In this document: in pieces, positions 1-64,000 of the stretch | Position numbering within the stretch: the stretch's first letter is position 1 | Layout: every line of letters begins with the position of its first letter | DNA from: a virus | Lineage: Duplodnaviria > Heunggongvirae > Uroviricota > Caudoviricetes | Length of the DNA stretch: 64,000 bases | Strand: one strand, 5' to 3' | IMG/VR virus record: IMGVR_UViG_3300012007_000011 | Coordinates: 155-64,154 of that record | Notes under the pieces: model-generated | What the model was told of the DNA's origin: nothing | Databases searched by the model: none | What the model saw: only the letters and a program-made list of their open reading frames with translations | Made by a program: the position numbers and the translations under genes

Positions 1-179
1 AAAGTCCGAATAATCATTGTGATTTTGAAAAAGTCTCAAATATTTCTTCATTTTAACTTTAATTTTGTTTAAACAATTATTTTTATCTACAATATAAATA
101 TTGCAATTTTTCTTTAAAAAACATTTGGTAGTTTAATTTTTTTGCACTATCTTTGTAAAAGAACAAGTGAAAGTATAGT

Positions 180-515
180 ATGGCAACAGAATATGAAGGT
201 TTAGAAACGGTCAGTTCATTTTTAGATAAACATCAAGAATTAAGAGATGATATAGTTAATTTGTGGCACATTGAGAAAATATTAACCAACGTACAACTCA
301 GATATCTTTACCTTGTATCATTAATCAGTTCTGACAATATATACGATTTTGAGACTGCTGAAAAGGCAATGGAAAAGATAACTTTTCTCAAACGAAACCT
401 ACATTATCTTAATTTGGATGATGATGTTTTAAAAGAGGTGAAAAGATATATAAACAAAGGTATAAGAATCATTAATAAGGAAATCAAGGAGTATCAAGAT
501 GAAGTTAGAGATTAA
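180..515 (+). CDS. hypothetical protein (111 aa)
   Basis: Long ORF, first in a + strand gene run; 3' end overlaps the next gene. Confidence 0.4.
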   Translation: MATEYEGLETVSSFLDKHQELRDDIVNLWHIEKILTNVQLRYLYLVSLISSDNIYDFETAEKAMEKITFLKRNLHYLNLDDDVLKEVKRYINKGIRIINKEIKEYQDEVRD

Positions 516-954
516 TAACATTCCGTCAAAAAGTAAAAATGTAACGGAAAAAGATAGGGAGATTATAAACCGTGCATTATTTTCATATCAGATTGTATTG
601 GGTCAATATGAGAAATATACAGATGAAATGAAACAAAAGGATTTGGAAAGACTTGCAAAGCAAAATAACCAAAATCCGCTTGATACATTGAATCCGTTTA
701 ATGTTGACCTTACTGAAGAGAAAACATATGAACCAACGTTTGAAGATACAAAGACGTTTGTATATTCCTCTTGGGCAGAAGCAATTGCAAATGTCAAAAC
801 ACCACGTATATGTGATGGCGCAAAGAAAAAAGGTATCAGAAGACAAGCGTTTAGGGACGTACAAAACGGTAAATATCTTACAAAAAAAGTGAGAGACGTT
901 ATGAATGATTTCATAACAAGACTATCAGTTGGTAAAACAGAAAATGAAAAATAA
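499..954 (+). CDS. hypothetical protein (151 aa)
   Basis: ORF coupled to the upstream gene; no recognisable motif. Confidence 0.4.
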   Translation: MKLEINNIPSKSKNVTEKDREIINRALFSYQIVLGQYEKYTDEMKQKDLERLAKQNNQNPLDTLNPFNVDLTEEKTYEPTFEDTKTFVYSSWAEAIANVKTPRICDGAKKKGIRRQAFRDVQNGKYLTKKVRDVMNDFITRLSVGKTENEK

Positions 955-987
955 ATTTATGTTAAATTTTAAAACGTTTTAAAAATT

Positions 988-1464
988 ATGAGAACATTAC
1001 AAGTAACTGGCCACATTGTGGCTGATGCAGAGAAGAAACTTAGCAAAAGCGGTAAGGAATATCTTACATTCAGAATTGCAAACAATGAGTTTAATGACGA
1101 AAAGGGACAGGACGGAAAGCAAAAACCATATTGGATTAGCGTAACGTCACTTAATCAGAGACATTTCAGCATGACTCAGTATCTCACAAAGGGAAAACCC
1201 GTAATTGTCGTAGGTGATTATAGTGACAGAATTTATCAGAACAGAGAAGGAAATTGCGAGATTTCACGTGACATCCTTGCAAATGCTATCTATTTCCTTC
1301 CTGGTAGCGGAGAGAATGGAAACAGTTCTTCAACACCGAAGACAACAGAAACACCATCAGTTCAGACAAAGATGGAAACACCAAAGCCCACAACAGCAGA
1401 AATTAAAGTGCCACCTGTAACAAGTGCTGTAAACAATAGTGACGATGACGATTTGCCATTCTAA
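988..1464 (+). CDS. ssb: single-stranded DNA-binding protein
   Basis: OB-fold-like N-terminal region, Gly/Ser/Pro/Thr-rich linker and acidic C-terminal tail DDDDLPF (SSB tail consensus DDDIPF). Confidence 0.7.
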   Translation: MRTLQVTGHIVADAEKKLSKSGKEYLTFRIANNEFNDEKGQDGKQKPYWISVTSLNQRHFSMTQYLTKGKPVIVVGDYSDRIYQNREGNCEISRDILANAIYFLPGSGENGNSSSTPKTTETPSVQTKMETPKPTTAEIKVPPVTSAVNNSDDDDLPF

Positions 1465-1485
1465 TAGACACATAATGAAATATAA

Positions 1486-1520
1486 AAGGTGATAAACATT
1501 TAATTATCACCTTTTTATTT
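1486..1520. terminator. bidirectional rho-independent terminator
   Basis: AAGGTGATAA..loop..TTATCACCTT hairpin flanked by an A-run and a T-run, between convergent genes. Confidence 0.6.
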
Positions 1521-1526
1521 TGTATT

Positions 1527-2005
1527 TTATTTACCGTTCCATATATAATATGTTTGATAAGTCACATCTTCATTATTAATATTGAAAGTAATTGTAATTA
1601 CCCAATTAGTTGTTTTAGAAATAGTTGATGATAAATTACAGTTCCAGTTAATACCGTCTTCGCTTGTTGCTGATGCAGATTCCTTTAATTCTCCTGGTCC
1701 TAACATATTATCATTTTCATCATATTGTGGATAATGAATACTAATAATTGGATTATTAGCATTTACTGCACCGAGCATTGTCATAGTAAAAGGATTGTCA
1801 AAGAATGTAGTAGAATTACCGGTAATAAAAGGTACATTATAACCGTTTATTTGTGTAATTTTTTGTACCCAAGGATTGTAGTGTACCTCATTCTCAGTGA
1901 TACAGTGTGATACATTAGGTGTTATAAATGGGGTATCTCCCCCCCCCCCCCAATAAACGTTTCGTATTGGGTGTGTTCGTTAAAAAGTTTTAAATAATTT
2001 GCCAT
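1527..2005 (-). CDS. poly-G-interrupted adhesin-like gene (locus A), out of frame in this sequence; conserved 26-aa N-terminal module MANYLKLFNEHTQYETFIGGGG then a stop
   Basis: ATG at 2005 (- strand) opens a frame that runs into a G13 tract (C13 on + strand, 1939..1951) and stops at 1922..1924. The downstream 85-aa ORF (1527..1784) lies in the frame reached by adding 1 G (or removing 2). Paralogous to 11033..11619. Confidence 0.55.
1876..2005 (-). repeat. ~130-bp conserved 5' module shared with 11490..11619
   Basis: About 80-85% nucleotide identity from the ATG through the poly-G tract and ~80 bp beyond; similarity ends where the C-terminal domains diverge. Confidence 0.8.
1939..1951 (-). 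repeat. homopolymeric G13 tract (C13 on + strand) inside the coding sequence
   Basis: Counted directly; encodes the Gly run of FIGGGG; run length is 1 mod 3, which is the OFF state. Confidence 0.9.
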
Positions 2006-2071
2006 TATGTGTTTTTCTATATGAAATTAATTTTATCTTTTTCTATATAAATATCTGAATTTATTTTGAAA

Positions 2072-2095
2072 TTTGGGTGAAATGCACTATATTTG
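2072..2095 (+). promoter_or_regulatory. Bacteroidetes-type promoter (-7 TATATTTG at 2088..2095)
   Basis: TAnnTTTG motif ~35 bp upstream of the ATG at 2132; the nearest upstream TTTG (2072..2075) is only 12 bp away, so the -33 spacing is atypical. Confidence 0.4.
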
Positions 2096-2131
2096 CAACA
2101 AAGAATAACATAATATTTTTTAAATTGATAT

Positions 2132-2740
2132 ATGTTTAAACATAAATGTTATATAAGGAAAAATAATGAATTTCTCCGTGAAACATTAAAGAAATTGGGT
2201 TATAGTGAGTTTGCCCCCAATGATAAAGATACAATAATTGCCACTTTTGACGGACATGATACAAATTATTTTACGACAATAGATAAAGAAAGTATCAATA
2301 ATTTGGGTAATATGTTTATTGATTGCGGTACTTCTGAAACTTTATTCCTTGGTATTGCTTCAATTACGGATGAACATGATAAGTTTCAGTTTTTCACAAC
2401 ATTAGCCGATAGACATTGGTATAATTTGGGAACATATAGTCCAAAGGGTAGTCTTGAATTTTGCATGGTTACGGACAGACATATGGGACAACACCCATTG
2501 TTTGACAATATGACCGTGCCTGCAAAGAAATCAACCATTGAAGAACTTATGGCGAATTTCAAGGACAAGGAAGAGGACACTGAATTTTACAGCAAGATAC
2601 CAAATGAACGATGGAAAAAAGACATATATGACTTTGAATACTATCCACTTACAGAAGAGGAAAAGAAAGAGATAAATGAACTTTTAACCAAAGATGAAAA
2701 CATTGAATGTATATTCAGTTCAGCAAGTACTGAAGATTAA
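2132..2740 (+). CDS. hypothetical protein (202 aa)
   Basis: ORF downstream of the 2072..2095 promoter. Confidence 0.5.
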   Translation: MFKHKCYIRKNNEFLRETLKKLGYSEFAPNDKDTIIATFDGHDTNYFTTIDKESINNLGNMFIDCGTSETLFLGIASITDEHDKFQFFTTLADRHWYNLGTYSPKGSLEFCMVTDRHMGQHPLFDNMTVPAKKSTIEELMANFKDKEEDTEFYSKIPNERWKKDIYDFEYYPLTEEEKKEINELLTKDENIECIFSSASTED

Positions 2741-2814
2741 CTATTTTTAACATTATTTTCTTGGTTTATATAAAAAAATATTATTACTTTTGCAAAGTAA
2801 AATAGAGACAAAAT

Positions 2815-3057
2815 ATGCAGAAGAGGAAAATTGTAAAAGTAACTTATAAAAATGGCAAAGTTGACTATAAGGTAAAAAAGAGAATTTTTCCGTTTATTTG
2901 GATAACGGATTCCTATGACTATTGGTATGGTCCTGGTATTTGTGAAGTCGTATGTAGACATATGACACTGAAACAGGCGGAAAACTACATGGAATGCATT
3001 AGGAAAAAGGAAGATGAGCGGAAAGGTTCAAAAATAATAGAGGAAACTGATTTGTAA
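2815..3057 (+). CDS. hypothetical protein (80 aa)
   Basis: ORF after a TTTGCAAAG promoter-like motif at ~2795. Confidence 0.4.
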   Translation: MQKRKIVKVTYKNGKVDYKVKKRIFPFIWITDSYDYWYGPGICEVVCRHMTLKQAENYMECIRKKEDERKGSKIIEETDL

Positions 3058-3058
3058 T

Positions 3059-3604
3059 ATGGCAAAGATACATTATATCATAGGTGATGCAACACTTCCT
3101 ATTGAGACAGAAGCAGAGAACAGACTAATAGTTCATTGTTGCAATACGCTTGGTGCTTGGGGTGCGGGTTTTGTTGTTCCTCTTGGCAGACGTTATCCAT
3201 TGGCAAAAGAAAAGTATAAGAAGTTCATTGAGGAAAATAAGGGTAAATCCATTTTGGGTGAAGTGAACGAAGTACCTGTTGGGGAACATCTGTATGTTGA
3301 AAACCTTATTGGTCAGAGTTTTCTTTATAAGAAGCCAAATGGTGAAATACCTTGTAATTATATTGCAATTGAAACGGGTTTTCTCAACATAATAAGAAAA
3401 TGGTTTTCATATAACTCAACGATACACAAGGATAAGCAAAACTTTTCAATTCATATGCCACGTATAGGTTGTGGTCTTGCTGGTGGTGATTGGAAAACAA
3501 TTGAAGAAATTATATATAGAACATTCATTGATATTGCCGATGTGGATGTATATGTGTATGATTTAAAGGAACAAAAAGATACCATTTATGATAACAGAGG
3601 ATAA
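3059..3604 (+). CDS. Macro-domain protein (ADP-ribose binding/hydrolase fold)
   Basis: IIGDATLPIETEAENRLIVHCCNTLGAWGAGFV matches the macro-domain core GDIT..DAIVNAAN..L..GGGV; the later GCGLAGG motif matches; 181 aa is the right size. Confidence 0.5.
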   Translation: MAKIHYIIGDATLPIETEAENRLIVHCCNTLGAWGAGFVVPLGRRYPLAKEKYKKFIEENKGKSILGEVNEVPVGEHLYVENLIGQSFLYKKPNGEIPCNYIAIETGFLNIIRKWFSYNSTIHKDKQNFSIHMPRIGCGLAGGDWKTIEEIIYRTFIDIADVDVYVYDLKEQKDTIYDNRG

Positions 3605-3857
3605 GATAAAGGATATAATTCTAACAATGATTGAGAACAACATGTTGGATAGTACACGTATCTTTGACAAAGAATATGTCTTGGAGAGAGTTAATTCATA
3701 TATTAAATCAGCCAACATGGTACGTTCAATGATGAACATGCCACTATTATAAAAAACACAAAAAATATGAAGTTTAAGAAGGCAATGTATATTTTCATAC
3801 TTTTTCTGTTATTGTAATATTTATAATAAAAAGAAATAATATTTTAACATTTAAAGT

Positions 3858-5000
3858 ATGGCAAAAAAATTAACAACTGAAGAGTTTGTACAAAGAGCGA
3901 GAAAGGTACATGGTAATAAATACGATTATTCGAAAGTGGAGTACTTAAATAATAGGACAAAGGTATGTATAATTTGTCCCGAACATGGAGAGTTTTGGCA
4001 AACACCTGATAGTCATATGTCAGGGAATAAATGCCCAAAGTGTTCTGGAACCAAGAAATTAACAACAGAAGAATTTATAGAACAAGCAAGAAAGATTCAT
4101 GGAAATAAATATGATTATTCAAAAGTTGAATATATTAACAATCATAGCAAAGTATGCATCATATGTCCAGAACATGGAGAGTTTTGGCAAACACCAATAA
4201 ACCATTGTTCAAAAAATAATCATAATGGATGTCCAATATGTGCAAAAACAATAATTGGTAATAAATTAAGAAAAAATAATTCATGTTTTATTGAAAAAGC
4301 AAGAGAAGTACATGGTGATAAATATGATTATTCAAAGGTCGAATATATAAATAACAGAACAAAGGTTTGTATAATTTGTCCTAAACATGGAGAGTTTTGG
4401 CAAACACCTGTCAATCATTTAAAAGGTCATAATTGCCCTAAATGTATTGGAAGGGGTGCATATAAATTAACAACAGAAGAGTTTATTGAAAAAGCAAAAC
4501 AAATACATGGTGATAAATATGACTACTCAAAGGTCAAATATGTAAATGCAAAAACCAAAGTTTGTATAATCTGTCCGGAACATGGAGAGTTTTGGCAAAC
4601 ACCAACCAGTCATATTGATGGAAAATGTGGATGTCCAGATTGTAATAAATTATTCAATGAAAAGAAAATAGGCGTTTTTCTAAATGAAAATGGAATTAGA
4701 TATATAAAACAAAAAACATTTAAATGGTTAGGTAAATTAAGGTTGGATTATTATTTAGTAGATTATAATATAGCAATCGAATATCAAGGCGAACAACATT
4801 TTCACTCAGTAAAATATTTTGGTGGTAATAAAAGATTTATTGATAGAATAGAGAGAGATAAAAGAAAAAAAGAATTGTGTGATAAAAATAATGTAAAAAT
4901 ATTATATGTATCGTTTTATAAAAAACCAACATATGATGTTATAAATAATTTTAAAGATTTGTTATATGAAATTCAAAGAAATATTTACAGAAAATTATAG
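3858..5000 (+). CDS. homing-endonuclease-like protein: 4 tandem zinc-ribbon modules plus a Vsr/PD-(D/E)XK-like nuclease C-terminus
   Basis: Four ~48-aa repeats of KYDYSKVEY.NN.TKVCIICPEHGEFWQTP..H..G..CP.C; the C-terminus LDYYLVDYNIAIEYQGEQHF resembles the Vsr/DUF559 nuclease core. Paralogous to 33001..33996. Confidence 0.6.
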   Translation: MAKKLTTEEFVQRARKVHGNKYDYSKVEYLNNRTKVCIICPEHGEFWQTPDSHMSGNKCPKCSGTKKLTTEEFIEQARKIHGNKYDYSKVEYINNHSKVCIICPEHGEFWQTPINHCSKNNHNGCPICAKTIIGNKLRKNNSCFIEKAREVHGDKYDYSKVEYINNRTKVCIICPKHGEFWQTPVNHLKGHNCPKCIGRGAYKLTTEEFIEKAKQIHGDKYDYSKVKYVNAKTKVCIICPEHGEFWQTPTSHIDGKCGCPDCNKLFNEKKIGVFLNENGIRYIKQKTFKWLGKLRLDYYLVDYNIAIEYQGEQHFHSVKYFGGNKRFIDRIERDKRKKELCDKNNVKILYVSFYKKPTYDVINNFKDLLYEIQRNIYRKL

Positions 5001-6375
5001 CGTTAATTGGGATTTCCTATTAACAATATCGCCATTTTCAAAAATGGTTAATTTAGAACAAAACAAGGAGTGGCATAAGGAAGATTGTTGGAAACATACA
5101 GTACTGGTTACACAAGAAATGGAAAAATTACTTAAAAGAAATCTTATTGAGAGAGGTTCTGAGAATTGGGTTATGTGTATGGCTGCTGCCTTGTGTCACG
5201 ATTTGGGAAAGGCTGATACAACCAAATGGTCTGAGGAAAAAAATGATTGGACAACAAAGAATCATGGTGTTGTCGGTGAGAGGATTACACGTCATCTTTT
5301 CTATGATGAAAACATTGTTTTAAGGGAAAAGGTATGTTATATGGTACGTCACCATATGACACTTCATCATGTATATGACAAACCAGAGGAAACAAATAAA
5401 AGGTTGATAAAATTATCACATGGTATTGTTGAAATGAGATTTATGATTTTATTGAACATTGCAGATTCGTTAGGCTCATACAATGATATAGAAACTGAAG
5501 ATAGTATTTATGACAAAGAGATGAAACTTATTAACGATGTAAGTTGTCTGCGTTGTTATCAGAAACCTTATTCTTTTATTGATAAGTCGCAACTGATTAG
5601 GAATTTCATTGACTATACTGGTGAAGTTATAAACGATAGAAATGACTTTTGTGTTTATATTCTTTGTGGTTTTCCTGGTTGTGGTAAAAGTACGTATTAT
5701 AATATGTTTCTTAATTCAAAACCTATTATATCAAGAGATATAATTCGTGGTGAGTTAGGTATTGACGGTGCAACCACAACCAACGACAAAAAAGTTGTTG
5801 GTACAAGGGAAGAGGAAGATAAAGTATCTGAAATTTTTAATAAGAAAATGATTGAATATTGTGAAAATAAGGAAAGTTTTGTTCTTGACAATACTAATCT
5901 TAAATATCAATATCGTAAAGATTATCTGTTAAAAATAATGAAATATAATCCTAAAGTGAAGATTATATATATTGAAGCACCGAATTACATTAAGGACTGT
6001 ATTGACAGAAGAAAGGGTGAGATACCGAAGAGAGTCTATGACAGAATGGAGAATAATTTTGATTTTCCACAATTGTATGAATGTGATGAGTTAACAATTG
6101 TTAAACAAGTGACAATAGAACAAGACAATGTATTTGTGTTTAAAGGCGATTTTACACCTGATTTGATATGTAATACTAATACCGTTAATGGGCGTGATTA
6201 TATATCAAAAGTAAAAGTACTAAATGATTTGTACATAACAAGAGGCGCAATGATATTGGATGGCTATGAATGTTATGACAGTTGTGTCAAATATATGGAT
6301 GAATTAATCAGCACATATAAGAACATGTTTGACTATACCGAACTGTTTGGTGAAATACCCTTAAAAAATGATTAA
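4966..6375 (+). CDS. HD-phosphohydrolase fused to a T4-Pnk-like polynucleotide 5'-kinase
   Basis: N-terminus has H..HD (HTVLV...ALCHDLGKADT) plus further His clusters. C-terminus has Walker A GFPGCGKST, IISRDIIR, and VLDNTNL matching T4 Pnk GCPGSGKST...ISDTNLNPERR. The true start may be the ATG at 5044. Confidence 0.6.
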   Translation: MKFKEIFTENYSVNWDFLLTISPFSKMVNLEQNKEWHKEDCWKHTVLVTQEMEKLLKRNLIERGSENWVMCMAAALCHDLGKADTTKWSEEKNDWTTKNHGVVGERITRHLFYDENIVLREKVCYMVRHHMTLHHVYDKPEETNKRLIKLSHGIVEMRFMILLNIADSLGSYNDIETEDSIYDKEMKLINDVSCLRCYQKPYSFIDKSQLIRNFIDYTGEVINDRNDFCVYILCGFPGCGKSTYYNMFLNSKPIISRDIIRGELGIDGATTTNDKKVVGTREEEDKVSEIFNKKMIEYCENKESFVLDNTNLKYQYRKDYLLKIMKYNPKVKIIYIEAPNYIKDCIDRRKGEIPKRVYDRMENNFDFPQLYECDELTIVKQVTIEQDNVFVFKGDFTPDLICNTNTVNGRDYISKVKVLNDLYITRGAMILDGYECYDSCVKYMDELISTYKNMFDYTELFGEIPLKND

Positions 6376-6378
6376 TAT

Positions 6379-6672
6379 ATGGCTTGGTTTGAAATAAACG
6401 GAAATCGCATTGTAAGCAAAGATTACAACCCTTGGAGTGCGGATAATAGTGCTGTGTGGGGCTTATATATAGGTGGTAGGTGGTGTTTGGACTACACTTG
6501 GAAACTTATGTTTGGTATATCAACTGATGATTGGAATAACAGATGCAGCAACATTAAAACCGACAATGATTTTTACAATTTCTGTGAGTGGTTGGGGGTA
6601 TACTATAAAAAGGATGGTGTCATATATAGATGTGGTGAAAAATATAATGAATATGGTGAAAAGTTAAAATAA
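6379..6672 (+). CDS. hypothetical protein (97 aa, Trp-rich)
   Basis: ORF. Confidence 0.4.
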   Translation: MAWFEINGNRIVSKDYNPWSADNSAVWGLYIGGRWCLDYTWKLMFGISTDDWNNRCSNIKTDNDFYNFCEWLGVYYKKDGVIYRCGEKYNEYGEKLK

Positions 6673-6678
6673 AAAAAA

Positions 6679-6936
6679 ATGAAAGAAGAAAAATATAAAA
6701 GAGCCGTTGAGATAAAAGATAAAATTTACTCATTACAGAAAAACCTTGAAGACTTAAAAGGCGGCCATTGGGACAAAACCCGTATCGAACTTAAAACAGG
6801 TTATTCCGACATGGGAATGGATTTTACGGTTTCAACAACATTTGACGAGGAAATTGGATATAAAATTCGTGATTTTATAAATGACACGATTAACAGTAAA
6901 ATTGCTGAATTGGAAAATGAGTTTGAAAATTTATAG
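6679..6936 (+). CDS. hypothetical protein (85 aa, coiled-coil)
   Basis: ORF. Confidence 0.4.
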   Translation: MKEEKYKRAVEIKDKIYSLQKNLEDLKGGHWDKTRIELKTGYSDMGMDFTVSTTFDEEIGYKIRDFINDTINSKIAELENEFENL

Positions 6937-6943
6937 GTATTTT

Positions 6944-7783
6944 ATGGAAAAGATAGAAAAATGGATACCACAAGTGGGTGATACTGTTAGGTTAAAAGGT
7001 ACTGAAAAGCCATTGTATCATTTATGTGGAATAACAAATTATGGTATGTTTTCATTTGTACAAGAAATGGAAAATGGTATTGCTGGTGGTGAGGTTTCTG
7101 AATATAGTTTACTTAGGAACTATGAACTTGTGGAACGCCCACAAAAATTAGAGGATTTCTTAAATGATATGATAACAAAGCCAATTTTGGAAAATATGAA
7201 TAAAACAAGATTTGAAAAATTTGGGAATGTGATGATAGATTTGGAAACACTATCAACGCACAACAATGCTGCCATTATAGAGATTGGTGCTGTTGAGTTT
7301 AATAAATATACGGGTGAGGTTGGCGAGAAGTTCAATGTAATTATTGACCCAAAGGATTGGTGTAAAAATGATAGACACGTTGACGGTGAAACAATTCAGT
7401 GGTGGTTTAACCAGACAAATGAAGCAAGAAAAAGATTTACACGCAAAAATAATGCGTATGTTACACTTAAGCAAGCGTTATGGCAATTGAGATATTTCAT
7501 TATGGATTGTGACACTGTTGATGATGATAAAGATGTTGTTGTATGGGGAAACGGTGCAACAATGGACATTAGCATATTAGAAAGTGCATTCAATTATTTC
7601 GACATAGAAGTACCTTGGAAATTTTGGGCAGTGAATGATGTAAGAACTATTGTTGACCTTAATCCGTCAATTAAGAAGAATTGTGAATTTGATTGTGGTG
7701 TTCGGCATAGTGCTATTGCTGATTGTCTCTATCAGATAAAATATACAACAGATACCATAAAATCATTAAAACTGAAATCATGA
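6944..7783 (+). CDS. DEDDh-family 3'-5' exonuclease (DnaQ-like)
   Basis: MIDLETLS (Exo I D.E), a conserved acidic motif, and HSAIADC (Exo III H...D). Start taken at the first ATG after the upstream stop. Confidence 0.65.
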   Translation: MEKIEKWIPQVGDTVRLKGTEKPLYHLCGITNYGMFSFVQEMENGIAGGEVSEYSLLRNYELVERPQKLEDFLNDMITKPILENMNKTRFEKFGNVMIDLETLSTHNNAAIIEIGAVEFNKYTGEVGEKFNVIIDPKDWCKNDRHVDGETIQWWFNQTNEARKRFTRKNNAYVTLKQALWQLRYFIMDCDTVDDDKDVVVWGNGATMDISILESAFNYFDIEVPWKFWAVNDVRTIVDLNPSIKKNCEFDCGVRHSAIADCLYQIKYTTDTIKSLKLKS

Positions 7784-8430
7784 CATTAAAAGACTTGAAG
7801 CCATTTATTGAGAAGTTGGGGGAATATGATAAGATTTGTATTTTCGATAAAAAAGAAGGCTTTCTTATTGATACAATATATATTAACCCTATTGACAATA
7901 AACTTTATGAATATATTAGTATTTTTTATCAACATAAAGTTGACTATGATAAAACTCCTTATTTTTTAAGGAATTATAAATATGAGGATGTTGAAATAAA
8001 GATATTATCAATGAAAGAATGGTGTGCATTTGTGCGGAAACGTAATTATGATTCATTTATGGAAGCATTAAATGATACAAAAGGAATATACTTTTGGAGA
8101 AATGGTATGAATAACGCTAAATTAATATACAATCAGATTATTACAGACCAAGGAAAATTTGTGTCATTTGGTTTGTTTAAAAACGATGAAGACGAAAAAT
8201 ATAAGGGTGTCCTTTTATCGGTATGCGCAAGTGACGAGGATTATTATTATGTGTATTTAAAGGAAGATAATACTATAGGTCTAATGACTTGTGTCGGTTG
8301 CTATAAAGTAACAGACGAGAATTACCAAACAAAGATATCTGATAAAGAAATAGCAAAAATGTTAAGTGATAAATTTGATTCTGACACAAGTTTGGACGCA
8401 TTGATATATCGTGGAAAATACTCCATTTAA
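7780..8430 (+). CDS. hypothetical protein (~216 aa)
   Basis: ORF with an ATGA overlap onto the exonuclease gene. Confidence 0.45.
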   Translation: MTLKDLKPFIEKLGEYDKICIFDKKEGFLIDTIYINPIDNKLYEYISIFYQHKVDYDKTPYFLRNYKYEDVEIKILSMKEWCAFVRKRNYDSFMEALNDTKGIYFWRNGMNNAKLIYNQIITDQGKFVSFGLFKNDEDEKYKGVLLSVCASDEDYYYVYLKEDNTIGLMTCVGCYKVTDENYQTKISDKEIAKMLSDKFDSDTSLDALIYRGKYSI

Positions 8431-8449
8431 GTATTTTTAACATAAAGTA

Positions 8450-8481
8450 TTTGGTTAATGCAAATAAAAATATTAGTTTTG
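8450..8481 (+). promoter_or_regulatory. Bacteroidetes sigma-A type promoter (TTTG-N20-TAGTTTTG)
   Basis: -33 TTTG at 8450..8453, -7 TAnnTTTG at 8474..8481; part of the conserved TTTTTAAC..ATTTGG module. Confidence 0.6.
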
Positions 8482-8518
8482 TAAATGTAAAATAACTTTG
8501 AATAAAATTTGAATAACT

Positions 8519-8770
8519 ATGGGAATTTTTAATAAAAAGAAAGTAGAAAATGTAATATCTGTTGAGGGTTATGCAGATGATTTATATGAAATAAGTAAGA
8601 ATGGCGAGATGAAACAGACAAGATTGTTCTATGTAATTCCTGAGAATCTTGAAGAGAATCAAGAAACAATGGACTTATGTATTACTTCGACTAATCCATA
8701 TCATTCGTTTCCGATTTTTGATAATCTATTGGGTAAGAAAATTAGAATTACAGTTGACATTATTGATTAA
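8519..8770 (+). CDS. hypothetical protein (83 aa)
   Basis: ORF after the promoter. Confidence 0.45.
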   Translation: MGIFNKKKVENVISVEGYADDLYEISKNGEMKQTRLFYVIPENLEENQETMDLCITSTNPYHSFPIFDNLLGKKIRITVDIID

Positions 8771-8800
8771 ACAGAACTATTTATAGACAGTATCAAAAAA

Positions 8801-9658
8801 ATGAACAAGAAAAAATTGATAGACATTTTTAATATTGATAAACCCAACATTTGTTTTGTTGGTGATATACATGGTGAATTTAATTCACTGCAAGGTTTAA
8901 TGAAGAAAACAAATTTCAAAGATACTGCCTATATTGTGTGTGGTGATATTGGTTTTGGCTTTAATAAGAAAGAATATTATTCCAAAATCTTCAATAAACT
9001 GACAAAAACAGCCTCCAAACTTAATTGTGAATTTATTTTTATTAGGGGTAATCACGATGATAAGAAATATTTTGACAAACGTTTAATCAACAGAAAATGT
9101 TTTAAGACAATTCCTGATTATTCCGTCATACAGACACCTTTATATAATGTATTGTGTATTGGTGGTGCAATTTCAATTGACAGAACATATAGAAAATTGG
9201 TTTTAAAGGAAAATGCTTTGAAATATTCTATTTATCATGGTTGCACTCCCAATGAAGCTGAGAAGTTATGTCAGCAAGTATATTGGGATGATGAACCTTG
9301 TTACTATGATGAAGAGAAATTAACGCAATTAAAACTAAATAACATAAACATTGATATTGTTTGTACCCATACATGTCCGTCATTCACAAAACCCTTTGGA
9401 AAAGAAAATATTGGCTATTGGTTATCCAAAGATGAAAGCCTTGAACGTGATATTGACAATGAGCGTGAGGTAATGGATAAGGTTTATAATAAACTTAAAA
9501 CAGACGGTCACACCCTTGATATGTGGTTCTATGGACATTTTCATTATCATAACGTGCAATTTGTTGATAAGACTAAATTTGTAATGCTTGATATGTATCG
9601 TAACGGAAACTATGACATTTATGATGTTTACAATACAAAAGAAACTATTTATAATTGA
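8801..9658 (+). CDS. calcineurin-like metallophosphoesterase
   Basis: GDIHG, GDIGFG and GNHDD motifs in canonical order. Confidence 0.6.
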   Translation: MNKKKLIDIFNIDKPNICFVGDIHGEFNSLQGLMKKTNFKDTAYIVCGDIGFGFNKKEYYSKIFNKLTKTASKLNCEFIFIRGNHDDKKYFDKRLINRKCFKTIPDYSVIQTPLYNVLCIGGAISIDRTYRKLVLKENALKYSIYHGCTPNEAEKLCQQVYWDDEPCYYDEEKLTQLKLNNINIDIVCTHTCPSFTKPFGKENIGYWLSKDESLERDIDNEREVMDKVYNKLKTDGHTLDMWFYGHFHYHNVQFVDKTKFVMLDMYRNGNYDIYDVYNTKETIYN

Positions 9659-9687
9659 TATAATGTATTAATATTTGTTGTAAAATC

Positions 9688-10170
9688 ATGAAACAAACAA
9701 TAAGATTAACAGAATCAGAACTTAGAAATCTGATTACTAAGACAGTAAAAAGAGTTTTAAAAGAAAATAAAATAAATGAAGTAAGTGGTTGGACGCTTGA
9801 AAAAGATGATGTTACATGGGTAAATGATGCGGAAAGTGGTGCTTCTGATAAGGCTTGGATGGTAAGACTTTGGCCAGGTAGTGGCTATATTCTTCCTGCA
9901 TTTGGCGCATATGCTTCTTCAGAAGAAGATGCCCTTGAAAAAGTTGTAGCATATCTTGACCAAGAAGGTGATGATAGTTTCTTCTGTGACGATTATATCG
10001 ACCAAATGAGAGAGGAATTGGCAGAAGAAGGTAAAAACGAAGAGGAAATAAACGAAGAAATACAAGCAATGTTTTGTTATGTTGATGCAACAATGGATGG
10101 TGGTGAATGTCATTATGTATTTTGGGAAAATTTGAGTGTTTATCCATATGATGAAAAAAGGTTTAGGTAA
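9688..10170 (+). CDS. hypothetical protein with a conserved N-terminal I.L.ESEL.N.I..TVK.VL.E motif
   Basis: N-terminal 30 aa paralogous to 13173..13511; acidic C-terminal half. Confidence 0.45.
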   Translation: MKQTIRLTESELRNLITKTVKRVLKENKINEVSGWTLEKDDVTWVNDAESGASDKAWMVRLWPGSGYILPAFGAYASSEEDALEKVVAYLDQEGDDSFFCDDYIDQMREELAEEGKNEEEINEEIQAMFCYVDATMDGGECHYVFWENLSVYPYDEKRFR

Positions 10171-10195
10171 AACAAAATAAATAAAAAGTTAATTT

Positions 10196-11017
10196 ATGCA
10201 AATTAATAACAATTGTGAGATTTATAATGGTGACTGCATAGAAGTAATGCAGGAAATAATAGATAAAGGTGTTAAGGTGGATTTGACTGTTACAAGTCCA
10301 CCTTATGATAACCTTAGAAGTTATGAAAATGAAGTGACGTGGGATTTTGAGAAATTTAAGGATGTGGCTAACAAACTATATGAAATAACTGCTGATGGTG
10401 GTGTTGTTATATGGGTTGTAAATGACCAAGTAAGAAATGGTTCTGAGACAGGTACTTCATTTAAACAAGCACTTTATTTCATGGAAATTGGTTTCAGATT
10501 GCATGATACGATGATTTTTCAAAAAGCAAACTATATTCCTTTGACACATAACAGATATGAACAGTCATTTGAATATATGTTTTGTTTCTCAAAAGGTAAA
10601 CCAAAGACATTTAATCCCATTATGATTCCTTGTAAAAACGCAGGAAAGGTTGAAAGTTATGGTAATGAAAGACGTTCATTGTTAGACAAGAAGCAAGCGA
10701 TGAGAGCACCTGAGGGTAAAACTTTTATGAAGACAAAAGACACCAAGTATCACCCTAATATTTTTACATATACACTTGGTGGTCAAAAAACAGGACACCC
10801 TGCTGTGTTTCCTGACAAGTTGGCAGAAGACCAAATAATAACTTGGTCAAATGAAAATGATTTGGTTTTTGACCCATTTATGGGAAGTGGAACAACTGGT
10901 AAAATGGCAATAATAAATAATAGAAGATTTATTGGTGTTGAACTTGTAAAAGACTATTATGATATTTCAGTCAGAAGAATTGAAAATGAAACACAAATAG
11001 AAAAAGCAGCCTTTTGA
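10196..11017 (+). CDS. DNA methyltransferase (beta-class N6A/N4C; motif IV SPPY before motif I)
   Basis: TVTSPPYDN (motif IV) and VFDPFMGSGTTG (motif I) near the C-terminus; paralogous to 20184..20984. Confidence 0.7.
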   Translation: MQINNNCEIYNGDCIEVMQEIIDKGVKVDLTVTSPPYDNLRSYENEVTWDFEKFKDVANKLYEITADGGVVIWVVNDQVRNGSETGTSFKQALYFMEIGFRLHDTMIFQKANYIPLTHNRYEQSFEYMFCFSKGKPKTFNPIMIPCKNAGKVESYGNERRSLLDKKQAMRAPEGKTFMKTKDTKYHPNIFTYTLGGQKTGHPAVFPDKLAEDQIITWSNENDLVFDPFMGSGTTGKMAIINNRRFIGVELVKDYYDISVRRIENETQIEKAAF

Positions 11018-11031
11018 GACTGCTTTTTTAT
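11005..11031. terminator. weak bidirectional terminator
   Basis: AGCAG..CTGCT stem followed by a T-run between convergent genes; imperfect. Confidence 0.3.
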
Positions 11032-11032
11032 T

Positions 11033-11619
11033 TTATTTTTCCCATCTAAATGCTTGATTATTATAAGAATATATTGTATCTACAATATCACTATTCAAAG
11101 AATTGTTATTACAGTCAGCAAACGCATAGTCAGCAATTGTTGTAATAGAATCTGGTATATTAATTGTTTCTAAATTATCACAAAATCCGAAAGCATAACT
11201 TTCAATAGTGGTGACAGCATTATCAAGTGTAACTGATACAAATGCACAGTCACTAAAAGCCTTTCGGCCGATGACTGTGGGGTTTTTTAATGTGTATCTA
11301 ACAGTATGTTCACCAACAGACAACTGATATTCACCATACACTCTATCAAGGTCAGCAATTGACACCTCAACACCATCAACCTCAATTTTTTTAAATAATG
11401 AAGTAGGCGATACATTGCCATATAATTTTGTTGGAGAAGTTGCATCCTCTACATTAAATATAGCAATAACAGGTCCGGGTAGAACAATTGGGTTATAATG
11501 TACATCATTTTCCTCAATGCAATGTGACACGTTAGGTTTTATGAATGGGGTGTCTCCCCCCCCCCAATAAACGTTTCGTATTGGGTATGGTTTTCAAAAA
11601 GTTTTAAATATTTAGGCAT
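11033..11619 (-). CDS. poly-G-interrupted BspA-type leucine-rich-repeat adhesin-like gene (locus B), out of frame in this sequence
   Basis: ATG at 11619 gives MPKYLKLFENHTQYETFIGGG, then a G10 tract (C10 at 11556..11565), then a stop. Adding 1 G joins it to the 165-aa ORF 11033..11530. That ORF carries LRR units (IGRKAFSDCAFVSVTL / IESYAFGFCDNLETINIPDSITTIADYAFADC). Confidence 0.55.
11490..11619 (-). repeat. ~130-bp conserved 5' module shared with 1876..2005
   Basis: See locus A. Confidence 0.8.
11556..11565 (-). repeat. homopolymeric G10 tract (C10 on + strand) inside the coding sequence
   Basis: Counted directly; same phase (1 mod 3) as the locus A tract. Confidence 0.9.
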
Positions 11620-11764
11620 AGTTCCTTTTTTTAATTTATTATTTATTATAAATAGTTTAGTACTCTATCACTAAGTTTTATTGTTTTCTTCATATTAATA
11701 TTGCGTATACCTTTATTCATAAATAAATATGGAATTGAATATTAAAAAAAAAAACAATAAATAT

Positions 11765-11795
11765 TTTGTTAATTCACATTATTGAATTATATTTG
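11765..11795 (+). promoter_or_regulatory. Bacteroidetes-type promoter (TTTG-N19-TATATTTG)
   Basis: Motif match; ~100-nt leader before metK. Confidence 0.5.
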
Positions 11796-11894
11796 CAAAC
11801 AGAGGAAAGATTTGGGGCATATTGCAACCTCTTTAAAAATGCTAAAAAGTCCCATTTAATAAATTATTTGTTTAACTTTTTAAATATTGATTAA

Positions 11895-13079
11895 ATGGTA
11901 AAAAGAATTAGTGAGAATGGAAACAAACTCATTGCAAGCGAGTTTGTTAGTTTTGGACATCCCGACAAGATTGCTGACCAAATTGCTGATGCAATTGTTG
12001 ATAATTTTTTGGCACGTGATAAAAATGCACGTACAGGAATTGAAGTCTTGGTTAAGGATAATATTGTTGTCCTTGGTGGTGAGGTTAATTCAACAGCAAG
12101 TTTCGATTATGAAAAAATTGTTCGTTTTGTTTTTTCTGAACTTAATTTTCCGTCAAATCATCATTTGTCACCGGATGAAATTAAAATTATTAACTTGATT
12201 GGAAAACAGTCAGAGGAAATACATAGTGGTGTTGACAAGGTAGATGAAATTGGGGCAGGGGACCAGGGATTCATGGTTGGCTACGCTACAAATGAAACAA
12301 GTGTATATATGCCTCTTGGACATTACATTGCTAAGAAAATCTGTAATTATGTTGCAAATTGTAGTCAATTGGGTCCTGATACTAAATCACAAGTTATTAT
12401 AGAATATGATAGTAATAACAAGGCAATAGGTATTCATAGCATTCTTGTTTCCACTATGCACCAATGTTCTCTTGAAGTGTGTCGTGAACGTGTAACTAAC
12501 GCAATTATGAATAATTTGGTTGGTATTGATAAGGATATCTATGAAAAATTCATAAAGGATAAAAATGTTAGAGTTGATGTAAATCCTTGTGGTTCTTGGC
12601 AAATTGGCGGTCCGATTTCTGATTGTGGAATTACAGGACGAAAATTGGTGGTAGATTCCTATGGTGGTTATTGTAACGTTGGTGGTGGCAATTACAGTGG
12701 TAAGGATTTCTCAAAGGTTGACCGTTCAGGTGCATATATGGCACGTTATCTTGCAAAGAACATTGTTGCAAGTGGCTTCTGTGATACTTGCCGTGTTACC
12801 TTGTCGTATATGATTGGTGTTGCACAACCTTGTTCCGTTGAAATTGATGTCAATCGTAATTTTGACAAACTTCCACAATTGAAAAAATGGATTTTGGAGA
12901 ATATTGATTTAACTCCAAATGGAATTACAGAAAGATTGCGTCATGGTGTGCTTTTATATGATTGTTCAAAATACGGACATTTCGGTTTTAAAGACAAAAA
13001 AGACAAAGATGTAATAACACTTCAAGAAAGAAAGTGGGAAAATCTTGACCTTGTTGAAGACTTGAAACAATTTGTATAA
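11895..13079 (+). CDS. metK: S-adenosylmethionine synthetase
   Basis: EFVSFGHPDKIADQIADAIVD matches MetK ESVSEGHPDKIADQISDA; GAGDQGFMVGYA matches MetK GAGDQGLMFGYA; 394 aa. Confidence 0.85.
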   Translation: MVKRISENGNKLIASEFVSFGHPDKIADQIADAIVDNFLARDKNARTGIEVLVKDNIVVLGGEVNSTASFDYEKIVRFVFSELNFPSNHHLSPDEIKIINLIGKQSEEIHSGVDKVDEIGAGDQGFMVGYATNETSVYMPLGHYIAKKICNYVANCSQLGPDTKSQVIIEYDSNNKAIGIHSILVSTMHQCSLEVCRERVTNAIMNNLVGIDKDIYEKFIKDKNVRVDVNPCGSWQIGGPISDCGITGRKLVVDSYGGYCNVGGGNYSGKDFSKVDRSGAYMARYLAKNIVASGFCDTCRVTLSYMIGVAQPCSVEIDVNRNFDKLPQLKKWILENIDLTPNGITERLRHGVLLYDCSKYGHFGFKDKKDKDVITLQERKWENLDLVEDLKQFV

Positions 13080-13089
13080 TCATGTTGAA

Positions 13090-13127
13090 ATTAACCTCTG
13101 TTTTCTTTATGACAGAGGTTAATTTTC
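13090..13127 (+). terminator. rho-independent terminator
   Basis: TTAACCTCTGTC..GACAGAGGTTAA hairpin followed by TTTTCC, directly after metK. Confidence 0.65.
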
Positions 13128-13172
13128 CCTTTAAGATACTATTTATTTTTAAATATCTATTAATAAAATATT

Positions 13173-13511
13173 ATGGGAAAAATAGTGCATTTGAATGAAA
13201 GTGAATTGAAAAATATTATAGATGAAACAGTAAAAAAAGTGTTAAGTGAAGGAAAAACAAATTCATTTATTAATGAGGTTCGTAATTTCAATTCCATAAT
13301 AGATAAAACAAACAAGACCTTAAATGAAAGCAGCATTAACAGAATGTTGCAATGGCTGAAAAATTGTGACTGTGCTTTCATTAGTGCATTCAGGAATGAA
13401 TTGAAAGATGTTAGAGACATGAATGCGACTTATCTTGGACCTGACAATGAAAATCCGTGGCAATTGGAAAAGAATTTACCCATGAGGAAAATCGTCAGAA
13501 AAATAAGTTAA
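13173..13511 (+). CDS. hypothetical protein sharing the N-terminal motif with 9688..10170
   Basis: MGKIVHLNESELKNIIDETVKKVLSEGK versus MKQTIRLTESELRNLITKTVKRVLKENK. Confidence 0.45.
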   Translation: MGKIVHLNESELKNIIDETVKKVLSEGKTNSFINEVRNFNSIIDKTNKTLNESSINRMLQWLKNCDCAFISAFRNELKDVRDMNATYLGPDNENPWQLEKNLPMRKIVRKIS

Positions 13512-14119
13512 TGGTTGCTGAATTGTTACAATTAGGATATGGTGTTACAAAGGTAAAAGGTGTATATCCAGAAGGAATGACAGATGAAACATCAGAGGAA
13601 AGTTATTTGGTTGTCAATCGTAATGATGACAAGAACTTTTTGAATAACTTATTGCGTATTTCTGAATATTATAATCAAGATTCAATTTATTATAAAGAAA
13701 AGGGTAAAACAAAGGGTAATTTGATTGGCACTAATGATAACGGTTTCCCCGAATACCACCAAAAAGGTGAAGATAGTGAAATGAAAACCAGTACCGCTTC
13801 AAACTATATGTCAAGAATGGGTAATAAAGCGTTTTCTTTTGTTGGAAAGGATGCAGAAAAAGTAAATAACCGCAAAGAAGCAATGGATAGTATTGAAAAA
13901 AGTAGAGGTACTGATGATGAATGGAGACAAAGATATTGGCGTGACAATGACGGTACTTCATTTAGGGGACGTAAGGAAAACCGCAAAAATAAAATGTCTG
14001 AGGCTGTTAACTTTTGGAGAAACATGGTAGATGGCAAAATGATTATAAAAGAAGATATCCATCCATTGACAAGAAAAACAATGGGGGAGGCTTTGAGAAA
14101 AATGAGAAACAAGAAATGA
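13511..14119 (+). CDS. hypothetical protein (~202 aa)
   Basis: TAATG overlap with the upstream gene; start chosen at that ATG. Confidence 0.4.
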   Translation: MVAELLQLGYGVTKVKGVYPEGMTDETSEESYLVVNRNDDKNFLNNLLRISEYYNQDSIYYKEKGKTKGNLIGTNDNGFPEYHQKGEDSEMKTSTASNYMSRMGNKAFSFVGKDAEKVNNRKEAMDSIEKSRGTDDEWRQRYWRDNDGTSFRGRKENRKNKMSEAVNFWRNMVDGKMIIKEDIHPLTRKTMGEALRKMRNKK

Positions 14120-14901
14120 ACATTAAAAGAATACAAGAATTATATACATATAATCCGTCAAAGGGTATTATAAAGGAAGCCTATGGTGATGTAGATACAA
14201 GTAATTATATTTGTATTGGAGAAGTACCATATGACCCTTGGTTGAATGGTACTAAAAAACTGTATATAATGGTAAGTCCACAAAAGATAATGAAATATGG
14301 ACGAGAAGAATATGACGTAAGATATACAAAAAATAGTGATGGTAGTGGCGGTCAGATAGAAAGCATTCCAACAAATGTAAAGCATAATGCAGTAATCTAT
14401 CCGGAACATCAAGATGATGAATATGGTGAGATTTTTCTTGGTAAAAGAAAAGATAAGGATTTGTTAATTCAACAACATAAAGAATTTGAATCCAAACTCT
14501 TTAAATCCGGTGACAACATTATATTACATCACAATAGTTCTTTTAAGGTGAATGATGGTTTTGTCAAAAAAGGAAAGCCAAATGGATGGTCAAATAATTC
14601 AGATAAAGGAATATACTTTTGGGGAAGTAGAACAGGCGGAAAAGACCCATCTAATGGAGGATTGTATACATATTATTGCTTAATTAAAAAAGGAGATTTA
14701 TACGACCTTGAAACCAATGAAGAAAGACTTAGTTTGGAACAAGCAATGAAAAAATATCCCTATGTCGGCCAAAATTGGCAAGATGAGGAAAATGTAATTG
14801 TGGTTAATACTTATCAGCCCACACCAATTTGGTGCATTCTTGATACACAAACAGGTAAATGGTATGATAAGGATTGGAATGAGATACAAAAACCTTTTTA
14901 A
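14116..14901 (+). CDS. hypothetical protein (~261 aa)
   Basis: ATGA overlap start. Confidence 0.4.
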   Translation: MNIKRIQELYTYNPSKGIIKEAYGDVDTSNYICIGEVPYDPWLNGTKKLYIMVSPQKIMKYGREEYDVRYTKNSDGSGGQIESIPTNVKHNAVIYPEHQDDEYGEIFLGKRKDKDLLIQQHKEFESKLFKSGDNIILHHNSSFKVNDGFVKKGKPNGWSNNSDKGIYFWGSRTGGKDPSNGGLYTYYCLIKKGDLYDLETNEERLSLEQAMKKYPYVGQNWQDEENVIVVNTYQPTPIWCILDTQTGKWYDKDWNEIQKPF

Positions 14902-14974
14902 TATATTTTGTTATCTGGGTTTTTTGCATTATATTTGTTCACAGACAATAAAGTTTGTGAACATTTATTTTTTA

Positions 14975-15754
14975 GTGGAAATTTTTAAATTTGATATTAA
15001 CAAATGTATAGAGTGTAAGAAAATATTAAACAGCAATGCGAAATCAAGAACAATATATAAGACTAAATGTTCTTATAGCAGATTTATAGGTAATTGCACT
15101 AATCTTTATTACAAGTTAAAACCAACCAATTATTTTGATTTTTATGAGAAGGAATTGAAATATGCTGAAGAAAATCATGACTTACCAATTGAGGAAAGGG
15201 GTTTGACATATGAGGAATTTTATATGTTAGCACACAAATATAAAGTGCTTCTTGAAGACTGTACGACATTGAAATATGATATCAGCGTTTACTTCTATTC
15301 ATTGGTTTGTCATGCGATTGTTGAGACATTTGTCGGTCAAAAGAAAGAAGAAACAATAATGAAATACATATCAGACAAAGGTTTTACAGTAAATAAGGTA
15401 GAAGGTAAAAAGGATGCAAAATATGGAGTCGATATTGAAGTGTTTGGTAAAGGACAACATTTCTATTTACAAGTAAAACCTATTTCATTTTTTAAATCTG
15501 AATATCCCGATACACATGAAGATAGAATTGATGCATGTAGAAAAAGAGAAGAAGTATTGAAATTAGAGGGGCTTGACACATATTATATAATATACGATTT
15601 GGATTGGGAAACATCACAGATTAAATGGGTTAATAATAAAAACAGTGGTATTTTATTCAAAATAAACGACTTGTTTGACTATGATAAAGATAATATTAAA
15701 TCCACACTTATTAGGCATCAGTTACCAACAGAAGAAATAATAATAGGTTTTTAG
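14975..15754 (+). CDS. hypothetical protein with a Cys-cluster (zinc-ribbon-like) N-terminal region; start uncertain
   Basis: The frame stays open from a TATATTTG promoter at ~14930 and has no ATG before 15224. A GTG start at 14957 or 14975 is possible; the ORF-track start at 14798 lies inside the upstream gene. Confidence 0.3.
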   Translation: MEIFKFDINKCIECKKILNSNAKSRTIYKTKCSYSRFIGNCTNLYYKLKPTNYFDFYEKELKYAEENHDLPIEERGLTYEEFYMLAHKYKVLLEDCTTLKYDISVYFYSLVCHAIVETFVGQKKEETIMKYISDKGFTVNKVEGKKDAKYGVDIEVFGKGQHFYLQVKPISFFKSEYPDTHEDRIDACRKREEVLKLEGLDTYYIIYDLDWETSQIKWVNNKNSGILFKINDLFDYDKDNIKSTLIRHQLPTEEIIIGF

Positions 15755-15773
15755 CAATTTTTAACACAATTTT

Positions 15774-15805
15774 TTTGGTCATTTAAAAATAAATTCATAT
15801 TTTTG
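15774..15805 (+). promoter_or_regulatory. Bacteroidetes sigma-A type promoter (TTTG-N20-TATTTTTG)
   Basis: Motif and spacing match; TTTTAAC module upstream. Confidence 0.6.
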
Positions 15806-15854
15806 CATTGAAAAAGTTAATTAAATATATTGTTTAACATTTATTTTTAAAGAA

Positions 15855-16226
15855 ATGACGGAAGAAAAAGTTAAAGAATTTGAAAATTTGTACAACGAGT
15901 TTCTTACAAAGTGTAAGAAGGTTTGTGAAGAATTACAACGTTTGGAAGGTGGCTATGGTTATTGTAATGAATTTATACCTATGGGCGATGATGTGTATTG
16001 TCATGGACATGAATATTGGAGTTATGGAGGTCATCAGGAACATGAAAAATATTTTCCAACAATGTTATTGACCTATACAGAAGAAGAGGTTAAAAACTAT
16101 GTTGATAATATTTTGACGTTGGAAGAAGAAGAAGAACGTAAAAAAGCAGAACGTTTGAAAGAAGAGAAAGAAAAGAAAGAAATGGCTGAATATCAGCGTT
16201 TAAAAGAGAAATTTGAAAAAAAGTAA
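15855..16226 (+). CDS. hypothetical protein (Glu/Lys-rich coiled-coil C-terminus)
   Basis: ORF after the promoter. Confidence 0.45.
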   Translation: MTEEKVKEFENLYNEFLTKCKKVCEELQRLEGGYGYCNEFIPMGDDVYCHGHEYWSYGGHQEHEKYFPTMLLTYTEEEVKNYVDNILTLEEEEERKKAERLKEEKEKKEMAEYQRLKEKFEKK

Positions 16227-16234
16227 GAGAAAAT

Positions 16235-16537
16235 ATGGTAGAACCGATTAGTCCAAGTGACGTTAAAAAGTTTATCCCCGATTTTATAATTGAAACTGTG
16301 AATAAACTTATTGTGGAAAAGTGGGATGGTGATAAAGCAATCATCTTACAGGATGATATTATGGATATAGTTTCAAGCGATGACCCAGACATTGATAAAC
16401 CTTCAAGACGAGAGGTTTTTGATAAAGGATGGTTGGACTTTGAACCACTTTATAGAAAAAAGGGTTGGGATGTTGAATATGACAAACCCGGATATAATGA
16501 ATTTTATAAAGCACGTTTTATTTTTAAAAAGAAATAG
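16235..16537 (+). CDS. hypothetical protein (100 aa)
   Basis: ORF. Confidence 0.4.
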   Translation: MVEPISPSDVKKFIPDFIIETVNKLIVEKWDGDKAIILQDDIMDIVSSDDPDIDKPSRREVFDKGWLDFEPLYRKKGWDVEYDKPGYNEFYKARFIFKKK

Positions 16538-16543
16538 TATTTT

Positions 16544-18055
16544 ATGAGAACAGTTTATTTAAAGAATTTTAGAAAGGGATTTGCTACAAACAGTAGTTCA
16601 ACTCATTCTGTCATATACCGTAATAAAGAGGATTTATTCAAAGATTTGGATATTTTTGAATTAAACTATTATGATAGATTTGACAATACGATTGCGGCTT
16701 CAAAAGAAGCAAAAATCAAGTATGTTGCAGCCAATATTATGTGGCATGACAAATTATATGAAATAATGTCGTTGTATTATCCACAGATGAATGAATACAA
16801 AGAACTTATCAAAGAAACCAAAAATAAAGAAACATTATATGGTGATGATGAAAAGTTTGGAATGTATGCAAGGGGTAGACTGTATTTCGGTAATAGTAAA
16901 TACTTGGAGGCAAGTATTGATTATCTTCGTAATGTTATAGATAATGACGATATAATCATAGTTGGTGGTTCTGATGAAACTGATTTTGTTTGGGAAACCA
17001 TTGAAGGACATAAAACATTACCGCAACCAGATGAAATAAATGACTACAATGATAACTGTAATATTGTTAAAAATGGAAATTATTGGGTTGGTTTTGGCTA
17101 TAATGGAAAAGTGAGATTTTCTAATAGTAACGATAAATGTATTCCGAGTTATCCGGAACTGATTGACTTGAAAATTACAAATCAGTGTGACCACGGATGT
17201 AATTTTTGCTACATGGATTCGAATATGCAAGGAAAACATGCAGATATTAATTTTCTTAAAAAAATCATTAGTAGATTGTCTTCAAATGACAGTAATACCT
17301 ATGACACACGTGTTGAATTTTCAATCGGTGGCGGTAATGTACTTTTGTATCCACATCTTGAAGAGTTGTTTAGTTTCATGAAGGAGAAAAGACATATCAT
17401 TAATACAACAATTAATGTTAAGGATTGTCAGAAAATCTTAAATGACTCTAACTTACTTAAAGTTTTTAAAAAATATGTCAATGGAATTGGTGTATCAGTA
17501 AATTCTGATGAAAACATTAACGATGTTAAAGAATTAAAGGAAAAATTGAATGACACAAGCAATTATCCTTATTACACTTATAAAGAGATTGTAATACATA
17601 TGATACCAGAACTTCTTGGCAGGGAAAAAACCAAAAATCTTTTGAAAAAACTTTATGATAATAATTTATATGACATACTTTTCCTTGGTTATAAGACAAA
17701 TGGACGTGGTGTGACACAAAAGCACAATAGGCTAACAAATGAAGATTTAAGTTATATTCTTGAAGATGCTTATAGTATAAATGTTGACACAACATTTGCG
17801 AATACATACAAAGATTGGCTGCAAAACAATTTTGATATTAAATATAGTATCACGTTTGATGAAGGCGAATATAGTATGTATATTGATGGCGTTACAGAAA
17901 ATGCTTACAAATCTTCTTATCAACTTGACAAACCATATAATCTGACTTGTACAACTATGAATTGGCAAGCAAAAAATAAAGAATGGTTCGAAGTAATAGA
18001 TGCATTCAAAAACATAAGAAAAGACAATGGTTTTGAAAATATAGAAAAAGAATAA
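16544..18055 (+). CDS. radical-SAM protein (503 aa) with a ~200-aa N-terminal extension
   Basis: CDHGCNFCY is a CX3CX2C radical-SAM cluster motif; Gly-rich IGGGNVLLYP SAM-binding motif. Confidence 0.6.
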   Translation: MRTVYLKNFRKGFATNSSSTHSVIYRNKEDLFKDLDIFELNYYDRFDNTIAASKEAKIKYVAANIMWHDKLYEIMSLYYPQMNEYKELIKETKNKETLYGDDEKFGMYARGRLYFGNSKYLEASIDYLRNVIDNDDIIIVGGSDETDFVWETIEGHKTLPQPDEINDYNDNCNIVKNGNYWVGFGYNGKVRFSNSNDKCIPSYPELIDLKITNQCDHGCNFCYMDSNMQGKHADINFLKKIISRLSSNDSNTYDTRVEFSIGGGNVLLYPHLEELFSFMKEKRHIINTTINVKDCQKILNDSNLLKVFKKYVNGIGVSVNSDENINDVKELKEKLNDTSNYPYYTYKEIVIHMIPELLGREKTKNLLKKLYDNNLYDILFLGYKTNGRGVTQKHNRLTNEDLSYILEDAYSINVDTTFANTYKDWLQNNFDIKYSITFDEGEYSMYIDGVTENAYKSSYQLDKPYNLTCTTMNWQAKNKEWFEVIDAFKNIRKDNGFENIEKE

Positions 18056-18060
18056 AACTG

Positions 18061-18090
18061 ATATCCCAAGATTTTTCTTGGGATATTTTG
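18061..18090 (+). terminator. rho-independent terminator
   Basis: ATATCCCAAG..CTTGGGATAT hairpin followed by TTTTG. Confidence 0.65.
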
Positions 18091-18139
18091 TTATAACATT
18101 TATTTGAACTATATTTGCCATTGTAAAAAGAAAAATAGT

Positions 18140-18394
18140 ATGGATAAATTCTTAAACAATATTTTAATTGTTGTACCAGTGTGCATTGCTTTAGTGTTGT
18201 GGATAGCATTTTCATTTAAATGCTGTCTGATATTTTATGGACTATATTCATTGGGAATGTATCTTCATATAACAGTTACAACATTATCCAATGCATTTAT
18301 TGGTAGGGAAATAAATAGTAAGGGCGATTTATTTTGGAAAATAGTGTTTGTAATTTTAGCATCACTATGTCTAAGTGTTTCTTATTTTGTATAA
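18140..18394 (+). CDS. small membrane protein (2 predicted TM segments)
   Basis: TATATTTGCC promoter at ~18108; the first ATG after it is at 18140; hydrophobic segments. Confidence 0.4.
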   Translation: MDKFLNNILIVVPVCIALVLWIAFSFKCCLIFYGLYSLGMYLHITVTTLSNAFIGREINSKGDLFWKIVFVILASLCLSVSYFV

Positions 18395-18413
18395 CATTTT
18401 TTAACATAAAAAA

Positions 18414-18445
18414 TTTGGTGGTATAGAATTATTTATCTATCTTTG
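18414..18445 (+). promoter_or_regulatory. Bacteroidetes sigma-A type promoter (TTTG-N20-TATCTTTG)
   Basis: Motif and spacing match. Confidence 0.6.
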
Positions 18446-18474
18446 CACAAGTATTAAAAACAAAATTTTAAATT

Positions 18475-19497
18475 ATGGCTAATGAAATTTTAAACAACGC
18501 TAAAAATAGATTGCGTATTTTTGAAAACGCAATCGTGTATGATAAAGAACTTCCAAAATTTAAAACATTGGAAGAGTATAAAAGAGCGCATCGTAGCGAT
18601 GATAAAATGTCAATGAATACATTTGCGTTCCCAAATACAAATAATGAACCAATTGAAATAATGTCATATGAAAATTTGAAAAATTATTTCCTTTCAAAAA
18701 GTGAAATTAATATTAAAGATTTCAATATTGACATAACAGAAAAAATGCGTGATATTGCCAATAAAACAAAAGGCAATGCTCGTTTTACTGTTGAGGGTAG
18801 TTCAATGATGACTATTACAGATAATCGTAAGAAAAGTTTAGTTGATAATATCAAGGATTTCTTCAGCAAGAAAATACAACAAAATAAGGAAAAGAAAATT
18901 GCAAATAAATTTGATGTAGTAAAATTTTTCTCTGATGTAAAGTTATCTGCTGAAGATGAAGCAACCAAATACCGTGATAGGTTGGCAGAATATGTGAATT
19001 GTATTGGTATTGCCGAAAAGTCCGGACAAATTGCTTTAAAGGAGAAACTTTTCAATAATCTCGTTATTAACAAATATGAAACAATCCTTTTTTCAAAGGG
19101 TTTGGTAAAGGCTGTAACAGAAGAAACAATTGTCAAGTTGGCAAAAGATTCTCCAAAGGCTTTGGCACTTGATTATATTCAAAACTATATAAGGAATATA
19201 CCAATTAGTGTGATTAAAAAGAAGTTTGAAATTGACCAATTGGAAATTTTTGATAATTATGTAATTCTTCATTACGACCCAAATGGTGTTTCTTATGCTC
19301 AAACAAATAAAGAGAAAGAGGAAGAGGAAAAAAAGAAACGTGACCCTATTATGTTTGGCGTAATAGAAGGCAGCACCAAGTTATATTATATTGATTCTTG
19401 GGAAGACGAATATTGTGATTTGACTTGGGATAAAATGGTAGACATTATCGGTAAAAAAACTATTGAAAAAGATTTCATTTCAGAAACTATTAAATAA
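18475..19497 (+). CDS. hypothetical protein (340 aa)
   Basis: ORF after the promoter. Confidence 0.5.
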   Translation: MANEILNNAKNRLRIFENAIVYDKELPKFKTLEEYKRAHRSDDKMSMNTFAFPNTNNEPIEIMSYENLKNYFLSKSEINIKDFNIDITEKMRDIANKTKGNARFTVEGSSMMTITDNRKKSLVDNIKDFFSKKIQQNKEKKIANKFDVVKFFSDVKLSAEDEATKYRDRLAEYVNCIGIAEKSGQIALKEKLFNNLVINKYETILFSKGLVKAVTEETIVKLAKDSPKALALDYIQNYIRNIPISVIKKKFEIDQLEIFDNYVILHYDPNGVSYAQTNKEKEEEEKKKRDPIMFGVIEGSTKLYYIDSWEDEYCDLTWDKMVDIIGKKTIEKDFISETIK

Positions 19498-19499
19498 TA

Positions 19500-19718
19500 A
19501 TGTTAATTAAAAATACAAATACAAAAGACTGTTGGAGATATTCTTTGGTTGGGAATGGTGATTGTTGCTGTAATTGTAAGCATCGTTACACATTAACGAC
19601 TTGTGGAATACCAACAGGATTTGTATGTAAATTAGTATTTGAAAAGAATGATACAATAATTGTAAAATTACCAAATAACGGACATTCAATGTGTGAAATG
19701 CACGAAAGAAATTTTTAG
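19500..19718 (+). CDS. Cys-rich small protein (72 aa)
   Basis: ORF; CC.NC...C...C..H pattern. Confidence 0.35.
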   Translation: MLIKNTNTKDCWRYSLVGNGDCCCNCKHRYTLTTCGIPTGFVCKLVFEKNDTIIVKLPNNGHSMCEMHERNF

Positions 19719-19723
19719 AAAAT

Positions 19724-20179
19724 ATGGATAACAAACAGATAATTTATTTTTCGGAAACGCATCCCGGAATGACACTTAAAGAATTTGCCGACAGCCTTAA
19801 AGAAAAAGAAGAGGAATTAAAGAAAAAAGAAGAAATTCGAAGAGATAACGAAATAAAATGGTTTGACGATTTAATTGGTAAATACGTATCAATAAATCAC
19901 AACGGTGTTTCGTATACTGTTTTATATGTTGATAAAACTCCTGTATATGGCTTATGTACTAAATATGATGTCTTTAATGTTTACAGGTCAAAAAACAAAT
20001 TCTCTATTGAAAAAGAAGTTGGAAGAGAAATTAATAAATATTGGTTTAAATGCCCATATAGTGAAATTTCCTACGGTGGAGAACATAGCAGCATGAAGAT
20101 AATCACCAAGGAAGAATATCAAGAAATTGAAAAAACATTTAATGAATACAAAACAAAAGGTGAACTTTTAAATTTATAA
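19724..20179 (+). CDS. hypothetical protein (151 aa)
   Basis: ORF. Confidence 0.45.
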   Translation: MDNKQIIYFSETHPGMTLKEFADSLKEKEEELKKKEEIRRDNEIKWFDDLIGKYVSINHNGVSYTVLYVDKTPVYGLCTKYDVFNVYRSKNKFSIEKEVGREINKYWFKCPYSEISYGGEHSSMKIITKEEYQEIEKTFNEYKTKGELLNL

Positions 20180-20183
20180 ACAT

Positions 20184-20984
20184 ATGACAAAGATTCAATT
20201 TAGGAATGAAGATTGTTTTAAAACGATGGATTTATTCATTAGTAAAGGGAAAAAAGTTGATATTATATTGACTTCACCCCCTTATAATACGGCCAGAAAG
20301 GTTAAAACGCAAAAAGCGTTAGATACTCATAATAATCGTTATGATGAATATAATGACAATATGACTAATGAAGAGTATTGTAAATGGAGTGTTAACTTGT
20401 TCAATAAATTTGATGAGGTTCTTAACAAAAATGGTGTGATTCTTTATAATCTTTCATATGGTTCTGAAAATCCAGATGTAATGTGGCTTGCAATTTGCGA
20501 TATTCTTCGTAATACCAATTTTATGATTGCTGATACAATTATATGGAAGAAGAAATCCGCACTACCGAACAATGTAAGTCATAACAAGTTGACACGTATT
20601 ACTGAGTTTGTATTTGTTATTTGTCGAAAGGATGAATTTAAAACTTTCAATGCAAATAAAAAAGTAACAAAGGAAAGTGCAACTGGACAGAAATATTATG
20701 AAAATGTATACAACTTCATTGAAGCACCAAATAATGACGGTTCTTGCAGTATCAACAAAGCCACATATTCAAGTGAATTGTGTGAGAAACTATTAAATAT
20801 ATATGCAAAAACCAATTCTATTGTTTATGACCCATTTATGGGAACTGGCACAACGGCAATAGCTTGTCAGAAATTTAATAACATGAGTAATGATATGGTG
20901 TGCATTGGTAGTGAGATTTCTGAGAAACAAGTTGAGTATTCAAAAGAAAGATTAAATAAATTTTTAGAGGAAAATAAGTTATAG
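20184..20984 (+). CDS. DNA methyltransferase (beta-class, SPPY)
   Basis: ILTSPPYNTARK (motif IV) and VYDPFMGTGTTA (motif I). Confidence 0.7.
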   Translation: MTKIQFRNEDCFKTMDLFISKGKKVDIILTSPPYNTARKVKTQKALDTHNNRYDEYNDNMTNEEYCKWSVNLFNKFDEVLNKNGVILYNLSYGSENPDVMWLAICDILRNTNFMIADTIIWKKKSALPNNVSHNKLTRITEFVFVICRKDEFKTFNANKKVTKESATGQKYYENVYNFIEAPNNDGSCSINKATYSSELCEKLLNIYAKTNSIVYDPFMGTGTTAIACQKFNNMSNDMVCIGSEISEKQVEYSKERLNKFLEENKL

Positions 20985-20985
20985 T

Positions 20986-21450
20986 ATGGAAGAAATTGTA
21001 TATTTTGAAATTAACAATTGGTTTGCAGGCAGAGACTATCCAAATGATGAGATTTTCTACAAATGGATTAAGGATTGTCAGTTTAGGGATGATGAATGGT
21101 GCAAGCAAAATAAACTTTGCGTAATGTGTGGTGCAATTGATATGTCCATGAACTATTGTGTGGCAGCACCAAAATCATGGGTGGAAAAGAATTGTCCTAA
21201 ACTACTTACAGATGAAGAATATGAATATAAGATTATTACAAGTGGTTGGGATAAGGAAACAAATGACGTAAAAGAAACTATAACCACCTACACAAAGAAG
21301 TATTCAGATTTTCTATGTCAGCCAGACGAAGATGGATATGCGTATGGTCATATTAGCGGATGGGAGTTTCCAGAATATTGTGAAGAAAATTTTGGTGTAA
21401 CATGGAACAATAGTTGGTGGGGAGATGAAGACGAAGATGATGAAGATTAA
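20986..21450 (+). CDS. hypothetical protein with an acidic C-terminal tail
   Basis: ORF; ends DEDEDDED. Confidence 0.45.
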   Translation: MEEIVYFEINNWFAGRDYPNDEIFYKWIKDCQFRDDEWCKQNKLCVMCGAIDMSMNYCVAAPKSWVEKNCPKLLTDEEYEYKIITSGWDKETNDVKETITTYTKKYSDFLCQPDEDGYAYGHISGWEFPEYCEENFGVTWNNSWWGDEDEDDED

Positions 21451-21483
21451 AACATAATAAACATTTAAAATTTATAAAGACAT

Positions 21484-22608
21484 ATGTTAATAAAGGAAAT
21501 GAAATATTCTTACAATGATATTGGCATTGTACCCGCTATCAAGAGTAATATTGAACATCGTTCAGAATGTAATCCGTTTACAGGACAATTCAACAATAGT
21601 GACTTACCAATATTCACTGCGCCAATGAGCACTGTTGTTAACGAGCAAAATTTTAACTTATTTGAAAAAAACCATATTATACCAATTCTTCCAAGAAACT
21701 TTGACCTTGAAACACGTATTGACTACCTCAGACGTGGAAAATGGGCTGCTGTTGGACTTCAAGAATTTGAAACCTTGTTTATAAACAATGATTGGGATAT
21801 GGAAATATATCCTGATGTTAATGTCCTTATTGATATTGCAAACGGTCATATGTCTAAGTTGCATTGTCTGATACATGATGCAAAAGTTAAGTATAAATGG
21901 TCACTCAGATTCAAGATTATGGCAGGTAATATCGCCAATCCAATGACATATTATGAACTTGCAAAGGCTGGATGTGATTACGTAAGGTTATCAGTTGGTT
22001 CGGGAAGTGGTTGCATAACAAGCACACTCACAGGTATCCATTATCCAATTGTTTCATTAATTGACGAAACATACAAGATTAAAAAGAAATTAGAACAGAT
22101 AGGTGAATGGCCACCGATGATTATTGCCGATGGTGGTATCAGGGATTATGATGATGTAAATAAAGCATTGGTTTCAGGTGCCGATTATGTTATGATTGGC
22201 GGTCTTTTCTCAAAACTTGTTGAAAGTGCTGCACCGACATTTTATTATGATAAAGACGGTGTTTCAATACATGAAATCAACCCGTTTGAACACAAGATTG
22301 ACGCATATTCTGATGGAACATTTGATATTGATGAGGAATATATAGTTGATAATCTTCATAAAGTATTCTATGGTATGGCTTCACGTAGAGGACAAGAGGA
22401 TATTAATGGGGAGAAAACGAAAACAAGCGAAGGGGTTGAAAAAATGTTTGATTGTACAACCAATCTGAGAAAATGGAGTGAAAACATGGTTACTTTTATG
22501 CAGTCAGCAATGAGTTACACAAATTGTATGTATCTTGGTGATTTCAATCCTGAAAATGTTGATTGCTGCATTATTTCCAATCAGACACAAGAATCAATTA
22601 ATAAATGA
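21484..22608 (+). CDS. guaC: GMP reductase-like IMPDH/GMPR-family oxidoreductase (no CBS insert)
   Basis: Collinear with GuaC throughout. PMSTVV matches ANMDTV; LIDIANGH matches CIDVANGY. The catalytic-Cys loop LSVGSGSGCITS matches VGIGPGSVCTT. IIADGGIRDYDDVNKALVSGADYVMIGG matches IVSDGGC..GDVAKAFGGGADFVMLGG. Confidence 0.65.
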   Translation: MLIKEMKYSYNDIGIVPAIKSNIEHRSECNPFTGQFNNSDLPIFTAPMSTVVNEQNFNLFEKNHIIPILPRNFDLETRIDYLRRGKWAAVGLQEFETLFINNDWDMEIYPDVNVLIDIANGHMSKLHCLIHDAKVKYKWSLRFKIMAGNIANPMTYYELAKAGCDYVRLSVGSGSGCITSTLTGIHYPIVSLIDETYKIKKKLEQIGEWPPMIIADGGIRDYDDVNKALVSGADYVMIGGLFSKLVESAAPTFYYDKDGVSIHEINPFEHKIDAYSDGTFDIDEEYIVDNLHKVFYGMASRRGQEDINGEKTKTSEGVEKMFDCTTNLRKWSENMVTFMQSAMSYTNCMYLGDFNPENVDCCIISNQTQESINK

Positions 22609-22620
22609 TAAAACCAATTT

Positions 22621-23577
22621 ATGTTTAATAGTACTTTTAATAAGTTATTGACTGAAGAAATGGGGATTATCCGCAATGTCCAAACAGATACAACGGTTAT
22701 TGCGGATAAGATAAAACATTTAATAAAAAACACGGCTAGTAGTCCAACAAGTTTTGATATGACTACGTATAAAAATGGTATCTTTCAAATTGATGTGACA
22801 ACTTCTGTTGATGGTAATGTTTCTCAGTCAAAGAAAACAATAAATGTGAAATGGTATTATTTCAGTTTTTCTGATGAACAGACAAAAGAAGATGCTATAA
22901 CGAAAATCCCAATGAGGACAAGTTACAATAAAAGTATAAATACACTTTCCATTGTTGTTTTGGCAATAAGAGGGGTAATTGACAGTAATACGTTGGAAGA
23001 TTCTATCGCACATGAATTGACTCATAATTTCCAAACGCATTTAAAAGGTGACGAACTTTTAAGTAATGATAATATAAAGGCAAAGTATCAAGCAGCAAAC
23101 AGAAATTTTGTAAGTAGTAGTGAAAGTGTCAGAGTAATTGCATCGGTATTGTACCTTACATATAAATTTGAGCAAGATGCTTTTTTGAATGGTGCATATG
23201 CTTATATAATATCCGAGCATGAAAAAGGTAATGACATTACTGGGGCATACGAGAAAACCGATGCATATAAGTCATTACACTCATTGAGGTATTATCTTAA
23301 CATTATGCAGAATGCAATGGCAAACAACCGTATTGGCGAAACAACAAAACAACATTGCAAATCAGAATACAATCTCTCTTTTGAGAAAATTATTACTATT
23401 GGAGAGAAAGCATATTCAAGATACTCAAGGAAATTGGCAAGAATGTATGCACAAGCATTAGCAGATATACGTAATAAAAATATAATGGAAAGCAAAACAT
23501 ATCATACAATGAGTTTCTATATGCAACCACCATTGGAAGAGTTAAAGAAAACAATAAATGAAATAATTTTTAAGTAA
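22621..23577 (+). CDS. HExxH-motif protein (possible zinc metallopeptidase)
   Basis: IAHELTHNF is the only motif found. Confidence 0.3.
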   Translation: MFNSTFNKLLTEEMGIIRNVQTDTTVIADKIKHLIKNTASSPTSFDMTTYKNGIFQIDVTTSVDGNVSQSKKTINVKWYYFSFSDEQTKEDAITKIPMRTSYNKSINTLSIVVLAIRGVIDSNTLEDSIAHELTHNFQTHLKGDELLSNDNIKAKYQAANRNFVSSSESVRVIASVLYLTYKFEQDAFLNGAYAYIISEHEKGNDITGAYEKTDAYKSLHSLRYYLNIMQNAMANNRIGETTKQHCKSEYNLSFEKIITIGEKAYSRYSRKLARMYAQALADIRNKNIMESKTYHTMSFYMQPPLEELKKTINEIIFK

Positions 23578-23581
23578 TATT

Positions 23582-23977
23582 ATGAAGAAGAATAATTTTG
23601 AAGAGGTAAGGGATACGTTCAAAAAGTATGTTGTCAATTCTAACAACATGGACGTTATTGAGGACATTCTTGCAAAGGAATGCAGTGATGAAATGGTCAA
23701 TACATTTGTGTCAGAAAGTGGTAAATTCTTAACTGATAGTTTTACGTTCTTGAAAGAAATGGAAAATGTGCCACAAATGTATCGTGAAAGATTGTTTAAT
23801 AGTTTCTATGGTTCAAAGAAAACTGATTTGACAAAAAAGTGGTTTAAGACATTATTCAAGAATGATAATACTTTTGATAAGCATCTTTCAAGTCATGTTC
23901 TGTGTATTATGAGAGGCTTTATTAATGAACAGAAACGTAAATATCATATTGAAAATGTAAAAAGTATGCGCATTTAA
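23582..23977 (+). CDS. hypothetical protein (131 aa)
   Basis: ORF. Confidence 0.45.
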   Translation: MKKNNFEEVRDTFKKYVVNSNNMDVIEDILAKECSDEMVNTFVSESGKFLTDSFTFLKEMENVPQMYRERLFNSFYGSKKTDLTKKWFKTLFKNDNTFDKHLSSHVLCIMRGFINEQKRKYHIENVKSMRI

Positions 23978-23996
23978 TATTTTTTAACTAAAAATA

Positions 23997-24028
23997 TTTG
24001 GCTTATTCAATTTTAATGTGTATCTTTG
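23997..24028 (+). promoter_or_regulatory. Bacteroidetes sigma-A type promoter (TTTG-N20-TATCTTTG)
   Basis: Motif match; followed by an A10 tract (24035..24044) in the leader. Confidence 0.6.
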
Positions 24029-24049
24029 CAACGTAAAAAAAAAAGATTT

Positions 24050-24361
24050 ATGATGAAAGAAAAACAGATTTCAGAATCAATACTTAAACTTAAGTTATTA
24101 AAAGAAAGGTTTAATGAGAGACAACGTATTCAAGAAAAAAGTAGAAATGATTTAAAAAGGTATGAAAATCTTGATAAACAATATCCAGAACATAAATATG
24201 TAGAAAATTATATAAGATACCTTGAACAAATTGTTTTTGAAAATAAGGTACTTCTTAATGCTTTGCAAAAACAGTGCCTTGATATTAAGAAAAAAATCAA
24301 AAAATTGAATAAGGAACAAAATATTAGAAACAATAAAAAGTTAGAAAAACATGACAAATAA
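24050..24361 (+). CDS. coiled-coil small protein (~103 aa)
   Basis: First ATG downstream of the promoter; the ORF-track start at 24026 is a TTG inside the -7 box. Confidence 0.45.
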   Translation: MMKEKQISESILKLKLLKERFNERQRIQEKSRNDLKRYENLDKQYPEHKYVENYIRYLEQIVFENKVLLNALQKQCLDIKKKIKKLNKEQNIRNNKKLEKHDK

Positions 24362-26126
24362 CATTTTTACAAAGAGTGATTCGTTCAAGAGTGAGTACTG
24401 TTGCAGTATCATCCGTGTGGGTGAAGTAAAACCAATTGAGGGTAAGGACAAAATTGGCTACACTCTTGTCAATGGTGAGACAATTGTGGTACGTAAAGAC
24501 CAAATTAAAGAAGGTGATGTTTTGCTTTATGCAAGCAATGAAACACAACTTGACAAGGATTTCCTTGGAGCAAACAATCTTTTTGAAAGTTCTTCATACC
24601 AACTTAATAGTAATGCAAATGAGATTGAACCTTATATTTTAAAGAATAAGGAACTTAAGGCAGAAGCAGAAAATCTTGAAAAGGTAATAAAGAAACTTTT
24701 TGTTTGTTCTAAGTTCTTGATTGGCTATGATAGTGCTGTTATTGCAGCAGGAGACAATGAGGAAGAGAAGAGTGAGTTGGAAACTCGTCTTAATAATTCA
24801 CGCAAGACAATAAGTAAGTATATAGGTGGTAGTTTTAATGAGGATAGCACACTAATAGACTATGTGACAACAGCACAGAAATATTGTGCTGAGAAGAAAA
24901 CACAACTTGATATTATTAAAAAAGAAATTGATGAAACCACTGCTTATATTCGTGGACATGTAGGATTTTTTAATAAGACTGGACGTGTCCGCTCAATTCG
25001 TCTTGGTGGTGTACAATCAATGGGTTATCTTTTCACTCTTGATGAACTTGCAAAGTATAATCCCAATGTCAAAAATATTTCTCTTAACCAATATGTTGGG
25101 GAGGATTTTGATACAATTGAAGACAAACTGTTTATCAAGGCATATGTTCCCTTTGTGCCTGAACGCAGACAAGTCTCAAAGGTGGAAAAGAGAAATAAGA
25201 AAATTGAACAGTTTGACCGTATGGTGAAAGGTGAGTTTTCTTTCCATTATGATACTGCACCACTTCCAAAGTGTATCGGAAGACTAAAGCCAAGTGATGT
25301 CGTAACAATAACAAGCAAGTTACATGGAACTTCAATTTGTATTGGTAAACTCCACGTTAAGACACCAATTAAACTTCCATTCTATAAGTGGATTTGGAAT
25401 AAGTTTGTTGACTTGACAGGACTTTTCAAGGCACATCGTATTACCGATTATGTTATTGATTACGGTAATGTCACTGCTTCACGTACAGTAATCAAAAACC
25501 AATATATCAATGAAAATGTCTCTGACGGATACTATGGTGTTGATGTATGGTCTGAGTATGGTAATCTCATTTATCCTTTCCTTTCTGAAGGAATGATTAT
25601 CTATGGTGAAATCATTGGTTATCTCACTGATAGTGATAAGATGATTCAGAAGAATTATGACTATGGCTGTAATAAGGGTAAAAACAAACTCATGATATAT
25701 CGTATCACTACAAATAATGAAGATGGAACGAAGCATGAGTGGAATGTAACAGAAGTTAAGGAATGGACTGAGAAACTTGTCAAAGACCATCCAGAAATTG
25801 CTGATAGAATCCATGTTATTGACTTGTTGTATCATGGCACACTTGCAGACCTTTATCCAAATATTTCTTATATGGACCATTGGCATGAAAATGTCCTTGA
25901 GGCATTGAGAAATGAAAAGGAACGTTTCAATATGGAGAAAAATGACCCAATCTGTAAGAATAAAGTTCCATTTGAGGGGGTCGTTCTAAGAATTGATAAT
26001 GATGAGTTTGCAGAAGCATTCAAACTTAAATGTGCAAAATTCCTTTCTAAAGAAAGAGAGGAAATTGACAAGGGAGAAGTTGATATGGAAATGCTTGATA
26101 ACTACGGAAATAATGAGGGAGTATAA
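24351..26126 (+). CDS. ATP-dependent RNA ligase (Rnl2-type nucleotidyltransferase) with an N-terminal tRNA-binding OB (Myf/Trbp111-like) domain
   Basis: N-terminal IIRVGEVKPIEGKDKIGYTLVNGETIVV matches the tRNA-binding-domain consensus (vG.v....HP.ADKL.v..vd.G....iv). Ligase motifs: I SKLHGTS (KxHGxN), III YGEIIG, IV FEGVVLR, V KLKCAKF. Confidence 0.6.
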   Translation: MTNNIFTKSDSFKSEYCCSIIRVGEVKPIEGKDKIGYTLVNGETIVVRKDQIKEGDVLLYASNETQLDKDFLGANNLFESSSYQLNSNANEIEPYILKNKELKAEAENLEKVIKKLFVCSKFLIGYDSAVIAAGDNEEEKSELETRLNNSRKTISKYIGGSFNEDSTLIDYVTTAQKYCAEKKTQLDIIKKEIDETTAYIRGHVGFFNKTGRVRSIRLGGVQSMGYLFTLDELAKYNPNVKNISLNQYVGEDFDTIEDKLFIKAYVPFVPERRQVSKVEKRNKKIEQFDRMVKGEFSFHYDTAPLPKCIGRLKPSDVVTITSKLHGTSICIGKLHVKTPIKLPFYKWIWNKFVDLTGLFKAHRITDYVIDYGNVTASRTVIKNQYINENVSDGYYGVDVWSEYGNLIYPFLSEGMIIYGEIIGYLTDSDKMIQKNYDYGCNKGKNKLMIYRITTNNEDGTKHEWNVTEVKEWTEKLVKDHPEIADRIHVIDLLYHGTLADLYPNISYMDHWHENVLEALRNEKERFNMEKNDPICKNKVPFEGVVLRIDNDEFAEAFKLKCAKFLSKEREEIDKGEVDMEMLDNYGNNEGV

Positions 26127-26221
26127 AAATCCCTCATTTTTTTTTGTATATTTATACATTTTTTATACATTAAACACTATTTATTTGTATAAAAACTAAT
26201 CAATAATTTAGAATTATTCTT

Positions 26222-26329
26222 ATGAAGAAACTTTGGAAAAAATTAGATTGGAAACTACAGTATTTACTGATTGGTTGTGGCATTCTCGCAATAATTTGTG
26301 GTTTTGGATGGCTTAGTACCTTAACATAA
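26222..26329 (+). CDS. small hydrophobic peptide (35 aa)
   Basis: Short ORF MKKLWKKLDWKLQYLLIGCGILAIICGFGWLSTLT immediately upstream of a strong terminator. Confidence 0.25.
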   Translation: MKKLWKKLDWKLQYLLIGCGILAIICGFGWLSTLT

Positions 26330-26340
26330 ATTATCTTAAC

Positions 26341-26371
26341 ATGGAAGCATAGGAATGCTTCCATTTTTTTG
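26341..26371 (+). terminator. rho-independent terminator
   Basis: ATGGAAGCAT-agg-AATGCTTCCAT perfect hairpin followed by T7. Confidence 0.8.
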
Positions 26372-26469
26372 TTGTTTTAAGAAAATTTAACATAGAATAT
26401 TTTGTTATATTATTTTTTTATATTATTTTTGCAACTGTAAATGAGAATGGTTCAAAAATAAACTTTAAT

Positions 26470-26964
26470 ATGGAAAAAGATTTGACAATAGTTTCTTCTA
26501 AAACCGCAAAAGAATTAAAAGACTTCGGTTTTGATATTATTTGTCCTAACTGTTATGGTGTGGCTGTAATGCATAATGGTGAATATCTTGGGTGTGATGA
26601 AGAATATGAACTTCGTGCCGAAGGACGTGGTGATGAAATCGAATACATCGACTACGGAATGCTATATAATATGTGGTTTAAGAATAATGATAAAGAAGAC
26701 CACGATGTATGTGCGGCACCAGATATTGAAATTGTAAGGAAATGGTTTAGAGATAAATATAGTATTCATATTACCGCAATGCCATATATAACTGTTGAAG
26801 GATGTTTTTGGCTATCTGAAGTTTACACTTATAATGATGTAATGTATAATAAATTGCCACTGACAACAATGGTATGTGAGACATATGAAGAAGCCATTGA
26901 AAAAGGTATTAATAAAACAGTAAATTATCTTAAAGAGAAAGAAAAAGAAGATGAAACATTATGA
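26470..26964 (+). CDS. hypothetical protein (164 aa)
   Basis: ORF after a TTTTGCAACTG promoter at ~26435. Confidence 0.45.
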   Translation: MEKDLTIVSSKTAKELKDFGFDIICPNCYGVAVMHNGEYLGCDEEYELRAEGRGDEIEYIDYGMLYNMWFKNNDKEDHDVCAAPDIEIVRKWFRDKYSIHITAMPYITVEGCFWLSEVYTYNDVMYNKLPLTTMVCETYEEAIEKGINKTVNYLKEKEKEDETL

Positions 26965-27631
26965 TTCAATACCACGCATTCAAGATGATGGAACACTTCT
27001 TGGTTGTGATATTTGGGCATTTAACAAACTTGACGGACAAAATTTTTGTGTTAACTATTCTCCAAAAACAAAGGAGTTTAAAAATTTTGGCAGCAGAACT
27101 GTAATGGTTGATGAGACTTCTGACCAATTTGGTGATACGGTTCGTTATTTTAAAACAAGTAATATTCCAGATACACTTAAAGAAATCATTAAACAAAATA
27201 GTGGTAAAGGAAAAATTTTCAAGGGGATAGATGAAATAACTTTTTATTTTGAGTGGTATGGAGAACATTCCTTTGCAGGTAGGCATGACGAAAATGATAC
27301 GATGCATCTTGCGTTGATTGATGTCTTTTTGAAAAAGAAAGGTTATATTGAACCAAAGGATTTTTATGAAATTTTCGGTCAGAATGACAATATAGAAACA
27401 CCAGACTTGATTTATCATGGAAAATTAACAAAGGAGTTTATCAATGATATTTGGAACAACGAGGTAGGAAATGAAAACGCCCAATATCCAAGTGTGAAAG
27501 AAGGTGTTGTTTGCCGTAATAGCCATTTGTTAAAGGGACAGAGAATGCCAAAGGTCAAATTTAAGACAAAATGGTGGATTGACAAACTCCATTCAATGTA
27601 TAGCGAGGAAGAATGTAAAAAATTAGAATAA
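26951..27631 (+). CDS. minimal ATP-dependent ligase (nucleotidyltransferase domain only, 226 aa)
   Basis: Motifs I NKLDGQN (KxDGxN), III EWYGEH, IV KEGVVCRN, V KVKFKTK. Confidence 0.55.
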   Translation: MKHYDSIPRIQDDGTLLGCDIWAFNKLDGQNFCVNYSPKTKEFKNFGSRTVMVDETSDQFGDTVRYFKTSNIPDTLKEIIKQNSGKGKIFKGIDEITFYFEWYGEHSFAGRHDENDTMHLALIDVFLKKKGYIEPKDFYEIFGQNDNIETPDLIYHGKLTKEFINDIWNNEVGNENAQYPSVKEGVVCRNSHLLKGQRMPKVKFKTKWWIDKLHSMYSEEECKKLE

Positions 27632-27633
27632 AA

Positions 27634-27840
27634 ATGAGAAAAGTTACATTATTAAAACTTAATAACTGTATTAACACAGAAAATAACATAATTGCAGCCG
27701 AAAATGTTGTGTCAATTCTCCCGGTTATTGACAAAGAAGGAAAAGAGGGATTATTCGTTACATTTTATGATGAAGAGTTCTGTATAAACCGTACTTGGTA
27801 TTGTACAGATATTGAATTTGACACAAAAGAAGTTGATTAA
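27634..27840 (+). CDS. hypothetical protein (68 aa)
   Basis: ORF coupled to the ligase gene. Confidence 0.35.
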   Translation: MRKVTLLKLNNCINTENNIIAAENVVSILPVIDKEGKEGLFVTFYDEEFCINRTWYCTDIEFDTKEVD

Positions 27841-27918
27841 CACTTTTTAATATAAAAATTTTGTATTATTCAGTTTTTATTTGTATATTTGCACTGTCAA
27901 ACTGAAAATTTAAAATTT

Positions 27919-28461
27919 ATGAGAAAGAACAAAGGTTATCTAAAAGATATGCGTAAGTGTTGGCATAAGAAAGAACCCCATAATAGTTGTGCCAAAGGAG
28001 AAAACCTTACTCTTGAGCAATATGTCGGAAAGATAAATAACGCTTTTGATAGACGTATTGAAGGCTGCAAAAAAGACTATCAAAAGATATTAGAGAAAAC
28101 AACTCTTGTCGGTGATGATTTGCGAAAATATTGCCATGACCAACTAATGTGGGATGTGTTATTTGATGAAAAATCAAATTTAGTTCCGCTTAAAGATGCA
28201 ATTGCATATATTGAAGAACAAAGACGGAGAACTATTGGAAAACGTTTATATAGCAAATGGAACGGTTATCAGAAACGGATTGTTAATAAGGATAATCAGA
28301 AGTTTGTATATAATGATAGTAATGGCGGTAGTAATAAAAACACTATTCGTATTCCATCATTAAAACGTTCAAATGCGACTTGGAAAAGATTCTATGAGTT
28401 ATTTCCATTCCTAAAAGGTGAAAAAACATATAGAGGAATTAAATTAAAGAAAATTGATTAA
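27919..28461 (+). CDS. hypothetical protein (~180 aa)
   Basis: First ATG after the TATATTTGCACTG promoter (~27884). Confidence 0.45.
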   Translation: MRKNKGYLKDMRKCWHKKEPHNSCAKGENLTLEQYVGKINNAFDRRIEGCKKDYQKILEKTTLVGDDLRKYCHDQLMWDVLFDEKSNLVPLKDAIAYIEEQRRRTIGKRLYSKWNGYQKRIVNKDNQKFVYNDSNGGSNKNTIRIPSLKRSNATWKRFYELFPFLKGEKTYRGIKLKKID

Positions 28462-28746
28462 TTGACAATTATGGTAGAATTTGTATCTTATGACGGAAAG
28501 TACCCTTGTCTGTGTATGGGGACTCTTACAATTAAGGTTGACGGAAAGGCTTATCGTTTCAATCATGCTATGTCAAGCGGTGGCCATATTTGTGGCGGTC
28601 CCAGCACAGATTGGGATATGTGGGCTGAAGAAGGTGATTGGGAGGTTAATTTATATGAGCATCCTGAACTTGAACCTTACAAGGAAGAGATTACACGTGT
28701 AGTTAACGAAAATGTTGAACATGGTTGCTGTGGTGGCTGCATCTAA
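28462..28746 (+). CDS. Cys-rich small protein (94 aa)
   Basis: ORF. Confidence 0.4.
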   Translation: MTIMVEFVSYDGKYPCLCMGTLTIKVDGKAYRFNHAMSSGGHICGGPSTDWDMWAEEGDWEVNLYEHPELEPYKEEITRVVNENVEHGCCGGCI

Positions 28747-28751
28747 GTAAA

Positions 28752-29168
28752 ATGGAAATAAAAGATTACAAAATTGGAACATCTTTTGAGATAACATGTT
28801 CAAAAGAAAAACATAGAGTATCAGGAAAGGAAGATGGTAAATACTATTATCAAAATTTTGGAATAGTTAAAGAACATGCTTATATGTGGGGTGCTAATCC
28901 GGAGAATGTGATTACAGTAAAAGCCACTATTATTGAAGAAGACGTAATGTGTCAAAAATTAATGGTGGACAAAAACTATGATAACAATTCAATAGATTAT
29001 TTTGGTAGAATATCTTTTGATGAGGGGAAAATGGATATTCATTTAATATACCCAAATATTAAACAATATTTTATTTGTTTCCCTTATGGTACAGATGTTG
29101 GTCTATTTGACAAAGATGGAAATAGGGAAGAAATGAATGTCAGACTTAAAATTGAAGAATTATCATGA
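28752..29168 (+). CDS. hypothetical protein (~138 aa)
   Basis: ORF; start at the first ATG after the upstream stop. Confidence 0.4.
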   Translation: MEIKDYKIGTSFEITCSKEKHRVSGKEDGKYYYQNFGIVKEHAYMWGANPENVITVKATIIEEDVMCQKLMVDKNYDNNSIDYFGRISFDEGKMDIHLIYPNIKQYFICFPYGTDVGLFDKDGNREEMNVRLKIEELS

Positions 29169-29908
29169 GATATTGCGGAAGTAAAAGAAAATTTATGAAG
29201 TATCTTCTTCCTATTTTGACAAAGGATATGGACGAAAATACGCTGTTTGTTGACCTGTTTGGCGGTGGTATGAATGTTGTGTGTGAAATTCCTTGTGAAG
29301 TGAAAATTGCTGTTGATTATAATAAGTATGTTATTGCATTATGGAAAGAACTGCAAGAAAACGGCATGAAGAACATACCAACAGAGGTATCAGAGGAAAT
29401 GTATAATGATGTAAAATCAGATTACATAAATCACAGCAACAAATATGAAGACTATATTATTGGCTATGTCGGTACATGTTGCAGTTTTGGTGGCTCATGG
29501 TTCAATGGCTATGCAAGATTCAATCCAAACAAAAATGAAGACCACATCAAGGAGGCATATAATGGATTGAAAAAACAAGTTGAAAACTTTATTGGTCTTA
29601 AAAAGACTGTATTCCTGCATTGTACATATAATATGGTATTGCTGCACAAAAACGATATTGTGTATTGTGACCCACCATACGCTTCAACAAAGAAATATGA
29701 ATCTGATTTTGACAATAATCTGTTTTGGGAGTGGGCAAGGGAAGCAAGTAAAAAAGTGAAGAAACTTTATGTGTCGGAATATGACGCACCAGACGATTTC
29801 GAATGTATTTGGCAAATGGAAAAAAAGGATTCTCTTGGTACACAGAAAGGAAAGAAACAGAACACAAAAGTAGAGAAATTATTTGTATATAAAGGAAAAA
29901 ATAATTAA
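29165..29908 (+). CDS. Dam-like N6-adenine DNA methyltransferase (alpha-class)
   Basis: Motif I VDLFGGGMNV comes before motif IV VYCDPPYAS, the order typical of T4-Dam/Dam-family enzymes. Confidence 0.65.
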   Translation: MRYCGSKRKFMKYLLPILTKDMDENTLFVDLFGGGMNVVCEIPCEVKIAVDYNKYVIALWKELQENGMKNIPTEVSEEMYNDVKSDYINHSNKYEDYIIGYVGTCCSFGGSWFNGYARFNPNKNEDHIKEAYNGLKKQVENFIGLKKTVFLHCTYNMVLLHKNDIVYCDPPYASTKKYESDFDNNLFWEWAREASKKVKKLYVSEYDAPDDFECIWQMEKKDSLGTQKGKKQNTKVEKLFVYKGKNN

Positions 29909-29911
29909 GTT

Positions 29912-30409
29912 ATGAAAGTAGAAGGTATTACATTGGTCATTACCGACCCTTGTTACATTAAAAAATCACCTGGTGTAACAAAGTATCTTGATAGAAGTAC
30001 TATCTATGGTGATTGGAGTTGTATGTGTTATAAAGGTGACAAGGAAGAGGCAAAGAAGAAGTCAAAAGAGTGGGACAATTATTATTTTAATTTCTTCAAT
30101 ACATACAATTTTGGTGACTTAAATGAAGAAGAAAAGAAGAATTTATCCAAAGAGTTCGCTAAAACAAAGAAAGAATTTATTGAAGCAAACTGTTATGGTG
30201 AGTTTTGTGCTGATAGCGGTCAAGTTGCCGTGTTTGACTATGGTACATTGAGCGAAACGGATAAGGAGTGGATTAAACAACACGATTGGTGTGCTTGTAT
30301 AGTTCCAGATTACACTGGTGAGTTTGTATATGTTATAGAAGGTGAAGGTGACAATCGTTCAGCGCATATTGTCGGTGATGGTTTTTATACAACACAGAGT
30401 GGTCTTTAA
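29912..30409 (+). CDS. hypothetical protein (165 aa)
   Basis: ORF. Confidence 0.45.
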   Translation: MKVEGITLVITDPCYIKKSPGVTKYLDRSTIYGDWSCMCYKGDKEEAKKKSKEWDNYYFNFFNTYNFGDLNEEEKKNLSKEFAKTKKEFIEANCYGEFCADSGQVAVFDYGTLSETDKEWIKQHDWCACIVPDYTGEFVYVIEGEGDNRSAHIVGDGFYTTQSGL

Positions 30410-30428
30410 CATTATTTTAACAAAAAAA

Positions 30429-30460
30429 TTTGGTCATTTAAAAATTTTACACTAATTTTG
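30429..30460 (+). promoter_or_regulatory. Bacteroidetes sigma-A type promoter (TTTG-N20-TAATTTTG)
   Basis: Motif and spacing match. Confidence 0.6.
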
Positions 30461-30486
30461 CAAACAGAAATTAAAAACAGAACAAA

Positions 30487-31017
30487 ATGACTTGGTTTAA
30501 TATTTTATTTTTTAGCGTTTTTGCTATCCTATTTCTAAAATCATTTATATCATGGGTTATAGGTGATGTTGATGTGGATATTGATTTTGATGGTGACACT
30601 GATATTGATGTAAGTGGAATGTTGTCCTTTAAAGGTATGTTACATTTCTTATTGGGCTTCTCATCAGTTCTAACGGCTGTTGGTTATGAGAATACACATT
30701 CATTAGCCATACCGTATACATTCTCTCTAAGCACTTATATTTTCGCTGTATGCGTTGGAATCGTAATGATGGTATCATTGTTCTACTTATACAAATTTAT
30801 GCTTAAATTAAACCATTATACAAGTGATAACCCAAATTTAAATAATACGAATGGTAAAATATATTTGATTGATGGTGACGGACAATATCAAGTGTTGGTA
30901 GACACGCCAAATGGTACATTCAAAAAGACAGCATATTCAGAAAACAAGAATCACAAAATTGGTGAGGATATTATATTGAAATGGGATGAGGAAAATAAGA
31001 GATATTTTTTTAATTAA
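30487..31017 (+). CDS. YqiJ/NfeD-like membrane protein (partner of an SPFH protein)
   Basis: N-terminal TM segment, acidic DVDVDIDFDGDTDIDV repeat as in YqiJ (DUF1449), 2 further TM segments, and a C-terminal OB-like soluble domain. Confidence 0.55.
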   Translation: MTWFNILFFSVFAILFLKSFISWVIGDVDVDIDFDGDTDIDVSGMLSFKGMLHFLLGFSSVLTAVGYENTHSLAIPYTFSLSTYIFAVCVGIVMMVSLFYLYKFMLKLNHYTSDNPNLNNTNGKIYLIDGDGQYQVLVDTPNGTFKKTAYSENKNHKIGEDIILKWDEENKRYFFN

Positions 31018-31043
31018 TTAACTTTTAAAATTTATAACAAAAA

Positions 31044-32966
31044 ATGGAAACAGGAACAATTATTAGTTTGGTATTGATTGCAGTTGCTGCAATAGTTGTA
31101 ATTGGAACTATTTGGGGGCTTCTTTCACGTTATCGGAGGTCTGCACCTGATGAGTTGCTGGTTGTCTTTGGTAAGGCGGGAAAGATGAAGACTGAAGATG
31201 GTAAGACAATTGTGACACCCTCAAAGATTATTCAAGGTGGTGGTGCATTTGTGTGGCCAATTATTCAAGACTTCAAGAAAATGTCAATGAAGCCTATTCA
31301 GATTAAGGTTAATGTTGACGGTATTGATTCACAGGCGATTCCTATGCATTTGCCAGTTGTATTGACTACTGCAATTTCGCAAGACAAACTTATTCAGCAA
31401 AATGCTGCAACACGTTTTTTGAGTGCTAACCCTGCCGAGGTTGAACGACAGATTTCTGAGATTTTGGTTGGTGAGACACGTGCTATCATGGCAACAATGC
31501 TTATTGAGGAAATCAATGCAGACCGTAACACATTCTTGGGTAAGGTCCGTGAATCACTTGAACAAGAGTTAACCAAGGTTGGTTATGAACTTACCAATAT
31601 TAACATTTCAGAAATTACGGATGATGCAGATTATATCCGCAATATGGGTAAGAAAGCAGCAACCAAGGCAAAGGCTAATGCTGAAGCAGATATTGCCGAG
31701 CAGACCAAGCAAGGTAATGTAAAGATTGCCAATACTCGCAAGGAAGAGGAAATTGCAGTATCACAAGCAGAGCGTGACAAGCAGATTAGTGTTAACCAAG
31801 CAAAGCAGGAACAAGAGGTAAAGGTTGCCGAGATTAACCGAGAAAAGGAAATCAAACTTGCAGAAGCCGATAAGGAGCGTGAGTCTGGTATTGCTCTCCA
31901 AGAGGCTGAAAAGGTAGCCAATATTGCAAGGGCTAATGCTGATGCAGAGTCTAAAAAGGCCGAATATGAAGCACTTCAGACAAAGAACATTGCAAAGGCA
32001 GAAGCCGATGCCGAAGCCGCACAGAATGAGGCAGAAGCACAAAAGCAAGTACGTATTGCCAAAGCAAAGCAGGAACAAGAGGCTGAGACTATTAAGGCAA
32101 CACAGGAAAAGGAAGCAAAGGCCGCTGAGTATGAATCAAACAAACGTCAGCGCAAGGCAGAACAGGACAAGTTGGCTGGTGTTGCAGAGCAGGAAGCAAA
32201 GATTGATGTTGCCAAGGCACGTGCCAAGGCAGGACAAGCAGAAGCAGATGCTGTAAAGGTATCAGAGACCGCAAAGGTAGAGGCAGAAATGTCAGTTGCA
32301 AAGACACGTCAAGAACGTCAGTTGGAGGTAAATCAAGCAGAGGCAAAGGCACAGGAAGCAAAACTGAGAGCAACTGAGATTGTACCGGCAGAGAAGGCAA
32401 AGGAAAAGGCTGTGATTTTCGCAGAAGCCACAAAGAAGAAGGCTGAATTGGAAGCAGAAGCAACAAAGGCTAAGATTCTTCGTGAAGCAGAGGCAGAAGC
32501 AGAGAAAATCCGTTTGGCTAAGAATGCAGAAGCAGAGGGTGAAAAGAACATCCTTATGGCACAGGCAGAAGGTAAGAGGGCATCATTACTTGCAGAAGCA
32601 GAAGCTGAGCAGCAAAAAGCACTTGCAGAAGCAATGGCGTTTGAATATATGATTAAGGCTTCTGGAAGCCCTGATATGGCTGTTCAGTGGAAGATGGTTG
32701 ACCAATACAAGGGTATTGCGGAAGCACAGGCACACGCACTTGAACATATCAATTTGGGTAATGTGACGGTATGGGGGTCCGAAAATACGGGAGCATCTTT
32801 TGCAAGTAGTTTTGTAAAGAATTTCGCCCCGGTTCTTGCAACAATTAATTCGGAAGTTAAAGACCAATTTAAAGATTTGTTTGGAATTGCTAAAAATAAA
32901 GAAGAGGTAAAAGCTGTTGAAGATAAAAGTAAAGAATCTGAGAATAATTTTGAAAATGTAGATTGA
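31044..32966 (+). CDS. flotillin-like SPFH (band-7) protein, YqiK-like
   Basis: N-terminal TM segment, SPFH domain (PDELLVVFGKAG...WPIIQDF...), then a ~350-aa Ala/Glu/Lys/Gln-rich coiled coil typical of flotillin/YqiK. Confidence 0.75.
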   Translation: METGTIISLVLIAVAAIVVIGTIWGLLSRYRRSAPDELLVVFGKAGKMKTEDGKTIVTPSKIIQGGGAFVWPIIQDFKKMSMKPIQIKVNVDGIDSQAIPMHLPVVLTTAISQDKLIQQNAATRFLSANPAEVERQISEILVGETRAIMATMLIEEINADRNTFLGKVRESLEQELTKVGYELTNINISEITDDADYIRNMGKKAATKAKANAEADIAEQTKQGNVKIANTRKEEEIAVSQAERDKQISVNQAKQEQEVKVAEINREKEIKLAEADKERESGIALQEAEKVANIARANADAESKKAEYEALQTKNIAKAEADAEAAQNEAEAQKQVRIAKAKQEQEAETIKATQEKEAKAAEYESNKRQRKAEQDKLAGVAEQEAKIDVAKARAKAGQAEADAVKVSETAKVEAEMSVAKTRQERQLEVNQAEAKAQEAKLRATEIVPAEKAKEKAVIFAEATKKKAELEAEATKAKILREAEAEAEKIRLAKNAEAEGEKNILMAQAEGKRASLLAEAEAEQQKALAEAMAFEYMIKASGSPDMAVQWKMVDQYKGIAEAQAHALEHINLGNVTVWGSENTGASFASSFVKNFAPVLATINSEVKDQFKDLFGIAKNKEEVKAVEDKSKESENNFENVD

Positions 32967-32986
32967 GTTTACATTTGAAATCTTAA

Positions 32987-33021
32987 AAGATGGTGGACTA
33001 TTAGTGTATTCCACCATCTTT
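32987..33021. terminator. bidirectional terminator hairpin overlapping the 3' end of the - strand gene
   Basis: AAAGATGGTGGA..loop..TCCACCATCTTT. Confidence 0.4.
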
Positions 33022-33996
33022 CTTGTATTTAATGTCATATAACATTTCGTTTAAATCTGCATAATATGTGTGTTTATTTTTAAAAGTAGTTGGTACATTT
33101 TGGTCAGTGAAATAAAAAACATCAATACCATGTTCTTTGCATTGTTTAAATTTTAATTCATCTCGTTCTATTAATTCGTTAAATGTAAATATTTTTGTTT
33201 CTGTTGAAATGTTTGAAGAAAATGACGTTGCTTGAAAATGTTGTATTCCTTGACATTCAATTGCACTGTTATATTCCGGTAAATAAAAATCTAATTTCAT
33301 ATTAGTTTTATTTTTTAACCATTTAAACGTCTTTTCTTCAATAAAATATATTTTATTCTCTGACAAAAAATTAGATAAATATTTTTCAAGTTTTGATTTT
33401 TGACACTTTGGACAACCATTTCCTTGTAAATGTTTGTCTGGTGTTTGCCAAAACTCACCATGTTCTGGACATATGATACATACCTTTGTTTTGTTATTAA
33501 TATAATTTACGTTAGAATAATCATACAGGTTGTTATGTATATATTTTGCTTTCTCTATAAAAGTATTATTGTTTGAGGCTAATTTTTGTTTGTATTTTAT
33601 TTTTCCACATTCAGGACATCCGCAACCTCTGATATGTGAATTTGCTTCTTGCCAAAATTCACCATGTTCTGGACATATGATACAAACCTTTTTAGTGTTA
33701 TCAATATAGATTGTCTTAGAATAATCGTATTTGTTATTATGCACCCTTTGTGCTTCTTTAATAAAATCTTCATTTGTTTTGGTTAAACGCTTTTTATGGT
33801 TTTCGTATTTACATTTTCTACATCCTTTACCACTTAAATGGCAATTTGGCGTTTGCCAAAACTCTCCGTGTTCGGGACATATGATGCACACCTTTGTTTT
33901 ATTGTTAACATATTCCACCTTTGAATAATCATACTTGTCACCATGTACTTTTCTTGCATGTTCTATAAATTCCTCTGTTGTTACTCTTTGTTGCAT
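33001..33996 (-). CDS. homing-endonuclease-like protein: 3 zinc-ribbon modules plus a Vsr/PD-(D/E)XK-like C-terminus (paralogue of 3858..5000)
   Basis: The same repeat signature (YDYSKVEY.NN.TKVCIICPEHGEFWQ..H..G.GC..C) three times, and a C-terminal LDFYLPEYNSAIECQGIQHF. Start taken at the ATG at 33996 (the track start is a GTG at 34002). Confidence 0.6.
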   Translation of the reverse strand: MQQRVTTEEFIEHARKVHGDKYDYSKVEYVNNKTKVCIICPEHGEFWQTPNCHLSGKGCRKCKYENHKKRLTKTNEDFIKEAQRVHNNKYDYSKTIYIDNTKKVCIICPEHGEFWQEANSHIRGCGCPECGKIKYKQKLASNNNTFIEKAKYIHNNLYDYSNVNYINNKTKVCIICPEHGEFWQTPDKHLQGNGCPKCQKSKLEKYLSNFLSENKIYFIEEKTFKWLKNKTNMKLDFYLPEYNSAIECQGIQHFQATSFSSNISTETKIFTFNELIERDELKFKQCKEHGIDVFYFTDQNVPTTFKNKHTYYADLNEMLYDIKYKKDGGIH

Positions 33997-34003
33997 AATC
34001 ACA

Positions 34004-34174
34004 TCACTTGTTGTTAATTATATTATCAATATCCTCAATTCTATATTTCCGTCTGTTTGTCGGTGTGCGTACAGATTTCAATTTACCCCATTTGTCCCAA
34101 TTTCTTAAAGTTTGCTGTGTTACACCTAATATTTTGGCTGTCTCTTTAATTCCAAGTAAAGATTCGTTTGTCAT
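34004..34174 (-). CDS. small MerR/excisionase-type helix-turn-helix protein (56 aa)
   Basis: MTNESLLGIKETAKILGVTQQTLRNWDKWGKLKSVRTPTNRRKYRIEDI matches the MerR-N/Xis HTH pattern (..LGVS..TLR.WE..GLL.P.R...G.R.Y...D). Its stop overlaps the start of the endonuclease gene. Confidence 0.5.
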   Translation of the reverse strand: MTNESLLGIKETAKILGVTQQTLRNWDKWGKLKSVRTPTNRRKYRIEDIDNIINNK

Positions 34175-34251
34175 ATTTTTATAATTTTTGTTATTTATTT
34201 ATAATAAATATAATGTTTTTATAGTTTTTTTCAATTTTTAACATCAATATT

Positions 34252-34282
34252 TTTGCCGACTAAAATATTTGTATTATATTTG
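34252..34282 (+). promoter_or_regulatory. Bacteroidetes sigma-A type promoter (TTTG-N19-TATATTTG)
   Basis: Motif and spacing match. Confidence 0.55.
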
Positions 34283-34308
34283 CAGTAGTAAAATAAATAA
34301 GGAGAAAT

Positions 34309-35136
34309 ATGACAGAAAAAATAGTATTTGATTATAAGCGTGTTACAAAGGGTGATGTAAATGACCATGTTTTTGACAATTATGGAAATGAGTATATCCA
34401 CTTTAAAACAGATAATGATGGCATAGTGTGGTTTAAAAAATTGGAGAATAATGATTATTATGCTTTCAATAAAAAGGGCGAAATGCTAAACCGTAAAGAA
34501 GTATTTCTACACATTGAACATAAAACAGATATTAAGAAATATAAGTATTTGGTTCGTAATTTATCATGTAAAGAAAATAAGATTTTTTATTTAAAAATAA
34601 GTGATAATTGTTATTTTGAATTTAGAACTGATAATTTATATGTTGATTATAAGTTTGTAAAGGGTCATGAATATTATTTTGAAAATTGCCATGAACCTGA
34701 CTATGACGAAAAAAAAGTTATGTTTAACCGTCTATATGATTTGGGCTATGGTTATAATTGGGCAAAACAAGAAATATTCCAAAACATTGATTTAATACAA
34801 AGAGACAAATTTTATATATACAGTAATACGGTATTTAAAGCGTCTCATGACATTGTTTACGATTATAGAAAGGACAACATGTCAATTCCTTATGAATTTC
34901 TTGTTGATTTGGATTCTAAAAAACAAAGACGAATGTATGAGAATGCAACTTTGGGACTGCCGAGTTACATATGTGTAAGAGAAGCAACCGAACAGGAAAT
35001 AGGACAAGCAAAAGAAATTTATGAAAGTATGAAAGTAACTTTCCAGAATGTTGAACGTAAACTAATAAATATTAAAATTGATTTAGATGAAACATTACAA
35101 ATGTTGTACAAACTAAAAAACGAAAATGGACAATAA
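34309..35136 (+). CDS. hypothetical protein (275 aa)
   Basis: ORF after the promoter. Confidence 0.5.
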   Translation: MTEKIVFDYKRVTKGDVNDHVFDNYGNEYIHFKTDNDGIVWFKKLENNDYYAFNKKGEMLNRKEVFLHIEHKTDIKKYKYLVRNLSCKENKIFYLKISDNCYFEFRTDNLYVDYKFVKGHEYYFENCHEPDYDEKKVMFNRLYDLGYGYNWAKQEIFQNIDLIQRDKFYIYSNTVFKASHDIVYDYRKDNMSIPYEFLVDLDSKKQRRMYENATLGLPSYICVREATEQEIGQAKEIYESMKVTFQNVERKLINIKIDLDETLQMLYKLKNENGQ

Positions 35137-35368
35137 GGGTAGGAAATTCTTTTTTGGAAAATATAAAGGAAAATATATTAATGATATCATTATCAACGAT
35201 ACACAATATATCACATGGTCAATGAAAAATATTGATTGGTTTTGGTATAATCATGATGAAGTAGAACTCTACAAGCAACAGATTAAACTTGGAAAAAAGC
35301 CAAAAAACCAATATGAATTAATAATGGAAAACATTAAGCAAGAAGAAAATGGAAATACAAGAGGTTAA
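35126..35368 (+). CDS. small protein with an FGKYKGKYI motif (DUF3820-like)
   Basis: FFFGKYKGKYINDII..W motif; paralogous motif in 42734..43054. Confidence 0.4.
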   Translation: MDNKGRKFFFGKYKGKYINDIIINDTQYITWSMKNIDWFWYNHDEVELYKQQIKLGKKPKNQYELIMENIKQEENGNTRG

Positions 35369-35729
35369 AGACAAATTGAAAAAAGAAAAAGAAGAAAGAT
35401 ATAATACTGTTCTCAACCATTGGAAAGAACGAAAACCTTTCAGAGACGAGGATGATATTCCGCCAATACCAATTGTATTGCCAAAAGACTATGAGGAAAT
35501 AATTGTTCCAAACATTATAAGATGCGGAGGCATTCCAAAAGATAAACTGATAGTTGGCAAAACATATATTGGAGATTGTAGGAACGCAACAGAAGCTGTT
35601 TGGGATGGTGAGAAATTTACATATATGCGGACAAAGTTCGGAAGTACTTATCCAGAAACAATAAATCATTTTCAAGATGATGATGGATATGACCTATTTG
35701 TTCCATTAAAAATAAAAGATGAAAAATAA
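35349..35729 (+). CDS. hypothetical protein (126 aa)
   Basis: ORF. Confidence 0.4.
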   Translation: MEIQEVKDKLKKEKEERYNTVLNHWKERKPFRDEDDIPPIPIVLPKDYEEIIVPNIIRCGGIPKDKLIVGKTYIGDCRNATEAVWDGEKFTYMRTKFGSTYPETINHFQDDDGYDLFVPLKIKDEK

Positions 35730-35734
35730 CATAT

Positions 35735-36157
35735 ATGGCTAGCATTATTAACTTAAACAATATTTGTAAAATTGTTTTAAGGAAAAAAGAAAAAACTGAC
35801 GATTTTAAATGGGTAACAAGGCAAACTTTTTCACAGTGGTTTATGAACTTGTTTCGCAAAGATAAAGTTACAACAAGTTATGTCAAATTTCGTCTAAAAG
35901 GTGATTGCTACATAGTCACTGACATTGAAAATGATTTATTAGGAGAAGAATGGTTTAACAAAAAATATGAATATAATAGTGCAACCAAAATATTTTTTGA
36001 AAAACCACATGTTGCATTATGGTATTCTGATTTTAATCATTCATATGAAATACGATACTTCGAAAGTAATAAAGAAGCAACTGATTATTTTAACAAACTA
36101 AATGATTATGCGCAAAAACAGAATGTACCATTTATAAACATGGATGCCGGAAAATAA
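35735..36157 (+). CDS. hypothetical protein (140 aa)
   Basis: ORF. Confidence 0.45.
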   Translation: MASIINLNNICKIVLRKKEKTDDFKWVTRQTFSQWFMNLFRKDKVTTSYVKFRLKGDCYIVTDIENDLLGEEWFNKKYEYNSATKIFFEKPHVALWYSDFNHSYEIRYFESNKEATDYFNKLNDYAQKQNVPFINMDAGK

Positions 36158-36179
36158 ATTTGATATAATATAATTTTTT

Positions 36180-36470
36180 ATGTTTAAAGATGTTGAAGAA
36201 TTAAAGGATTTATTAAGAGAAATGGGATATGGGGACACTGTTGTGTTTGAAAATCCCTCATATATTAAAGCAATAATTGGAATAAGTGATGTTGGTGGTC
36301 TATGTTATTCATATGAAAAAATGATTCAATGCCTAATGGAAGAAGACGGAATGAATTATGAGGAAGCAATGGAATTTATTGATTATAATACTGTGAGAGC
36401 ATTACCTTATACTTCATCATATGGTAATAGACCGATTATAGTATATAATGATTTTTCCCAAGAGGAATAA
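36180..36470 (+). CDS. hypothetical protein (96 aa)
   Basis: ORF. Confidence 0.4.
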   Translation: MFKDVEELKDLLREMGYGDTVVFENPSYIKAIIGISDVGGLCYSYEKMIQCLMEEDGMNYEEAMEFIDYNTVRALPYTSSYGNRPIIVYNDFSQEE

Positions 36471-36488
36471 AACTTTAAAAATAATATA

Positions 36489-37361
36489 ATGTTAAACTTA
36501 AATAGAATAAAAGAAAGCAATGAGAATAAACATATTCCAAAGGAAATTGAGGAAACACGTAATCTGATTACTGAATCCTTTAAAGATTTGGAATTTGTTG
36601 AAGACGTTCATAAATACTTTTTGCCAAAAGGAAAAAAGAAAATTGAACTACCAAGTGTAAGTTCGATTATTAAACGTTGGGAACAAGAAGTTGATTGGGA
36701 TGAAAAGGCTGAACTTAAAGCATTAAGTTTGGGTATTCCAACAGAAGAATTGAAAAGGCAATGGCATGAAAACAATATAATCAGTACATCTTGTGGTTCA
36801 AAAACGCACTTTTTCGGTGAAAACGCAATGAATATGTTCATTGGTAGGGAGGATTTGGCGAAACAGAATATGCCTTTCCAATATACCGAAGATGGTTATC
36901 TTATACCATATTGTCCGAAAGAATGGGCGATTACGCAATATTATGAGGATATAATGAACAATGAAAACGTCTATCCTGTAATGCCGGAGGCAAAAATATA
37001 CACTAATTATAACAAGACGTTTAAAATGAAACAACCATATGCAGGTACTTTTGATATACTACTTGCATATAGATATAAAGGGGAAATAGTATACAGCATT
37101 CATGATTTCAAAACAAATAAGGATTTATATAAAGCATTTAGCAGAAGTAATGGCGTAATGATGCTTCCACCATTTGATGAAATGGGATTTTATGAAGAAC
37201 CATATTACCATTATGTAATTCAATTAAATTGTTATCAGTTAGGGTTAATGCAATTGGGTTTGAAAATTGTTGACAGAAATCTTATTTGGCTTAAAGAAGA
37301 TGGTACTTATGAAAAAATTAAAGTACCAGATATTACACAAGTTTTATTACCATTATTATAA
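36489..37361 (+). CDS. PD-(D/E)XK nuclease of the RecB/Cas4/YqaJ/lambda-exonuclease type
   Basis: Ordered motifs GTFDILLAY (motif II D), IHDFKTNK (D.K) and YHYVIQLNCYQ (QxxxY). Confidence 0.5.
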   Translation: MLNLNRIKESNENKHIPKEIEETRNLITESFKDLEFVEDVHKYFLPKGKKKIELPSVSSIIKRWEQEVDWDEKAELKALSLGIPTEELKRQWHENNIISTSCGSKTHFFGENAMNMFIGREDLAKQNMPFQYTEDGYLIPYCPKEWAITQYYEDIMNNENVYPVMPEAKIYTNYNKTFKMKQPYAGTFDILLAYRYKGEIVYSIHDFKTNKDLYKAFSRSNGVMMLPPFDEMGFYEEPYYHYVIQLNCYQLGLMQLGLKIVDRNLIWLKEDGTYEKIKVPDITQVLLPLL

Positions 37362-37373
37362 AAGAAGAAAATT

Positions 37374-38183
37374 ATGGAAACATTAAAGGAAAAATGTCAA
37401 GAGTTAAGAGCAAAATATGATGTCAGTATGCCAAAGAAAACATACGCAATGGCAATGATTGATGGTAAGAACTTTTCACGTCTTATTAAAAACAAATATG
37501 AAAAACCATTTGATGATAAATTCATTAATATGATGAATGAAGTGGCAATTTATGTTTGCAAGAACGTACAAGGTTGCAAATTCGCATATACACAATCAGA
37601 TGAAATTACATTTGTTCTAACTGATTTTGAAAACGAAGAAACAAGTGCATATTTTGATTATCGTTTATGCAAAATGTTATCAATTATACCGTCACTTGCA
37701 ACGGCAAAGTTTAACCAATTGGTAACATTGAATCTGCTTGATACACCTTGTTCAACAGAAGACATGAAACAAATCATCAAACATATGTCGCTTGCACAAT
37801 TTGACTGCAAAGTGTGGAATACAGATAACTTTAATGATGTGTTTGCATATTTCCTTTGGAGGCAGATAGATTGTGTGAGAAATTCAAAACAACAAGCAGC
37901 ACAAACATATCTTTCGCATAAAGAACTTATGGGAAAACATACAGATGAACAAATTAGACTGTTGTTCGAAAAGAAAGGAATTGATTGGAACGAATATTCT
38001 GATGATAAAAAATACGGACGTTTCATATATAAGGAACAAATCGAAAAGCCATTACCAAATCATGAAGAGAATACATGTCTGAGAAATGTGTGGCTTGCGC
38101 ACGATGCGTTTGAATTATACGAAAGTGGTGGAAAACAAAGACTTTTGGAACTTGGTGTCATTCCGATTAAGATTATTGAATAA
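37374..38183 (+). CDS. Thg1-like protein (tRNA-His guanylyltransferase family 3'-5' nucleotidyltransferase)
   Basis: AMAMIDGKNFSRL matches Thg1 VVRIDGKKFHEFS. YEKPFDDKF matches FAKPNDENA. KFAYTQSDEITFVL matches ILAFGESDEYSFIL. The catalytic D (in IDG) and SDE acidic residues are conserved. Confidence 0.6.
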   Translation: METLKEKCQELRAKYDVSMPKKTYAMAMIDGKNFSRLIKNKYEKPFDDKFINMMNEVAIYVCKNVQGCKFAYTQSDEITFVLTDFENEETSAYFDYRLCKMLSIIPSLATAKFNQLVTLNLLDTPCSTEDMKQIIKHMSLAQFDCKVWNTDNFNDVFAYFLWRQIDCVRNSKQQAAQTYLSHKELMGKHTDEQIRLLFEKKGIDWNEYSDDKKYGRFIYKEQIEKPLPNHEENTCLRNVWLAHDAFELYESGGKQRLLELGVIPIKIIE

Positions 38184-38330
38184 TGCACAACTATTTATAT
38201 GTAGTGAATAATTTCAAAAAGGCAAAAATTATGAAATGGTTATTATTCAAATACACGGAGAATGCATTTTTCTATAATCAATTCGTTACAGAGTGTTTGT
38301 TTTTAATACTTGGTTTATATGGATGAAAAA

Positions 38331-38363
38331 TGGGAGTAATTTATAACTACTCCCATATTTTAT
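38331..38363. terminator. bidirectional terminator
   Basis: TGGGAGTA..loop..TACTCCCA hairpin with an A-run on one side and a T-run on the other, between convergent genes. Confidence 0.55.
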
Positions 38364-38383
38364 ACTTTATGCAGTTGTGTTTT

Positions 38384-40126
38384 TTATCCTTCAGAAGTGC
38401 TTGCATTTTCAAGAGCGGTAACTCTTTGTGTAAGTTCGTCTATTTTATTTAATAATGAATTAATTGATGAAAGATTTGTTTCTACTCTCGTATTCAAGTC
38501 ATTTAATGAAGAAGAAATAACAAGTTCATCGTCTTCCATATCATTTCTTAATGTTTGAATATTTGCTTCTACATTTGCGATTTGAGTATTTTTCAAATCT
38601 TCAATTCTATCATTCAAGTCATTTAATGAAGAAGATACAACAAGTTCCAAATCATCAATACCCTCATCGAAATCAGTCATTCTTTCATTAATGGTAGTGA
38701 ATTGATTTGTGGTGTTGGTACTCAATTCTTCAATTCTTGTGTTGAGGTCATTAAGTGAAGCAGAAACTGTATGTTCGATTTCGTCAAACTGATTGTCAAC
38801 TTCTGATTTGGTATACGTATCTACCTTATCTGCTTTTGTTTCAAGTGTTGAATTAATTGCTTCATCTGCGGCAGTTCTTGCAGCAATTTCTTCATTCACA
38901 ACTGTTTGTGTTGCAAATGTACTATCAGCAGTTGTCTTGTCGTAATAATTTGCAGGATTGAAGATGTCTGTAAGTGCAATTGAGATTGGTTCTTGACCCG
39001 CATCAGTATTGAAAGTAATGACAAGATTACCTTCTGAAATCTCAACATTTGATACCATACCATCCTTAATGAAGTTAGTTGCATCAATTGTCGCAATTAC
39101 ATCAAGCCCATTTCTAAAAATGATTTCTTTGCTATTTGAATCATATCTTACATTATCAAAGAAATTAGAAGTTAAATCATTTACTTCTTGTTTGGTGTAT
39201 GTTTCGTCATTATGTTTTATGATACGAGTGTTAAGGTCATTGAGTGCGGCAGAGATAACAAGTTCGTTATCGTCAATTCTCTGATTTACTTCATCAAATT
39301 TAGCATTTGTTTCTTCTGCTTGTGTTTCACTATTGTTTGACAATTCATCAATTCTGCTGTTCAAGTCATTTAATGAAGAAGATACAACAAGTTCCAAATC
39401 ATCGATACCTTTATTAAATTCTTCTGCCTCATCATCAATTCTTTGGTTTATGGCATCTATTTTAGAATTAATATCTTCAAATGCAGCGTCTGAATCTTCA
39501 TCTAATTCTCTTATTCTTGTATTCAAGTCATTTAATGAAGAAGAAATAACAAGTTCAAGTTTTTCAACATTTTCGTCAAAAGTATCAAACCTGTTATCGA
39601 CACTTTCGCTGAGATTGTCAATTTTATTATTAAGTTCTTCATATCTTGCATTTCCGCCACCGTCAATATCATTAATTCTATCATTTAAATCATTAAGTGC
39701 GGCAGAGATAACAAGTTCGTTATCGTCAATATTCTTAGCGTTTTCCTCACTAATATCATTGAGTTTGTCAATTTTTTCTTCAAGTTTGGAAATACTTTCA
39801 ATTCTATCATTCTTTTCTTGTCCTAAAGCACTGGAAATTATTTCTTGGGCTTGGAAAAATTCATTTTCATTAACAAAACCAACAATTTCATCTTCTGAAT
39901 TTTTAATTGAGAGTGTTTCATGCCCTTTTAGATAGTTGACAGCAATTTCACCTTCGATAAGATTATCTTTGGTTGGAAGTTTTGGAAATTTGACTTTAAT
40001 AGGAGAACTACCTTCCGCATCACTATTATCTACTGTTGGTGTCAAACCATAAAACTCTTCAGGATTAATATTTTCTTTTGGGAGTTTACTTTTAATGTGA
40101 GATACGTGTTCAAAATTTTTTGCCAT
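38384..40126 (-). CDS. tail-fibre-like repeat protein (580 aa)
   Basis: At least 9 degenerate ~40-aa repeats with the core (D/N).ELV(I/V)S(S/A)(S/A)LNDLN.RI..L (coiled-coil/beta-helical fibre-like); low-complexity Asn/Asp/Glu-rich. Confidence 0.5.
   Translation of the reverse strand: MAKNFEHVSHIKSKLPKENINPEEFYGLTPTVDNSDAEGSSPIKVKFPKLPTKDNLIEGEIAVNYLKGHETLSIKNSEDEIVGFVNENEFFQAQEIISSALGQEKNDRIESISKLEEKIDKLNDISEENAKNIDDNELVISAALNDLNDRINDIDGGGNARYEELNNKIDNLSESVDNRFDTFDENVEKLELVISSSLNDLNTRIRELDEDSDAAFEDINSKIDAINQRIDDEAEEFNKGIDDLELVVSSSLNDLNSRIDELSNNSETQAEETNAKFDEVNQRIDDNELVISAALNDLNTRIIKHNDETYTKQEVNDLTSNFFDNVRYDSNSKEIIFRNGLDVIATIDATNFIKDGMVSNVEISEGNLVITFNTDAGQEPISIALTDIFNPANYYDKTTADSTFATQTVVNEEIAARTAADEAINSTLETKADKVDTYTKSEVDNQFDEIEHTVSASLNDLNTRIEELSTNTTNQFTTINERMTDFDEGIDDLELVVSSSLNDLNDRIEDLKNTQIANVEANIQTLRNDMEDDELVISSSLNDLNTRVETNLSSINSLLNKIDELTQRVTALENASTSEG
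38479..39760 (-). repeat. intragenic near-identical DNA repeats (35-50 bp) in the fibre gene
   Basis: tattcaagtcatttaatgaagaag(a/at)a(t/c)aacaagttc recurs at ~38484, 38610, 39360 and 39520; ttaaggtcattgagtgcggcagagataacaagttcgttatcgtcaat recurs at ~39228 and ~39686. Confidence 0.8.
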
Positions 40127-40344
40127 TTTATATAGACGTTTAAAGGTTATTTTATTTTAATTGAGATAATGACACTATACACCCTTAAAACAGATATATA
40201 AAAGAAACTGTTCAAATCATTTTTAAAATGCTTTAGGAATAGAGATTCCACTTATCAAGGGCAAGAATGCCATCACTTCAACATCATTTAATAATAAATA
40301 TCAGATATGTGTGGTAAATTTTATAATTTTTTAACTGAAAATAT

Positions 40345-40375
40345 TTTGTAATTTCTAAAAATTATCTTATATTTG
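40345..40375 (+). promoter_or_regulatory. Bacteroidetes sigma-A type promoter (TTTG-N19-TATATTTG)
   Basis: Motif and spacing match. Confidence 0.55.
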
Positions 40376-40413
40376 CAAATGGAAAAAGAATAGTAACAAT
40401 AAAAGTATAAAAT

Positions 40414-40782
40414 ATGGAAAAGTTTACAAAAGAGTTTTATCTTGAAAACAGACAGAAAAAACGTTATAACAAGCAGGCTTTTTTCTTCGGTCCTGGTGCT
40501 GCCTACAAATTTAGTGACCTGATACAGAAACTCAGTGAACTTGAAAAAGAATTTAAGGACAAAGAAGAAGTTGACCTTTGGGTTGATGCATCTGAGTATG
40601 ATGAACTTGGTGAGTGTTATCTTATGGTATCTTGGATAGATTGGGAAACAGAAGAAGATTTCGAATTGCGAATGTACGAAAAAGAATGGGCAAAGGAGAG
40701 AGCCGTAAATTCTCTAAAACAACTCATTACAAGAAATCCACAGGAGGCGGTTGAAATTATAAAAGAATTAAAACTTATATAA
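40414..40782 (+). CDS. hypothetical protein (122 aa)
   Basis: ORF after the promoter. Confidence 0.5.
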   Translation: MEKFTKEFYLENRQKKRYNKQAFFFGPGAAYKFSDLIQKLSELEKEFKDKEEVDLWVDASEYDELGECYLMVSWIDWETEEDFELRMYEKEWAKERAVNSLKQLITRNPQEAVEIIKELKLI

Positions 40783-40785
40783 AAT

Positions 40786-41259
40786 ATGAGTAGTTATTTA
40801 ACATTTTATCTTGTACCAAAGAAGACAAGAAAAAAGTATGATTTCAATAAAGATGATGGTCATACAGAAATAGAGGTAGAGTTATCAACCGGTACACCAC
40901 TTGTTTTCCTCAGTTATTCAAGAAGCAATGAAATATATCGTGCTTTCAATGAAACTTTAAACCCTGCATATGCAGGTATGGAAGAAAAGTATACAGAACT
41001 TACAAGTAAAGATTGCAAAAACGTAATTTATGATTTGGAATGTGAGATAAAATCAACAGAGAAACGCCTTGAAATAGATTACAAGATGTTAAAAGAGGGT
41101 GGTTTTAGTTCTGAGTTGTGGGAAGATATTCATTCAATGGAAGAATATTTGTCAGAACAGAACCAAACGCTTGATGAAATAAAATATATAAGTAGACTTG
41201 TATACGAATGTACAGAAGGCTACAACGATTTTGAAAAAGTATTGATAAATATTGATTAA
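40786..41259 (+). CDS. hypothetical protein (157 aa)
   Basis: ORF. Confidence 0.45.
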   Translation: MSSYLTFYLVPKKTRKKYDFNKDDGHTEIEVELSTGTPLVFLSYSRSNEIYRAFNETLNPAYAGMEEKYTELTSKDCKNVIYDLECEIKSTEKRLEIDYKMLKEGGFSSELWEDIHSMEEYLSEQNQTLDEIKYISRLVYECTEGYNDFEKVLINID

Positions 41260-41403
41260 TGATGAGTGACAATGAAATTATAGGACTTATTCGTACTTGT
41301 GTTGAATTGGCTACTGATGAGGAAGGTTGCCAGTTATTTACAATGCCCGAGTATGAGGAAATTGAAAATTTCTTGCAAAAAATTGAAAAGTTGAAGATTT
41401 AGT

Positions 41404-41778
41404 ATGGATAGTATTTTAAGTATTCTTCCGGAAAATGTGCATATTCGTATTGGTATTGAGGAAATGCCAACATTTATGAATCCGCATCCATCAACAGAAT
41501 GGCGTGATTATAAGATTCCCAAGAAATGGCTGAAGCATGGTGAACGTGGCTGTTACAATGAATGGACTATCAAAAAACACTATGAAAAGAAATATAAGCA
41601 GACTGTTGGAGAACATACATCGTCATTTGCAATTAGTGCCGTACTTGAGTGGAATCAGATTGAGAACATTTGCCAAGTTTTAAAGCATGCGAAAAAAATC
41701 GGTTTTGATAACATTATGGAACTTGTGCCACAAGTAGACAGTAAAGATGTTAAGTATTTCAATCAAATATTAATGTAA
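41404..41778 (+). CDS. hypothetical protein (124 aa)
   Basis: ORF. Gaps on either side hold 37-49-aa ORFs (41260..41403; 41786..41935 zinc-ribbon CxxC..CxxC; 41938..42049). Confidence 0.45.
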   Translation: MDSILSILPENVHIRIGIEEMPTFMNPHPSTEWRDYKIPKKWLKHGERGCYNEWTIKKHYEKKYKQTVGEHTSSFAISAVLEWNQIENICQVLKHAKKIGFDNIMELVPQVDSKDVKYFNQILM

Positions 41779-42052
41779 AGACAAATGGGATATTTTGTTT
41801 GTCAACATTGTGGAGCACACCTCCACGATAGTAAAGTAGAGGACTTGTATCAATGGGACGATGACAAATCAATGGGATGGTCATTTGTCTGCCCAAAATG
41901 TAAAGAAGAAAACTATAAGGAAATCACTTTTTAGAAATGAAAGAAATAAAAGATAAAATTAAACAATTGTTAATTGAAAACAAATGTTATGTAGGTAACT
42001 CAGAAGTGGCAAAAATGCTAAGAGAACTTGCTGACGAATGGGATGATTAGTT

Positions 42053-42730
42053 ATGGAAAAGGAAATTAAAAAACCGTCAGAAATATTCGGTGTTAAAGTG
42101 TGGTTTACGTCAGATAGCCACATACAACATAGGAATATTTTGAAACATTGTCCCAAACGTGCTGAGATTGGTGGTTTTGATATAGATGATGTTGAAGCAC
42201 ATGACAAATGGCTGATTGATATTTGGAACAAAACAATCGGTAAAAGGGATATTGTATATATTCTTGGTGATTTTTCTTTTGCCTCTCCTGAAATTATAAA
42301 GAAACAAATTCTTCCAAAACTTAATGGCCAGAAATATCTTATATTGGGAAACCATGACAAATCCTCTGAGCATCTTCAAGGCTATTTTACACAGATAACA
42401 CAAATGAAAGAAGTGGTTTTCAAAAAGAAAAACTTTCCGTTTATTGAAGAGGATAGTTTTAGGGTATTTATGTGCCATTATCCGATGGTAACTTGGCCCG
42501 GAAAACATCATGGTGTTGTAAATGCGCACGGGCACTGTCACTCACATTTAGATGACTTTAACGAACAAAGTAGTGACTTACGTGTGGATGTTGGCATAGA
42601 TGGTAAACTTGCTGATTTTAAACCGATTTCACTTGAAAAGTTATATTATCACTTTAAGAATAAAACAGGTGGTAAGACGTTTGAGGAATATGTAACATTA
42701 CAGAAAGAATTAGGTACAACGCAATTTTAA
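42053..42730 (+). CDS. calcineurin-like metallophosphoesterase
   Basis: SDSH, LGDFSF, LGNHD and HGHCH motifs in order. Confidence 0.55.
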   Translation: MEKEIKKPSEIFGVKVWFTSDSHIQHRNILKHCPKRAEIGGFDIDDVEAHDKWLIDIWNKTIGKRDIVYILGDFSFASPEIIKKQILPKLNGQKYLILGNHDKSSEHLQGYFTQITQMKEVVFKKKNFPFIEEDSFRVFMCHYPMVTWPGKHHGVVNAHGHCHSHLDDFNEQSSDLRVDVGIDGKLADFKPISLEKLYYHFKNKTGGKTFEEYVTLQKELGTTQF

Positions 42731-42733
42731 GTT

Positions 42734-43054
42734 ATGGATATTAAAGAAGTACTACAAAACAAAATAGATGACAGAAGTATTTGTGATGATGACCTTCTTA
42801 TTGGAAGACAAATGAGTTTTGGAAAATATAAAGGCAAATATATTCTTTGGCTTTTAAGCAAGCACCCATTTTATATGAAATGGATTATTGAGAATACTTC
42901 ATTTCAATTAAATGACATAGAACAATGGTGGAAAGAAGAGGTAGAAACTGCATTATTACTTGCTCATGTGGATTCTATTATTTACGGACTTGGTAAACAA
43001 GTTGTCAAATGTGGTGATTTACCTGAAAGCAACCCTCATTATATTATAGAGTAG
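42734..43054 (+). CDS. small protein with an FGKYKGKYI motif (DUF3820-like)
   Basis: MSFGKYKGKYILWLL..YMKW; paralogue of 35126..35368. Confidence 0.4.
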   Translation: MDIKEVLQNKIDDRSICDDDLLIGRQMSFGKYKGKYILWLLSKHPFYMKWIIENTSFQLNDIEQWWKEEVETALLLAHVDSIIYGLGKQVVKCGDLPESNPHYIIE

Positions 43055-43057
43055 AAC

Positions 43058-43312
43058 ATGAGTTTAGGCAATTGCATAGTATATAGGGCAACAAAGTTGG
43101 AAACTTTTTTATCAAAGTTTCTCCCATATCATTTGCCCTTTATCAGTAAACGCAAAAGGGTTAGGATAAGAAATTATTTCAGATATGCTTATCAACGTAG
43201 GTTAATGAAAGATATGACTAATGCACTTAAAGAACTTTATGCTGAACCACTTGATTCAATACGTGACAGTTTTGAGTGGAAAATAGAAGATTATGAGTGG
43301 GAAGTTGTTTAA
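43058..43312 (+). CDS. hypothetical protein (84 aa)
   Basis: ORF. Confidence 0.35.
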   Translation: MSLGNCIVYRATKLETFLSKFLPYHLPFISKRKRVRIRNYFRYAYQRRLMKDMTNALKELYAEPLDSIRDSFEWKIEDYEWEVV

Positions 43313-43331
43313 CTTTTTTTAACTAAAAAAA

Positions 43332-43363
43332 TTTGGACTTTTCAAAAATACGTATTATCTTTG
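43332..43363 (+). promoter_or_regulatory. Bacteroidetes sigma-A type promoter (TTTG-N20-TATCTTTG)
   Basis: Motif and spacing match. Confidence 0.6.
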
Positions 43364-43384
43364 CAGTGTAAAAATAAATAATAT

Positions 43385-43879
43385 ATGTATAAGATTAAAG
43401 AAATACTTCAAAAAGTAGATAAAAACTTAAAATTAGATTATGATAATAGACTGTGTGTTAAAGACACATTGTCAGAAAGTTTACATTTGTTATCAAAATC
43501 TGAACACAATGACAAAATTGTTGAAACACTTAACAATATACTTAGTAAATATAAGTATGGCTACTATATTGAATATACAGACATAATTCGTGGTGTTAAT
43601 ATACCATCATATACTGAAAAGTATGATGGCATTAACATCAATATTGAATATTTCAATGGTTCAGAATATTTTGGATATTATATCTTAAACATTGTTGACA
43701 GTAACGATAAAAAAGTAGATTCGGGAGCATGGTTTTTTAAAGAAAAAGACTATCGTGACGATGAATTTGATGAAGAATTTGCAAGAGCAACAAGACAATG
43801 TTTAAATCATATTGACGATATTAAAGAGACATTCAATTATACAATGGAACAATTTAATAAATCAGAATATAAAATATAG
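43385..43879 (+). CDS. hypothetical protein (164 aa)
   Basis: ORF after the promoter. Confidence 0.5.
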   Translation: MYKIKEILQKVDKNLKLDYDNRLCVKDTLSESLHLLSKSEHNDKIVETLNNILSKYKYGYYIEYTDIIRGVNIPSYTEKYDGININIEYFNGSEYFGYYILNIVDSNDKKVDSGAWFFKEKDYRDDEFDEEFARATRQCLNHIDDIKETFNYTMEQFNKSEYKI

Positions 43880-43880
43880 T

Positions 43881-44288
43881 ATGTTTAGCAGTAATCAAGA
43901 ATTTAAGATATCGGGTGATTTTAGTCAGTTGCAATCAGCATTGGAATTTGCGCTTGGCTATGACGAAACAAGTGGAAATCAGATTGTATATCAGACAACA
44001 GAGGATGGAAAGTATTGTATAGGGTGGAAACCTGATGATGGTCCAACTAAAGGTTGGCAAAATTTTCAATTTGACTATGATTCAGAAATTGTGGCAAAGA
44101 TAATTGTCCAGTTTCTTCAAAAACAGAAATATAAAGAGAGTCCTTATGAATATTTTGACGGTTGCACAAATAAAGGATTTCTGATGAAGAATATTCCGGA
44201 AACATTTTCAGATGAAGAGAATATGATTAAAAATCCGTTTTATGGTATTGTAAGTTTTGAAACATTTACTAATTTTTATTCAAAATAA
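43881..44288 (+). CDS. hypothetical protein (~135 aa)
   Basis: Start at the first ATG after the upstream stop. Confidence 0.4.
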   Translation: MFSSNQEFKISGDFSQLQSALEFALGYDETSGNQIVYQTTEDGKYCIGWKPDDGPTKGWQNFQFDYDSEIVAKIIVQFLQKQKYKESPYEYFDGCTNKGFLMKNIPETFSDEENMIKNPFYGIVSFETFTNFYSK

Positions 44289-44297
44289 TTTTTAATT

Positions 44298-44855
44298 ATG
44301 GGTTGTGATATACATTTAAGAATTGAAAAAAGGAAAAGGGTGAATCCTTATCCTAATGACCGACACGAATGGTATAATGTTGGTATTTATGGTGAATTTA
44401 GTAGCCGCATATACGGAATGTTTGCACGAATGGCAAATGTGAGAACATATGGTGATAAATATAAAGTTCAGTTTGAACCACGTGGACTTCCTGATGATAT
44501 GACCGATTGGGCTACTTGTGAAAGTTTCTATCTGCACGTAACAGACGATAAAGGTGCTATAGATTGGGGCAGAAACTACTGCTCCAAGGAGTCGGCTGAA
44601 AGTTGGGTAGAAAAAGGTTATTCAAAATGGGTAGACGAAAACCATACAAGAATAACAGACCCAGACCATCATTCTCATTCATGGCTTACTACACAGGAAT
44701 TAAGACAATGTTTTGATGATTGTTTCAAACAAGAAGATGGTACGTATATGCCAAACTCAGATTATGCCGAATGGCTTGGTTTGGTGTCCTTGTGTGAGGG
44801 GATTGAATCTGACGGAATACATGAATGCAGAGTAGTATTTGCATTTGATAATTAA
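44298..44855 (+). CDS. hypothetical protein (185 aa)
   Basis: ORF. Confidence 0.45.
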   Translation: MGCDIHLRIEKRKRVNPYPNDRHEWYNVGIYGEFSSRIYGMFARMANVRTYGDKYKVQFEPRGLPDDMTDWATCESFYLHVTDDKGAIDWGRNYCSKESAESWVEKGYSKWVDENHTRITDPDHHSHSWLTTQELRQCFDDCFKQEDGTYMPNSDYAEWLGLVSLCEGIESDGIHECRVVFAFDN

Positions 44856-44868
44856 TGTATAAAATGTC

Positions 44869-45075
44869 ATGGGTTTCAAAATTGGTGACATAGTAATGAG
44901 GTTGGATGGTGATAAGAGACCACATAAAATTGTGGATATTACCATCCATTATCCCCTCAATCATAATGAGCATACTTTCTTCCAATACCATTATGAGGAT
45001 GGCGGAAGTGATGTTGCAGAATGGGGAGACATATTGAGATTATATGATGGTAAATTTAAAAGAAGAAAAACATGA
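44869..45075 (+). CDS. hypothetical protein (68 aa)
   Basis: ORF. Confidence 0.35.
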   Translation: MGFKIGDIVMRLDGDKRPHKIVDITIHYPLNHNEHTFFQYHYEDGGSDVAEWGDILRLYDGKFKRRKT

Positions 45076-45380
45076 AAGCAAGGGTAATTGAAACAGGAGA
45101 AATGGTTAATGTAACTCCATATCCTACATGGTATCAAGAGAACGGTCAAGGACCGGATAGAAGAGAATGGGATGAAGACGAACTTGAGTTTATTTATTCT
45201 GATAAAAAACAAGAAAACTTTGATTTAGAAAAGGCATTATCAGATTTGGACAGAGAGATAAAGGACTTTGTAACTACTGACGAGTTTGAAAGGGATTCTG
45301 CAATTGCCGGTCATTATTGGGCTATTGCCAAACACGCTTTTTTATTGGGATTGAAAGTAAAGAAAGGAGAAGAGGTATGA
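45072..45380 (+). CDS. hypothetical protein (102 aa)
   Basis: ORF with ATGA coupling. Confidence 0.4.
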   Translation: MKARVIETGEMVNVTPYPTWYQENGQGPDRREWDEDELEFIYSDKKQENFDLEKALSDLDREIKDFVTTDEFERDSAIAGHYWAIAKHAFLLGLKVKKGEEV

Positions 45381-45559
45381 CATATACAATAGAAGAAATA
45401 TATAGAGTTGTTTGTACTGACCAATATCAATCAACTACACCTGAGACTTGTTGGACAACAAATAAACAATCTTGTGAAGAATATATTGCAAATAGTTACT
45501 ATAAACATTGTTTAAGCATTGAAACAAGTAGAATGTCAGATATAGCAGTAAAGTTATGA
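45377..45559 (+). CDS. hypothetical protein (60 aa)
   Basis: ATGA-coupled short ORF. Confidence 0.3.
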   Translation: MTYTIEEIYRVVCTDQYQSTTPETCWTTNKQSCEEYIANSYYKHCLSIETSRMSDIAVKL

Positions 45560-45792
45560 AAATACCAAAGAAAGTTTATATAGATGATTTTGGCTCAGGA
45601 TTCAGTCACGGTTGGCATACTGAGCATTCTTACGAAAAAGATATTGAGTATGTTCGCAAGGATGTTTTTATTGAGAATGCTTGTGATGCTTATTGCAAAG
45701 TTTGCGGGCATTATCCTCACACCGTTCCGTCTCATATATGCAGGCAAGACTGTGATTATTTCAAAGATTTCAAAAATCACATGAAAGAATAA
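45556..45792 (+). CDS. Cys/His-rich small protein (78 aa)
   Basis: CDAYCKVCGHYPH...HICRQDCDYF. Confidence 0.35.
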   Translation: MKIPKKVYIDDFGSGFSHGWHTEHSYEKDIEYVRKDVFIENACDAYCKVCGHYPHTVPSHICRQDCDYFKDFKNHMKE

Positions 45793-45963
45793 GTTATGAT
45801 GTGCAGAATGTTTGATGATACAAAGAAAAGGTGTCGAGAAGCCAATTGTGAAAAATGCAAAATGTTTTCACCTATACGAGAAGATGAATACGAACCTTTA
45901 TTTGATATTGAATATGGGCTTGGCATTAACCATTAATTAAAGCACAGAAAGGAGAATAAGGTT

Positions 45964-46335
45964 ATGAACATATTTAGAAAATTATTCAAGAAGAGGAAAA
46001 CGGAAAAAATTATGGAGTGTGAGACTAATAAGAAGAAAAAATTTATGGAATGTGAGACTCTTGAAGAGTTTATCAAAGACTATAAGATGTTTCACAAACA
46101 AGAGTTAGCACTGAAAGACGGACGTAGTTACTTTAACGTTGAAACGTCAAATGTTGACGGACATTTTTGGGGAGAATATTTTGATAATGGAATAAGGATT
46201 AAAGCACTTAATGACAATAATCCGCAATTCTTGGCACAAATTAATGAGGAAGAGTTACAAGCCGAAATACTCAAAGAGTATAAAGAGGACTTAGAAAAAT
46301 CAGAGTCAGTGGAAAATAACCCAAATGAAGAATAA
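45964..46335 (+). CDS. hypothetical protein (123 aa)
   Basis: ORF. Confidence 0.4.
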   Translation: MNIFRKLFKKRKTEKIMECETNKKKKFMECETLEEFIKDYKMFHKQELALKDGRSYFNVETSNVDGHFWGEYFDNGIRIKALNDNNPQFLAQINEEELQAEILKEYKEDLEKSESVENNPNEE

Positions 46336-46369
46336 TTATGGTATTTTTTACAAACTTTAACGTAAAATA

Positions 46370-46401
46370 TTTGGTTGTTTGAAAAATAAACACTATATTT
46401 G
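46370..46401 (+). promoter_or_regulatory. Bacteroidetes sigma-A type promoter (TTTG-N20-TATATTTG) driving the non-coding RNA
   Basis: Canonical module; the predicted start is ~46407..46412, exactly where the tRNA-like acceptor strand begins; no ORF follows. Confidence 0.6.
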
Positions 46402-46411
46402 CAAATGAAAA

Positions 46412-46616
46412 CGGTGGGATAGCTCAATTTGGAGCAGAGCGCAGTCGAGGCGGTGTCCATGACGATGGGATAACACTGCTGAACATGACTGAGGGCTTTA
46501 GAAAGTCACTAAACTGTTATGTACTATAATGACACTTGGATGTAGTCTAGAATGCATTGGGAAGTAGTTACGGGAGAAACGGTGAAGTATTGGGGGTTCG
46601 AATCCTTCCCCACTGA
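46412..46616 (+). ncRNA. tRNA-like structured RNA (~205 nt): acceptor stem, D-arm and T-arm enclosing a ~130-nt insert
   Basis: 5' CGGUGGG (46412..46418) pairs with 3' CCCACUG (46609..46615): 7 bp including one G-U, then discriminator A. D-arm AGCUC-AAUUUGGAGCA-GAGC resembles the tRNA consensus uAGCUCAgUUGGuAGAGC. T-arm GGGGG-UUCGAAU-CCUUC has a canonical T-loop. No anticodon arm can be folded; the surrounding region is ~45-50% GC against ~30% background. Confidence 0.5.
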
Positions 46617-46804
46617 CTAATTGGCAAGTTATATATGAGTGGCAGTCACACTCAAGTGTAATTGGGAAACGGTATCTGAGAATTATTCCTAACCTTGGGC
46701 TGAAGGAAAGGTGACAAAAGGGGTACAATGAGGCACGGTTAAGTACACGCACGGCAATATATAATCCAAGCCATTTTTTTTTTAACCAATGAAATGTGTA
46801 AAAT

Positions 46805-47359
46805 ATGAAAGGTAGCAGTAACACGAAAAAATTTAAGAAATTTCAGATAAGATGGGCAGAGAGGTTGGGTTATGAAAATAACCCATATCTTATTAGATGG
46901 ACTTTCATCTTTTTTGGATATTCAATGAGAATACACCATTGGATTAAATCTGATGACAATAGATTTTTTCATGACCATTCTGCTGACCTTCTCAGCATTG
47001 TACTAAAGGGAAGATATTGGAATGTAAAACCAATTGTCAATGACAAGAATCCAAATGATATGGTAAATGTAATCCAATATGAAAAGGATTTGGGTGAGGT
47101 TTTGGGAAGGAACGAAAAATGGTGTTATGTTGAAGGAATTTTCAATTCTTGGCGCAATTTCTTTCATATGAAAAATTCAATTTGGTTTTCAAAGGCAGAA
47201 GATAGACATTATCTCAGCATTCCAAAAGGTGGTGCTTGGACTTTAATGTTTGAAGGAAAACCAAGGCATAAATGGGGATTTTATGTGAACGGTCACAAAT
47301 GGAGACCATTGCGTTATTTTCATAAATATGGTATAAGACAAGATGCAGAATATCAATAA
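46805..47359 (+). CDS. hypothetical protein (184 aa), upstream partner of the radical-SAM gene
   Basis: ORF overlapping the radical-SAM gene by 17 nt. Confidence 0.45.
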   Translation: MKGSSNTKKFKKFQIRWAERLGYENNPYLIRWTFIFFGYSMRIHHWIKSDDNRFFHDHSADLLSIVLKGRYWNVKPIVNDKNPNDMVNVIQYEKDLGEVLGRNEKWCYVEGIFNSWRNFFHMKNSIWFSKAEDRHYLSIPKGGAWTLMFEGKPRHKWGFYVNGHKWRPLRYFHKYGIRQDAEYQ

Positions 47360-48497
47360 GTTACTATTTGTACAGTTTGCCAATAGTATGTTTTTAAGAC
47401 ATGGCGAATGTGATAGATATTGGGATGTATTTTATCGGAAATGGGAGAACATCGGCTATTATATGGGAAAATATGTATTTGAGATACCTAAGTGGGTGGC
47501 TGAAATTGCATATTTTCTTCCACAGGACAATAAGGAAATGTTCTATTGTAAATATAATACAGAGGAAGCAATTTCGAAGATAAAGAATGGTAACTATGAT
47601 TATGTGCTGATGTCATTGATGAATGCCAACCAGTATATGATTTATGAGGTTATCAAGAATTGTCCTAAACAGAAATTCCTTGTTGGCGGTTATAATGAGA
47701 AGTTTATGAGGGAGATGGAAAAAGAACTTCCAAACGTTCAAATTTGTGATACAACACAAGAGACCGCTATGCAATTGGGTGTACCTTATAAGTTTGGAAC
47801 TGATTATAGTCTTTTTAGGGGAGACCATGTTATTCCAAGACTGACACTATCTTACGGCTGTCTTAACAATTGTAAATTCTGCATAGTTCCACATGGAAAG
47901 GTAACACCAATACCGGATGGGGTTATAATTCAACAAATGAAATCTTTTACAGACTTGGATTATAGACTTGTATATATAGATGATAAAACATTTGGACAAT
48001 CCCCAAATTACAGAATATTAAAAGAACTTTCAAAATATTCGGATAGAAAGGATTTCAATGGTTTTATTGTACAAACCACGACAGGATTAGTTGCGAAGAA
48101 AGCAAAAGAGTTTAGGGAAATAAATGTAAAGGTCGCAGAAATAGGGCTTGAAACATATAATGACAGTATATTGAGAAAATACAGGAAACCAAGTAGTGAA
48201 AAGTTTATTCGTGAATCTGTGGATGCAGCAAATGAAAATGACTTGATGTTAATTGCAAACATTATCGTTGGTTTGCCGGGTGAAACGGAAGAAACTTACA
48301 CAAGAACATATGATTTTATCATGCCTTTGCTTGAAAATGGTAAATTAATAGGTATTAATCCTGCAATATATACTGATTATGATAATGATGAGAATCTTGG
48401 AGAAATTGACTTTTTAAAAGACGAACAATATGAACTTAATAAAATATGGTGGAATAAGTTTAATCAAACTGCTGCTAATATTTTAAACAAAAATTAA
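47343..48497 (+). CDS. radical-SAM protein with an N-terminal Rossmann-like (B12-binding-like) domain
   Basis: GCLNNCKFC is a CX3CX2C motif at ~aa 175; the N-terminal alternating hydrophobic/Gly pattern (KFLVGGYNE) resembles the cobalamin-binding domain of class-B radical-SAM enzymes. Confidence 0.55.
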   Translation: MQNINKLLFVQFANSMFLRHGECDRYWDVFYRKWENIGYYMGKYVFEIPKWVAEIAYFLPQDNKEMFYCKYNTEEAISKIKNGNYDYVLMSLMNANQYMIYEVIKNCPKQKFLVGGYNEKFMREMEKELPNVQICDTTQETAMQLGVPYKFGTDYSLFRGDHVIPRLTLSYGCLNNCKFCIVPHGKVTPIPDGVIIQQMKSFTDLDYRLVYIDDKTFGQSPNYRILKELSKYSDRKDFNGFIVQTTTGLVAKKAKEFREINVKVAEIGLETYNDSILRKYRKPSSEKFIRESVDAANENDLMLIANIIVGLPGETEETYTRTYDFIMPLLENGKLIGINPAIYTDYDNDENLGEIDFLKDEQYELNKIWWNKFNQTAANILNKN

Positions 48498-48506
48498 CAA
48501 AAAATA

Positions 48507-48538
48507 TTTGGTTGTTCCAAAAATATGTATTATCTTTG
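48507..48538 (+). promoter_or_regulatory. Bacteroidetes sigma-A type promoter (TTTG-N20-TATCTTTG)
   Basis: Motif and spacing match. Confidence 0.6.
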
Positions 48539-48587
48539 CAAACAGTAAGAAAAAGAAATGTTTAACGTTAAAAAAAAATGAGAAATT

Positions 48588-49136
48588 ATGAGTAAGATTA
48601 AGATTAACGACAAGGTAATTGTCAAGGCAACTGGAAAGACTGGCGTAGTAAAGGGTCGTGAGGTACATGACGAGGGAAATGGCCGTGTAAAGATTGAGTA
48701 TGTTGTGAAAACTGGCGAGGGTTTTAGCAATTGGGGTACATATAGTAAGAATGAACTTACTAAGGTTGTTAGAAAGAAGGATGAAAAGGTAAATCCAACT
48801 ATTGTACTTGATGCACCAAACGGCTATAAGGTAACTCTTGTTGCTATCGTGCGTAATGAGGATATATGGAAGGATGCCTTTGATAAGGACGGTTATTATT
48901 CTCCATATAGACGTAAGGGAAAGGATTTGACGATTGGAATGGCTATCTATAACCCAAATGACACATATGACTACAATTTTGGTGTACGTATCGCAACACA
49001 TCGTGCCAAGACTTCACCTTTCTGTCACCTTATCAGTGATTTCAATGGTGAGTTTAACAAGGAAACGGTTGAAGCACTTTTGAACGTCAAGGGTAATTAT
49101 ATTGTAAAGAATATTGAGCATTTTGTCACGCTCTAA
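48588..49136 (+). CDS. hypothetical protein (182 aa; KOW-like N-terminal KVIVKATGKTGVVKG)
   Basis: ORF after the promoter. Confidence 0.5.
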   Translation: MSKIKINDKVIVKATGKTGVVKGREVHDEGNGRVKIEYVVKTGEGFSNWGTYSKNELTKVVRKKDEKVNPTIVLDAPNGYKVTLVAIVRNEDIWKDAFDKDGYYSPYRRKGKDLTIGMAIYNPNDTYDYNFGVRIATHRAKTSPFCHLISDFNGEFNKETVEALLNVKGNYIVKNIEHFVTL

Positions 49137-49159
49137 GTTGACATACCTCCTTTCAGCCA

Positions 49160-49190
49160 ATATGGGACAATATATTGTCCCATATTTTTT
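49160..49190 (+). terminator. rho-independent terminator
   Basis: ATATGGGACAATA/TATTGTCCCATAT palindrome followed by T6. Confidence 0.7.
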
Positions 49191-49251
49191 GTTATATTAA
49201 CATTTTGCATTATATTTGTAAAAGATAATATAAAGTTATATAATTTTACAA

Positions 49252-49824
49252 ATGACGAAAATTACATATCGTACCATATTGGTAATTGGGGACAATCATG
49301 CGGATATTGCAAGAAAGTATAGTGCTGATTTAGAAGGAAATGAAAATGCATATTATAAATATGAACGTTGTCAACAACATCGTTTAGATGTTACTGGTGA
49401 AGAAGGAGATTTTTCAGACCCATTTCCCTTAAAAAATGGCGGAAAAGCCTACTCTGCACGTTTTAATGATATTGATTGGGAGAAAATACACAGAAATCCA
49501 AGACAGATGGAATTAAGCAAACGGGCTTGGGAAATCATAGTTGAGGGTTCTGAACCTGTCAATGAACAAGAAAGATATCTAAAAGCCAGAATGGAGCATA
49601 GAATTTCTTATTTTATAGATAATTTTGCAACAAAAGAAGTATATATGCAATATTATTCAAGTCTATGGTATTATGGGGTCGCAACTGAAGAAAAATACGA
49701 AGAAGTGGATACATGGAACTTTTCAATATTGGAATGGTGCATTAATTTCTTTGATAAATTCCTTAAAGGACTTGAAGAAACAAATCCATTGATTACTATA
49801 TATGAAACACATAGTTTAGATTAA
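49252..49824 (+). CDS. hypothetical protein (190 aa)
   Basis: ORF after a TATATTTGTAAAAG promoter at ~49215. Confidence 0.5.
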   Translation: MTKITYRTILVIGDNHADIARKYSADLEGNENAYYKYERCQQHRLDVTGEEGDFSDPFPLKNGGKAYSARFNDIDWEKIHRNPRQMELSKRAWEIIVEGSEPVNEQERYLKARMEHRISYFIDNFATKEVYMQYYSSLWYYGVATEEKYEEVDTWNFSILEWCINFFDKFLKGLEETNPLITIYETHSLD

Positions 49825-49855
49825 AATATAATAACACATTAAATATAAAATAGTT

Positions 49856-50107
49856 ATGGTAAATTCATTAAATGAAACTATTGAACTTATGACAAGTTCA
49901 GATTACAAAGACAGATTCAAGGCAGAATATTATCAACTTGAATATCGTTACAACAAATTGAAGAAAATGCTTGAAGATTGGGATGCTGATAAATTATCAT
50001 TCACACCAACCTGTAATAGAGACATTTACACATCACAAATTGTTTCAATGGGTGTTTACCTCAATGTACTACGTCAAAGGGCTGAAATCGAGAATGTTGA
50101 ATTGTAA
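49856..50107 (+). CDS. hypothetical protein (83 aa)
   Basis: ORF. Confidence 0.4.
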   Translation: MVNSLNETIELMTSSDYKDRFKAEYYQLEYRYNKLKKMLEDWDADKLSFTPTCNRDIYTSQIVSMGVYLNVLRQRAEIENVEL

Positions 50108-50109
50108 GG

Positions 50110-50418
50110 CTATTCTTCTTCGGGAGTAGCATCTTCTTCATCTTGTTTTTCCATAAAGTGGGTATTATACCTTTTTTCGTATTTCTCAGACCAAGCCTTT
50201 GTTATACCAGCTGTTGCAAACAAACTAGCAACAGAACCAATATAGGCGGCCATTGAAGATAAATCGGTTGCGATTGTGTGAGTGAAAAATGCTTCAATTG
50301 ACAAAGCAAAAACTGGCACTAAAAGTAACAAACAGCCAATAATTGTTATAACAACCAAAAAGAAATTTTTTGAACTTACACCTGTATTGTTAGAGACTAA
50401 TTTGCTGAAATAATTCAT
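50110..50418 (-). CDS. small 2-TM membrane protein with a charged C-terminus (holin-like topology); lone - strand ORF
   Basis: Two hydrophobic segments then an EKQDEEDATPEEE tail; convergent with the upstream gene; no canonical promoter on the - strand. Confidence 0.3.
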   Translation of the reverse strand: MNYFSKLVSNNTGVSSKNFFLVVITIIGCLLLLVPVFALSIEAFFTHTIATDLSSMAAYIGSVASLFATAGITKAWSEKYEKRYNTHFMEKQDEEDATPEEE

Positions 50419-50453
50419 TTTTTAAAGGGTTTAACATTTTTTATATAAATAGT

Positions 50454-50485
50454 TTTGGTTAATTGATTTTTTTGCTTTATCTTTG
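50454..50485 (+). promoter_or_regulatory. Bacteroidetes sigma-A type promoter (TTTG-N20-TATCTTTG)
   Basis: Motif and spacing match. Confidence 0.55.
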
Positions 50486-50510
50486 CAATGTAAATGTAAA
50501 AATAATAGTT

Positions 50511-51362
50511 ATGGGAATAAAACTTGAGAATGAGAAGAATCATAAGTATTTTGTAGATACAGTATATAATATTTTGAGCAGTTTAAAGTTCAAATATTCC
50601 TATGATGAGATAGAACAAATGTCAATTAAAGAAGGCTACTTACTATATTTTAAAAATAAGAAAATTACAGGAAGATGGCATCTTGGCATATGGGCTGTCG
50701 GAGAATGGGATATTAAATCGGAATATGATGGACATGTTTACAAAAGTGGGTATGGTATTGAAACATATAAACCGTTAACAATATGTGTTTTTCTGATTCA
50801 TGATTGGACGTTTGATAAATTCAGACCGTCATATGCTGATTGGGAGATACTGATAAAATATGGCGAAAGTTGTGATAATGTAAACAAACAATTGAAAGAC
50901 ATATTTGGTAATAAACTGAAAAGTTATTATAACATCGTTGATGAAGATTCATACAATTTTCAACATGTTTCAAAAAACAAATATGTTGCTTATTTAAAAG
51001 GATGGTATTATAATGTATTTGCAGCAACACTAAAAGCAAAGAAAAGACGTATAAATGGTTATATTGCCTCAAAAATTATATTGTTTTTAGCCGCATTAGA
51101 CAAACGTGTTGCTTATAAAAAGCATAAATTTCACAAAGATGAATGGAATGCAGAATTTGAGGTTGCAATAGTTTTCAAATATGGTGATACGGCTTGGGAC
51201 GATTGGAAGGCATGGAATGATTATAATAAATTATATAAATTTTTGCGTAAGCATCTAACATGGAACATTGGTATTGATTTTACATATTTTGACGAAGAAG
51301 GAAATATGCCAGACAATATATGGAGAGGCGTATATTGGACTGAAGAACCGGAAAAAGAATAA
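50511..51362 (+). CDS. hypothetical protein (~283 aa, Trp-rich)
   Basis: First ATG after the promoter (the track start at 50463 lies in the promoter). Confidence 0.5.
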   Translation: MGIKLENEKNHKYFVDTVYNILSSLKFKYSYDEIEQMSIKEGYLLYFKNKKITGRWHLGIWAVGEWDIKSEYDGHVYKSGYGIETYKPLTICVFLIHDWTFDKFRPSYADWEILIKYGESCDNVNKQLKDIFGNKLKSYYNIVDEDSYNFQHVSKNKYVAYLKGWYYNVFAATLKAKKRRINGYIASKIILFLAALDKRVAYKKHKFHKDEWNAEFEVAIVFKYGDTAWDDWKAWNDYNKLYKFLRKHLTWNIGIDFTYFDEEGNMPDNIWRGVYWTEEPEKE

Positions 51363-51374
51363 AAAATTAAAAAT

Positions 51375-51665
51375 ATGATTATGACTGACAATTTAAAGAA
51401 AACATTAGTTATTCTCCTTGATACATACAAGGAAGATAAAATAGATAAGGAAGATATACTTACTATTTTAGAAACAATACTCGATAATAATTGTTCATGT
51501 GGAACGAATGTTATTACTTATCCTGTGACATATCCTTATTCTAATCCAAAAAGAAATTGGTGGGATGATTTACCGCAATGGACAACAACATGCACAACAA
51601 CAGGGGACATCAAAGATTTTAAACAAAGCAGTACAGATAATGTCAACATTAAAAGTAATGTATAA
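51375..51665 (+). CDS. hypothetical protein (96 aa)
   Basis: ORF. Confidence 0.4.
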   Translation: MIMTDNLKKTLVILLDTYKEDKIDKEDILTILETILDNNCSCGTNVITYPVTYPYSNPKRNWWDDLPQWTTTCTTTGDIKDFKQSSTDNVNIKSNV

Positions 51666-51982
51666 TGGAAGATAAAATTTATCCTTTACAGAAATCTCAG
51701 GACAGAGATTTAAAGAAAAAATTCGATAATCTTCACGTTGAGATTGTTAACAAAGTTATTGATTTCTGTAAGGAAAACAATATACAGATTGATGAGTTCA
51801 ACATATATGCCGATGGTGTCAGAGAGAGTATTCCTTTTGGTAAATGGACTTCTGTCACCGATAGCAGTTTTAGAATGGATGAATCATTAAGCAATGAGAA
51901 CGGCAAAGATGTGTATAAAATGTCTGATAAAGAATATAAATTAGCAAAAATTAATCACAAACCATTTTTATTAAGTGTGTAA
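51665..51982 (+). CDS. hypothetical protein (105 aa)
   Basis: ORF. Confidence 0.4.
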   Translation: MEDKIYPLQKSQDRDLKKKFDNLHVEIVNKVIDFCKENNIQIDEFNIYADGVRESIPFGKWTSVTDSSFRMDESLSNENGKDVYKMSDKEYKLAKINHKPFLLSV

Positions 51983-52595
51983 AATTATGTGGAATACATT
52001 TAAAACAAGCATTATGGCCGGTATTTGTATCGGTCTTGGTGGACTTATCTTTATGAAAGTCGGTGGTGTCATTGGTGCTGTGATGTTTGCATTTGGTTTA
52101 TTGTGTGTGTTACAGTTTTCAATGCCACTTTATACCGGAACAGCAGGTTTTATAAACCTCAAGAAATACAAAGATTGGTTCTATATGATTTTTGTGCTTT
52201 TCGGTAACATTATCGGCTGTTTCTTGCTCTCGCTCATATTGCCGAATGAAGTCAATGCAGATAGTATAATTCAATCAAGGATTGATACCGGATTTCTGCA
52301 AGCAACATTGAATGGTATCGGTTGTGGAATCATAATGACACTAATTGTACAAGGTGGAAGAGATAAATTAGAATGGTTCAAAGGAAGCGTAATGGGCGGT
52401 AGGGAAAAAAACCTATTACTTACATTGTTTGGAATACCGTTGTTTATCCTGTGTGGTTTCTATCACAGTATTGCTGATGCATTCTATATGTTCAATGCTA
52501 ATTACAACTTATTGTTAGAATATCTTCCAACATATAGTTTTATTGTTCTTGGTAACTTTATTGGATGTAATATACCACGTTTTTTACTGAAATAA
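51975..52595 (+). CDS. formate/nitrite-transporter (FNT)-family-like membrane channel, compact (206 aa)
   Basis: IMAGICIGLGG matches the FNT N-terminal AGAYIGLG motif; LYTGTAG matches LFTGN; ILCGFYHSIADAFYM matches the FNT signature CGFEHSIANMF; multiple TM segments. Confidence 0.45.
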   Translation: MCKIMWNTFKTSIMAGICIGLGGLIFMKVGGVIGAVMFAFGLLCVLQFSMPLYTGTAGFINLKKYKDWFYMIFVLFGNIIGCFLLSLILPNEVNADSIIQSRIDTGFLQATLNGIGCGIIMTLIVQGGRDKLEWFKGSVMGGREKNLLLTLFGIPLFILCGFYHSIADAFYMFNANYNLLLEYLPTYSFIVLGNFIGCNIPRFLLK

Positions 52596-52688
52596 GTCCT
52601 TTTTTGAAAAATGTGCTTATCCCAACGTATATTTGCTTACGTTGGGATATTTATATTTTACACAATAACAAAACTAAACAATGAACAT

Positions 52689-53276
52689 ATGATTTTAGGG
52701 TCACATAATTCGTGGTCTTATTTAAAACCACAAAAATGGTGGATGAGGTTATTATCATTTACTGCTAAATGCCAGTGCAAAACAATAGAGGAACAATATG
52801 AAAAATATGGGGTAAGGTGTTTTGACTTACGTTTAAGATACATTAATGGCGAAGCATATGTTGTTCATAATGATTTTGTATATGCCAAATTTTGGGGCGA
52901 AATAAGTCAGACATTACAATGGCTTAATGATAAAAGAGACGTTGCAATACGTGTAATACATGATGTAAGAACAAAGAACAAATATAAACCATTAAGTGTC
53001 AAGTTATTTAAGGATGATTGCAAACGTCTGGAAGAAGAATATCCAAACATCTTATTTTGGAATGGTAAGAATCTTTATAATCTTGAATATGATTATAATT
53101 TTCAATATTTTCCCAAATGTATTGAAAAATATTCTTCTGCATGCCCACCAAGAATACTTGACGATTGGCTACCATTTTTATATGCAACAATTAAAAACAA
53201 ATGGATTTATAGAAAACATAAATTGGACAATACATATGCATCAATACTTTTAATTGATTTTGTTAACATAAAATAA
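52689..53276 (+). CDS. PI-PLC X-domain-like phosphodiesterase
   Basis: ILGSHNSWSY...YGVRCFDLRLRY matches the PI-PLC X-box (GTHNSY...GVRYLDLRV). Start at the first ATG after the hydrophobic leader ORF. Confidence 0.4.
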   Translation: MILGSHNSWSYLKPQKWWMRLLSFTAKCQCKTIEEQYEKYGVRCFDLRLRYINGEAYVVHNDFVYAKFWGEISQTLQWLNDKRDVAIRVIHDVRTKNKYKPLSVKLFKDDCKRLEEEYPNILFWNGKNLYNLEYDYNFQYFPKCIEKYSSACPPRILDDWLPFLYATIKNKWIYRKHKLDNTYASILLIDFVNIK

Positions 53277-53277
53277 T

Positions 53278-53321
53278 GGGATAACGTTTTTTGTTATCCC
53301 ATTATTATAGTTTTTTTTTTT
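53278..53321. terminator. bidirectional terminator
   Basis: GGGATAAC-GTTTTTT-GTTATCCC hairpin then T11 (53311..53321), between the + and - strand gene blocks. Confidence 0.65.
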
Positions 53322-53328
53322 AATTTTC

Positions 53329-54519
53329 TTACATTTTGCAGAAAGGAATTACATAAGCCTTATTAATATTACCACTATATGTAGTAACTTCTCCGTTATT
53401 TACTATTCCATAAAAAAGTATTTTGTTTTCACTTACCGTTTGATTCGGCATTTCGTGTGTTGGTGGCACTACAGGTTCTGTCTCAGGAAGAACAGATTGT
53501 TGTTTACATGTTGAAGAAGCAATGGGTACATTTACTTCGGATAATGTTTTACCAATTTGCTCTAAAGCATAATTTATTTTACTTTTACGTGAGAAATAAT
53601 AACCAATTTCACCCATTGATGGTATATACCAAGGCATTGTCTGTAAGTTTTCTTCTACACTTTTAGTTCTATCAAATGAACTTGGTTTTAATACAGAACC
53701 ATAACGCACACAAGCAATTGCAGCTGGATATGTCAGATATTCTTCTCCTATAGTAATACTGTCATCATTATGTATGGTTTCTGCATACAGTATTTCCTGT
53801 ATGGCATTTTCATTAATATTTTTAACTATATTCTTTGTATTATCTTCTCCGTCCATATCAGTAAATGGTGTTTCAGTAAATTCTGAAAAATCGCCAATGG
53901 AGTGGTATGCTTCATTTTTTGAACCATCATTATTATAAGGAGAAGGTAATATGTTATTAGGAAAACTTGTTCCGTTATCATAGTTTGTTTCAGCATCGAA
54001 AGGATTTAAAACACCTTCAATAGCATCACTAGGCATAGTTCCACAGTCACGTGTTCCAAATGTATATTCAGATGTTTGTCCATTAATTGCATCAAATGTT
54101 ACAAAGGAATCATATCGTTTTAAGATTTCTGGACTTATTTCTGCACCAAATATGATTTCTTCACCATTTCCACCTTCATTGGGGGTTTCAACACTTGCAT
54201 AGTTCAAACCCATAACCCGTACCGTACCATCACCAGTATGGCTATAAGGTACTACAACAATAGTATCAGCCTTCCAATAATCATCTTCTTTATTATATGC
54301 CTGTGCTTTCATGTATTTGACGGTTTTTGTACCATCTTCTTCTTCATGATAAACAACAATATCGCCAGCTTCTGCTAATTCTTTTGGAACAAATGCTGAA
54401 TTAATATATGTTTCACCTGTTTCGACAATTTTAGAAATATTAGGGACTAACAAGTGATTTCTTTTTGCTGTTTTATAATCTTCTTCTTTTTGAAATTTGA
54501 ATAAATGTTGTACTGACAT
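53329..54519 (-). CDS. hypothetical protein (396 aa; Asn/Gly/Thr/Ser-rich, possibly structural)
   Basis: Last gene of the - strand block. Confidence 0.5.
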   Translation of the reverse strand: MSVQHLFKFQKEEDYKTAKRNHLLVPNISKIVETGETYINSAFVPKELAEAGDIVVYHEEEDGTKTVKYMKAQAYNKEDDYWKADTIVVVPYSHTGDGTVRVMGLNYASVETPNEGGNGEEIIFGAEISPEILKRYDSFVTFDAINGQTSEYTFGTRDCGTMPSDAIEGVLNPFDAETNYDNGTSFPNNILPSPYNNDGSKNEAYHSIGDFSEFTETPFTDMDGEDNTKNIVKNINENAIQEILYAETIHNDDSITIGEEYLTYPAAIACVRYGSVLKPSSFDRTKSVEENLQTMPWYIPSMGEIGYYFSRKSKINYALEQIGKTLSEVNVPIASSTCKQQSVLPETEPVVPPTHEMPNQTVSENKILFYGIVNNGEVTTYSGNINKAYVIPFCKM

Positions 54520-54827
54520 TTTATATTGTGTTTTTAACTATTTTATTTTAAGTTCTGTAAAATCTGAGCGTGTATCCATCTTTTTGTTACCGTTTTCGTC
54601 AATATGATAACCTAACCAAACTTCTTTGTAGGTTTCTTTCAGATTTTTAATTCTTGCAATTACTTTGCCTTCCTTTGCAATAAGATGCTTTGGATTGTTT
54701 GGGTCTATAATCATATGTAATAAAAATACTATAAAATTATCTTAATAATAAATATCTTTAATATCAGATAAAAACACAAAGAAATATAAAAAATCCCCAA
54801 ACCTATTAAGTATGGGGATTTAATGTT

Positions 54828-55610
54828 TCACCTTCTCTTTTTGTTTACATTATATTTTCTTAAACCATTCAATGTATTCTCTATTTCTTCGTCATCCATA
54901 AAATCAAAATAGGTTATCTTTTTTTTCAATGATTTCTTGAATACAAGGAAATATGAATGGAACGACCTTGCGTGTTGTTGTTCTTTAACTTTTCCGCTAA
55001 TCAGTCTATTCTTTGCCAACAGTATAAACTCATCCAAACTGTCAAACCCAAGGCTTTCAGCAATCATTCTGCTATAATATGGAGTATTCAGCATTTTACT
55101 ACCAGTGATTGTTGCTTGAGTCTTGAAACACATTATTCCGTCTTCCTTCAGTACTCTGTATGCCTCCTCAATCCAATGCTTATATGATTCTAAAAGTTGC
55201 GCCACAGGATAGTATGCTGCAAATCTTCTTGATATGAGATTGTTTTTTACCTTATTACCGTTTTCATCATAATCAGGTGTTTTCATACTTGGACCGCAAC
55301 TAATAACAAACGGAAGGTCAATGCAAATACTACTAATTGAATTGTCTTCCAATGGAAGAGGTCCAAGCGGTTCAATCTTTTCAACACCATCAACTTGCGG
55401 ACAAACATCAAACTTATAGTTTGGTTGAGGTATCTCTATTTCAAGTGTTTCCCCATTGTCCTTTGTAATGTTGAACTTTCCATAAAAGTTTCCAATCGAA
55501 TAAGTAGGGTCACAATCAAACGGTTTCCCATCATTATGCAGTTGCATAATATTATATAAGATTTCGTGCTGATTGTAACCAATACTCTTTACTACTCCAT
55601 CATATGCCAT
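54828..55610 (-). CDS. hypothetical protein (260 aa)
   Basis: ORF in the - strand operon. FDCDPTYS loosely resembles an MTase motif IV but no motif I was found. Confidence 0.45.
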   Translation of the reverse strand: MAYDGVVKSIGYNQHEILYNIMQLHNDGKPFDCDPTYSIGNFYGKFNITKDNGETLEIEIPQPNYKFDVCPQVDGVEKIEPLGPLPLEDNSISSICIDLPFVISCGPSMKTPDYDENGNKVKNNLISRRFAAYYPVAQLLESYKHWIEEAYRVLKEDGIMCFKTQATITGSKMLNTPYYSRMIAESLGFDSLDEFILLAKNRLISGKVKEQQHARSFHSYFLVFKKSLKKKITYFDFMDDEEIENTLNGLRKYNVNKKRR

Positions 55611-55613
55611 ACT

Positions 55614-55883
55614 TTACACTTCCATATCTCCGTTATTACGATGCTTGCTTACATTCTTCCTAAGATTCTTGTAATTTCCACTCATAATAAGTTCATTCTT
55701 GCCAATCTTACATGTTGCATAGACATTGTTATTTCCATTCAAGAAATCAAGATTTCTTTTATTAACGATAATGTTATATCTGTTACAGAAATCAAGGAAA
55801 CAATCGTTGTCCAAGAAACCAATCGGCTGTCTATTTACATCAGACCACTCATAAAAAAGTACTTTTACATCATTACATTCCAT
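55614..55883 (-). CDS. hypothetical protein (89 aa)
   Basis: ORF. Confidence 0.4.
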   Translation of the reverse strand: MECNDVKVLFYEWSDVNRQPIGFLDNDCFLDFCNRYNIIVNKRNLDFLNGNNNVYATCKIGKNELIMSGNYKNLRKNVSKHRNNGDMEV

Positions 55884-55941
55884 AATTCAAAATATTTTAA
55901 CATTTTATTATCCTTTTACAAATATAATTCAAATTTTTCAC

Positions 55942-56652
55942 TTAACGAAATAATTTTGGGGTTTTTATTGGTTTTCCACCATTTTTAATTGAATCATACC
56001 ACTGACCATTGGTATCCAAACCAAGTATCTCTGTGCCGATTAACTTATCAGCAACTATCTTCACTATATCTTCACCACATCTTCCTTCATAATCCTTTTT
56101 CAAATAGTTTTCTCTTTCTTCTTGGTATTTCTTGCTCTGTATGAAACCACAACAAGACAACTCCGGACAAAATCCCCTATAAACACAATCGGGAACCATC
56201 TTGTCAGCCATTACCGGGTCAATCTTCCTAATTGCTTCCCTTACTTGTTTCCATGCTTCCCTTGTTTCCGTGCTTGCACAACCACACAAACGCTTTCTTG
56301 ATATGTTTATCAGTGACTGAGCGTTGCAACTCATCATCATATCGTTAAGGCTTCCTTGCGGCATTTCATCACGTGGAACAGGGTTATCACGTCTGTCTTG
56401 TCTTTGGGAATGTACAAACTTCTCACAACCTATGTAGTGTCGTACAAGATGTGTAGTAACCCAAGTCTTGATATTATTCCATTTGAAATCATATTCAACA
56501 AGTCTGATTGGAGAATGTTCTGCCAATAATATAGAAGCCCACCATTTCTTAGTAGGCTCTTTATTTATTTCTTCTTTGCCAATTGTTTCCCTTGCAGCGT
56601 TCAATGCCCTTTTCCATGTTGTAGCCATTGTACATTTTACTATCTCACTCAT
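55942..56652 (-). CDS. thyX: flavin-dependent thymidylate synthase ThyX-like
   Basis: LVRHYIGCEKFVHSQRQDR matches the ThyX signature RHR-x7-8-SQR; 236 aa is the right size. Confidence 0.5.
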   Translation of the reverse strand: MSEIVKCTMATTWKRALNAARETIGKEEINKEPTKKWWASILLAEHSPIRLVEYDFKWNNIKTWVTTHLVRHYIGCEKFVHSQRQDRRDNPVPRDEMPQGSLNDMMMSCNAQSLINISRKRLCGCASTETREAWKQVREAIRKIDPVMADKMVPDCVYRGFCPELSCCGFIQSKKYQEERENYLKKDYEGRCGEDIVKIVADKLIGTEILGLDTNGQWYDSIKNGGKPIKTPKLFR

Positions 56653-57676
56653 TGTCTGCTTCCATTAAATCCGTTATTATTACTGTTTTGTTTTCTCTGA
56701 AATATCTGAATCCATTTAGGAAATCCTCAATATTCATAATTTTCTTACTGGCAATCTGTATTCTCTTTATATAAACACATTTTCCACAATCCGCCAAATT
56801 CAATCTCACAAACGTTTTGCCATCACTTTCACAATACAAAGTCTGCACGTTCATTGGTGTTTCTTCTTTATTAACAACTTCAACATCATAAATCTTGGCT
56901 TCAAATTTCTTCTCATTATTGTCTTCGTCAATTACATAGATAATGCAAGGTAAACCAACATTGTCAACAGAATTGACCAACCTTTGCATTCTTTCACAAT
57001 CAAAATGAGACCAATGACAACGGAAATAATCTGAATTTATCTTATGTGCGTCAATAACATATTCATGTTCATGATTCCAACTTGGTTGTACAATCAAACA
57101 ATCCTTCCAATCTTCATGTTGAAGGACATCTTCAATGACATGTCCCGTAAAGTCCACACAAGCATTCGATAACTTCTTGTATAAGGTGGTATATTTCTCT
57201 CCTGCTGCGATTTTAACTCTTGTGTTGGCAATTATATCACCGTGGTCAATTTTGTCGTTTAGAACGAATGCTGTAAGTCCCGTCTCCTTATAACCAAGTT
57301 TGATTGCCCAATTGATTGGTGCTGCACCACGAAGAAATGGTAAAAGAGAAGCATGAACATTAAAAGCACACTTCTTCGCAAGTTTGATTATTTCCTTTGG
57401 CAGTTTCTTAAATGAAATAACACAGAAGATATCGGCATCCATTCTTTTCAACCAATCAATAAAGAAAGCATCTTCTTCAAACTTTTCTCCCTTTATCATA
57501 TAATAAGGAACTCTTAGTTCCTCTGCAACTTGTTTTATTGTCTTCTTGTGAAACCTGACTTTATCATTAGCACAAGTAACAAGACCAACAATATTGCTGC
57601 CATTATTTACCAATGTTTCAAACGTGTCAATTGCAAAATCACCATTTGCAAAAAATACTACTCTATCCTTTGTCAT
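56645..57676 (-). CDS. formyltransferase, methionyl-tRNA formyltransferase (Fmt)-like with a C-terminal domain
   Basis: N-terminal RVVFFANGDFAIDTFETLV...IVGLVTCAND matches the Fmt IVFMGTPDFA...VVT.PD motif; NVHASLLPFLRGAAPINWAI is the formyltransferase catalytic motif; the 343 aa include an Fmt-like C-terminal domain. Overlaps thyX by 8 nt. Confidence 0.6.
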   Translation of the reverse strand: MTKDRVVFFANGDFAIDTFETLVNNGSNIVGLVTCANDKVRFHKKTIKQVAEELRVPYYMIKGEKFEEDAFFIDWLKRMDADIFCVISFKKLPKEIIKLAKKCAFNVHASLLPFLRGAAPINWAIKLGYKETGLTAFVLNDKIDHGDIIANTRVKIAAGEKYTTLYKKLSNACVDFTGHVIEDVLQHEDWKDCLIVQPSWNHEHEYVIDAHKINSDYFRCHWSHFDCERMQRLVNSVDNVGLPCIIYVIDEDNNEKKFEAKIYDVEVVNKEETPMNVQTLYCESDGKTFVRLNLADCGKCVYIKRIQIASKKIMNIEDFLNGFRYFRENKTVIITDLMEADNE

Positions 57677-57947
57677 TATAGTTCCCTTTTATTTTCTTAT
57701 TATCAACGATTTTATTTCCATACCATACTGTTTCTGTTCCAATATCACCTTCAGAATTACCCAAATCAATGTATGACCGAAAATCATATATTTGGCCTTT
57801 TGTAGTTATATCTTTCTTCATCCTGTATGTCAAAAATAACTTCCTTGCAATCCTTTTTTGTTTCTCCCTCACCGCCACCACCATAACATACGTTAGGCAA
57901 TGATATGCCTGTTGGAATGCCATTCGCATTAGTATAGACCAGTGCAT
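57663..57947 (-). CDS. hypothetical protein (94 aa)
   Basis: ORF in the operon. Confidence 0.4.
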   Translation of the reverse strand: MHWSILMRMAFQQAYHCLTYVMVVAVREKQKRIARKLFLTYRMKKDITTKGQIYDFRSYIDLGNSEGDIGTETVWYGNKIVDNKKIKGNYNDKG

Positions 57948-57982
57948 CCATGTTATAATCTAATAATATGGTAATCAATTCT

Positions 57983-58264
57983 TTAACTGTTAAAATCTTT
58001 CTCATATCGTTCTATGTATTTTCGTTTTATTTTTTCTATGTATTTCAATACATCCTCTTTATTTTCAAATTCGCCATTTTCCAAAAAAAGTTCAATAAAC
58101 TCTTCCGTGTTGCATATTGGACAAGGAATGTCACCACCAATAAAATAACCCTCACTGTCCCAAGAATCCATATCATACAGATAGCCATCCAAACATACAG
58201 CATCAGGATACGATGCACCGAAAAGTGGAAATTCTATACCACATCCTTTTTTATTCTTCTCCAT
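57983..58264 (-). CDS. hypothetical protein (93 aa, CPIC zinc-binding-like)
   Basis: ORF. Confidence 0.4.
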   Translation of the reverse strand: MEKNKKGCGIEFPLFGASYPDAVCLDGYLYDMDSWDSEGYFIGGDIPCPICNTEEFIELFLENGEFENKEDVLKYIEKIKRKYIERYEKDFNS

Positions 58265-58730
58265 TTTTCAATTGTTTATATAATTCCTCAATATATTCTT
58301 CCCTTTGTCTCTTCCATTCATCATAATTGTCAATGACTTCCCCGTAATAATCAATAGGGGGTGTTATTCGTTCTGGTGATATAAATGGAAACACTACTCT
58401 TAAAGGAAGCATATAAAGCATTTGCTTGGTCACGTTCTTCCTCACATCAGGTGCCCATTTCATCACATCTTCCCTGATATAATCAAAACAGTATTTCTTC
58501 TTTTGTCCAAGTGTTCTTTTCCATTCTTCAAAAAAATCATTCAGTCCGATTTTATTGCAATACATACCAGGTGCTATTTCATATTTATTTTCGTTTATTT
58601 TCTTCGGATAAGGAAATTCAATTTCCATTTCCTTTAACTCTTTCGTGAAATCAAATGGCAAACTTGGTGCTCCACGTCTTATAGGCTCAAATAGTTTTTT
58701 CTTCTTCTCCATAATAATCTTTAATTTCAA
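58251..58730 (-). CDS. hypothetical protein (159 aa)
   Basis: ORF; start uncertain because it overlaps 58687..58908. Confidence 0.4.
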   Translation of the reverse strand: MKLKIIMEKKKKLFEPIRRGAPSLPFDFTKELKEMEIEFPYPKKINENKYEIAPGMYCNKIGLNDFFEEWKRTLGQKKKYCFDYIREDVMKWAPDVRKNVTKQMLYMLPLRVVFPFISPERITPPIDYYGEVIDNYDEWKRQREEYIEELYKQLKNGEE

Positions 58731-58908
58731 ATGTTACGTCATCGCCATACATTACAAGAGTGTTTCCAATATTTGACATATCGCTCACCTTTGGTTCATC
58801 AATCATATGTTCAAGACAATAGCCAACAATTGTTATAAATGCAGTTTCCAATGATATGTTTTCTATTATTTCATCAAATTCTTTATCTAATATCCTAAGT
58901 GTTACCAT
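58687..58908 (-). CDS. hypothetical protein (73 aa)
   Basis: ORF. Confidence 0.3.
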   Translation of the reverse strand: MVTLRILDKEFDEIIENISLETAFITIVGYCLEHMIDEPKVSDMSNIGNTLVMYGDDVTFEIKDYYGEEEKTI

Positions 58909-59064
58909 ATTAAAGGTATTTTTGTTTCTGTTTTACAATCATGATGTTGCATTTTCATCCTATCCAATTCATATTGCACGTGTTGTTTGTACCAACAATT
59001 GTTACAATCGTTGTTGTTGAAGCAATACCTATCACATCCGTAGTGTGCTAAAAGACGTTCTATT

Positions 59065-59328
59065 TCACTCATTTTCTAATGTTTTGTAGAACTCGTCAAA
59101 TGCTATACTAAGACTATTCCCTCCATCATTCCAAAATGGTATAGGTTCGTTTTCCTTATGTGACGGAATACCATACTTTTCACATTCCTCTATCCATTTC
59201 TCCTTTATTGGGGCAATATTTACAGGAATGGCATCACCTCTTCCGTTGTCAGTTACCCAACCTAACTGCTGTTTAGAACCATCGTCTAAAATTCTAAATA
59301 ATCTGTCGTTTTCTACTTTATATTCCAT
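59065..59328 (-). CDS. hypothetical protein (87 aa)
   Basis: ORF. Confidence 0.4.
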   Translation of the reverse strand: MEYKVENDRLFRILDDGSKQQLGWVTDNGRGDAIPVNIAPIKEKWIEECEKYGIPSHKENEPIPFWNDGGNSLSIAFDEFYKTLENE

Positions 59329-59331
59329 ATT

Positions 59332-59802
59332 TCATTCATTTATAAGATTATCTCTTACTGAAGGTTTAACATTACATTCTCCATATTTTTCTTCTATTAA
59401 AGTCTTCTGTTTTTTTAATACTGCTATTAAGGATGCGTTGTCATCACCTTCATCCTCATGGTCAACATACAGACATTCATATTCATATTGTCCAAAGTCC
59501 TCAATGAAATTATATCTTATCATTTCTCTGATATGGTCTTCAAAATCAAGATACCCTATTCTCATTTCACCTGCATTTCCAACTACTTTAACGTATACCT
59601 CATTATATGGTATGGATGTATAGAAAAGAAATGAACCATTTTCATTGGTTACTGGCTTTATTTCAGTATAAGGGACAAAAATCTCCGTTAAAAGCACATC
59701 ATCAAATGTCATTCCTAATGATTTTGGTTCTTTAAATATGTATCTTTCAAACGGATAACATTCATTGAAACACTTTAAAAAATCTTCATCATAACTATTC
59801 AT
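59332..59802 (-). CDS. hypothetical protein (156 aa)
   Basis: ORF. Confidence 0.45.
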   Translation of the reverse strand: MNSYDEDFLKCFNECYPFERYIFKEPKSLGMTFDDVLLTEIFVPYTEIKPVTNENGSFLFYTSIPYNEVYVKVVGNAGEMRIGYLDFEDHIREMIRYNFIEDFGQYEYECLYVDHEDEGDDNASLIAVLKKQKTLIEEKYGECNVKPSVRDNLINE

Positions 59803-59805
59803 AAC

Positions 59806-60204
59806 TTATTCCTTTCTATTTCCTAATTTTAATATAAACACTTCCTTATCCTCTGGTGCTCCCCATTCTGTTTTTCCCTTTCCAATTGTAATACCTTTTA
59901 ATTCAAACAACATTGTTCGTTTGGTATATCCATAACGGAATCGGATGTGCGTATAAGCCCTTGTTCCATACTTATTTATCAAATATTTGTAACTATGACA
60001 TAATGGGTTTTCAATATTCGTTTCTGTAACACAATCGAACATATGTCCCTCATAGCATTTTATCCCTAATGGGTAAGAATATAACAATCTATTGCACCAA
60101 TATGGCTTAATCTCACGATATTCTTCTTTCTTGATACCACTTTCAATCATTTCGTACCACTCTTTTTTCAGTGGTAAATCAAGTACTATATTTTGTTTTA
60201 TCAT
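59806..60204 (-). CDS. hypothetical protein (132 aa)
   Basis: ORF. Confidence 0.45.
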   Translation of the reverse strand: MIKQNIVLDLPLKKEWYEMIESGIKKEEYREIKPYWCNRLLYSYPLGIKCYEGHMFDCVTETNIENPLCHSYKYLINKYGTRAYTHIRFRYGYTKRTMLFELKGITIGKGKTEWGAPEDKEVFILKLGNRKE

Positions 60205-60232
60205 AACATTTAATCGTATTGGTTTGACTTAT

Positions 60233-60451
60233 TCAATGTGCTAAATAATCGAATTTCCAACAAAAATCCATGTTATACATTGGTGTATCAAGACTTTCAT
60301 CTGGATAGAAATCATTCTTCCTGATATCAATACCAACCAATTCAACATCATATTCTTCTGAAAAATCTCTTATTAATTTTGAGATTTTTGTTTTGAGTTT
60401 GATTTCGTCATCAACTCTTTTCTTCGCCTTTTTATCTTTACTCGTCATCAT
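60233..60451 (-). CDS. hypothetical protein (72 aa)
   Basis: ORF. Confidence 0.35.
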   Translation of the reverse strand: MMTSKDKKAKKRVDDEIKLKTKISKLIRDFSEEYDVELVGIDIRKNDFYPDESLDTPMYNMDFCWKFDYLAH

Positions 60452-60723
60452 TTATAATAATATTTTTGTTTAGTCATAAAAACCTTATCGTAATCATCAA
60501 ATGCTAATTGTATGTTATCCTTATATTCTGAAATTTGCGTATCACCATCCTCAATGTAAAATTCAAGCCATTCATACACTTTTTCCTTAAGTTTTTTATT
60601 ACCCTTTGTTTGTATTTTGATAATATTAATAAGGTGAGATGAAACACCACCAACTTCAATACCATTTCCTGGATAACAGATATAATATGCTAATGCTTGT
60701 GCTAATTTTTCAATTCTGCTCAT
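60448..60723 (-). CDS. hypothetical protein (91 aa)
   Basis: ORF. Confidence 0.4.
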   Translation of the reverse strand: MSRIEKLAQALAYYICYPGNGIEVGGVSSHLINIIKIQTKGNKKLKEKVYEWLEFYIEDGDTQISEYKDNIQLAFDDYDKVFMTKQKYYYK

Positions 60724-61441
60724 TTTCTTTTTCAGTATTTATTCCTTTCAAAAAATCAATAATCTCGTCATGATACGGGTTATCTTCACTTGGAAGCACG
60801 GCCTTTATCCTGTCTATAACCTCCCTGTCATGATTATAAGTCTTCCACAAGATTTCTGCGCTTACTCTATTCTTGTCATAATTGCCACTGAACAATTTCT
60901 GCTCAATTTCCTTTTCTTTATCCCTAATCTTCTTGAGTTGTTCCTCAGTTACTCTATCCTTACACATAAGTCCAAGATAGAAAGCATTAGTCCATTCATT
61001 TTCAAGGGAATCAGCACATGTACCTTCAAATTTGAACAGTCTTTGATAGTCTTGTCTTCGTCCTCTGAAATAGTTTGAAAGTTCGTTATTAACAATTTGA
61101 TTCTTCCTTTTCTTTATGGTTTGAAGCACTTCATATCCTTCCTTCAATGACGGACATTCAACAATCTCATTAAGAATGGTCTTTATTCTTGCACAAACCT
61201 CTGCACGTCCCTGACTTATCCAACCCTGATATGTTGTTGTCCATAGGTTTTTCCGTTCGTCTGAGCGCACTTTATCCACCTCCTTGAGATATTGTTCAAC
61301 AGCATCATAAAGACGCTTCACAACACGCCTAATTCGGTCTTGAAACTCTGCTTCAGATATTTCAAGTGTGTCTTTATCATTCAGTAATTGTGAGAGAAGT
61401 TCACTCTTCTCTTGTTTTGATAAACTACTTACATTAATCAT
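60710..61441 (-). CDS. hypothetical protein (243 aa)
   Basis: ORF. Confidence 0.5.
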   Translation of the reverse strand: MINVSSLSKQEKSELLSQLLNDKDTLEISEAEFQDRIRRVVKRLYDAVEQYLKEVDKVRSDERKNLWTTTYQGWISQGRAEVCARIKTILNEIVECPSLKEGYEVLQTIKKRKNQIVNNELSNYFRGRRQDYQRLFKFEGTCADSLENEWTNAFYLGLMCKDRVTEEQLKKIRDKEKEIEQKLFSGNYDKNRVSAEILWKTYNHDREVIDRIKAVLPSEDNPYHDEIIDFLKGINTEKENEQN

Positions 61442-61839
61442 AATTCAATCTCTTTTTTAATTCCGCATAAACGCATAAGATGTTGCAGTTCATAAAGATA
61501 TGTTATTGGCATTTCTCTAATGGTAATACAACCGATACTTGCATCAATGTAATTGTAGAGGTGAGTATAATTGTACTCTTTTAGCATAAAAATGATTTGA
61601 TATTCATGTTCAGAATCATAGTAAATACAAGCATCATTTCTCTTTTCCCATTCATTTTTCTCAAGAATTTCTGAGGTAATGGGGATAGGCTCAATATTAT
61701 CATAAGTTTCCCAAACAAGTTCATCACTCCCACCGCATGAAACTAATAAACAACATTCATTAGGGGTTATACTTTGGATTAATGCAAATCTATTGCCATA
61801 TTTCACCCAATCCCCAACCATAACTTCTTTTGCTTCCAT
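61438..61839 (-). CDS. hypothetical protein (133 aa)
   Basis: ORF. Confidence 0.45.
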   Translation of the reverse strand: MEAKEVMVGDWVKYGNRFALIQSITPNECCLLVSCGGSDELVWETYDNIEPIPITSEILEKNEWEKRNDACIYYDSEHEYQIIFMLKEYNYTHLYNYIDASIGCITIREMPITYLYELQHLMRLCGIKKEIEL

Positions 61840-61842
61840 GAC

Positions 61843-62454
61843 CTATTCTATATTTTTTAAAACTTCTTTATTCTTTGTATACACAATTAACCAACCAATA
61901 TCATCAAATATACAGCATACAGACCAAAGGAAAAGTGATACTTTCAGACTTGGTAATGCAATGAGTGCAGAAACGTATCCAATAATACAAACAATTCCGC
62001 TTACAATGCTTACATTGTTATCATATATTTCCCTCTCTTTTTCAACCCACAATTTTGCTTTAAATGCCATTATACATTTTCCAACAAATGTTGATATGAT
62101 GGTTGTATATACCAGTGAAGCAATGGCAAATATCCACACATTCCAATTTATAAAACAAAGATAAAATCCCAATAAACAACCGCATAGTGATTCAGCAAAA
62201 GCAAGATAGAAAAAATACCTTATTGCTTTTTTTCTCACATTTTTCTGCCAAAACATTCCTATTAACAGTCCTGCAATTGAAGCAGCCAAACTTTCAAATG
62301 CAATCCATTGTGCTGGTAAGTTTGAAATGATTTCCTTTACCAATGTGGGATGGGCATAAGTGATTAAAAGACCGCTTACTACAAGACTCATTAAAAGCCA
62401 AGATTGGTTTTTATCTGGGTGTATGTTAACATATCCCAAAAGTTTCTTAATCAT
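61843..62454 (-). CDS. integral membrane protein (203 aa, about 5-6 TM segments)
   Basis: Hydrophobic segments throughout. Confidence 0.45.
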   Translation of the reverse strand: MIKKLLGYVNIHPDKNQSWLLMSLVVSGLLITYAHPTLVKEIISNLPAQWIAFESLAASIAGLLIGMFWQKNVRKKAIRYFFYLAFAESLCGCLLGFYLCFINWNVWIFAIASLVYTTIISTFVGKCIMAFKAKLWVEKEREIYDNNVSIVSGIVCIIGYVSALIALPSLKVSLFLWSVCCIFDDIGWLIVYTKNKEVLKNIE

Positions 62455-62780
62455 AATTTCTTCAATTCTGTAATTAGAGCATTCGCTTGTGAAACTGCCA
62501 TTGAAGCAATTTGTTTTTCATTAAATGTCATTTCTGTATCAGAAGTAATCAAAGCGTTCATTGCAAACATAGCAGCCAAATTGCGTATTGCATCCCAATT
62601 CGTAGTATCTTTTACAGTTTCGTTAGTTTCTGTTTCTTCATCAATGTCATCTTCACTACAAAGTCCATATTCAGTATTACCACATTTAGGACATCTGTAC
62701 ATATATTGTGGTGGATAAGAAGTAAAAACTTGGCTTCTGTCTGCAATCATTTTTGCTCCACAGTTACTGCATTTCTTCAT
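62451..62780 (-). CDS. zinc-ribbon protein (109 aa)
   Basis: CSNCG...CPKCG pair. Confidence 0.45.
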   Translation of the reverse strand: MKKCSNCGAKMIADRSQVFTSYPPQYMYRCPKCGNTEYGLCSEDDIDEETETNETVKDTTNWDAIRNLAAMFAMNALITSDTEMTFNEKQIASMAVSQANALITELKKL

Positions 62781-63781
62781 TTTTTATTATTGTTTTTATT
62801 TGTTATTTCCTCAATATCAAATTCCTCACAAAATCTTGCATTCATACTCTCATAATCAAAATGGTAATCAATTTCACTTAATTCCTTCCCCTTATAAAGT
62901 TTATATGCAATGGAGTGATATTGTAATGGTACACCAATCAATTTGAATTTCCCATCAGTACAGAAATAATCTTTCATAAAGAAAGTTTTCCTTACGCTTC
63001 TGCTTTCTTTAAACACAAGATTATAGCCCCTTAAATGAAAAAATTCAACATGTACATCAAAACCGATTTCTTTTGCTATTTTTTCAATATCTCTTCTTAA
63101 TGCAAAACATGTAAGTTTATCATTATATAAAAGAAATTCAGTCTTAAATATGATTTCATCATTTGATAATGATACACATTTATCTGTAACATATGGGAAA
63201 TACTCGATAACCTTTTTATAAATTTGTGTTATAAAATATTTCTCTGCCGTAATGTGTCTCTTTGGATTGAGTTTTCCAAAAATAACCTCACGTGTATACT
63301 TGCTCGTCTTCACATAATCCAAATCAGTGAATTTACCAATAAAATCTTCATATGTATCAGCACCAAACACAATATCTTTATCAATATTTCTTAATGTTTG
63401 AAAATTAGCCTTTTTCAAGTCAATTGATATGAAAAATTCGCCAATGTTATCGTTGTTATAAATGTTATTAGAAGTTATATTTGGTCTATCCTTAATTGTA
63501 AAAACATTCATATCCATTGTGTTAAATTTCTGGAATGCCTCACTATCCATAACAGTAGTAATAATTTTATCCCTGACATTGTAGTAATCTTCCAAAAACT
63601 TATTGCAATCCCCATCATATTTTTTATTAATCATATCAAGAAGTTGGTTGTATTTTTCTAATGAACCATAGTCATCTTGATACAGATTTAAATGATAGAA
63701 AAAATATTCCTCATTAATCAGTGGAATTGGAAGTTTGTAATCACTGATAAACCTTTTTGCTAATTCTCTGTTGTATAACAT
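62777..63781 (-). CDS. hypothetical protein (334 aa), first gene of the - strand block
   Basis: Long ORF. Confidence 0.5.
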   Translation of the reverse strand: MLYNRELAKRFISDYKLPIPLINEEYFFYHLNLYQDDYGSLEKYNQLLDMINKKYDGDCNKFLEDYYNVRDKIITTVMDSEAFQKFNTMDMNVFTIKDRPNITSNNIYNNDNIGEFFISIDLKKANFQTLRNIDKDIVFGADTYEDFIGKFTDLDYVKTSKYTREVIFGKLNPKRHITAEKYFITQIYKKVIEYFPYVTDKCVSLSNDEIIFKTEFLLYNDKLTCFALRRDIEKIAKEIGFDVHVEFFHLRGYNLVFKESRSVRKTFFMKDYFCTDGKFKLIGVPLQYHSIAYKLYKGKELSEIDYHFDYESMNARFCEEFDIEEITNKNNNKK

Positions 63782-64000
63782 ATTGTAAAAATTAAAAACC
63801 CCAATAGAGACTTATCCTGCCATTCTCCTTATACGGTGGTCAAATCCGAAGCCTGCGTTTCAAACAGGTATGGGGTAGATTTTTGTTTAATATTAAAATG
63901 AATTGGTCATCCAAGTATCCAAGAAATCGGATAATACTGATTTTGCCTCTTTTTTACCGATATAGCCTTTACCATAGAGCATTCTGCAAATTTCCCCTAA

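Follow-up and report, generated by a model that had tools for sequence, protein, structure and literature searches.

Can a run of 13 G residues that breaks the reading frame of a phage gene near its start act as an ON/OFF switch? In the window, by which we mean the whole 64,000-nt stretch of DNA analyzed here, codon 18 of a minus-strand ORF (ATG 2005..2003; locus A) is followed directly by this run. The original prediction held that the ATG at 2005 leads into a 13-nt G tract and that the frame stops after 5 codons, and each of these elements was reproduced from the sequence. The ATG opens MANYLKLFNEHTQYETFI and then G13, frame 0 continues as GGGGEIPHL, and its stop codon (1924-1922) lies 5 codons past the last GGG. 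The -1 frame contains no stop from the interior of the tract until 1527 (GGGGDTPF...IWNGK, then a stop). Gain of one G, or loss of two, fuses the two parts into a product of 159 aa, the length that had been estimated. A paralog in the same window, locus B, likewise stops 5 codons after its tract, and the addition of one G yields a fused product of 195 aa. Both tracts occupy the same codon position, after codon 18, and the wrong frames of both loci terminate within 5-8 codons. Two independent assemblies, ERZ28658117 and ERZ964371, both give G13 for locus A and G10 for locus B, although they appear to share one sample and the same reads, and consensus lengths of G10-G13 from short-read assemblies may be off by one. 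The features of these loci, and the remnant of a third paralog at the window edge, are listed in Table 1.

Table 1. Positions of the features at locus A, locus B and the third paralog, in window coordinates.
Feature	Position	Strand	Remark
Upstream motif TATTTATATAG, family-associated	2043..2053	-	38 nt before the locus A ATG; promoter-like by inference
Conserved N-terminal module coding region, locus A	1871..2005	-	start codon to HYNP
Frame-0 ORF of locus A as assembled	1922..2005	-	27 aa, MANYLKLFNEHTQYETFIGGGGEIPHL, then TAA stop
Poly-G tract G13, locus A (C13 as displayed)	1939..1951	-	in the N-module linker; OFF, downstream ORF in -1 frame
Downstream frame, locus A	1527..1949	-	remaining N-module DTPFITPNVSHCITENEVHYNP and ~110-aa beta-sandwich C-terminal domain
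Exchangeable C-terminal cassette, locus A	1488..1870	-	unrelated to the same-slot cassettes in L002 (LRR type) and L001
Terminator-like hairpin, bidirectional	1484..1515	.	separates locus A from the convergent SSB gene
Frame-0 ORF of locus B as assembled	11539..11619	-	ATG 11619; MPKYLKLFENHTQYETFIGGGETPHS, then stop
Poly-G tract G10, locus B	11556..11565	-	same OFF state as locus A, needs +1 G
Downstream frame, locus B	11033..11563	-	remaining N-module, beta-rich domain, BspA-type LRR
Terminator-like hairpin 3' of locus B	11001..11028	-	
Third paralog, tract-less, start only	1..51	-	MKKYLRLFQNHNDYSDF..., cut by the window edge

We asked whether such tracts could have arisen by chance. At the GC content of the window (31.7%), G/C runs of at least 13 nt and at least 10 nt are expected 1e-5 and 0.002 times, respectively, under an iid model, and apart from the G10 and G13 tracts no G/C run in the 64 kb exceeds 5 nt. 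Moreover, GGG is the rarest glycine codon in the window ORFs (49 of 886, 5.5%), and the other Gly-Gly-Gly tripeptides in the window (n = 5) contain no GGG codon at all. Run-length statistics and the rarity of GGG together argue that the tracts are not chance occurrences. The homopolymer is also unnecessary for the protein, since the linkers of tract-less relatives have no Gly or encode it mostly by GGT or GGA, and one relative (L074) encodes the same GGGG linker by an interrupted run. A role as a G-quadruplex was considered and set aside, since a standard three-tetrad quadruplex is beyond the reach of a single G13.

An N-terminal module of ~45 aa, M.KYLKLF..HTQYETFI-(Gly)n-DTPFI.PNVSHCI.EN.VHYNP (the N-module), is common to loci A and B, while their C-terminal parts are unrelated. 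Among 5.8 billion metagenomic proteins we found 52 relatives, all of which combine the N-module with diverse C-termini and none of which carries a source-given name. A tblastn search of 50,697 GenBank phage records with the N-module gave no match, and megablast of window positions 1-6000 against GenBank phages returned only a 109-nt, chance-like match to a Klebsiella jumbo phage. By these searches, loci A and B belong to a metagenome-only family. Its C-terminal types include a BspA-type LRR, a 110-aa beta-rich type (as in locus A), a 'VDLGLPSG...SVRGVVG' type, and others. We also considered whether the type 'VDLGLPSGTKWATMNVGA' might be a Fibrobacter FISUMP domain; this assignment found no support in Pfam or NCBIfam and was dropped, and the evidence for a diversity-generating retroelement (DGR), given below, is a better description of the domain.

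The fused product of locus B matches Pfam PF13306 (LRR_5) with 62.9 bits (cut-off 27.7, E = 3.5e-17). Its AlphaFold model has a pLDDT of ~90 over residues 50-195, and its best-probability Foldseek matches are gut-bacterial LRR structures (4h09, 4oju, 6mlx), with weak E values of 0.02-0.08. The C-terminal domain of locus A is a beta-sandwich in a moderately confident AlphaFold model (pLDDT 69.8); Foldseek searches of PDB and BFVD with this model found no match at E < 0.01, only generic Ig-like beta-sandwiches, and searches of Pfam and PHROGs found no match for locus A. The description of the switched gene as adhesin-like thus holds for the relatives and for locus B with its BspA-type LRR, whereas for locus A, an unassigned beta-sandwich with no significant match in Pfam, PHROGs or Foldseek searches, the term is drawn from family context alone. 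The N-module itself was modeled with low confidence in both proteins (pLDDT 39-67), a result that would fit a segment folding only on a partner.

Next, we examined the state of the reading frame across the family. A frame-blind DNA motif downstream of the tract (PNVS[HY]C...VHYNP) was scanned in IMG/VR, JGI metagenomes and GTDB genomes and yielded 122 unique loci; exact and semi-degenerate DNA scans of IMG/VR for the tract with its flanks produced no match. Tract lengths and frame states were all taken from consensus assemblies. When the longest G run in the linker was 5 nt or shorter, all 71 loci were in frame and none was out of frame, and the same was true of the four loci with runs of 7-8 nt. 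By contrast, among loci with runs of at least 9 nt, only nine were in frame and 20 were out of frame (offset 1: nine; offset 2: 11). The difference in frame state between runs of at most 5 nt and those of at least 9 nt is highly significant (Fisher p = 2e-14), and the ON (in-frame) fraction among the latter is indistinguishable from 1/3. Because no out-of-frame locus was found without a long run, the frame breaks in this family are specifically attributable to the tract, and the three frame states are filled as a random walk in length predicts. Pure G runs are found in at least eight diverged flank contexts, and lengths of 6-13 occur within the same contexts; for example, the context 'att-Gn-agataccccatt' is found with G9, 10, 11, 12 and 13, and 'gct-Gn-catgctcagg' with G8-12. 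One motif match, in a GTDB MAG assigned to Christensenellaceae (L137, 390-436), lies beside G8-T-G20-C12, which resembles a sequencing or assembly artefact, and it was left out of the tallies.

Four tract-less JGI loci (L060 +2690, L120 +1148, L128 +6662 and L129 -360) have a TAA at the same linker codon, which changes caaaatTTAattttg to caaaatTAAattttg. They keep 194-362 intact codons past this TAA, and ON orthologues exist (L010, L021). A nonsense allele spread by gene conversion, repeated selection for the OFF state, or read-through could account for the shared stop.

We then compared tract lengths on fixed genetic backgrounds. In related phages, the syntenic position of locus A (flanked by the SSB gene and a 202-aa gene) is occupied by an N-module with an LRR-type C-terminus. 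The tract of this LRR-type gene is G9, G10, G11 or G12 in 21 contigs drawn from a variety of samples and studies, and 19 of the 21 are identical over the surrounding 924 bp, the other two having an apparent upstream indel. By cluster counts, about 45 contigs have G9, 17 have G10, three have G11 and ~6 have G12, and some of the G9 contigs exceed 300 kb. Contigs with G10, G11 and G12 show no mismatches to one another over 2.3-5.3 kb, and the G9 lineage is ~1% diverged from the G10-12 background. By this comparison, the poly-G tract is by far the fastest-changing site. Since tract length also tracks lineage, it is heritable, which argues against pure sequencing noise. Orthologues of locus A itself were found with G11 (in frame), G9, G9 and G13.

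The genes nevertheless look maintained when they are out of frame. Past the motif, each of the 19 complete OFF loci still has 77-658 intact codons, with a median of 306 compared to 277 in ON loci. Downstream dN/dS is 0.18-0.37 between locus A orthologues in different states, albeit from small counts, and several paralogs are kept per genome. The ON state accounts for ~4% of contigs in the LRR-type lineage and for about one third family-wide; weak or absent selection on the DNA frame would fit this lack of ON enrichment equally well.

Collectively, these results suggest that loci A and B are probably phase-variable (contingency) genes switched by slipped-strand mispairing. They contain a slippable tract within the ORF (~7 nt or more) where a change of one nucleotide toggles between full-length and truncated products; length is polymorphic on near-identical genomes; and the ORF remains intact and under purifying selection while the tract stays pure. 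The contingency-type reading in the original prediction is supported by the range of lengths (6-13) in the same contexts, by the 9 ON and 20 OFF loci with long runs against 71 and none with short ones, by the G10, G11 and G12 alleles on identical backgrounds, and by the intact and constrained OFF ORFs. On this reading, each gene specifies a small modular protein made up of the conserved ~45-aa N-module, presumably a docking or adaptor segment, and an exchangeable C-terminal binding domain, and the pure G homopolymer encodes a flexible linker inside the N-module. Slipped-strand mispairing during replication of the phage DNA would alter the length of the tract and move the gene among three frame states: an ON state (G8, G11 or G14 in the flank context of these loci) and two OFF states, each stopping shortly after the tract. 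Provided that switching is reversible, as we infer, a phage population would always hold minorities that make or do not make each family member, a form of bet-hedging. Any consequence of the switch for ligand binding or host range is likewise conjectural.

Alternatively, recoding might give full-length protein from all DNA states, either by slippage of RNA polymerase or on the ribosome by re-pairing of tRNA-Gly on GGG GGG. Leaky decoding would explain why the DNA frame looks unselected, with each frame state at about one third and yet a conserved downstream ORF. In addition, loci A and B both need the same +1 G, and a homopolymer permits perfect re-pairing in either direction, as is established for slippery sites. 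Still, we consider recoding unlikely. The direction of the required shift is not conserved in the relatives, where offset 1, offset 2 and in-frame alleles all occur; the 80-100 nt after the tract have no significant RNA structure (fold z-scores 0.24-0.80); and the short in-frame tracts (G7-8), together with tract-less and interrupted relatives, indicate that the protein can do without the tract. Efficient transcriptional slippage is, furthermore, documented mainly for A/T runs. Programmed -1 frameshifting or programmed slippage in one direction is specifically unsupported, since the loci with runs of at least 9 nt divide 9/9/11 among the frame states and no stimulatory structure follows the tract.

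It is also quite improbable that the true tracts are G14 and G11 in ordinary single ORFs and that the homopolymer was under-called by one in the window. An under-call is conceivable in this particular assembly because both tracts are exactly one G short and the two agreeing assemblies seem to stem from shared reads, and long G runs are error-prone on short-read platforms. It does not account for the family-wide pattern: out-of-frame lengths predominate in many samples, studies and assemblers, G9 and G12 are not 'one short', the G9 length follows its diverged lineage, and no locus that lacks a long run is out of frame. We give very little credence to the view that the genes are decaying pseudogenes of a dispensable family, with the tracts as the first sites of inactivating frameshifts. 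The low ON fraction in the best-sampled lineage and the tract-less sub-lineage with an in-frame TAA in the same linker would both fit decay. On the other hand, secondary lesions are absent, with long ORFs in 19 of 19 complete OFF loci, dN/dS is well below one (0.18-0.37), the tracts remain pure in the diverged contexts despite the disfavored GGG codon, and multiple paralogs are retained per genome. Phase variation by slipped-strand mispairing is therefore the reading that we carry forward.

Locus A shows a further form of variation. The window and the related locus L002 are 95-97% identical on either side of locus A, and their homology breaks exactly from the end of the N-module (HYNP, 1871) to the 3' end of the gene (1487), corresponding to L002 10092-10628. 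As read from this alignment, one C-terminal cassette has taken the place of another at a syntenic locus, and the N-module with its tract is the conserved socket. Genes for IS605-type TnpB (OrfB_IS605 / Cas12f1-like_TNB) lie beside the syntenic locus in L001 (11139-13160) and L002 (11282-14312) and are not there in the window; the L001 insertion also has a resolvase gene. Elsewhere in the window, the ORF at 18475-19497 matches a transposase PHROG.

The third paralog is the target of a DGR in close relatives. In L002, the target gene (14776-15663) contains a VR at 15425-15612, the TR lies at 16420-16607, and a gene for an RVT_1 reverse transcriptase (16663-17838) adjoins the TR. All 23 of the 23 mismatches between VR and TR in L002 are at TR adenines. 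The TR is identical across L002-L005, which come from four samples, and the four VRs all differ. From these comparisons, the DGR of the third paralog looks active in the relatives. A blastn search of all fetched loci and the window with the L002 TR gave no match in the window, where the third paralog is cut by the edge; a 96.5% relative that extends past this edge (L148) ends in the first 45 nt of the VR (5543-5587). DGR targets are ligand-binding proteins. The presence of a DGR on the third paralog accordingly strengthens, without proving, the idea that the family consists of binding proteins under diversifying pressure.

The target gene also holds a poly-G run, 34 nt beyond the 3' end of the VR and five codons short of the stop (L002 15646-15657, G12, with CCCC on both sides). 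The same run, of at least G11, is seen in L006 (15647-15657), where the locus ends inside it, and the site is shared by L003-L005. This run looks more like a cis element of the DGR (a GC-rich IMH or hairpin) than like a translational switch.

These genes are carried by an uncultured gut and rumen jumbo phage, about 360 kb in size. Contigs with family members reach 353-368 kb, one of them being an IMG/VR viral genome, and the gene content of the window is typical of a jumbo phage (SSB, RNA ligase, radical-SAM enzymes, homing endonucleases, methyltransferases and SAM synthetase). Its host is probably a member of the Bacteroidales. This is suggested by three lines of evidence: family members are found in rumen and gut metagenomes; MAGs with family members were binned as Prevotellaceae, Paludibacteraceae and Bacteroidaceae; and 19 of the 91 window ORFs have the Bacteroidetes -7 promoter box, TAnnTTTG, in the 100 nt preceding them, about twice the chance expectation, with the matches clustered at -25 to -73.

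The paralogs also seem to carry their own expression signals. T[AT]TTTATA is found 25-55 nt upstream of the start codon in 49 of 99 family loci, and TATTTATATWG occurs only twice in the window (2043-2053 and 90-100, both on the minus strand), each time before a paralog. T[AT]TTTATA may act as a phage-specific promoter and move together with the N-module. With a terminator-like hairpin 3' of locus A and of locus B, each paralog looks like its own transcription unit, antisense to its neighbors.

Homopolymer slippage is a classic route to phase variation in bacteria. The phage examples so far come mainly from Campylobacter phages and, very recently, T-even phages. The former (Fletchervirus) offer the closest parallel, ahead of bacterial contingency loci and then of the T2/T4 loci: their receptor-binding protein genes carry hypermutable polyG tracts (Sorensen et al., Cell Rep 2021, as reported in PMC10579305, PMC12823448 and PMC10877375). 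To the extent described in those reports, the two systems share an intragenic G run, ON/OFF control of the frame by its length, several tract genes per genome, and a proposed diversity within the population. Unlike the Campylobacter-phage proteins, the family described here is unrelated, its N-module having no tblastn match in the GenBank phage records; it comes from an uncultured jumbo phage whose host is probably a member of the Bacteroidales; and the tract lies in the linker of a shared N-module with exchangeable cassettes. Receptor binding by a virion protein is putative for this family, with indirect support from the BspA-type LRR and from the DGR-targeted paralogs. Bacterial contingency loci are known from Campylobacter, Neisseria and Haemophilus, where poly-G/C tracts lie in the 5' coding regions of genes for surface structures (PMC8355987, PMC5084427). 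Loci A and B resemble these in having a tract of 9-13 nt near the 5' end of the ORF that is pure against the codon bias and gives three frame states. They differ in being virus-borne, presumably replicated by the phage's own polymerase, and in that the switching is read from sequences alone.

In T2/T4 and other coliphages, contingency loci with reversible frameshifts have been described and proposed to serve bet-hedging (Gomez, Barrick & Waters, bioRxiv 10.1101/2025.10.21.683753). Repeats encoded by the phage itself and a proposed bet-hedging role are common to both systems. The T2/T4 loci are mostly short runs of at least 6 nt, spread over many gene classes and under-represented in infection proteins; by contrast, the G runs described here are long, are the sole such runs in 64 kb, and are confined to one family and one codon position. 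Programmed frameshift and slippage sites (the tail assembly chaperone G/GT, dnaX and IS elements) likewise place a slippery homopolymer between overlapping frames. Here, however, the direction of the shift is not conserved, no stimulatory structure is present, the upstream product amounts to just 27 aa, and relatives commonly have in-frame alleles. DGRs (BPP-1 Mtd) and invertible tail-fibre segments (Mu Gin, P1 Cin) also diversify binding proteins stochastically; unlike them, the poly-G tract turns whole proteins on or off and neither changes a binding site nor swaps a C-terminus. A literature search for homopolymeric phase variation in huge phages or megaphages found nothing relevant.

What sets the present case apart is the location of the tract, within the linker of an N-terminal adaptor common to several paralogs of one genome, in combination with cassette exchange and a DGR. 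A possible but speculative extension, which we advance tentatively, is that the N-module serves as a common docking adaptor that places a dozen or so binding domains (LRR, beta-sandwich and DGR-diversified lectin-like) on one site of the virion, with independent slippage at each paralog, cassette exchange and the DGR on one member forming a three-layer system. If this were true, each virion would carry a different combination of adhesins, and the virus would have a 'phasotype' repertoire on a par with those of Campylobacter or Neisseria cells; a repertoire of this kind has not yet been described for gut or rumen phages. More generally, the loci would extend phase variation to the abundant, uncultured jumbo phages that infect Bacteroidales of gut and rumen, and would show slippage acting on a whole modular gene family that also uses cassette exchange and a DGR. 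There are practical consequences as well. Gene callers split or truncate these genes, and consensus assemblies give an arbitrary frame state. Predictions of host range or adhesion should hence treat the N-module family as stochastically expressed.

We also noted a few further features in the relatives and in the window. In L037 (+6042) and L044 (+4961), an in-frame TAG stands where relatives encode Gln (FT*T versus FTQT), and L044 has further in-frame stops downstream, which suggests TAG-to-Gln recoding in some of the phages with the N-module family. In the window, the plus-strand gene at 3858-5000 is homing-endonuclease-like and repeat-rich, with four copies of 'KLTTEEFIEKA..HG.KYDYSKVEY'. 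A second repeat-rich gene, at 33001-34002, matches PHROG HNH/homing endonuclease families and is the sole minus-strand gene in its neighborhood.

Follow-up and report, generated by a model that had tools for sequence, protein, structure and literature searches.

Two genes on the minus strand of the 64,000-nucleotide stretch of phage DNA analyzed here (hereafter the window) open with a common 5' module of ~134 nt, at about 80% nucleotide identity, and then continue into mutually unrelated bodies, i.e., an Ig-like sandwich in copy A and a BspA-type LRR in copy B (Table 1). Each module contains a polyG tract. We consider it probable, on balance, that this tract serves as an on/off switch and that the bodies are swappable heads that dock via the common module, most likely on the virion. 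The gene architecture, the footprints of recombination and differences in tract length with corresponding frame states were all observed in the sequences. An earlier note on this DNA had reported the shared module at two loci; the similarity does reach well past the homopolymer, and the bodies are indeed unrelated.

Both G tracts start 18 codons downstream of the ATG, and a run of n = 2 mod 3 (8, 11 or 14 G) joins the ATG to the body. The in-frame products comprise 159 and 195 aa in the window, and 155 and 210 aa in relatives. With out-of-frame tracts, translation stops 5-6 codons past the tract, after a total of 22-31 codons. Because run lengths other than n = 2 mod 3 end translation early, each gene would constitute an on/off switch. 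As assembled, both copies are out of frame (13 and 10 G), and one additional G fuses each; this had been overlooked in the earlier note.

Table 1. Window positions of the module genes, their parts and adjoining elements.
Feature	Position	Strand	Remarks
Copy A, conserved N-terminal module	1872..2005	-	ATG 2005-2003 to ...VHYNP; interrupted by G tract; N-module profile match
Copy A, polyG tract, 13 G	1939..1951	-	Out of frame; in frame with 11 or 14
Copy A, 5' ORF as assembled	1922..2005	-	27 codons, MANYLKLFNEHTQYETFIGGGGEIPHL, then TAA
Copy A, body frame	1527..1937	-	DTPFITPNVSHC...YYIWNGK*; head from 1871 down to 1527
Copy A, exchangeable cassette	about 1488-1870	.	From head swap comparison
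Gene-conversion patch beside copy A tract	1887..1935	-	From mismatch clustering against L059
Terminator-like hairpin	1484..1515	.	Common to copy A (-) and SSB gene (+)
Copy B, conserved N-terminal module	11489..11619	-	ATG 11619-11617 to ...VHYNP
Copy B, polyG tract, 10 G	11556..11565	-	Out of frame; in frame with 11
Copy B, 5' ORF as assembled	11539..11619	-	26 codons, MPKYLKLFENHTQYETFIGGGETPHS, then TAA
Copy B, body frame	11033..11554	-	Head from 11488 down to 11033
Terminator-like hairpin 3' of copy B	11001..11028	-	
Third family member	1..51	-	MKKYLRLFQNHNDYSDF...; starts at 51, runs off left window edge

These two tracts are the only G/C runs of at least 6 nt in the window, in which 0.002 runs of at least 10 would be expected. 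GGG accounts for 5.5% of the glycine codons in the window, and none of the 45 Gly-Gly pairs is encoded GGG-GGG. Tract-less homologues carry varied linkers at the tract site (SGGTM, TEDFI, ARQNLI), and thus glycine is not required by the protein at this position. Built from an otherwise avoided codon, the G run appears to be under selection at the nucleotide level; paralogues retain it at an equivalent site.

Related phage contigs of ~360 kb carry the same genes within flanks at least 99% identical and with tracts of 9-13 G, and in-frame and out-of-frame alleles are all present among them. Close relatives share identical 30-nt flanks at the SSB-adjacent locus and differ by 0-6 bases in 1.6 kb of flank; the tract there comprised 9 G in 45 contigs, 10 in 17, 11 (in frame) in 3 and 12 in 5-6, and one flank haplotype occurred with 10, 11 and 12 G. 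Several studies and assemblers contributed to the 9-G class, and the remaining lengths likewise formed recurrent classes. Gene A has 13 G in the window versus 9 G in another sample (L059; SRR32996067). For gene B orthologues, among the matches listed, 29 contigs were in frame, 23 were in an alternative frame and 39 began at or past the tract; P0309 represents the in-frame form of window gene B (IGGGGD). In-frame alleles of both window genes occur elsewhere, in keeping with the earlier proposal that the modules are switchable. Nine more polyG members from JGI metagenomes displayed a mix of in-frame and out-of-frame states, even on single contigs.

Contigs often ended at the tract, which is ambiguous, G runs of 9-13 being hard for Illumina sequencing and for assemblers; one MAG contig carried an artefactual G11TG20C13 at this site. 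Since polyG also gives technical dropouts, contig breaks were discarded as a sign of heterogeneity. The agreement of the three assemblies of the window sample is not independent, as the same reads were used. The pattern of tract lengths appears to be that of a hypermutable contingency locus, and from the assembled contigs we infer that switching may be rapid and may occur inside populations. Given that the length of the G run differs between otherwise identical phages and would set production, the phage can probably vary the set of binding proteins that it makes. The ~4% of contigs in frame at the SSB-adjacent locus fits counter-selection or a mostly silent gene equally as well as bet-hedging.

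The repeats had also been expected to act as recombination substrates, and footprints of this kind were found. A head swap at one locus has its breakpoint exactly at the end of the module (VHYNP), with at least three head types occurring at one locus. Copy A and L059 show 23 mismatches over 1,972 nt, and 16 of them cluster in a 49-nt gene-conversion patch adjoining the tract.

An exact-match scan of IMG/VR with the module DNA of the window returned nothing; a profile-based scan succeeded where exact matching had failed. The module was found to head 1,919 clusters at 50% identity, always at the N-terminus (residues 1 to about 41), in small, modular proteins of about 150-700 aa. Its 41-45 residues have the consensus M.KYLKLFENHTQYETF-loop-PNVSHC..ENEVHYNP and are predicted to fold into a strand, a helix, a loop and two strands (pLDDT 70-91), with the Gly run forming the predicted loop between helix 11-21 and strand 31-34. 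The 20 aa once read as a separate leader peptide would instead form the first half of this predicted small folded domain. Thirteen positions are invariant in 34 aligned ON-state modules, and 117 module representatives have 6 invariant and 8 nearly invariant positions; an I/V-x-E motif at residues 35-37 is near-invariant.

No match to the N-module was obtained in Pfam, NCBIfam, PHROG or PDB, and a fold search with the module was uninformative, while the copy B model was swamped by LRR matches. A near-identity search of window positions 1400-12000 against deposited phage genomes gave two trivial matches only, and tblastn against 50,697 deposited phage records yielded LRR matches in unrelated records but no N-module match; by these searches, therefore, the family has no characterised relative. 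A Sec or lipoprotein signal peptide was considered and rejected, with an 11-residue Kyte-Doolittle mean that peaked at 0.65-0.85 and hydrophobic runs of at most 2-3 residues. As the module has no hydrophobic core, the suggested role of the N-terminus in secretion is unlikely; it may anchor the protein to the virion. The window loci are paralogues in a very large, undescribed family carried by giant phages from gut microbiomes, ruminant and other, with Bacteroidota as their probable hosts.

The constant N-terminus with variable heads that was proposed for two loci holds across the family. LRR_5 (BspA-type) heads were present in 53 of 117 sampled members, and the further types include Ig-like sandwiches, FISUMP/Lcl_C lectin-like domains and PARCEL-like repeats, with other bodies unmatched. 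The copy A head is a predicted Ig-like beta-sandwich that has no family match and weak fold matches (best E 0.07). The copy B head combines a beta domain with the BspA-type LRR, for which Pfam LRR_5 scored above the gathering score and an LRR fold was found. By function, the family proteins would be exchangeable, phase-variable binding proteins, probably attached to the virion. More copies had been anticipated, and a third member lies at the left edge of the window; in L027, a contig from the same sample, it carries the linker KGTTDFIL, without a G tract, and then a FISUMP-like head.

Copies A and B are small, lone minus-strand genes that vary between strains, and their neighbours are replication and nucleotide-metabolism genes, not structural genes. 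No promoter was recognised upstream of the module genes. The motif TTGCAAATATA 5' of both genes was rejected as their promoter, being the reverse strand of the Bacteroidota-type -7 box (TAnnTTTG), which near the module genes serves neighbouring plus-strand genes. No inverted repeat pairs bracket copy A or copy B, and no invertase or reverse transcriptase of the Mu G segment or BPP-1 DGR type was present among the neighbour genes examined.

According to the mechanism that we propose, slipped-strand mispairing in replication would change the length of the G run, so that n = 2 mod 3 yields protein and any other length an early stop, i.e., a heritable and reversible on/off switch. In this assembly copies A and B would be off, each one G short, and the tract-less third copy would be constitutive. 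The common module would also provide homology for recombination, by which one head replaces another while the locus stays the same, and by which short stretches next to the tract are converted. The proteins would use the common module to dock at a single site, which is most likely on the virion, as receptor-binding or decoration proteins, and a phage population may thereby display varying combinations of heads.

A second device may occupy the same loop in relatives that lack polyG. In polyG-less rumen relatives, a perfect palindrome of 19-23 nt (10-bp stem, 3-nt loop) encodes the module loop, and its hairpin loop reads TTA (Leu) in four genes versus TAA (stop) in three other genes; the two forms are exact reverse complements. 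Stop-codon recoding was rejected as an explanation of the in-frame TAA, since long ORFs in these loci end mainly in TAA. Inversion of the hairpin loop between TTA and TAA could turn the gene on and off reversibly, which would be a previously undescribed form of phase variation. We tentatively suggest, as a speculative reading, that the module loop is an evolved "switch slot" that holds a lineage-specific hypermutable device, polyG here and hairpin-loop inversion in the polyG-less relatives. If true, the switch slot and head swapping would give a giant phage a combinatorially variable adhesin set on one docking module.

We considered whether the N-module might instead be a packaging (capsid-targeting) leader, with the proteins packed into the phage head and entering the host together with the DNA, e.g., against host defences; the polyG switch would then drop a protein that had turned into a liability, e.g., one sensed by a host system. 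The genes are lone cassettes amid early-type or metabolic genes, and the I/V-x-E of the module resembles L/I-x-E, the cleavage motif of the T4 prohead protease. As described in PMC12373910 and in PMC3012670, citing Repoila 1994, T4 Ip1-3 share the N-terminal leader alone and their loci are hypervariable. However, the module is several times longer than the ~10-residue T4 leader and is predicted to be folded, the heads have folds typical of extracellular adhesins (BspA LRR, lectin-like, Ig-like), and neither a sequence relation to T4 proteins nor an N-module match in the deposited phage records was found; we regard such a leader as unlikely. Less probable still is that slippage in transcription or translation on the G run governs expression, the out-of-frame state being normal and giving full-length protein in a small, fixed proportion. 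Both window copies would be brought into frame by a -1 ribosomal slip or by the gain of one G in the mRNA; GGG is rarely used as a codon here, slippage along a run of G would preserve codon-anticodon pairing, and the SSB-adjacent gene is out of frame in most assemblies. Against this, the out-of-frame arrangement is not fixed across strains: tract length varies, all three frames occur, and locus B is in frame in 29 of the 91 contigs listed. Moreover, the commonest off length at the SSB-adjacent locus (9) needs a slip opposite to that of the window copies, no stimulatory structure was detected and there was no Rfam match. Slippage could nevertheless add leakiness on top of a DNA switch.

It is very improbable that tract lengths differ through errors of sequencing or assembly in a difficult homopolymer, with genes that are in truth always intact or simply broken. 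The contig ends at the tract, the chimeric G/C artefact contig and the reliance of the three window-sample assemblies on the same reads are all consistent with such errors. Nevertheless, many independent assemblies agree on one length (9 G in 45 contigs) and other lengths recur too, the other 55 long window ORFs are intact, A/T runs of at least 9 in the window are intergenic only, and the run is made of an avoided codon at the same site in paralogues. Least probable of all, in our estimation, is that the genes are decaying or selfish moron cassettes, functionless for the phage, in which the G run is an inactivating accident. Both window copies are off, and the genes, which are small and strain-variable, stand alone on the opposite strand, as would be expected of such cassettes. 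However, the number of divergent clusters (1,919) and the invariant positions of the aligned modules argue for purifying selection, the out-of-frame alleles carry no second downstream lesion, with body frames open over 411 nt (A) and 522 nt (B), and in-frame alleles persist in nature.

Should the heads prove to be receptor-binding or decoration proteins, the polyG switch with swappable heads would represent a concrete hedge of giant phages against variable Bacteroidota surfaces. The module would then also be a portable dock for plug-in binding domains, open to testing and engineering. In metagenome catalogues, out-of-frame alleles of this one family would account for thousands of hypothetical proteins annotated as "split" or as truncated at the N-terminus.

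Among known systems, the Fletchervirus phages of Campylobacter come closest, with their polyG receptor-binding genes. A survey is said to have found polyG tracts in many other phage genera. In Fletchervirus, hypermutable polyG tracts lie in receptor-binding protein genes (Sorensen et al. 2021, Cell Rep 35:109214, via PMC11959909 and PMC12823448), and experimentally shown phage polyG phase variation is described for this one phage group, as "an exceptional case" in the words of one review (PMC11959909). As in the Fletchervirus genes so described, an intragenic G run sets the frame of a putative phage binding-protein gene, with mixed on and off states. There is no sequence homology with the Fletchervirus receptor-binding proteins; the N-module is absent from the 50,697 deposited records, and here the tract lies in the loop of a shared 45-residue module heading many paralogues with interchangeable bodies. 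The carriers here are uncultured ~360-kb phages with probable Bacteroidota hosts, and a receptor-binding role is putative. The Fletchervirus type of switch logic would extend to uncultured gut and rumen phages, built into a shared N-terminal module that heads about two thousand divergent proteins, with several per genome that may switch independently.

In layout, the family resembles the T4 internal proteins (Ip1-3), which are reported to have unrelated bodies and to share only the N-terminus, with loci that differ between related phages and a shared 5' end that can mediate cassette exchange (Repoila et al. 1994; PMC12373910, PMC3012670). The T4 leader, as described there, is ~10 residues long and cleaved, whereas the module here has 41-45 residues, a predicted fold and a mutational switch. 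The heads here resemble adhesins rather than enzyme inhibitors.

Modular tail fibres and tailspikes have a conserved N-terminal anchor and an exchangeable C-terminal receptor-binding domain. They are discussed in bioRxiv 10.64898/2026.05.12.724579 and, like the present family, combine a constant N-terminus and a variable binding head with recombination at the domain boundary. In contrast, the family members, with a putative virion attachment, are short, have no recognisable fibre or trimerisation region and are encoded by single genes scattered outside a structural module. The copy B head is similar to the BspA-type LRR surface proteins of Bacteroidota (LRR_5; PDB 4fs7, 3sb4, 4fdw), but carries the phage-specific N-module in place of a signal peptide or lipobox. 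Finally, as in the simple-sequence contingency loci of Campylobacter, Neisseria and Haemophilus (e.g., PMC3025981, PMC2831843), a homopolymer lies within the 5' portion of a gene for a surface or binding protein, with three frame states, and several paralogues per genome would switch independently. Unlike those bacterial loci, the switch described here is virus-borne, presumably phage-replicated and joined with head exchange.

Genes A and B are lone minus-strand genes within plus-strand genes of the window, and their neighbours confirm that both are isolated units, as an earlier note made from the sequence alone had described them. When compared as a direct repeat, their 5' ends showed 79-82% identity, with a three-base difference within the homopolymer. 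Upstream of the ATG the similarity is limited to a few bases, beyond which nothing is conserved; downstream it takes in 18 codons, the G run and a further 22 codons up to ...VHYNP, where it stops abruptly. Once the proteins had been repaired by one extra G in each tract, their alignment was confined to residues 1-58 (41 of 58 identical, E 6e-25). Because the nucleotide and repaired-protein alignments both span the flanking codons, the shared module is real and not a low-complexity artefact, and the proposal of a constant N-terminus (hereafter the module, 41-45 residues) with unrelated C-terminal parts (heads) was borne out.

Coordinates of the genes, motifs and related features (window positions unless a related locus, L0xx, is named)
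Feature	Location	Strand	Details
Gene A 5' ORF	ATG 2005; stop 1924-1922	-	MANYLKLFNEHTQYETFI, then 13 G
Gene B 5' ORF	ATG 11619; stop 11541-11539	-	MPKYLKLFENHTQYETFI, then 10 G
Direct repeat of 5' ends	1873-2019; 11490-11633		
Gene A neighbours	988-1464; 2132-2740	+	SSB gene; 202-aa ORF
Gene B neighbours	10196-11017; 11895-13079	+	N6/N4 DNA methyltransferase; SAM synthetase
Motif TATATTTGCAA	2088-2098; 11788-11798; 40368-40378; 46394-46404	+	17 further one-mismatch sites
SAM-II (long-loop) riboswitch	11796-11855	+	Rfam RF01726
Homing/HNH-endonuclease-type ORFs	3858-5000	+	Repeat family D1 within it, 3885-4647
	33001-34002	-	
TnpB insertions	L001-L005:4282-5406; L046:239-1489		Relatives of window 1-6400 region
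TAG at module Gln codon	L020/L076; L078:1472-1474		L020/L076 is IMGVR_UViG_3300028591_000969
Palindrome, TAA form	L071, L073, L074		e.g. L074:12371-12389
Palindrome, TTA form	L072, L075, L076, L077		
Artefact at expected polyG site	L062:1953-1997		MAG contig JBGUUU010000036.1

In the assembly, neither gene is in frame, a point that the earlier note did not state. The bodies (DTPFI.PNVSHC...) are open in a different frame from the leaders, down to 1527 in gene A and 11033 in gene B, and one additional G fuses leader and body, giving a 159-aa protein for gene A (14 G) and a 195-aa protein for gene B (11 G). The G+C content of the window is 31.7%, and the two tracts are its sole G or C runs of at least 6, the expected number of runs of 10 or more being 0.002. 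Across 55 long ORFs, GGG accounted for 5.5% of Gly codons and GGG-GGG for none of 45 Gly-Gly pairs. Given that tract-less family members have quite different linker residues at this site (SGGTM, TEDFI, ARQNLI), the protein has no need for glycines there, and from these comparisons it appears that the DNA run itself, rather than the glycines, is kept. Among the relatives L052, L046, P0295 and P0297 (the last two being cluster members), those of the 'LGGGEMIL' module subtype have a body-frame ATG directly after the tract, and those of the 'IGGGGD' type a +1-frame ATG just before it (MKHLLGGG...). Through such ATGs, some out-of-frame alleles might yield N-terminally truncated proteins without the first half of the module; neither window copy has one beside its tract.

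Three assemblies of the same reads from the window's sample (SRR948090) agree on 13 and 10 G. Close relatives share the gene order of the window, on contigs reaching 368 kb. They were compared at the SSB-adjacent locus, where the 30 nt flanking the tract on each side do not vary and the 1.6-kb flank differs by 0-6 bases. Here, tracts of 9 G (45 contigs), 10 G (17 contigs) and 12 G (5-6 contigs) were out of frame and tracts of 11 G (3 contigs) in frame, with 10, 11 and 12 G all found on one flank haplotype. In SRR32996067, the window's own gene A has 9 G and a head that is 99.7% identical. For gene B and its orthologues among the cluster members listed, 29 contigs encode the full in-frame N-terminus, 23 the alternative frame and 39 a start at or just after the tract; P0309, an in-frame counterpart of gene B of the window, matches the repaired protein over the residues inspected except for Pro2 to Ser. 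Nine further polyG members from JGI metagenomes were a mix of in-frame and out-of-frame forms, and two JGI contigs hold two polyG members each, one of these contigs with mixed frame states. As judged from these sequences, the variation in tract length between assembled genomes has the pattern by which a contingency locus is recognised in populations. With tract lengths differing across near-identical flanks, and in-frame alleles of both gene B and the SSB-adjacent locus, the earlier suggestion of switchable modules is supported.

Simpler explanations for these differences were considered. Contig L062 has a G11-T-G20-C13 assembly artefact exactly at the expected polyG site, which calls for caution with tract lengths from short-read assemblies. 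In the window, however, A/T runs of at least 9 are confined to intergenic DNA and the remaining long ORFs are intact, so homopolymers are not a general weak point of this assembly; sequencing error is an unlikely source of the length differences. It is also unlikely that the genes, out of frame as they stand, represent pseudogene decay; a single G restores each of them, and relatives carry in-frame alleles. Transcriptional or translational slippage on the G run could render out-of-frame alleles leaky, but is excluded as the primary control since tract length and frame vary.

The repeats had also been put forward as recombination substrates. The window and related locus L001 are 94-95% identical over upstream sequence and the module as far as ~1871, where VHYNP ends; the identity is lost there and returns at ~1487, past the stop codon and inside the terminator hairpin at 1484-1515. 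Between these breakpoints lie 383 nt with an Ig-like head in the window and 537 nt with an LRR head in L001. In L056 and L058 the neighbouring 111-aa protein is 100% identical, yet another LRR-like head occupies the gene A locus, and in L046 and L052 an A-type head sits on a different module subtype. Moreover, 16 of the 23 mismatches between the window and L059 (1,972 nt) fall within 49 nt (1887-1935) between tract and VHYNP, a patch in which L059 is 88% like gene B and of which the tract forms one edge. The head breakpoints and this patch thus indicate that the module serves as homology for head exchange and short-patch conversion between paralogues, in keeping with the proposal. At the genotype level, we consider it highly probable that these loci combine a hypermutable polyG switch in a shared N-terminal module with recombinational head exchange. 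IS605-family TnpB (OrfB_IS605/Cas12f-like) genes are inserted beside the SSB gene and near the HD/AAA_33 gene in related phages; none occurs at the corresponding window positions.

With the repaired gene A product as query, 52 relatives were returned, several on 100-368-kb contigs, that have only the first ~45 residues in common and diverse bodies. A profile of the module matched the representatives of 1,919 clusters at 50% identity, 601 of them at E <=1e-10, and a third member starts at window position 51 and continues beyond the left edge, so that the further copies considered possible earlier do exist. On the same-sample contig L027 this third member has a FISUMP-like head, the linker KGTTDFIL and no G tract, i.e., it is a constitutive copy. 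Among the 150 members listed, proteins were 47-710 aa long, and the module almost always started at residue 1; in a few gene calls it lay as much as 70 residues past the called start. At least three glycines were present in the linker of 49 of 193 sampled members (about a quarter), in several different contexts. Pfam matches in 117 sampled members comprised LRR_5 (53), Lcl_C (2) and SpaA (1), the rest having none; other members gave weak FISUMP and PARCEL-repeat signals. The module itself has no covering entry in Pfam, NCBIfam, PHROG or PDB and was not found in 50,697 deposited phage genomes, and neither of two recent jumbo-phage surveys contains the terms polyG, homopolymer, phase variation, leucine-rich or BspA.

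Rumen members that lack polyG have, as the coding sequence of the module loop, a perfect palindrome of 19-23 nt, (T)AGGCAAAATT-T/A-AATTTTGCCT(A); as DNA it folds into a hairpin (10-bp stem, 3-nt loop, -8.2 kcal/mol). The 19-mer occurs seven times in IMG/VR, each time within the module family. Its central triplet is TTA (Leu) in four and TAA, the normal stop codon in these loci, in three, each in a different gene; either form is the exact reverse complement of the other. From the centre downstream, L074 (TAA) and L076 (TTA) match exactly over 130 nt; upstream they diverge. On the basis of these seven loci, we hypothesize that the palindrome could be a hairpin-loop inversion switch in the slot of the polyG tract. 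Separately, TAG falls exactly at the conserved module Gln codon (HT*YE) in two different family genes; TAG serves as a stop in neighbouring loci, and recurrent nonsense mutation or local TAG-to-Gln recoding may be responsible.

The neighbouring genes (SSB, exonuclease, phosphoesterase, methyltransferase, MetK, radical SAM proteins, RNA ligase) belong to replication, repair and nucleotide metabolism, together with homing endonucleases; no structural genes were found near genes A and B among the neighbours examined. Both homing/HNH-endonuclease-type ORFs contain four tandem ~190-nt repeats (DUF723/treble-clef zinc fingers). The SAM-II (long-loop) riboswitch scored 46.4 bits (gathering score, 44) and immediately precedes the SAM synthetase gene of the phage, and a SAM-lyase-like ORF (PF23780), called right after a 112-aa ORF, follows within 1.5 kb; a riboswitch-controlled metK is thus predicted to adjoin a gene for a SAM-degrading enzyme.

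A Bacteroidota host is probable from three lines, none of them proof. The motif TATATTTGCAA, present at 21 sites against 7.4 expected and mostly in that orientation, contains TAnnTTTG, the Bacteroidota -7 promoter box; at the two sites for which gene-start position was examined, those beside A and B, it lies upstream of the neighbouring plus-strand genes. It hints at both a Bacteroidota host and the phage promoter type. Family members were also found on MAG contigs labelled Bacteroidaceae and Prevotella, and the LRR heads resemble Bacteroides surface proteins. Contig names of related matches suggest ruminant studies (XIEF21, STEW19), and two MAG matches are labelled, by name only, reindeer and water buffalo omasum.

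AlphaFold modelling of repaired gene B (mean pLDDT 82.5, 36 aligned sequences) predicted a module with strand 5-8, helix 11-21, loop 22-30 and strands 31-34 and 39-42 (block-mean pLDDT 70-91), the tract glycines falling within the loop, followed by a beta domain (51-111) and LRR turns (115-172). The gene A head is a predicted beta-sandwich (residues 71-159, block-mean pLDDT 70-91) with weak Ig-like matches only. Lacking a hydrophobic core, the module does not qualify as a Sec or lipoprotein signal, and the secretion role once suggested for the N-terminus was not upheld. The heads are adhesin-type domains without secretion signals, all borne by one small conserved domain, and most simply the module would dock them to one common partner. 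By analogy with tail-fibre modularity and with Fletchervirus phages, whose receptor-binding genes are reported to be switched by polyG (Sorensen 2021), we tentatively favour a docking site on the virion, the products then being possible receptor-binding or decoration proteins. The main rival, in which the module would be a T4-like packaging leader for injected proteins, seems rather unlikely.

The putative polyG switch of genes A and B shares its working principle with bacterial contingency loci. It is also alike in working to the Fletchervirus receptor-binding genes, but genes A and B are not sequence members of that phage family. The cassette layout of the module genes is similar to that of T4 internal-protein loci and of modular tail fibres. 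What is new is the module family itself, the fact that many paralogues carry the switch within the predicted loop of one common docking-type domain, and the presence of such a switch in giant phages that are uncultured and probably infect Bacteroidota.

What the first reader, a model, noticed from the sequence alone, without database searches (positions are those of the whole stretch)
3059..57676. Synthesis: a dispersed tRNA repair and maintenance toolkit
Taken together, the window encodes:
- HD-Pnk (end healing).
- A tRNA-binding-domain ligase plus a second ligase (end sealing).
- A Thg1-like enzyme (5'-end rebuilding).
- An Fmt-like enzyme (initiator-tRNA formylation).
- Two metallophosphoesterases and a Macro domain (removal of phospho- or ADP-ribosyl marks).
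- A promoter-driven tRNA-like RNA.

T4 counters the PrrC anticodon nuclease with Pnk plus Rnl1. The combination here is much broader and points to a multi-layer counter-defence against host tRNA-targeting immunity or toxins. As a combination it does not correspond to a described module.
Basis: inference. Interest (0 to 1): 0.8.

Follow-up and report, generated by a model that had tools for sequence, protein, structure and literature searches.

The report
Jumbo-phage RNA/tRNA repair gene set
A large gut phage related to the Prevotella "Lak" megaphages carries a real set of RNA end-healing, sealing and end-rebuilding enzymes plus a tRNA-shaped RNA; the same genes sit side by side in related phages, but this kind of phage RNA-repair kit has already been described in outline.

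Summary
All listed items are present. Eight gene assignments hold: HD-Pnk, two ATP-dependent RNA ligases, a Thg1-like enzyme, an Fmt-like formyltransferase, two metallophosphoesterases and a Macro domain. One label is wrong: the ligase's N-terminal domain is the Rnl5-family OB module, not a tRNA-binding domain.

The tRNA-like RNA lies at 46412-46616. Standard tRNA finders miss it, but 12 homologues show strong covariation.

The genes are linked in relatives. Some related phages carry a co-oriented array: HD-Pnk, radical SAM, PP2C, MPE, small ligase, Rnl5. Others carry RlaP, CCA-adding enzyme, YqeY, Fmt-like, MPE, HD-Pnk, Rv2179c-like exoribonuclease and MPE within 17 kb. In one, Thg1 overlaps the same radical SAM gene. 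Only Macro lacks conserved linkage.

The claim that this matches no described module is not supported. Aravind-group surveys (2010, 2021, 2022) and the Lak phage paper describe such kits.

RNA, probably tRNA, repair or maintenance is well supported. Counter-defence against host nucleases is inferred. Maintenance of the phage's own tRNAs is a live rival.

Apparently undescribed: the radical SAM partner, and the tRNA-shaped RNA paired with a cupin gene.

The parts
3059..3604 (+). Macro domain protein of the ALC1/TARG1/Poa1/DarG-like clade. It processes ADP-ribose derivatives. Its membership of the kit is weak.
   Evidence: PDB sequence hits 2AFC/2FG1 at 5e-29, 5E3B, Poa1p 6LFU and DarG 5M3I. NCBIfam DarG 37 bits. 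phrog_335. A promoter-like box at 2785 lies ahead of its operon. No homologue was found in any related repair locus.
4966..6375 (+). HD-Pnk: an N-terminal HD phosphoesterase plus a C-terminal P-loop 5'-OH polynucleotide kinase. This is the end-healing enzyme.
   Evidence: Pfam HD and AAA_33. phrog_505 and phrog_6931. Motifs H..HD..D, GFPGCGKST and SRD are visible in the translation. Homologues at 40-42% identity head the compact arrays in L027-L031, L050 and L054.
6881..7783 (+). Rv2179c-like 3'-5' exoribonuclease, a candidate 3'-end trimmer.
   Evidence: Pfam PF16473 at 164.6 bits. Its homologue lies directly after HD-Pnk in L050/L051.
7723..8770 (+). Two conserved genes of unknown function (7723-8430 and 8519-8770) that travel with MPE1.
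   Evidence: Homologues lie just upstream of MPE1 in L027-L031 and L050. No family hits.
8801..9658 (+). Metallophosphoesterase 1, a candidate 2',3'-cyclic or 3'-phosphate esterase.
   Evidence: Pfam Metallophos 52.6 bits. Homologues at 59% identity lie inside the HD-Pnk-to-ligase arrays. 32% identity to a Lak-A1 gene.
16544..18055 (+). Radical SAM enzyme with an N-terminal extension. It is a conserved partner of HD-Pnk and of Thg1 in relatives. Its substrate is unknown.
24351..26126 (+). Rnl5-type ATP-dependent RNA ligase: an N-terminal OB module, an insert of about 140 aa, and a C-terminal nucleotidyltransferase domain.
   Evidence: PF09414 and PF21189. Weak match to the NgrRnl N-domain. phrog_968. 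45-46% identity over full length next to the small ligase in L025 and L027-L032. 33-37% identity to Lak genes.
26951..27631 (+). Small (226 aa) RNA ligase made of a nucleotidyltransferase domain only, with motifs KLDG, FEWYGE, EGVV and KVKFK.
   Evidence: PF09414 31 bits. 60-70% identical in Lak and other huge phages, and found in only 20 of 50,697 phage records. In Lak-A1 it lies 1.6 kb from a tRNA array.
36489..37361 (+). Exonuclease (phrog_298) immediately upstream of the Thg1-like gene.
   Evidence: PHROG hit. Its homologue lies 1 kb from Thg1 in L017.
37374..38183 (+). Thg1-like protein of the bacterial type: a 3'-5' nucleotidyl transferase that rebuilds 5' ends.
   Evidence: Pfam Thg1 89 bits. 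BtTLP 4KGK at 5e-28. The IDG and SDE carboxylates align, and the HINNLYN motif is absent. 47% identity to Lak genes.
42053..42730 (+). Metallophosphoesterase 2 (phrog_547).
   Evidence: Pfam Metallophos 30.3 bits, phrog_547 165 bits. Its homologue lies between the small ligase and Rnl5 in L025/L032, and between Fmt-like and HD-Pnk in L050 at 60% identity.
46373..46616 (+). Promoter-like TTTG...TATATTTG box (46373-46405) followed by a tRNA-shaped RNA of about 205 nt (46412-46616). The RNA has a 7-bp acceptor stem, a D arm, a 5-bp anticodon-like stem capped by a 40-nt insert, a region of about 100 nt with three hairpins, and a T arm.
   Evidence: Homologues in IMG/VR and metagenomes. Covariation. 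The covariance model R1 scores 255.7 bits on the window copy, which is one of its own training sequences, and finds no second copy in the window or loci searched. The RNA lies inside tRNA arrays in 10 of 11 relatives.
46805..47359 (+). Highly conserved 184-aa cupin-fold protein that always follows the tRNA-shaped RNA.
55942..57676 (-). Fmt-like formyltransferase (56645-57676) whose stop overlaps the start of a ThyX-like gene (55942-56652).
   Evidence: Pfam and NCBIfam. The Fmt/Thy1-like pair is conserved in L048 and L052. In L050/L051 Fmt-like lies between RlaP, CCA enzyme and YqeY on one side and MPE2, HD-Pnk, exoRNase and MPE1 on the other.

Best explanation
The window comes from a large Bacteroidota-infecting phage distantly related to the Prevotella Lak megaphages. 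It encodes a multi-enzyme system for restoring broken or incomplete RNA ends, most plausibly on tRNAs.

Shown:
- The enzyme families are present and their catalytic motifs are intact.
- In related phages the same genes form compact, co-oriented, operon-like arrays.
- Those arrays also hold a CCA-adding enzyme, an RlaP nucleotidyltransferase, a YqeY protein, an Rv2179c-like 3'-5' exoribonuclease and a radical SAM enzyme.

Inferred mechanism, from what the families are known to do:
1. A host or competitor ribonuclease leaves 2',3'-cyclic-phosphate and 5'-OH ends.
2. The HD domain of HD-Pnk, and possibly the two metallophosphoesterases, remove the 3' or cyclic phosphate. The kinase domain phosphorylates the 5'-OH.
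3. Damaged 3' ends are trimmed by the exoribonuclease and rebuilt by the CCA or RlaP enzymes. Those two are encoded just outside the window in relatives.
4. Damaged 5' ends are rebuilt in a template-dependent way by the Thg1-like enzyme.
5. Nicks are sealed by the Rnl5-type ligase (nicks in duplex regions) and by the small ligase.

Membership varies in strength:
- The Fmt-like enzyme belongs to the same tRNA-centred neighbourhood in relatives and probably acts on Met-tRNA, but its substrate is not established.
- Macro is only loosely attached.
- The tRNA-shaped RNA with its cupin partner is a separate conserved pair that sits in phage tRNA arrays.
For: Family assignments.

Conserved linkage in relatives:
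- L027-L031 and L054 carry HD-Pnk, rSAM, PP2C-like, MPE1, small Rnl and Rnl5 within about 9 kb, all co-oriented. A Pol-beta nucleotidyltransferase lies 2 kb downstream in L027, and a NADAR gene 3 kb upstream in L054.
- L025 and L032 carry small Rnl, MPE2 and Rnl5.
- L050 and L051 carry RlaP, CCA enzyme, YqeY, Fmt-like, MPE2, HD-Pnk, exoRNase and MPE1 within 17 kb.
- L055 has Thg1 overlapping the start of the same rSAM family.
- Thg1 lies 3 kb from Rnl5 in Lak A and B and about 10 kb from it in contig 3300028048_000091.

Conservation against Lak-A1: only 12 of 89 window proteins have a homologue in the 542-kb genome. Five of the eight listed toolkit proteins are among them (hypergeometric P 8.6e-4). 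They lie within 407-484 kb, next to a 19-tRNA array.

Biochemical precedents: HD-Pnk and ligase cluster in Runella (PMC6097658). Rnl5 nick sealing (PMC7261155). The Thg1/Pnk/Macro/ligase association and the jumbo-phage repair survey.
Against: - No substrate, host nuclease or expression data are available.
- In this window the genes are spread over 54 kb in several transcription units. Many have their own promoter-like box.
- HD-Pnk, Fmt-like and Macro have no Lak homologue.
- Thg1 sits among replication and recombination genes: an exonuclease here, SSB plus exonuclease in L017, and a DnaB-like helicase in Lak.
- Metallophosphoesterases and PP2C could instead be protein or cyclic-nucleotide phosphatases.
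- Rnl5 enzymes also seal RNA-DNA hybrid nicks, and Runella HD-Pnk acts on DNA ends too.
- Enzymes are in general better conserved than ORFans, which inflates the Lak enrichment.
Confidence: 0.6

Rival explanations
1. The set serves housekeeping rather than counter-defence. It matures and maintains the phage's own large tRNA pool. Tasks would include 3' trimming and CCA addition, 5'-end completion by the Thg1-like enzyme, formylation of a phage initiator tRNA, and processing of unusual insertion-bearing tRNA-like transcripts. This would let the phage run translation independently of the host.
For: - Relatives carry dense tRNA arrays plus a tmRNA. L033 has 10 tRNAs and one tmRNA in 15 kb.
- Lak-A1 has 32 tRNAs, and its small ligase lies 1.6 kb from a 19-tRNA array.
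- A CCA-adding enzyme, YqeY and Fmt-like are linked in L048, L050 and L052.
- The tRNA-shaped RNA sits inside tRNA arrays.
- Lak tRNAs contain conserved 'enigmatic' introns (bioRxiv 10.1101/356790).
Against: - End healing (kinase plus 2',3'-phosphoesterase) and ligation are not needed for ordinary bacterial tRNA maturation. They point to endonucleolytic breaks.
- The window itself carries no canonical tRNA.
- The two explanations are not exclusive.
Confidence: 0.3
2. There is no single system. The genes are independent auxiliary functions that co-reside in the early or middle region.
- Macro removes ADP-ribose marks or signals, such as those of DarT or Thoeris-type defences.
- The metallophosphoesterases and PP2C act on proteins or cyclic nucleotides.
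- Fmt-like works with the ThyX-like enzyme in folate or nucleotide chemistry.
- Rnl5 and Thg1-like act on RNA primers or RNA-DNA hybrids during replication.
For: - The genes are dispersed over 54 kb, and many have their own promoter-like box.
- Macro relatives occur in 713 phage records, so the domain is widespread, and it resembles DarG/TARG1-type domains.
- The Fmt-like stop overlaps the ThyX-like start, here and in L048 and L052.
- Thg1 neighbours are replication and recombination genes.
- MPE1 has a weak NinI-like protein phosphatase hit.
Against: - Tight co-oriented arrays recur in several diverged relatives at 40-70% amino-acid identity. They have different internal orders but the same membership.
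- The rSAM bridges HD-Pnk and Thg1.
- MPE2 lies between the two ligases in L025 and L032.
Confidence: 0.12

Closest known systems
Phage T4 Pnkp + Rnl1 tRNA repair, which counters the PrrC anticodon nuclease
   Same: It uses the same heal-and-seal logic. A 5'-kinase plus a 3'-phosphoesterase prepare the ends for an ATP-dependent RNA ligase encoded by the phage.
   Different: - No T4-type Pnkp (kinase plus HAD phosphatase) is present. Healing is by an HD-Pnk fusion plus calcineurin-type esterases.
- No Rnl1 is present. Sealing is by an Rnl5-type ligase and a 226-aa domain-only ligase.
- Extra nucleotide-restoring enzymes are present.
- The target nuclease is unknown.
Runella slithyformis HD-Pnk / ligase / Tpt1 / MTase-HIT cluster (Munir & Shuman; PMC6097658)
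   Same: The HD-Pnk domain architecture is the same. HD-Pnk is genetically linked to an ATP-dependent ligase, within 5.5 kb in related phages.
   Different: - No Tpt1 or MTase-HIT was seen.
- The ligases here match the PF09414 RNA-ligase family. Their relation to the Runella ligase was not compared.
- The partners here are a radical SAM enzyme, PP2C, metallophosphoesterases and an exoribonuclease.
- The context is a phage, not a bacterium.
Jumbo-phage RNA repair complements surveyed by Iyer, Anantharaman, Krishnan, Burroughs & Aravind 2021 (PMC7824862), and the Thg1-Pnk-Macro-ligase neighbourhoods of Anantharaman et al. 2010 (PMC2904730)
   Same: The repertoire is the same in kind: ATP-dependent ligases, Pnk, HD and calcineurin phosphatases, Macro or NADAR, RlaP, CCA-adding enzyme and Thg1. 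All are interpreted as a counter to tRNA-cleaving immunity. Lak-B8 was part of that survey.
   Different: In the passages I read, those papers do not mention four things found here:
- the radical SAM partner;
- the Fmt-like member;
- the Rv2179c-like exoribonuclease next to HD-Pnk;
- the tRNA-shaped RNA with its cupin gene.
Rnl5 family (Naegleria NgrRnl, Deinococcus DraRnl)
   Same: An N-terminal OB module followed by a C-terminal nucleotidyltransferase domain. The family is already known to occur in phages.
   Different: - An insert of about 140 aa, predicted to be helical, lies between the OB and nucleotidyltransferase domains.
- Motif I reads KLHG instead of KxDG.
- Sequence similarity to NgrRnl is very weak (E 0.45, N-domain only).
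tmRNA and bacterial YrlA Y RNAs, which are RNAs with a tRNA-like domain
   Same: An acceptor stem, a D arm and a T arm with GGTTCGAATCC frame a large non-tRNA insertion.
   Different: - No tmRNA or YrlA model matches.
- No tag reading frame is conserved.
- The order of arms is that of a normal tRNA, not the permuted order of YrlA.
- The partner is a cupin protein, not SmpB or Ro.

Membership tests
HD-Pnk (Runella type) | N-terminal HD metal-dependent phosphoesterase domain | tested here: met
   Pfam HD 39.4 bits over residues 44-149. The H...HD...H...D pattern is visible in the translation.
HD-Pnk (Runella type) | C-terminal P-loop 5'-OH polynucleotide kinase domain | tested here: met
   AAA_33 46 bits over residues 230-368. 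phrog_505 polynucleotide kinase. Weak hits to CthPnkp kinase 4GP7 and TIGR04075. The GFPGCGKST and SRD motifs are present.
HD-Pnk (Runella type) | Genetic linkage to an ATP-dependent polynucleotide ligase | tested here: inconclusive
   In the window the nearest ligase is 18 kb away. In relatives L027-L031 and L054 the two ligases lie 5.5-9 kb downstream in the same co-oriented array.
HD-Pnk (Runella type) | 2',3'-phosphoesterase and 5'-kinase activities | not testable with these tools
   This needs a biochemical assay.
Rnl5 RNA ligases | N-terminal OB module fused to a C-terminal nucleotidyltransferase domain | tested here: met
   PF21189 scores 24-26 bits in the window protein, just under its gathering score of 27, and 28.4 bits in the L027 orthologue. 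PF09414 scores 33.7 bits. The N-terminus aligns to NgrRnl residues 9-55.
Rnl5 RNA ligases | Motif I lysine nucleophile (KxDG) | tested here: met
   KLHGTS is present in the nucleotidyltransferase domain. The Asp is replaced by His here and in Lak orthologues. The D172A mutant of NgrRnl remains active (PMC7261155).
tRNA-binding domain (Pfam tRNA_bind, PF01588), as claimed for ligase 1 | A match to the tRNA_bind profile | tested here: not met
   No tRNA_bind hit for residues 1-130 or 1-216, even at E<=10. Only the PHA02142 OB fold matched.
Thg1 / Thg1-like proteins | Thg1 catalytic palm domain with the metal-binding carboxylates | tested here: met
   Pfam Thg1 89.4 bits. The alignment to 4KGK keeps the IDG and QSDE motifs.
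Thg1 / Thg1-like proteins | HINNLYN motif of true tRNA-His guanylyltransferases | tested here: not met
   The aligned segment reads DCVRNSKQQAA against DCHINNLYNTT in Candida Thg1. It resembles BtTLP. The protein is therefore filed as a bacterial-type Thg1-like protein, not Thg1 proper.
Methionyl-tRNA formyltransferase (Fmt, TIGR00460) | Formyl_trans_N plus the C-terminal OB-like domain | tested here: met
   PF00551 84.5 bits and PF02911 22.8 bits.
Methionyl-tRNA formyltransferase (Fmt, TIGR00460) | A score above the curated equivalog cut-off | tested here: not met
   129.3 bits against a cut-off of 201.5. ArnA scores 101 bits. It is therefore called 'Fmt-like', with substrate unproven.
Macro domain (ALC1/TARG1/Poa1/DarG-like) | Sequence similarity to solved macro domains across the whole domain | tested here: met
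   2AFC at 5e-29 over residues 3-170. Also 5E3B, 6LFU, 5M3I and TARG1. Pfam itself gave no hit.
T4 Pnkp-Rnl1 repair system | Pnkp (kinase plus HAD phosphatase) and an Rnl1-family ligase | tested here: not met
   No HAD or Pnkp architecture and no Rnl1 hit among the window proteins scanned. The system works like T4's but is not a member.
Canonical tRNA (Rfam RF00005 / ARAGORN) | Passes tRNA model thresholds and has a 7-nt anticodon loop | tested here: not met
   13.7 bits against a gathering score of 29. ARAGORN finds none unless introns of 100-126 nt are allowed, and then the anticodons disagree among homologues. The post-splicing anticodon stem is no better than shuffles, 465 of 500.
Canonical tRNA (Rfam RF00005 / ARAGORN) | Acceptor, D and T arms | tested here: met
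   The acceptor stem is 100% paired with two compensatory pairs. The D and T arms are invariant and pair fully. GGTTCGAATCC is present.

The most novel reading that the evidence does not exclude
The heal-and-seal enzymes (HD-Pnk, metallophosphoesterases, two ligases) together with the radical SAM enzyme and the cupin are not only emergency repair. They would form a phage-encoded, protein-catalysed processing pathway for insertion-bearing tRNA-shaped transcripts. Examples are the 205-nt RNA at 46412-46616 and the 'enigmatic' intron-containing tRNAs of Lak phages. This would be a bacterial-virus counterpart of eukaryal and archaeal tRNA splicing, yielding a functional tRNA or a regulatory RNA.
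Probability: 0.08. Interest if true: 0.85.

Novelty: new variant of a known kind. Interest (0 to 1): 0.5.

Why it matters
tRNA cleavage is a common end-point of bacterial anti-phage immunity, as with PrrC, RloC, PARIS, retron-associated and HEPN nucleases. Only the T4 Pnkp/Rnl1 answer is understood biochemically.

This lineage of gut megaphages offers a different and much richer enzyme set. In relatives it forms a compact array suitable for cloning and testing.

- It links HD-Pnk, so far studied only in a bacterium, to phage biology.
- It nominates a radical SAM enzyme as a new RNA-repair partner.
- It adds an Fmt-like enzyme and a tRNA-shaped RNA with a cupin partner to the list of translation-related functions these phages carry.

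The overall concept, however, is already in the comparative-genomics literature.

Tried and rejected
1. Near-identical phage in GenBank: none found.
2. Canonical tRNA or tmRNA in the window: none. Relaxed ARAGORN gives mostly coding-region false positives.
3. Candidate tRNA-like sites at 40100-40430 and 1440-2150: nothing there.
4. Homologue of the tRNA-shaped RNA in Lak-A1 or other loci, by blastn, nhmmer and the covariance model R1: none convincing.
5. Intron-containing tRNA-Pro model from ARAGORN: rejected as the main reading. Anticodons differ among homologues, and the predicted post-splicing anticodon stem shows no covariation. The alternative helix CAGUC/GACUG has four compensatory pairs.
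6. RNAalifold's helix at columns 74-80/107-113: replaced, because the divergent member L034 breaks three of its seven pairs.
7. Close relatives of HD-Pnk, Rnl5 and Fmt-like in IMG/VR using single-protein patterns: none found. Their relatives were reached instead through the small ligase, Thg1 and protein searches.
8. tRNA_bind domain in ligase 1: not found.
9. PDB sequence search for the small ligase: no meaningful hit.
10. Whether Lak tRNA-His encodes G-1, to test a Thg1 maturation role: the acceptor stem could not be read unambiguously, so this was abandoned.
11. Fold searches of the cupin and the radical SAM enzyme returned only generic superfamily matches.

Full report
**What the window is.** The 64-kb window has 31% G+C. 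Its genes lie on the + strand up to about 53 kb and on the - strand after that. No GenBank phage is close at the DNA level. The Thg1-like protein is encoded identically on a human gut metagenome contig. By protein similarity the nearest sequenced relatives are the Prevotella Lak megaphages: small ligase 61%, Thg1-like 47%, Rnl5 33-37%. Closer uncultured relatives occur on contigs of 100-397 kb. A Bacteroidota-type promoter box, TAnnTTTG extended to TAnnTTTGCAAA, is enriched: 46 sites against 25 expected, with 0 of 100 shuffles reaching that number. It sits in front of many genes. All three stop codons are used as gene ends. I saw no sign of the TAG recoding that Lak phages use in part of their genomes.

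**Checking the listed items.** Pfam, PHROGs, NCBIfam and comparison with solved structures support eight gene assignments.

- **HD-Pnk, 4966-6375.** It has an HD domain and an AAA_33 polynucleotide-kinase-type P-loop domain, with the expected motifs.
- **Two metallophosphoesterases, 8801-9658 and 42053-42730.**
- **Ligase 1, 24351-26126.** It combines the PF09414 nucleotidyltransferase domain with an N-terminal PHA02142-type OB fold. This is the architecture of the Rnl5 family, typified by Naegleria and Deinococcus ligases.
  - In NgrRnl that OB module promotes ligase adenylylation. It is not a tRNA-binding domain.
- No tRNA_bind match appears even at permissive thresholds.
- **Ligase 2, 26951-27631.** It is a 226-aa nucleotidyltransferase-only protein with motifs I, III, IV and V. 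It is very well conserved in huge phages and rare elsewhere, occurring in 20 of 50,697 phage records.
- **Thg1-like protein, 37374-38183.** It is the bacterial Thg1-like type.
  - Its best solved relative is the Bacillus thuringiensis protein 4KGK.
  - The catalytic carboxylates are kept.
  - The HINNLYN motif of true tRNA-His guanylyltransferases is absent.
- **Fmt-like protein, 56645-57676, - strand.** It has both formyltransferase domains and resembles Fmt most, but scores below the curated Fmt cut-off.
- **Macro, 3059-3604.** Pfam does not detect it, but it is clearly a macro domain of the ALC1/TARG1/Poa1/DarG-like group.

**The tRNA-like RNA.** Default tRNA and Rfam searches find nothing. 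The 469-nt gap at 46336-46804 holds a promoter-like box followed by a tRNA-shaped RNA at 46412-46616, and it contains a perfect GGTTCGAATCC.

- Eleven homologues were recovered from IMG/VR and metagenomes.
- On the 12-sequence alignment the proposed structure has these elements:
  - a 7-bp acceptor stem;
  - a D arm;
  - a 5-bp stem in the anticodon-stem position, capped by a 40-nt hairpin-bearing insert;
  - a region of about 100 nt with three hairpins;
  - a T arm.
- This structure is 98% paired, and 10 pairs show compensatory changes. No shuffle out of 500 does as well, and slid controls pair only about 45%.
- With long introns allowed, ARAGORN calls every member a tRNA with the same ends. 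The anticodons disagree, however (Pro GGG/AGG, Leu GAG, Tyr AUA).
- The predicted post-splicing anticodon stem is no better than shuffles. I therefore call it a tRNA-shaped RNA, not a decoder tRNA.
- In all 11 relatives it is directly followed by a 184-aa gene, 46805-47359 in the window. In 10 of 11 it lies inside a tRNA array.
- That protein belongs to a very conserved family, 70-94% identical across the top 120 clusters. Its model has a cupin fold with invariant His and Asp residues.

- **Lak-A1.** A tblastn of 89 window proteins against the complete 542-kb genome finds only 12 homologues.
  - Five of the eight listed toolkit proteins are among them (P 8.6e-4).
  - All five lie in a 77-kb arc next to a 19-tRNA array.
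  - Thg1-like and Rnl5 are 3 kb apart there.
- **Closer relatives reached through the small ligase.** They show a compact co-oriented array: HD-Pnk, radical SAM (homologue of 16544-18055), PP2C-like, homologues of 7723 and 8519, MPE1, two small genes, small ligase, Rnl5.
  - All of it fits within about 9 kb.
  - A Pol-beta nucleotidyltransferase lies just downstream (L027-L031).
  - L054 has the same array, with a NADAR gene upstream.
- **L025 and L032.** The MPE2 homologue lies between the two ligases.
- **L050 and L051.** One 17-kb co-oriented stretch holds RlaP, a CCA-adding enzyme, YqeY, the Fmt-like gene, MPE2, HD-Pnk, the Rv2179c-like exoribonuclease and MPE1.
- **L055.** The Thg1-like gene overlaps the start of the same radical SAM family.
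- **L048.** This close relative (about 90% identity) shows that a CCA-adding enzyme, NT5C and YqeY lie just beyond the right end of the window.

The scattered layout in the window looks like a compact module spread apart by insertions. These include DUF723-repeat mobile-type genes, DNA methyltransferases and a riboswitch-controlled MetK. Macro is the one member with no conserved linkage. In the window it lies 1.4 kb upstream of HD-Pnk.

**Mechanism.** What follows is inference from what the families are known to do.

- The HD domain and the metallophosphoesterases remove 2',3'-cyclic or 3'-phosphates.
- The kinase domain phosphorylates 5'-OH ends.
- The exoribonuclease, with the CCA and RlaP enzymes, trims and rebuilds 3' ends.
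- The Thg1-like enzyme rebuilds 5' ends against the 3' strand.
- The Rnl5 ligase seals nicks in duplex regions, and the small ligase seals another class of break.

The substrate is most plausibly tRNA. The neighbours are tRNA enzymes, and in relatives tRNA arrays lie nearby. Nothing shows which RNAs are repaired or which nuclease causes the damage.

A role in maintaining the phage's own tRNA pool is equally compatible with much of the evidence, and may coexist with counter-defence.

The radical SAM enzyme is a consistent partner of unknown role. Its fold is closest to BlsE, SPASM/twitch maturases, viperin and MoaA. Several of these act on nucleosides or nucleotides.

**Comparison with what is known.**

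- The heal-and-seal logic is that of T4 Pnkp/Rnl1, but none of the T4 protein families is present.
- HD-Pnk matches the Runella enzyme in architecture, and in relatives also in its ligase linkage.
- Anantharaman et al. 2010 described the association of Thg1 with a polynucleotide kinase, Macro and RNA ligase. They suggested RNA repair, including in phage 201phi2-1.
- Iyer et al. 2021 surveyed jumbo phages, Lak-B8 included. They described RNA repair sets made of ligases, Pnk, HD and calcineurin phosphatases, Macro, RlaP, CCA enzyme and Thg1. The 2022 NAD/ADP-ribose survey adds the Macro and NADAR roles.
- The Lak phage paper noted the tRNA-His 5' G-adding enzyme (Thg1-type), CCA addition and a tRNA-repair ligase. 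It also reported conserved introns in phage tRNAs.

The statement that the combination is undescribed is therefore not correct.

From the papers I could read, four things appear not to be described:

- the radical SAM partner;
- the Fmt-like and Rv2179c-like members of the neighbourhood;
- the compact HD-Pnk-to-Rnl5 array of this clade;
- the tRNA-shaped RNA with its cupin gene.

**Verdict.** The toolkit is real and genetically coherent, tRNA repair or maintenance is the best reading, and counter-defence remains an inference. The claim of novelty as a module is overstated. I rate it a new variant of a known kind, of moderate interest.

Noticed in passing
window 11788-13079 (+): A SAM-II (long-loop) riboswitch aptamer lies at 11796-11855 (46.4 bits, E 3.6e-8). 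It is directly preceded by a promoter-like TATATTTGCAAA box and followed by a full-length SAM synthetase gene (MetK, TIGR01034 363 bits). The phage appears to carry a SAM synthetase under SAM feedback control.
   Followed up: partly
window 46805-47359 (+); L033-L047: A 184-aa cupin-fold protein always follows the tRNA-shaped RNA. Its family has 617 clusters at 90% identity, the top 120 of which are 70-94% identical, and it has no Pfam family. H44, H45, D57, H58 and H135 are invariant. The RNA and protein form a fixed pair inside phage tRNA arrays. Their function is unknown.
   Followed up: yes
window 16544-18055 (+); L027-L031, L054, L055: A radical SAM enzyme with a 200-aa N-terminal extension lies directly after HD-Pnk in several relatives. 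It overlaps the Thg1-like stop codon in another. Its fold is nearest to BlsE, SuiB, SkfB, viperin and MoaA. It is a candidate new component of RNA repair.
   Followed up: partly
window 3858-5000 (+) and 33001-34002 (-): Two paralogous genes are built of DUF723-type repeats (CPxHGxFWQ...). They lie at variable positions in relatives, and one overlaps the HD-Pnk start. They look like mobile, homing-endonuclease-like genes that may have spread the repair genes apart.
   Followed up: partly
window, 46 sites (e.g. 2785, 8474, 11788, 24021, 26424, 30453, 40368, 46394, 48531): The extended Bacteroidota-type -7 promoter box TAnnTTTGCAAA is enriched, 46 sites against 25 expected. It precedes many operons, including those of Macro, MPE1, MetK, both ligases and the tRNA-shaped RNA.
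   Followed up: partly
window 55942-56652 (-): A ThyX-like gene scores only 30.8 bits against the 87.9-bit cut-off. Its start always overlaps the stop of the Fmt-like gene in the close relatives L048 and L052. It may be a folate-dependent enzyme with a different substrate.
   Followed up: partly
L048 1-2203 (just beyond window position 64000): In a syntenic relative at about 90% identity, a CCA-adding enzyme (PolyA_pol + HD), an NT5C nucleotidase and a YqeY-domain protein lie immediately past the window's right end.
   Followed up: partly
window 10196-11017, 20184-20984, 29165-29908 (+), 54828-55610 (-), 14798-15754 (+): There are four DNA methyltransferase-like genes. There is also an ORF whose homologues carry an RE_MjaI restriction-endonuclease domain in L050 and L052.
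   Followed up: no
window 31044-32966 (+): A 640-aa SPFH/Band-7 protein with a long, charged, repetitive C-terminal half. A Band-7 gene also lies near RlaP and the CCA enzyme in L050.
   Followed up: no
window 13173-15754 (+): A run of overlapping ORFs (13173-13511, 13457-14119, 14014-14901, 14798-15754). The second is 55% identical to a Lak-A1 gene. This may reflect frameshifts or wrongly chosen starts.
   Followed up: no
L033 5980-6347, L043 8195-8546: Relatives encode a tmRNA with tag GENVNSPAYEYAIAA, together with dense tRNA arrays. L033 also has a CTA-anticodon suppressor-type tRNA.
   Followed up: no
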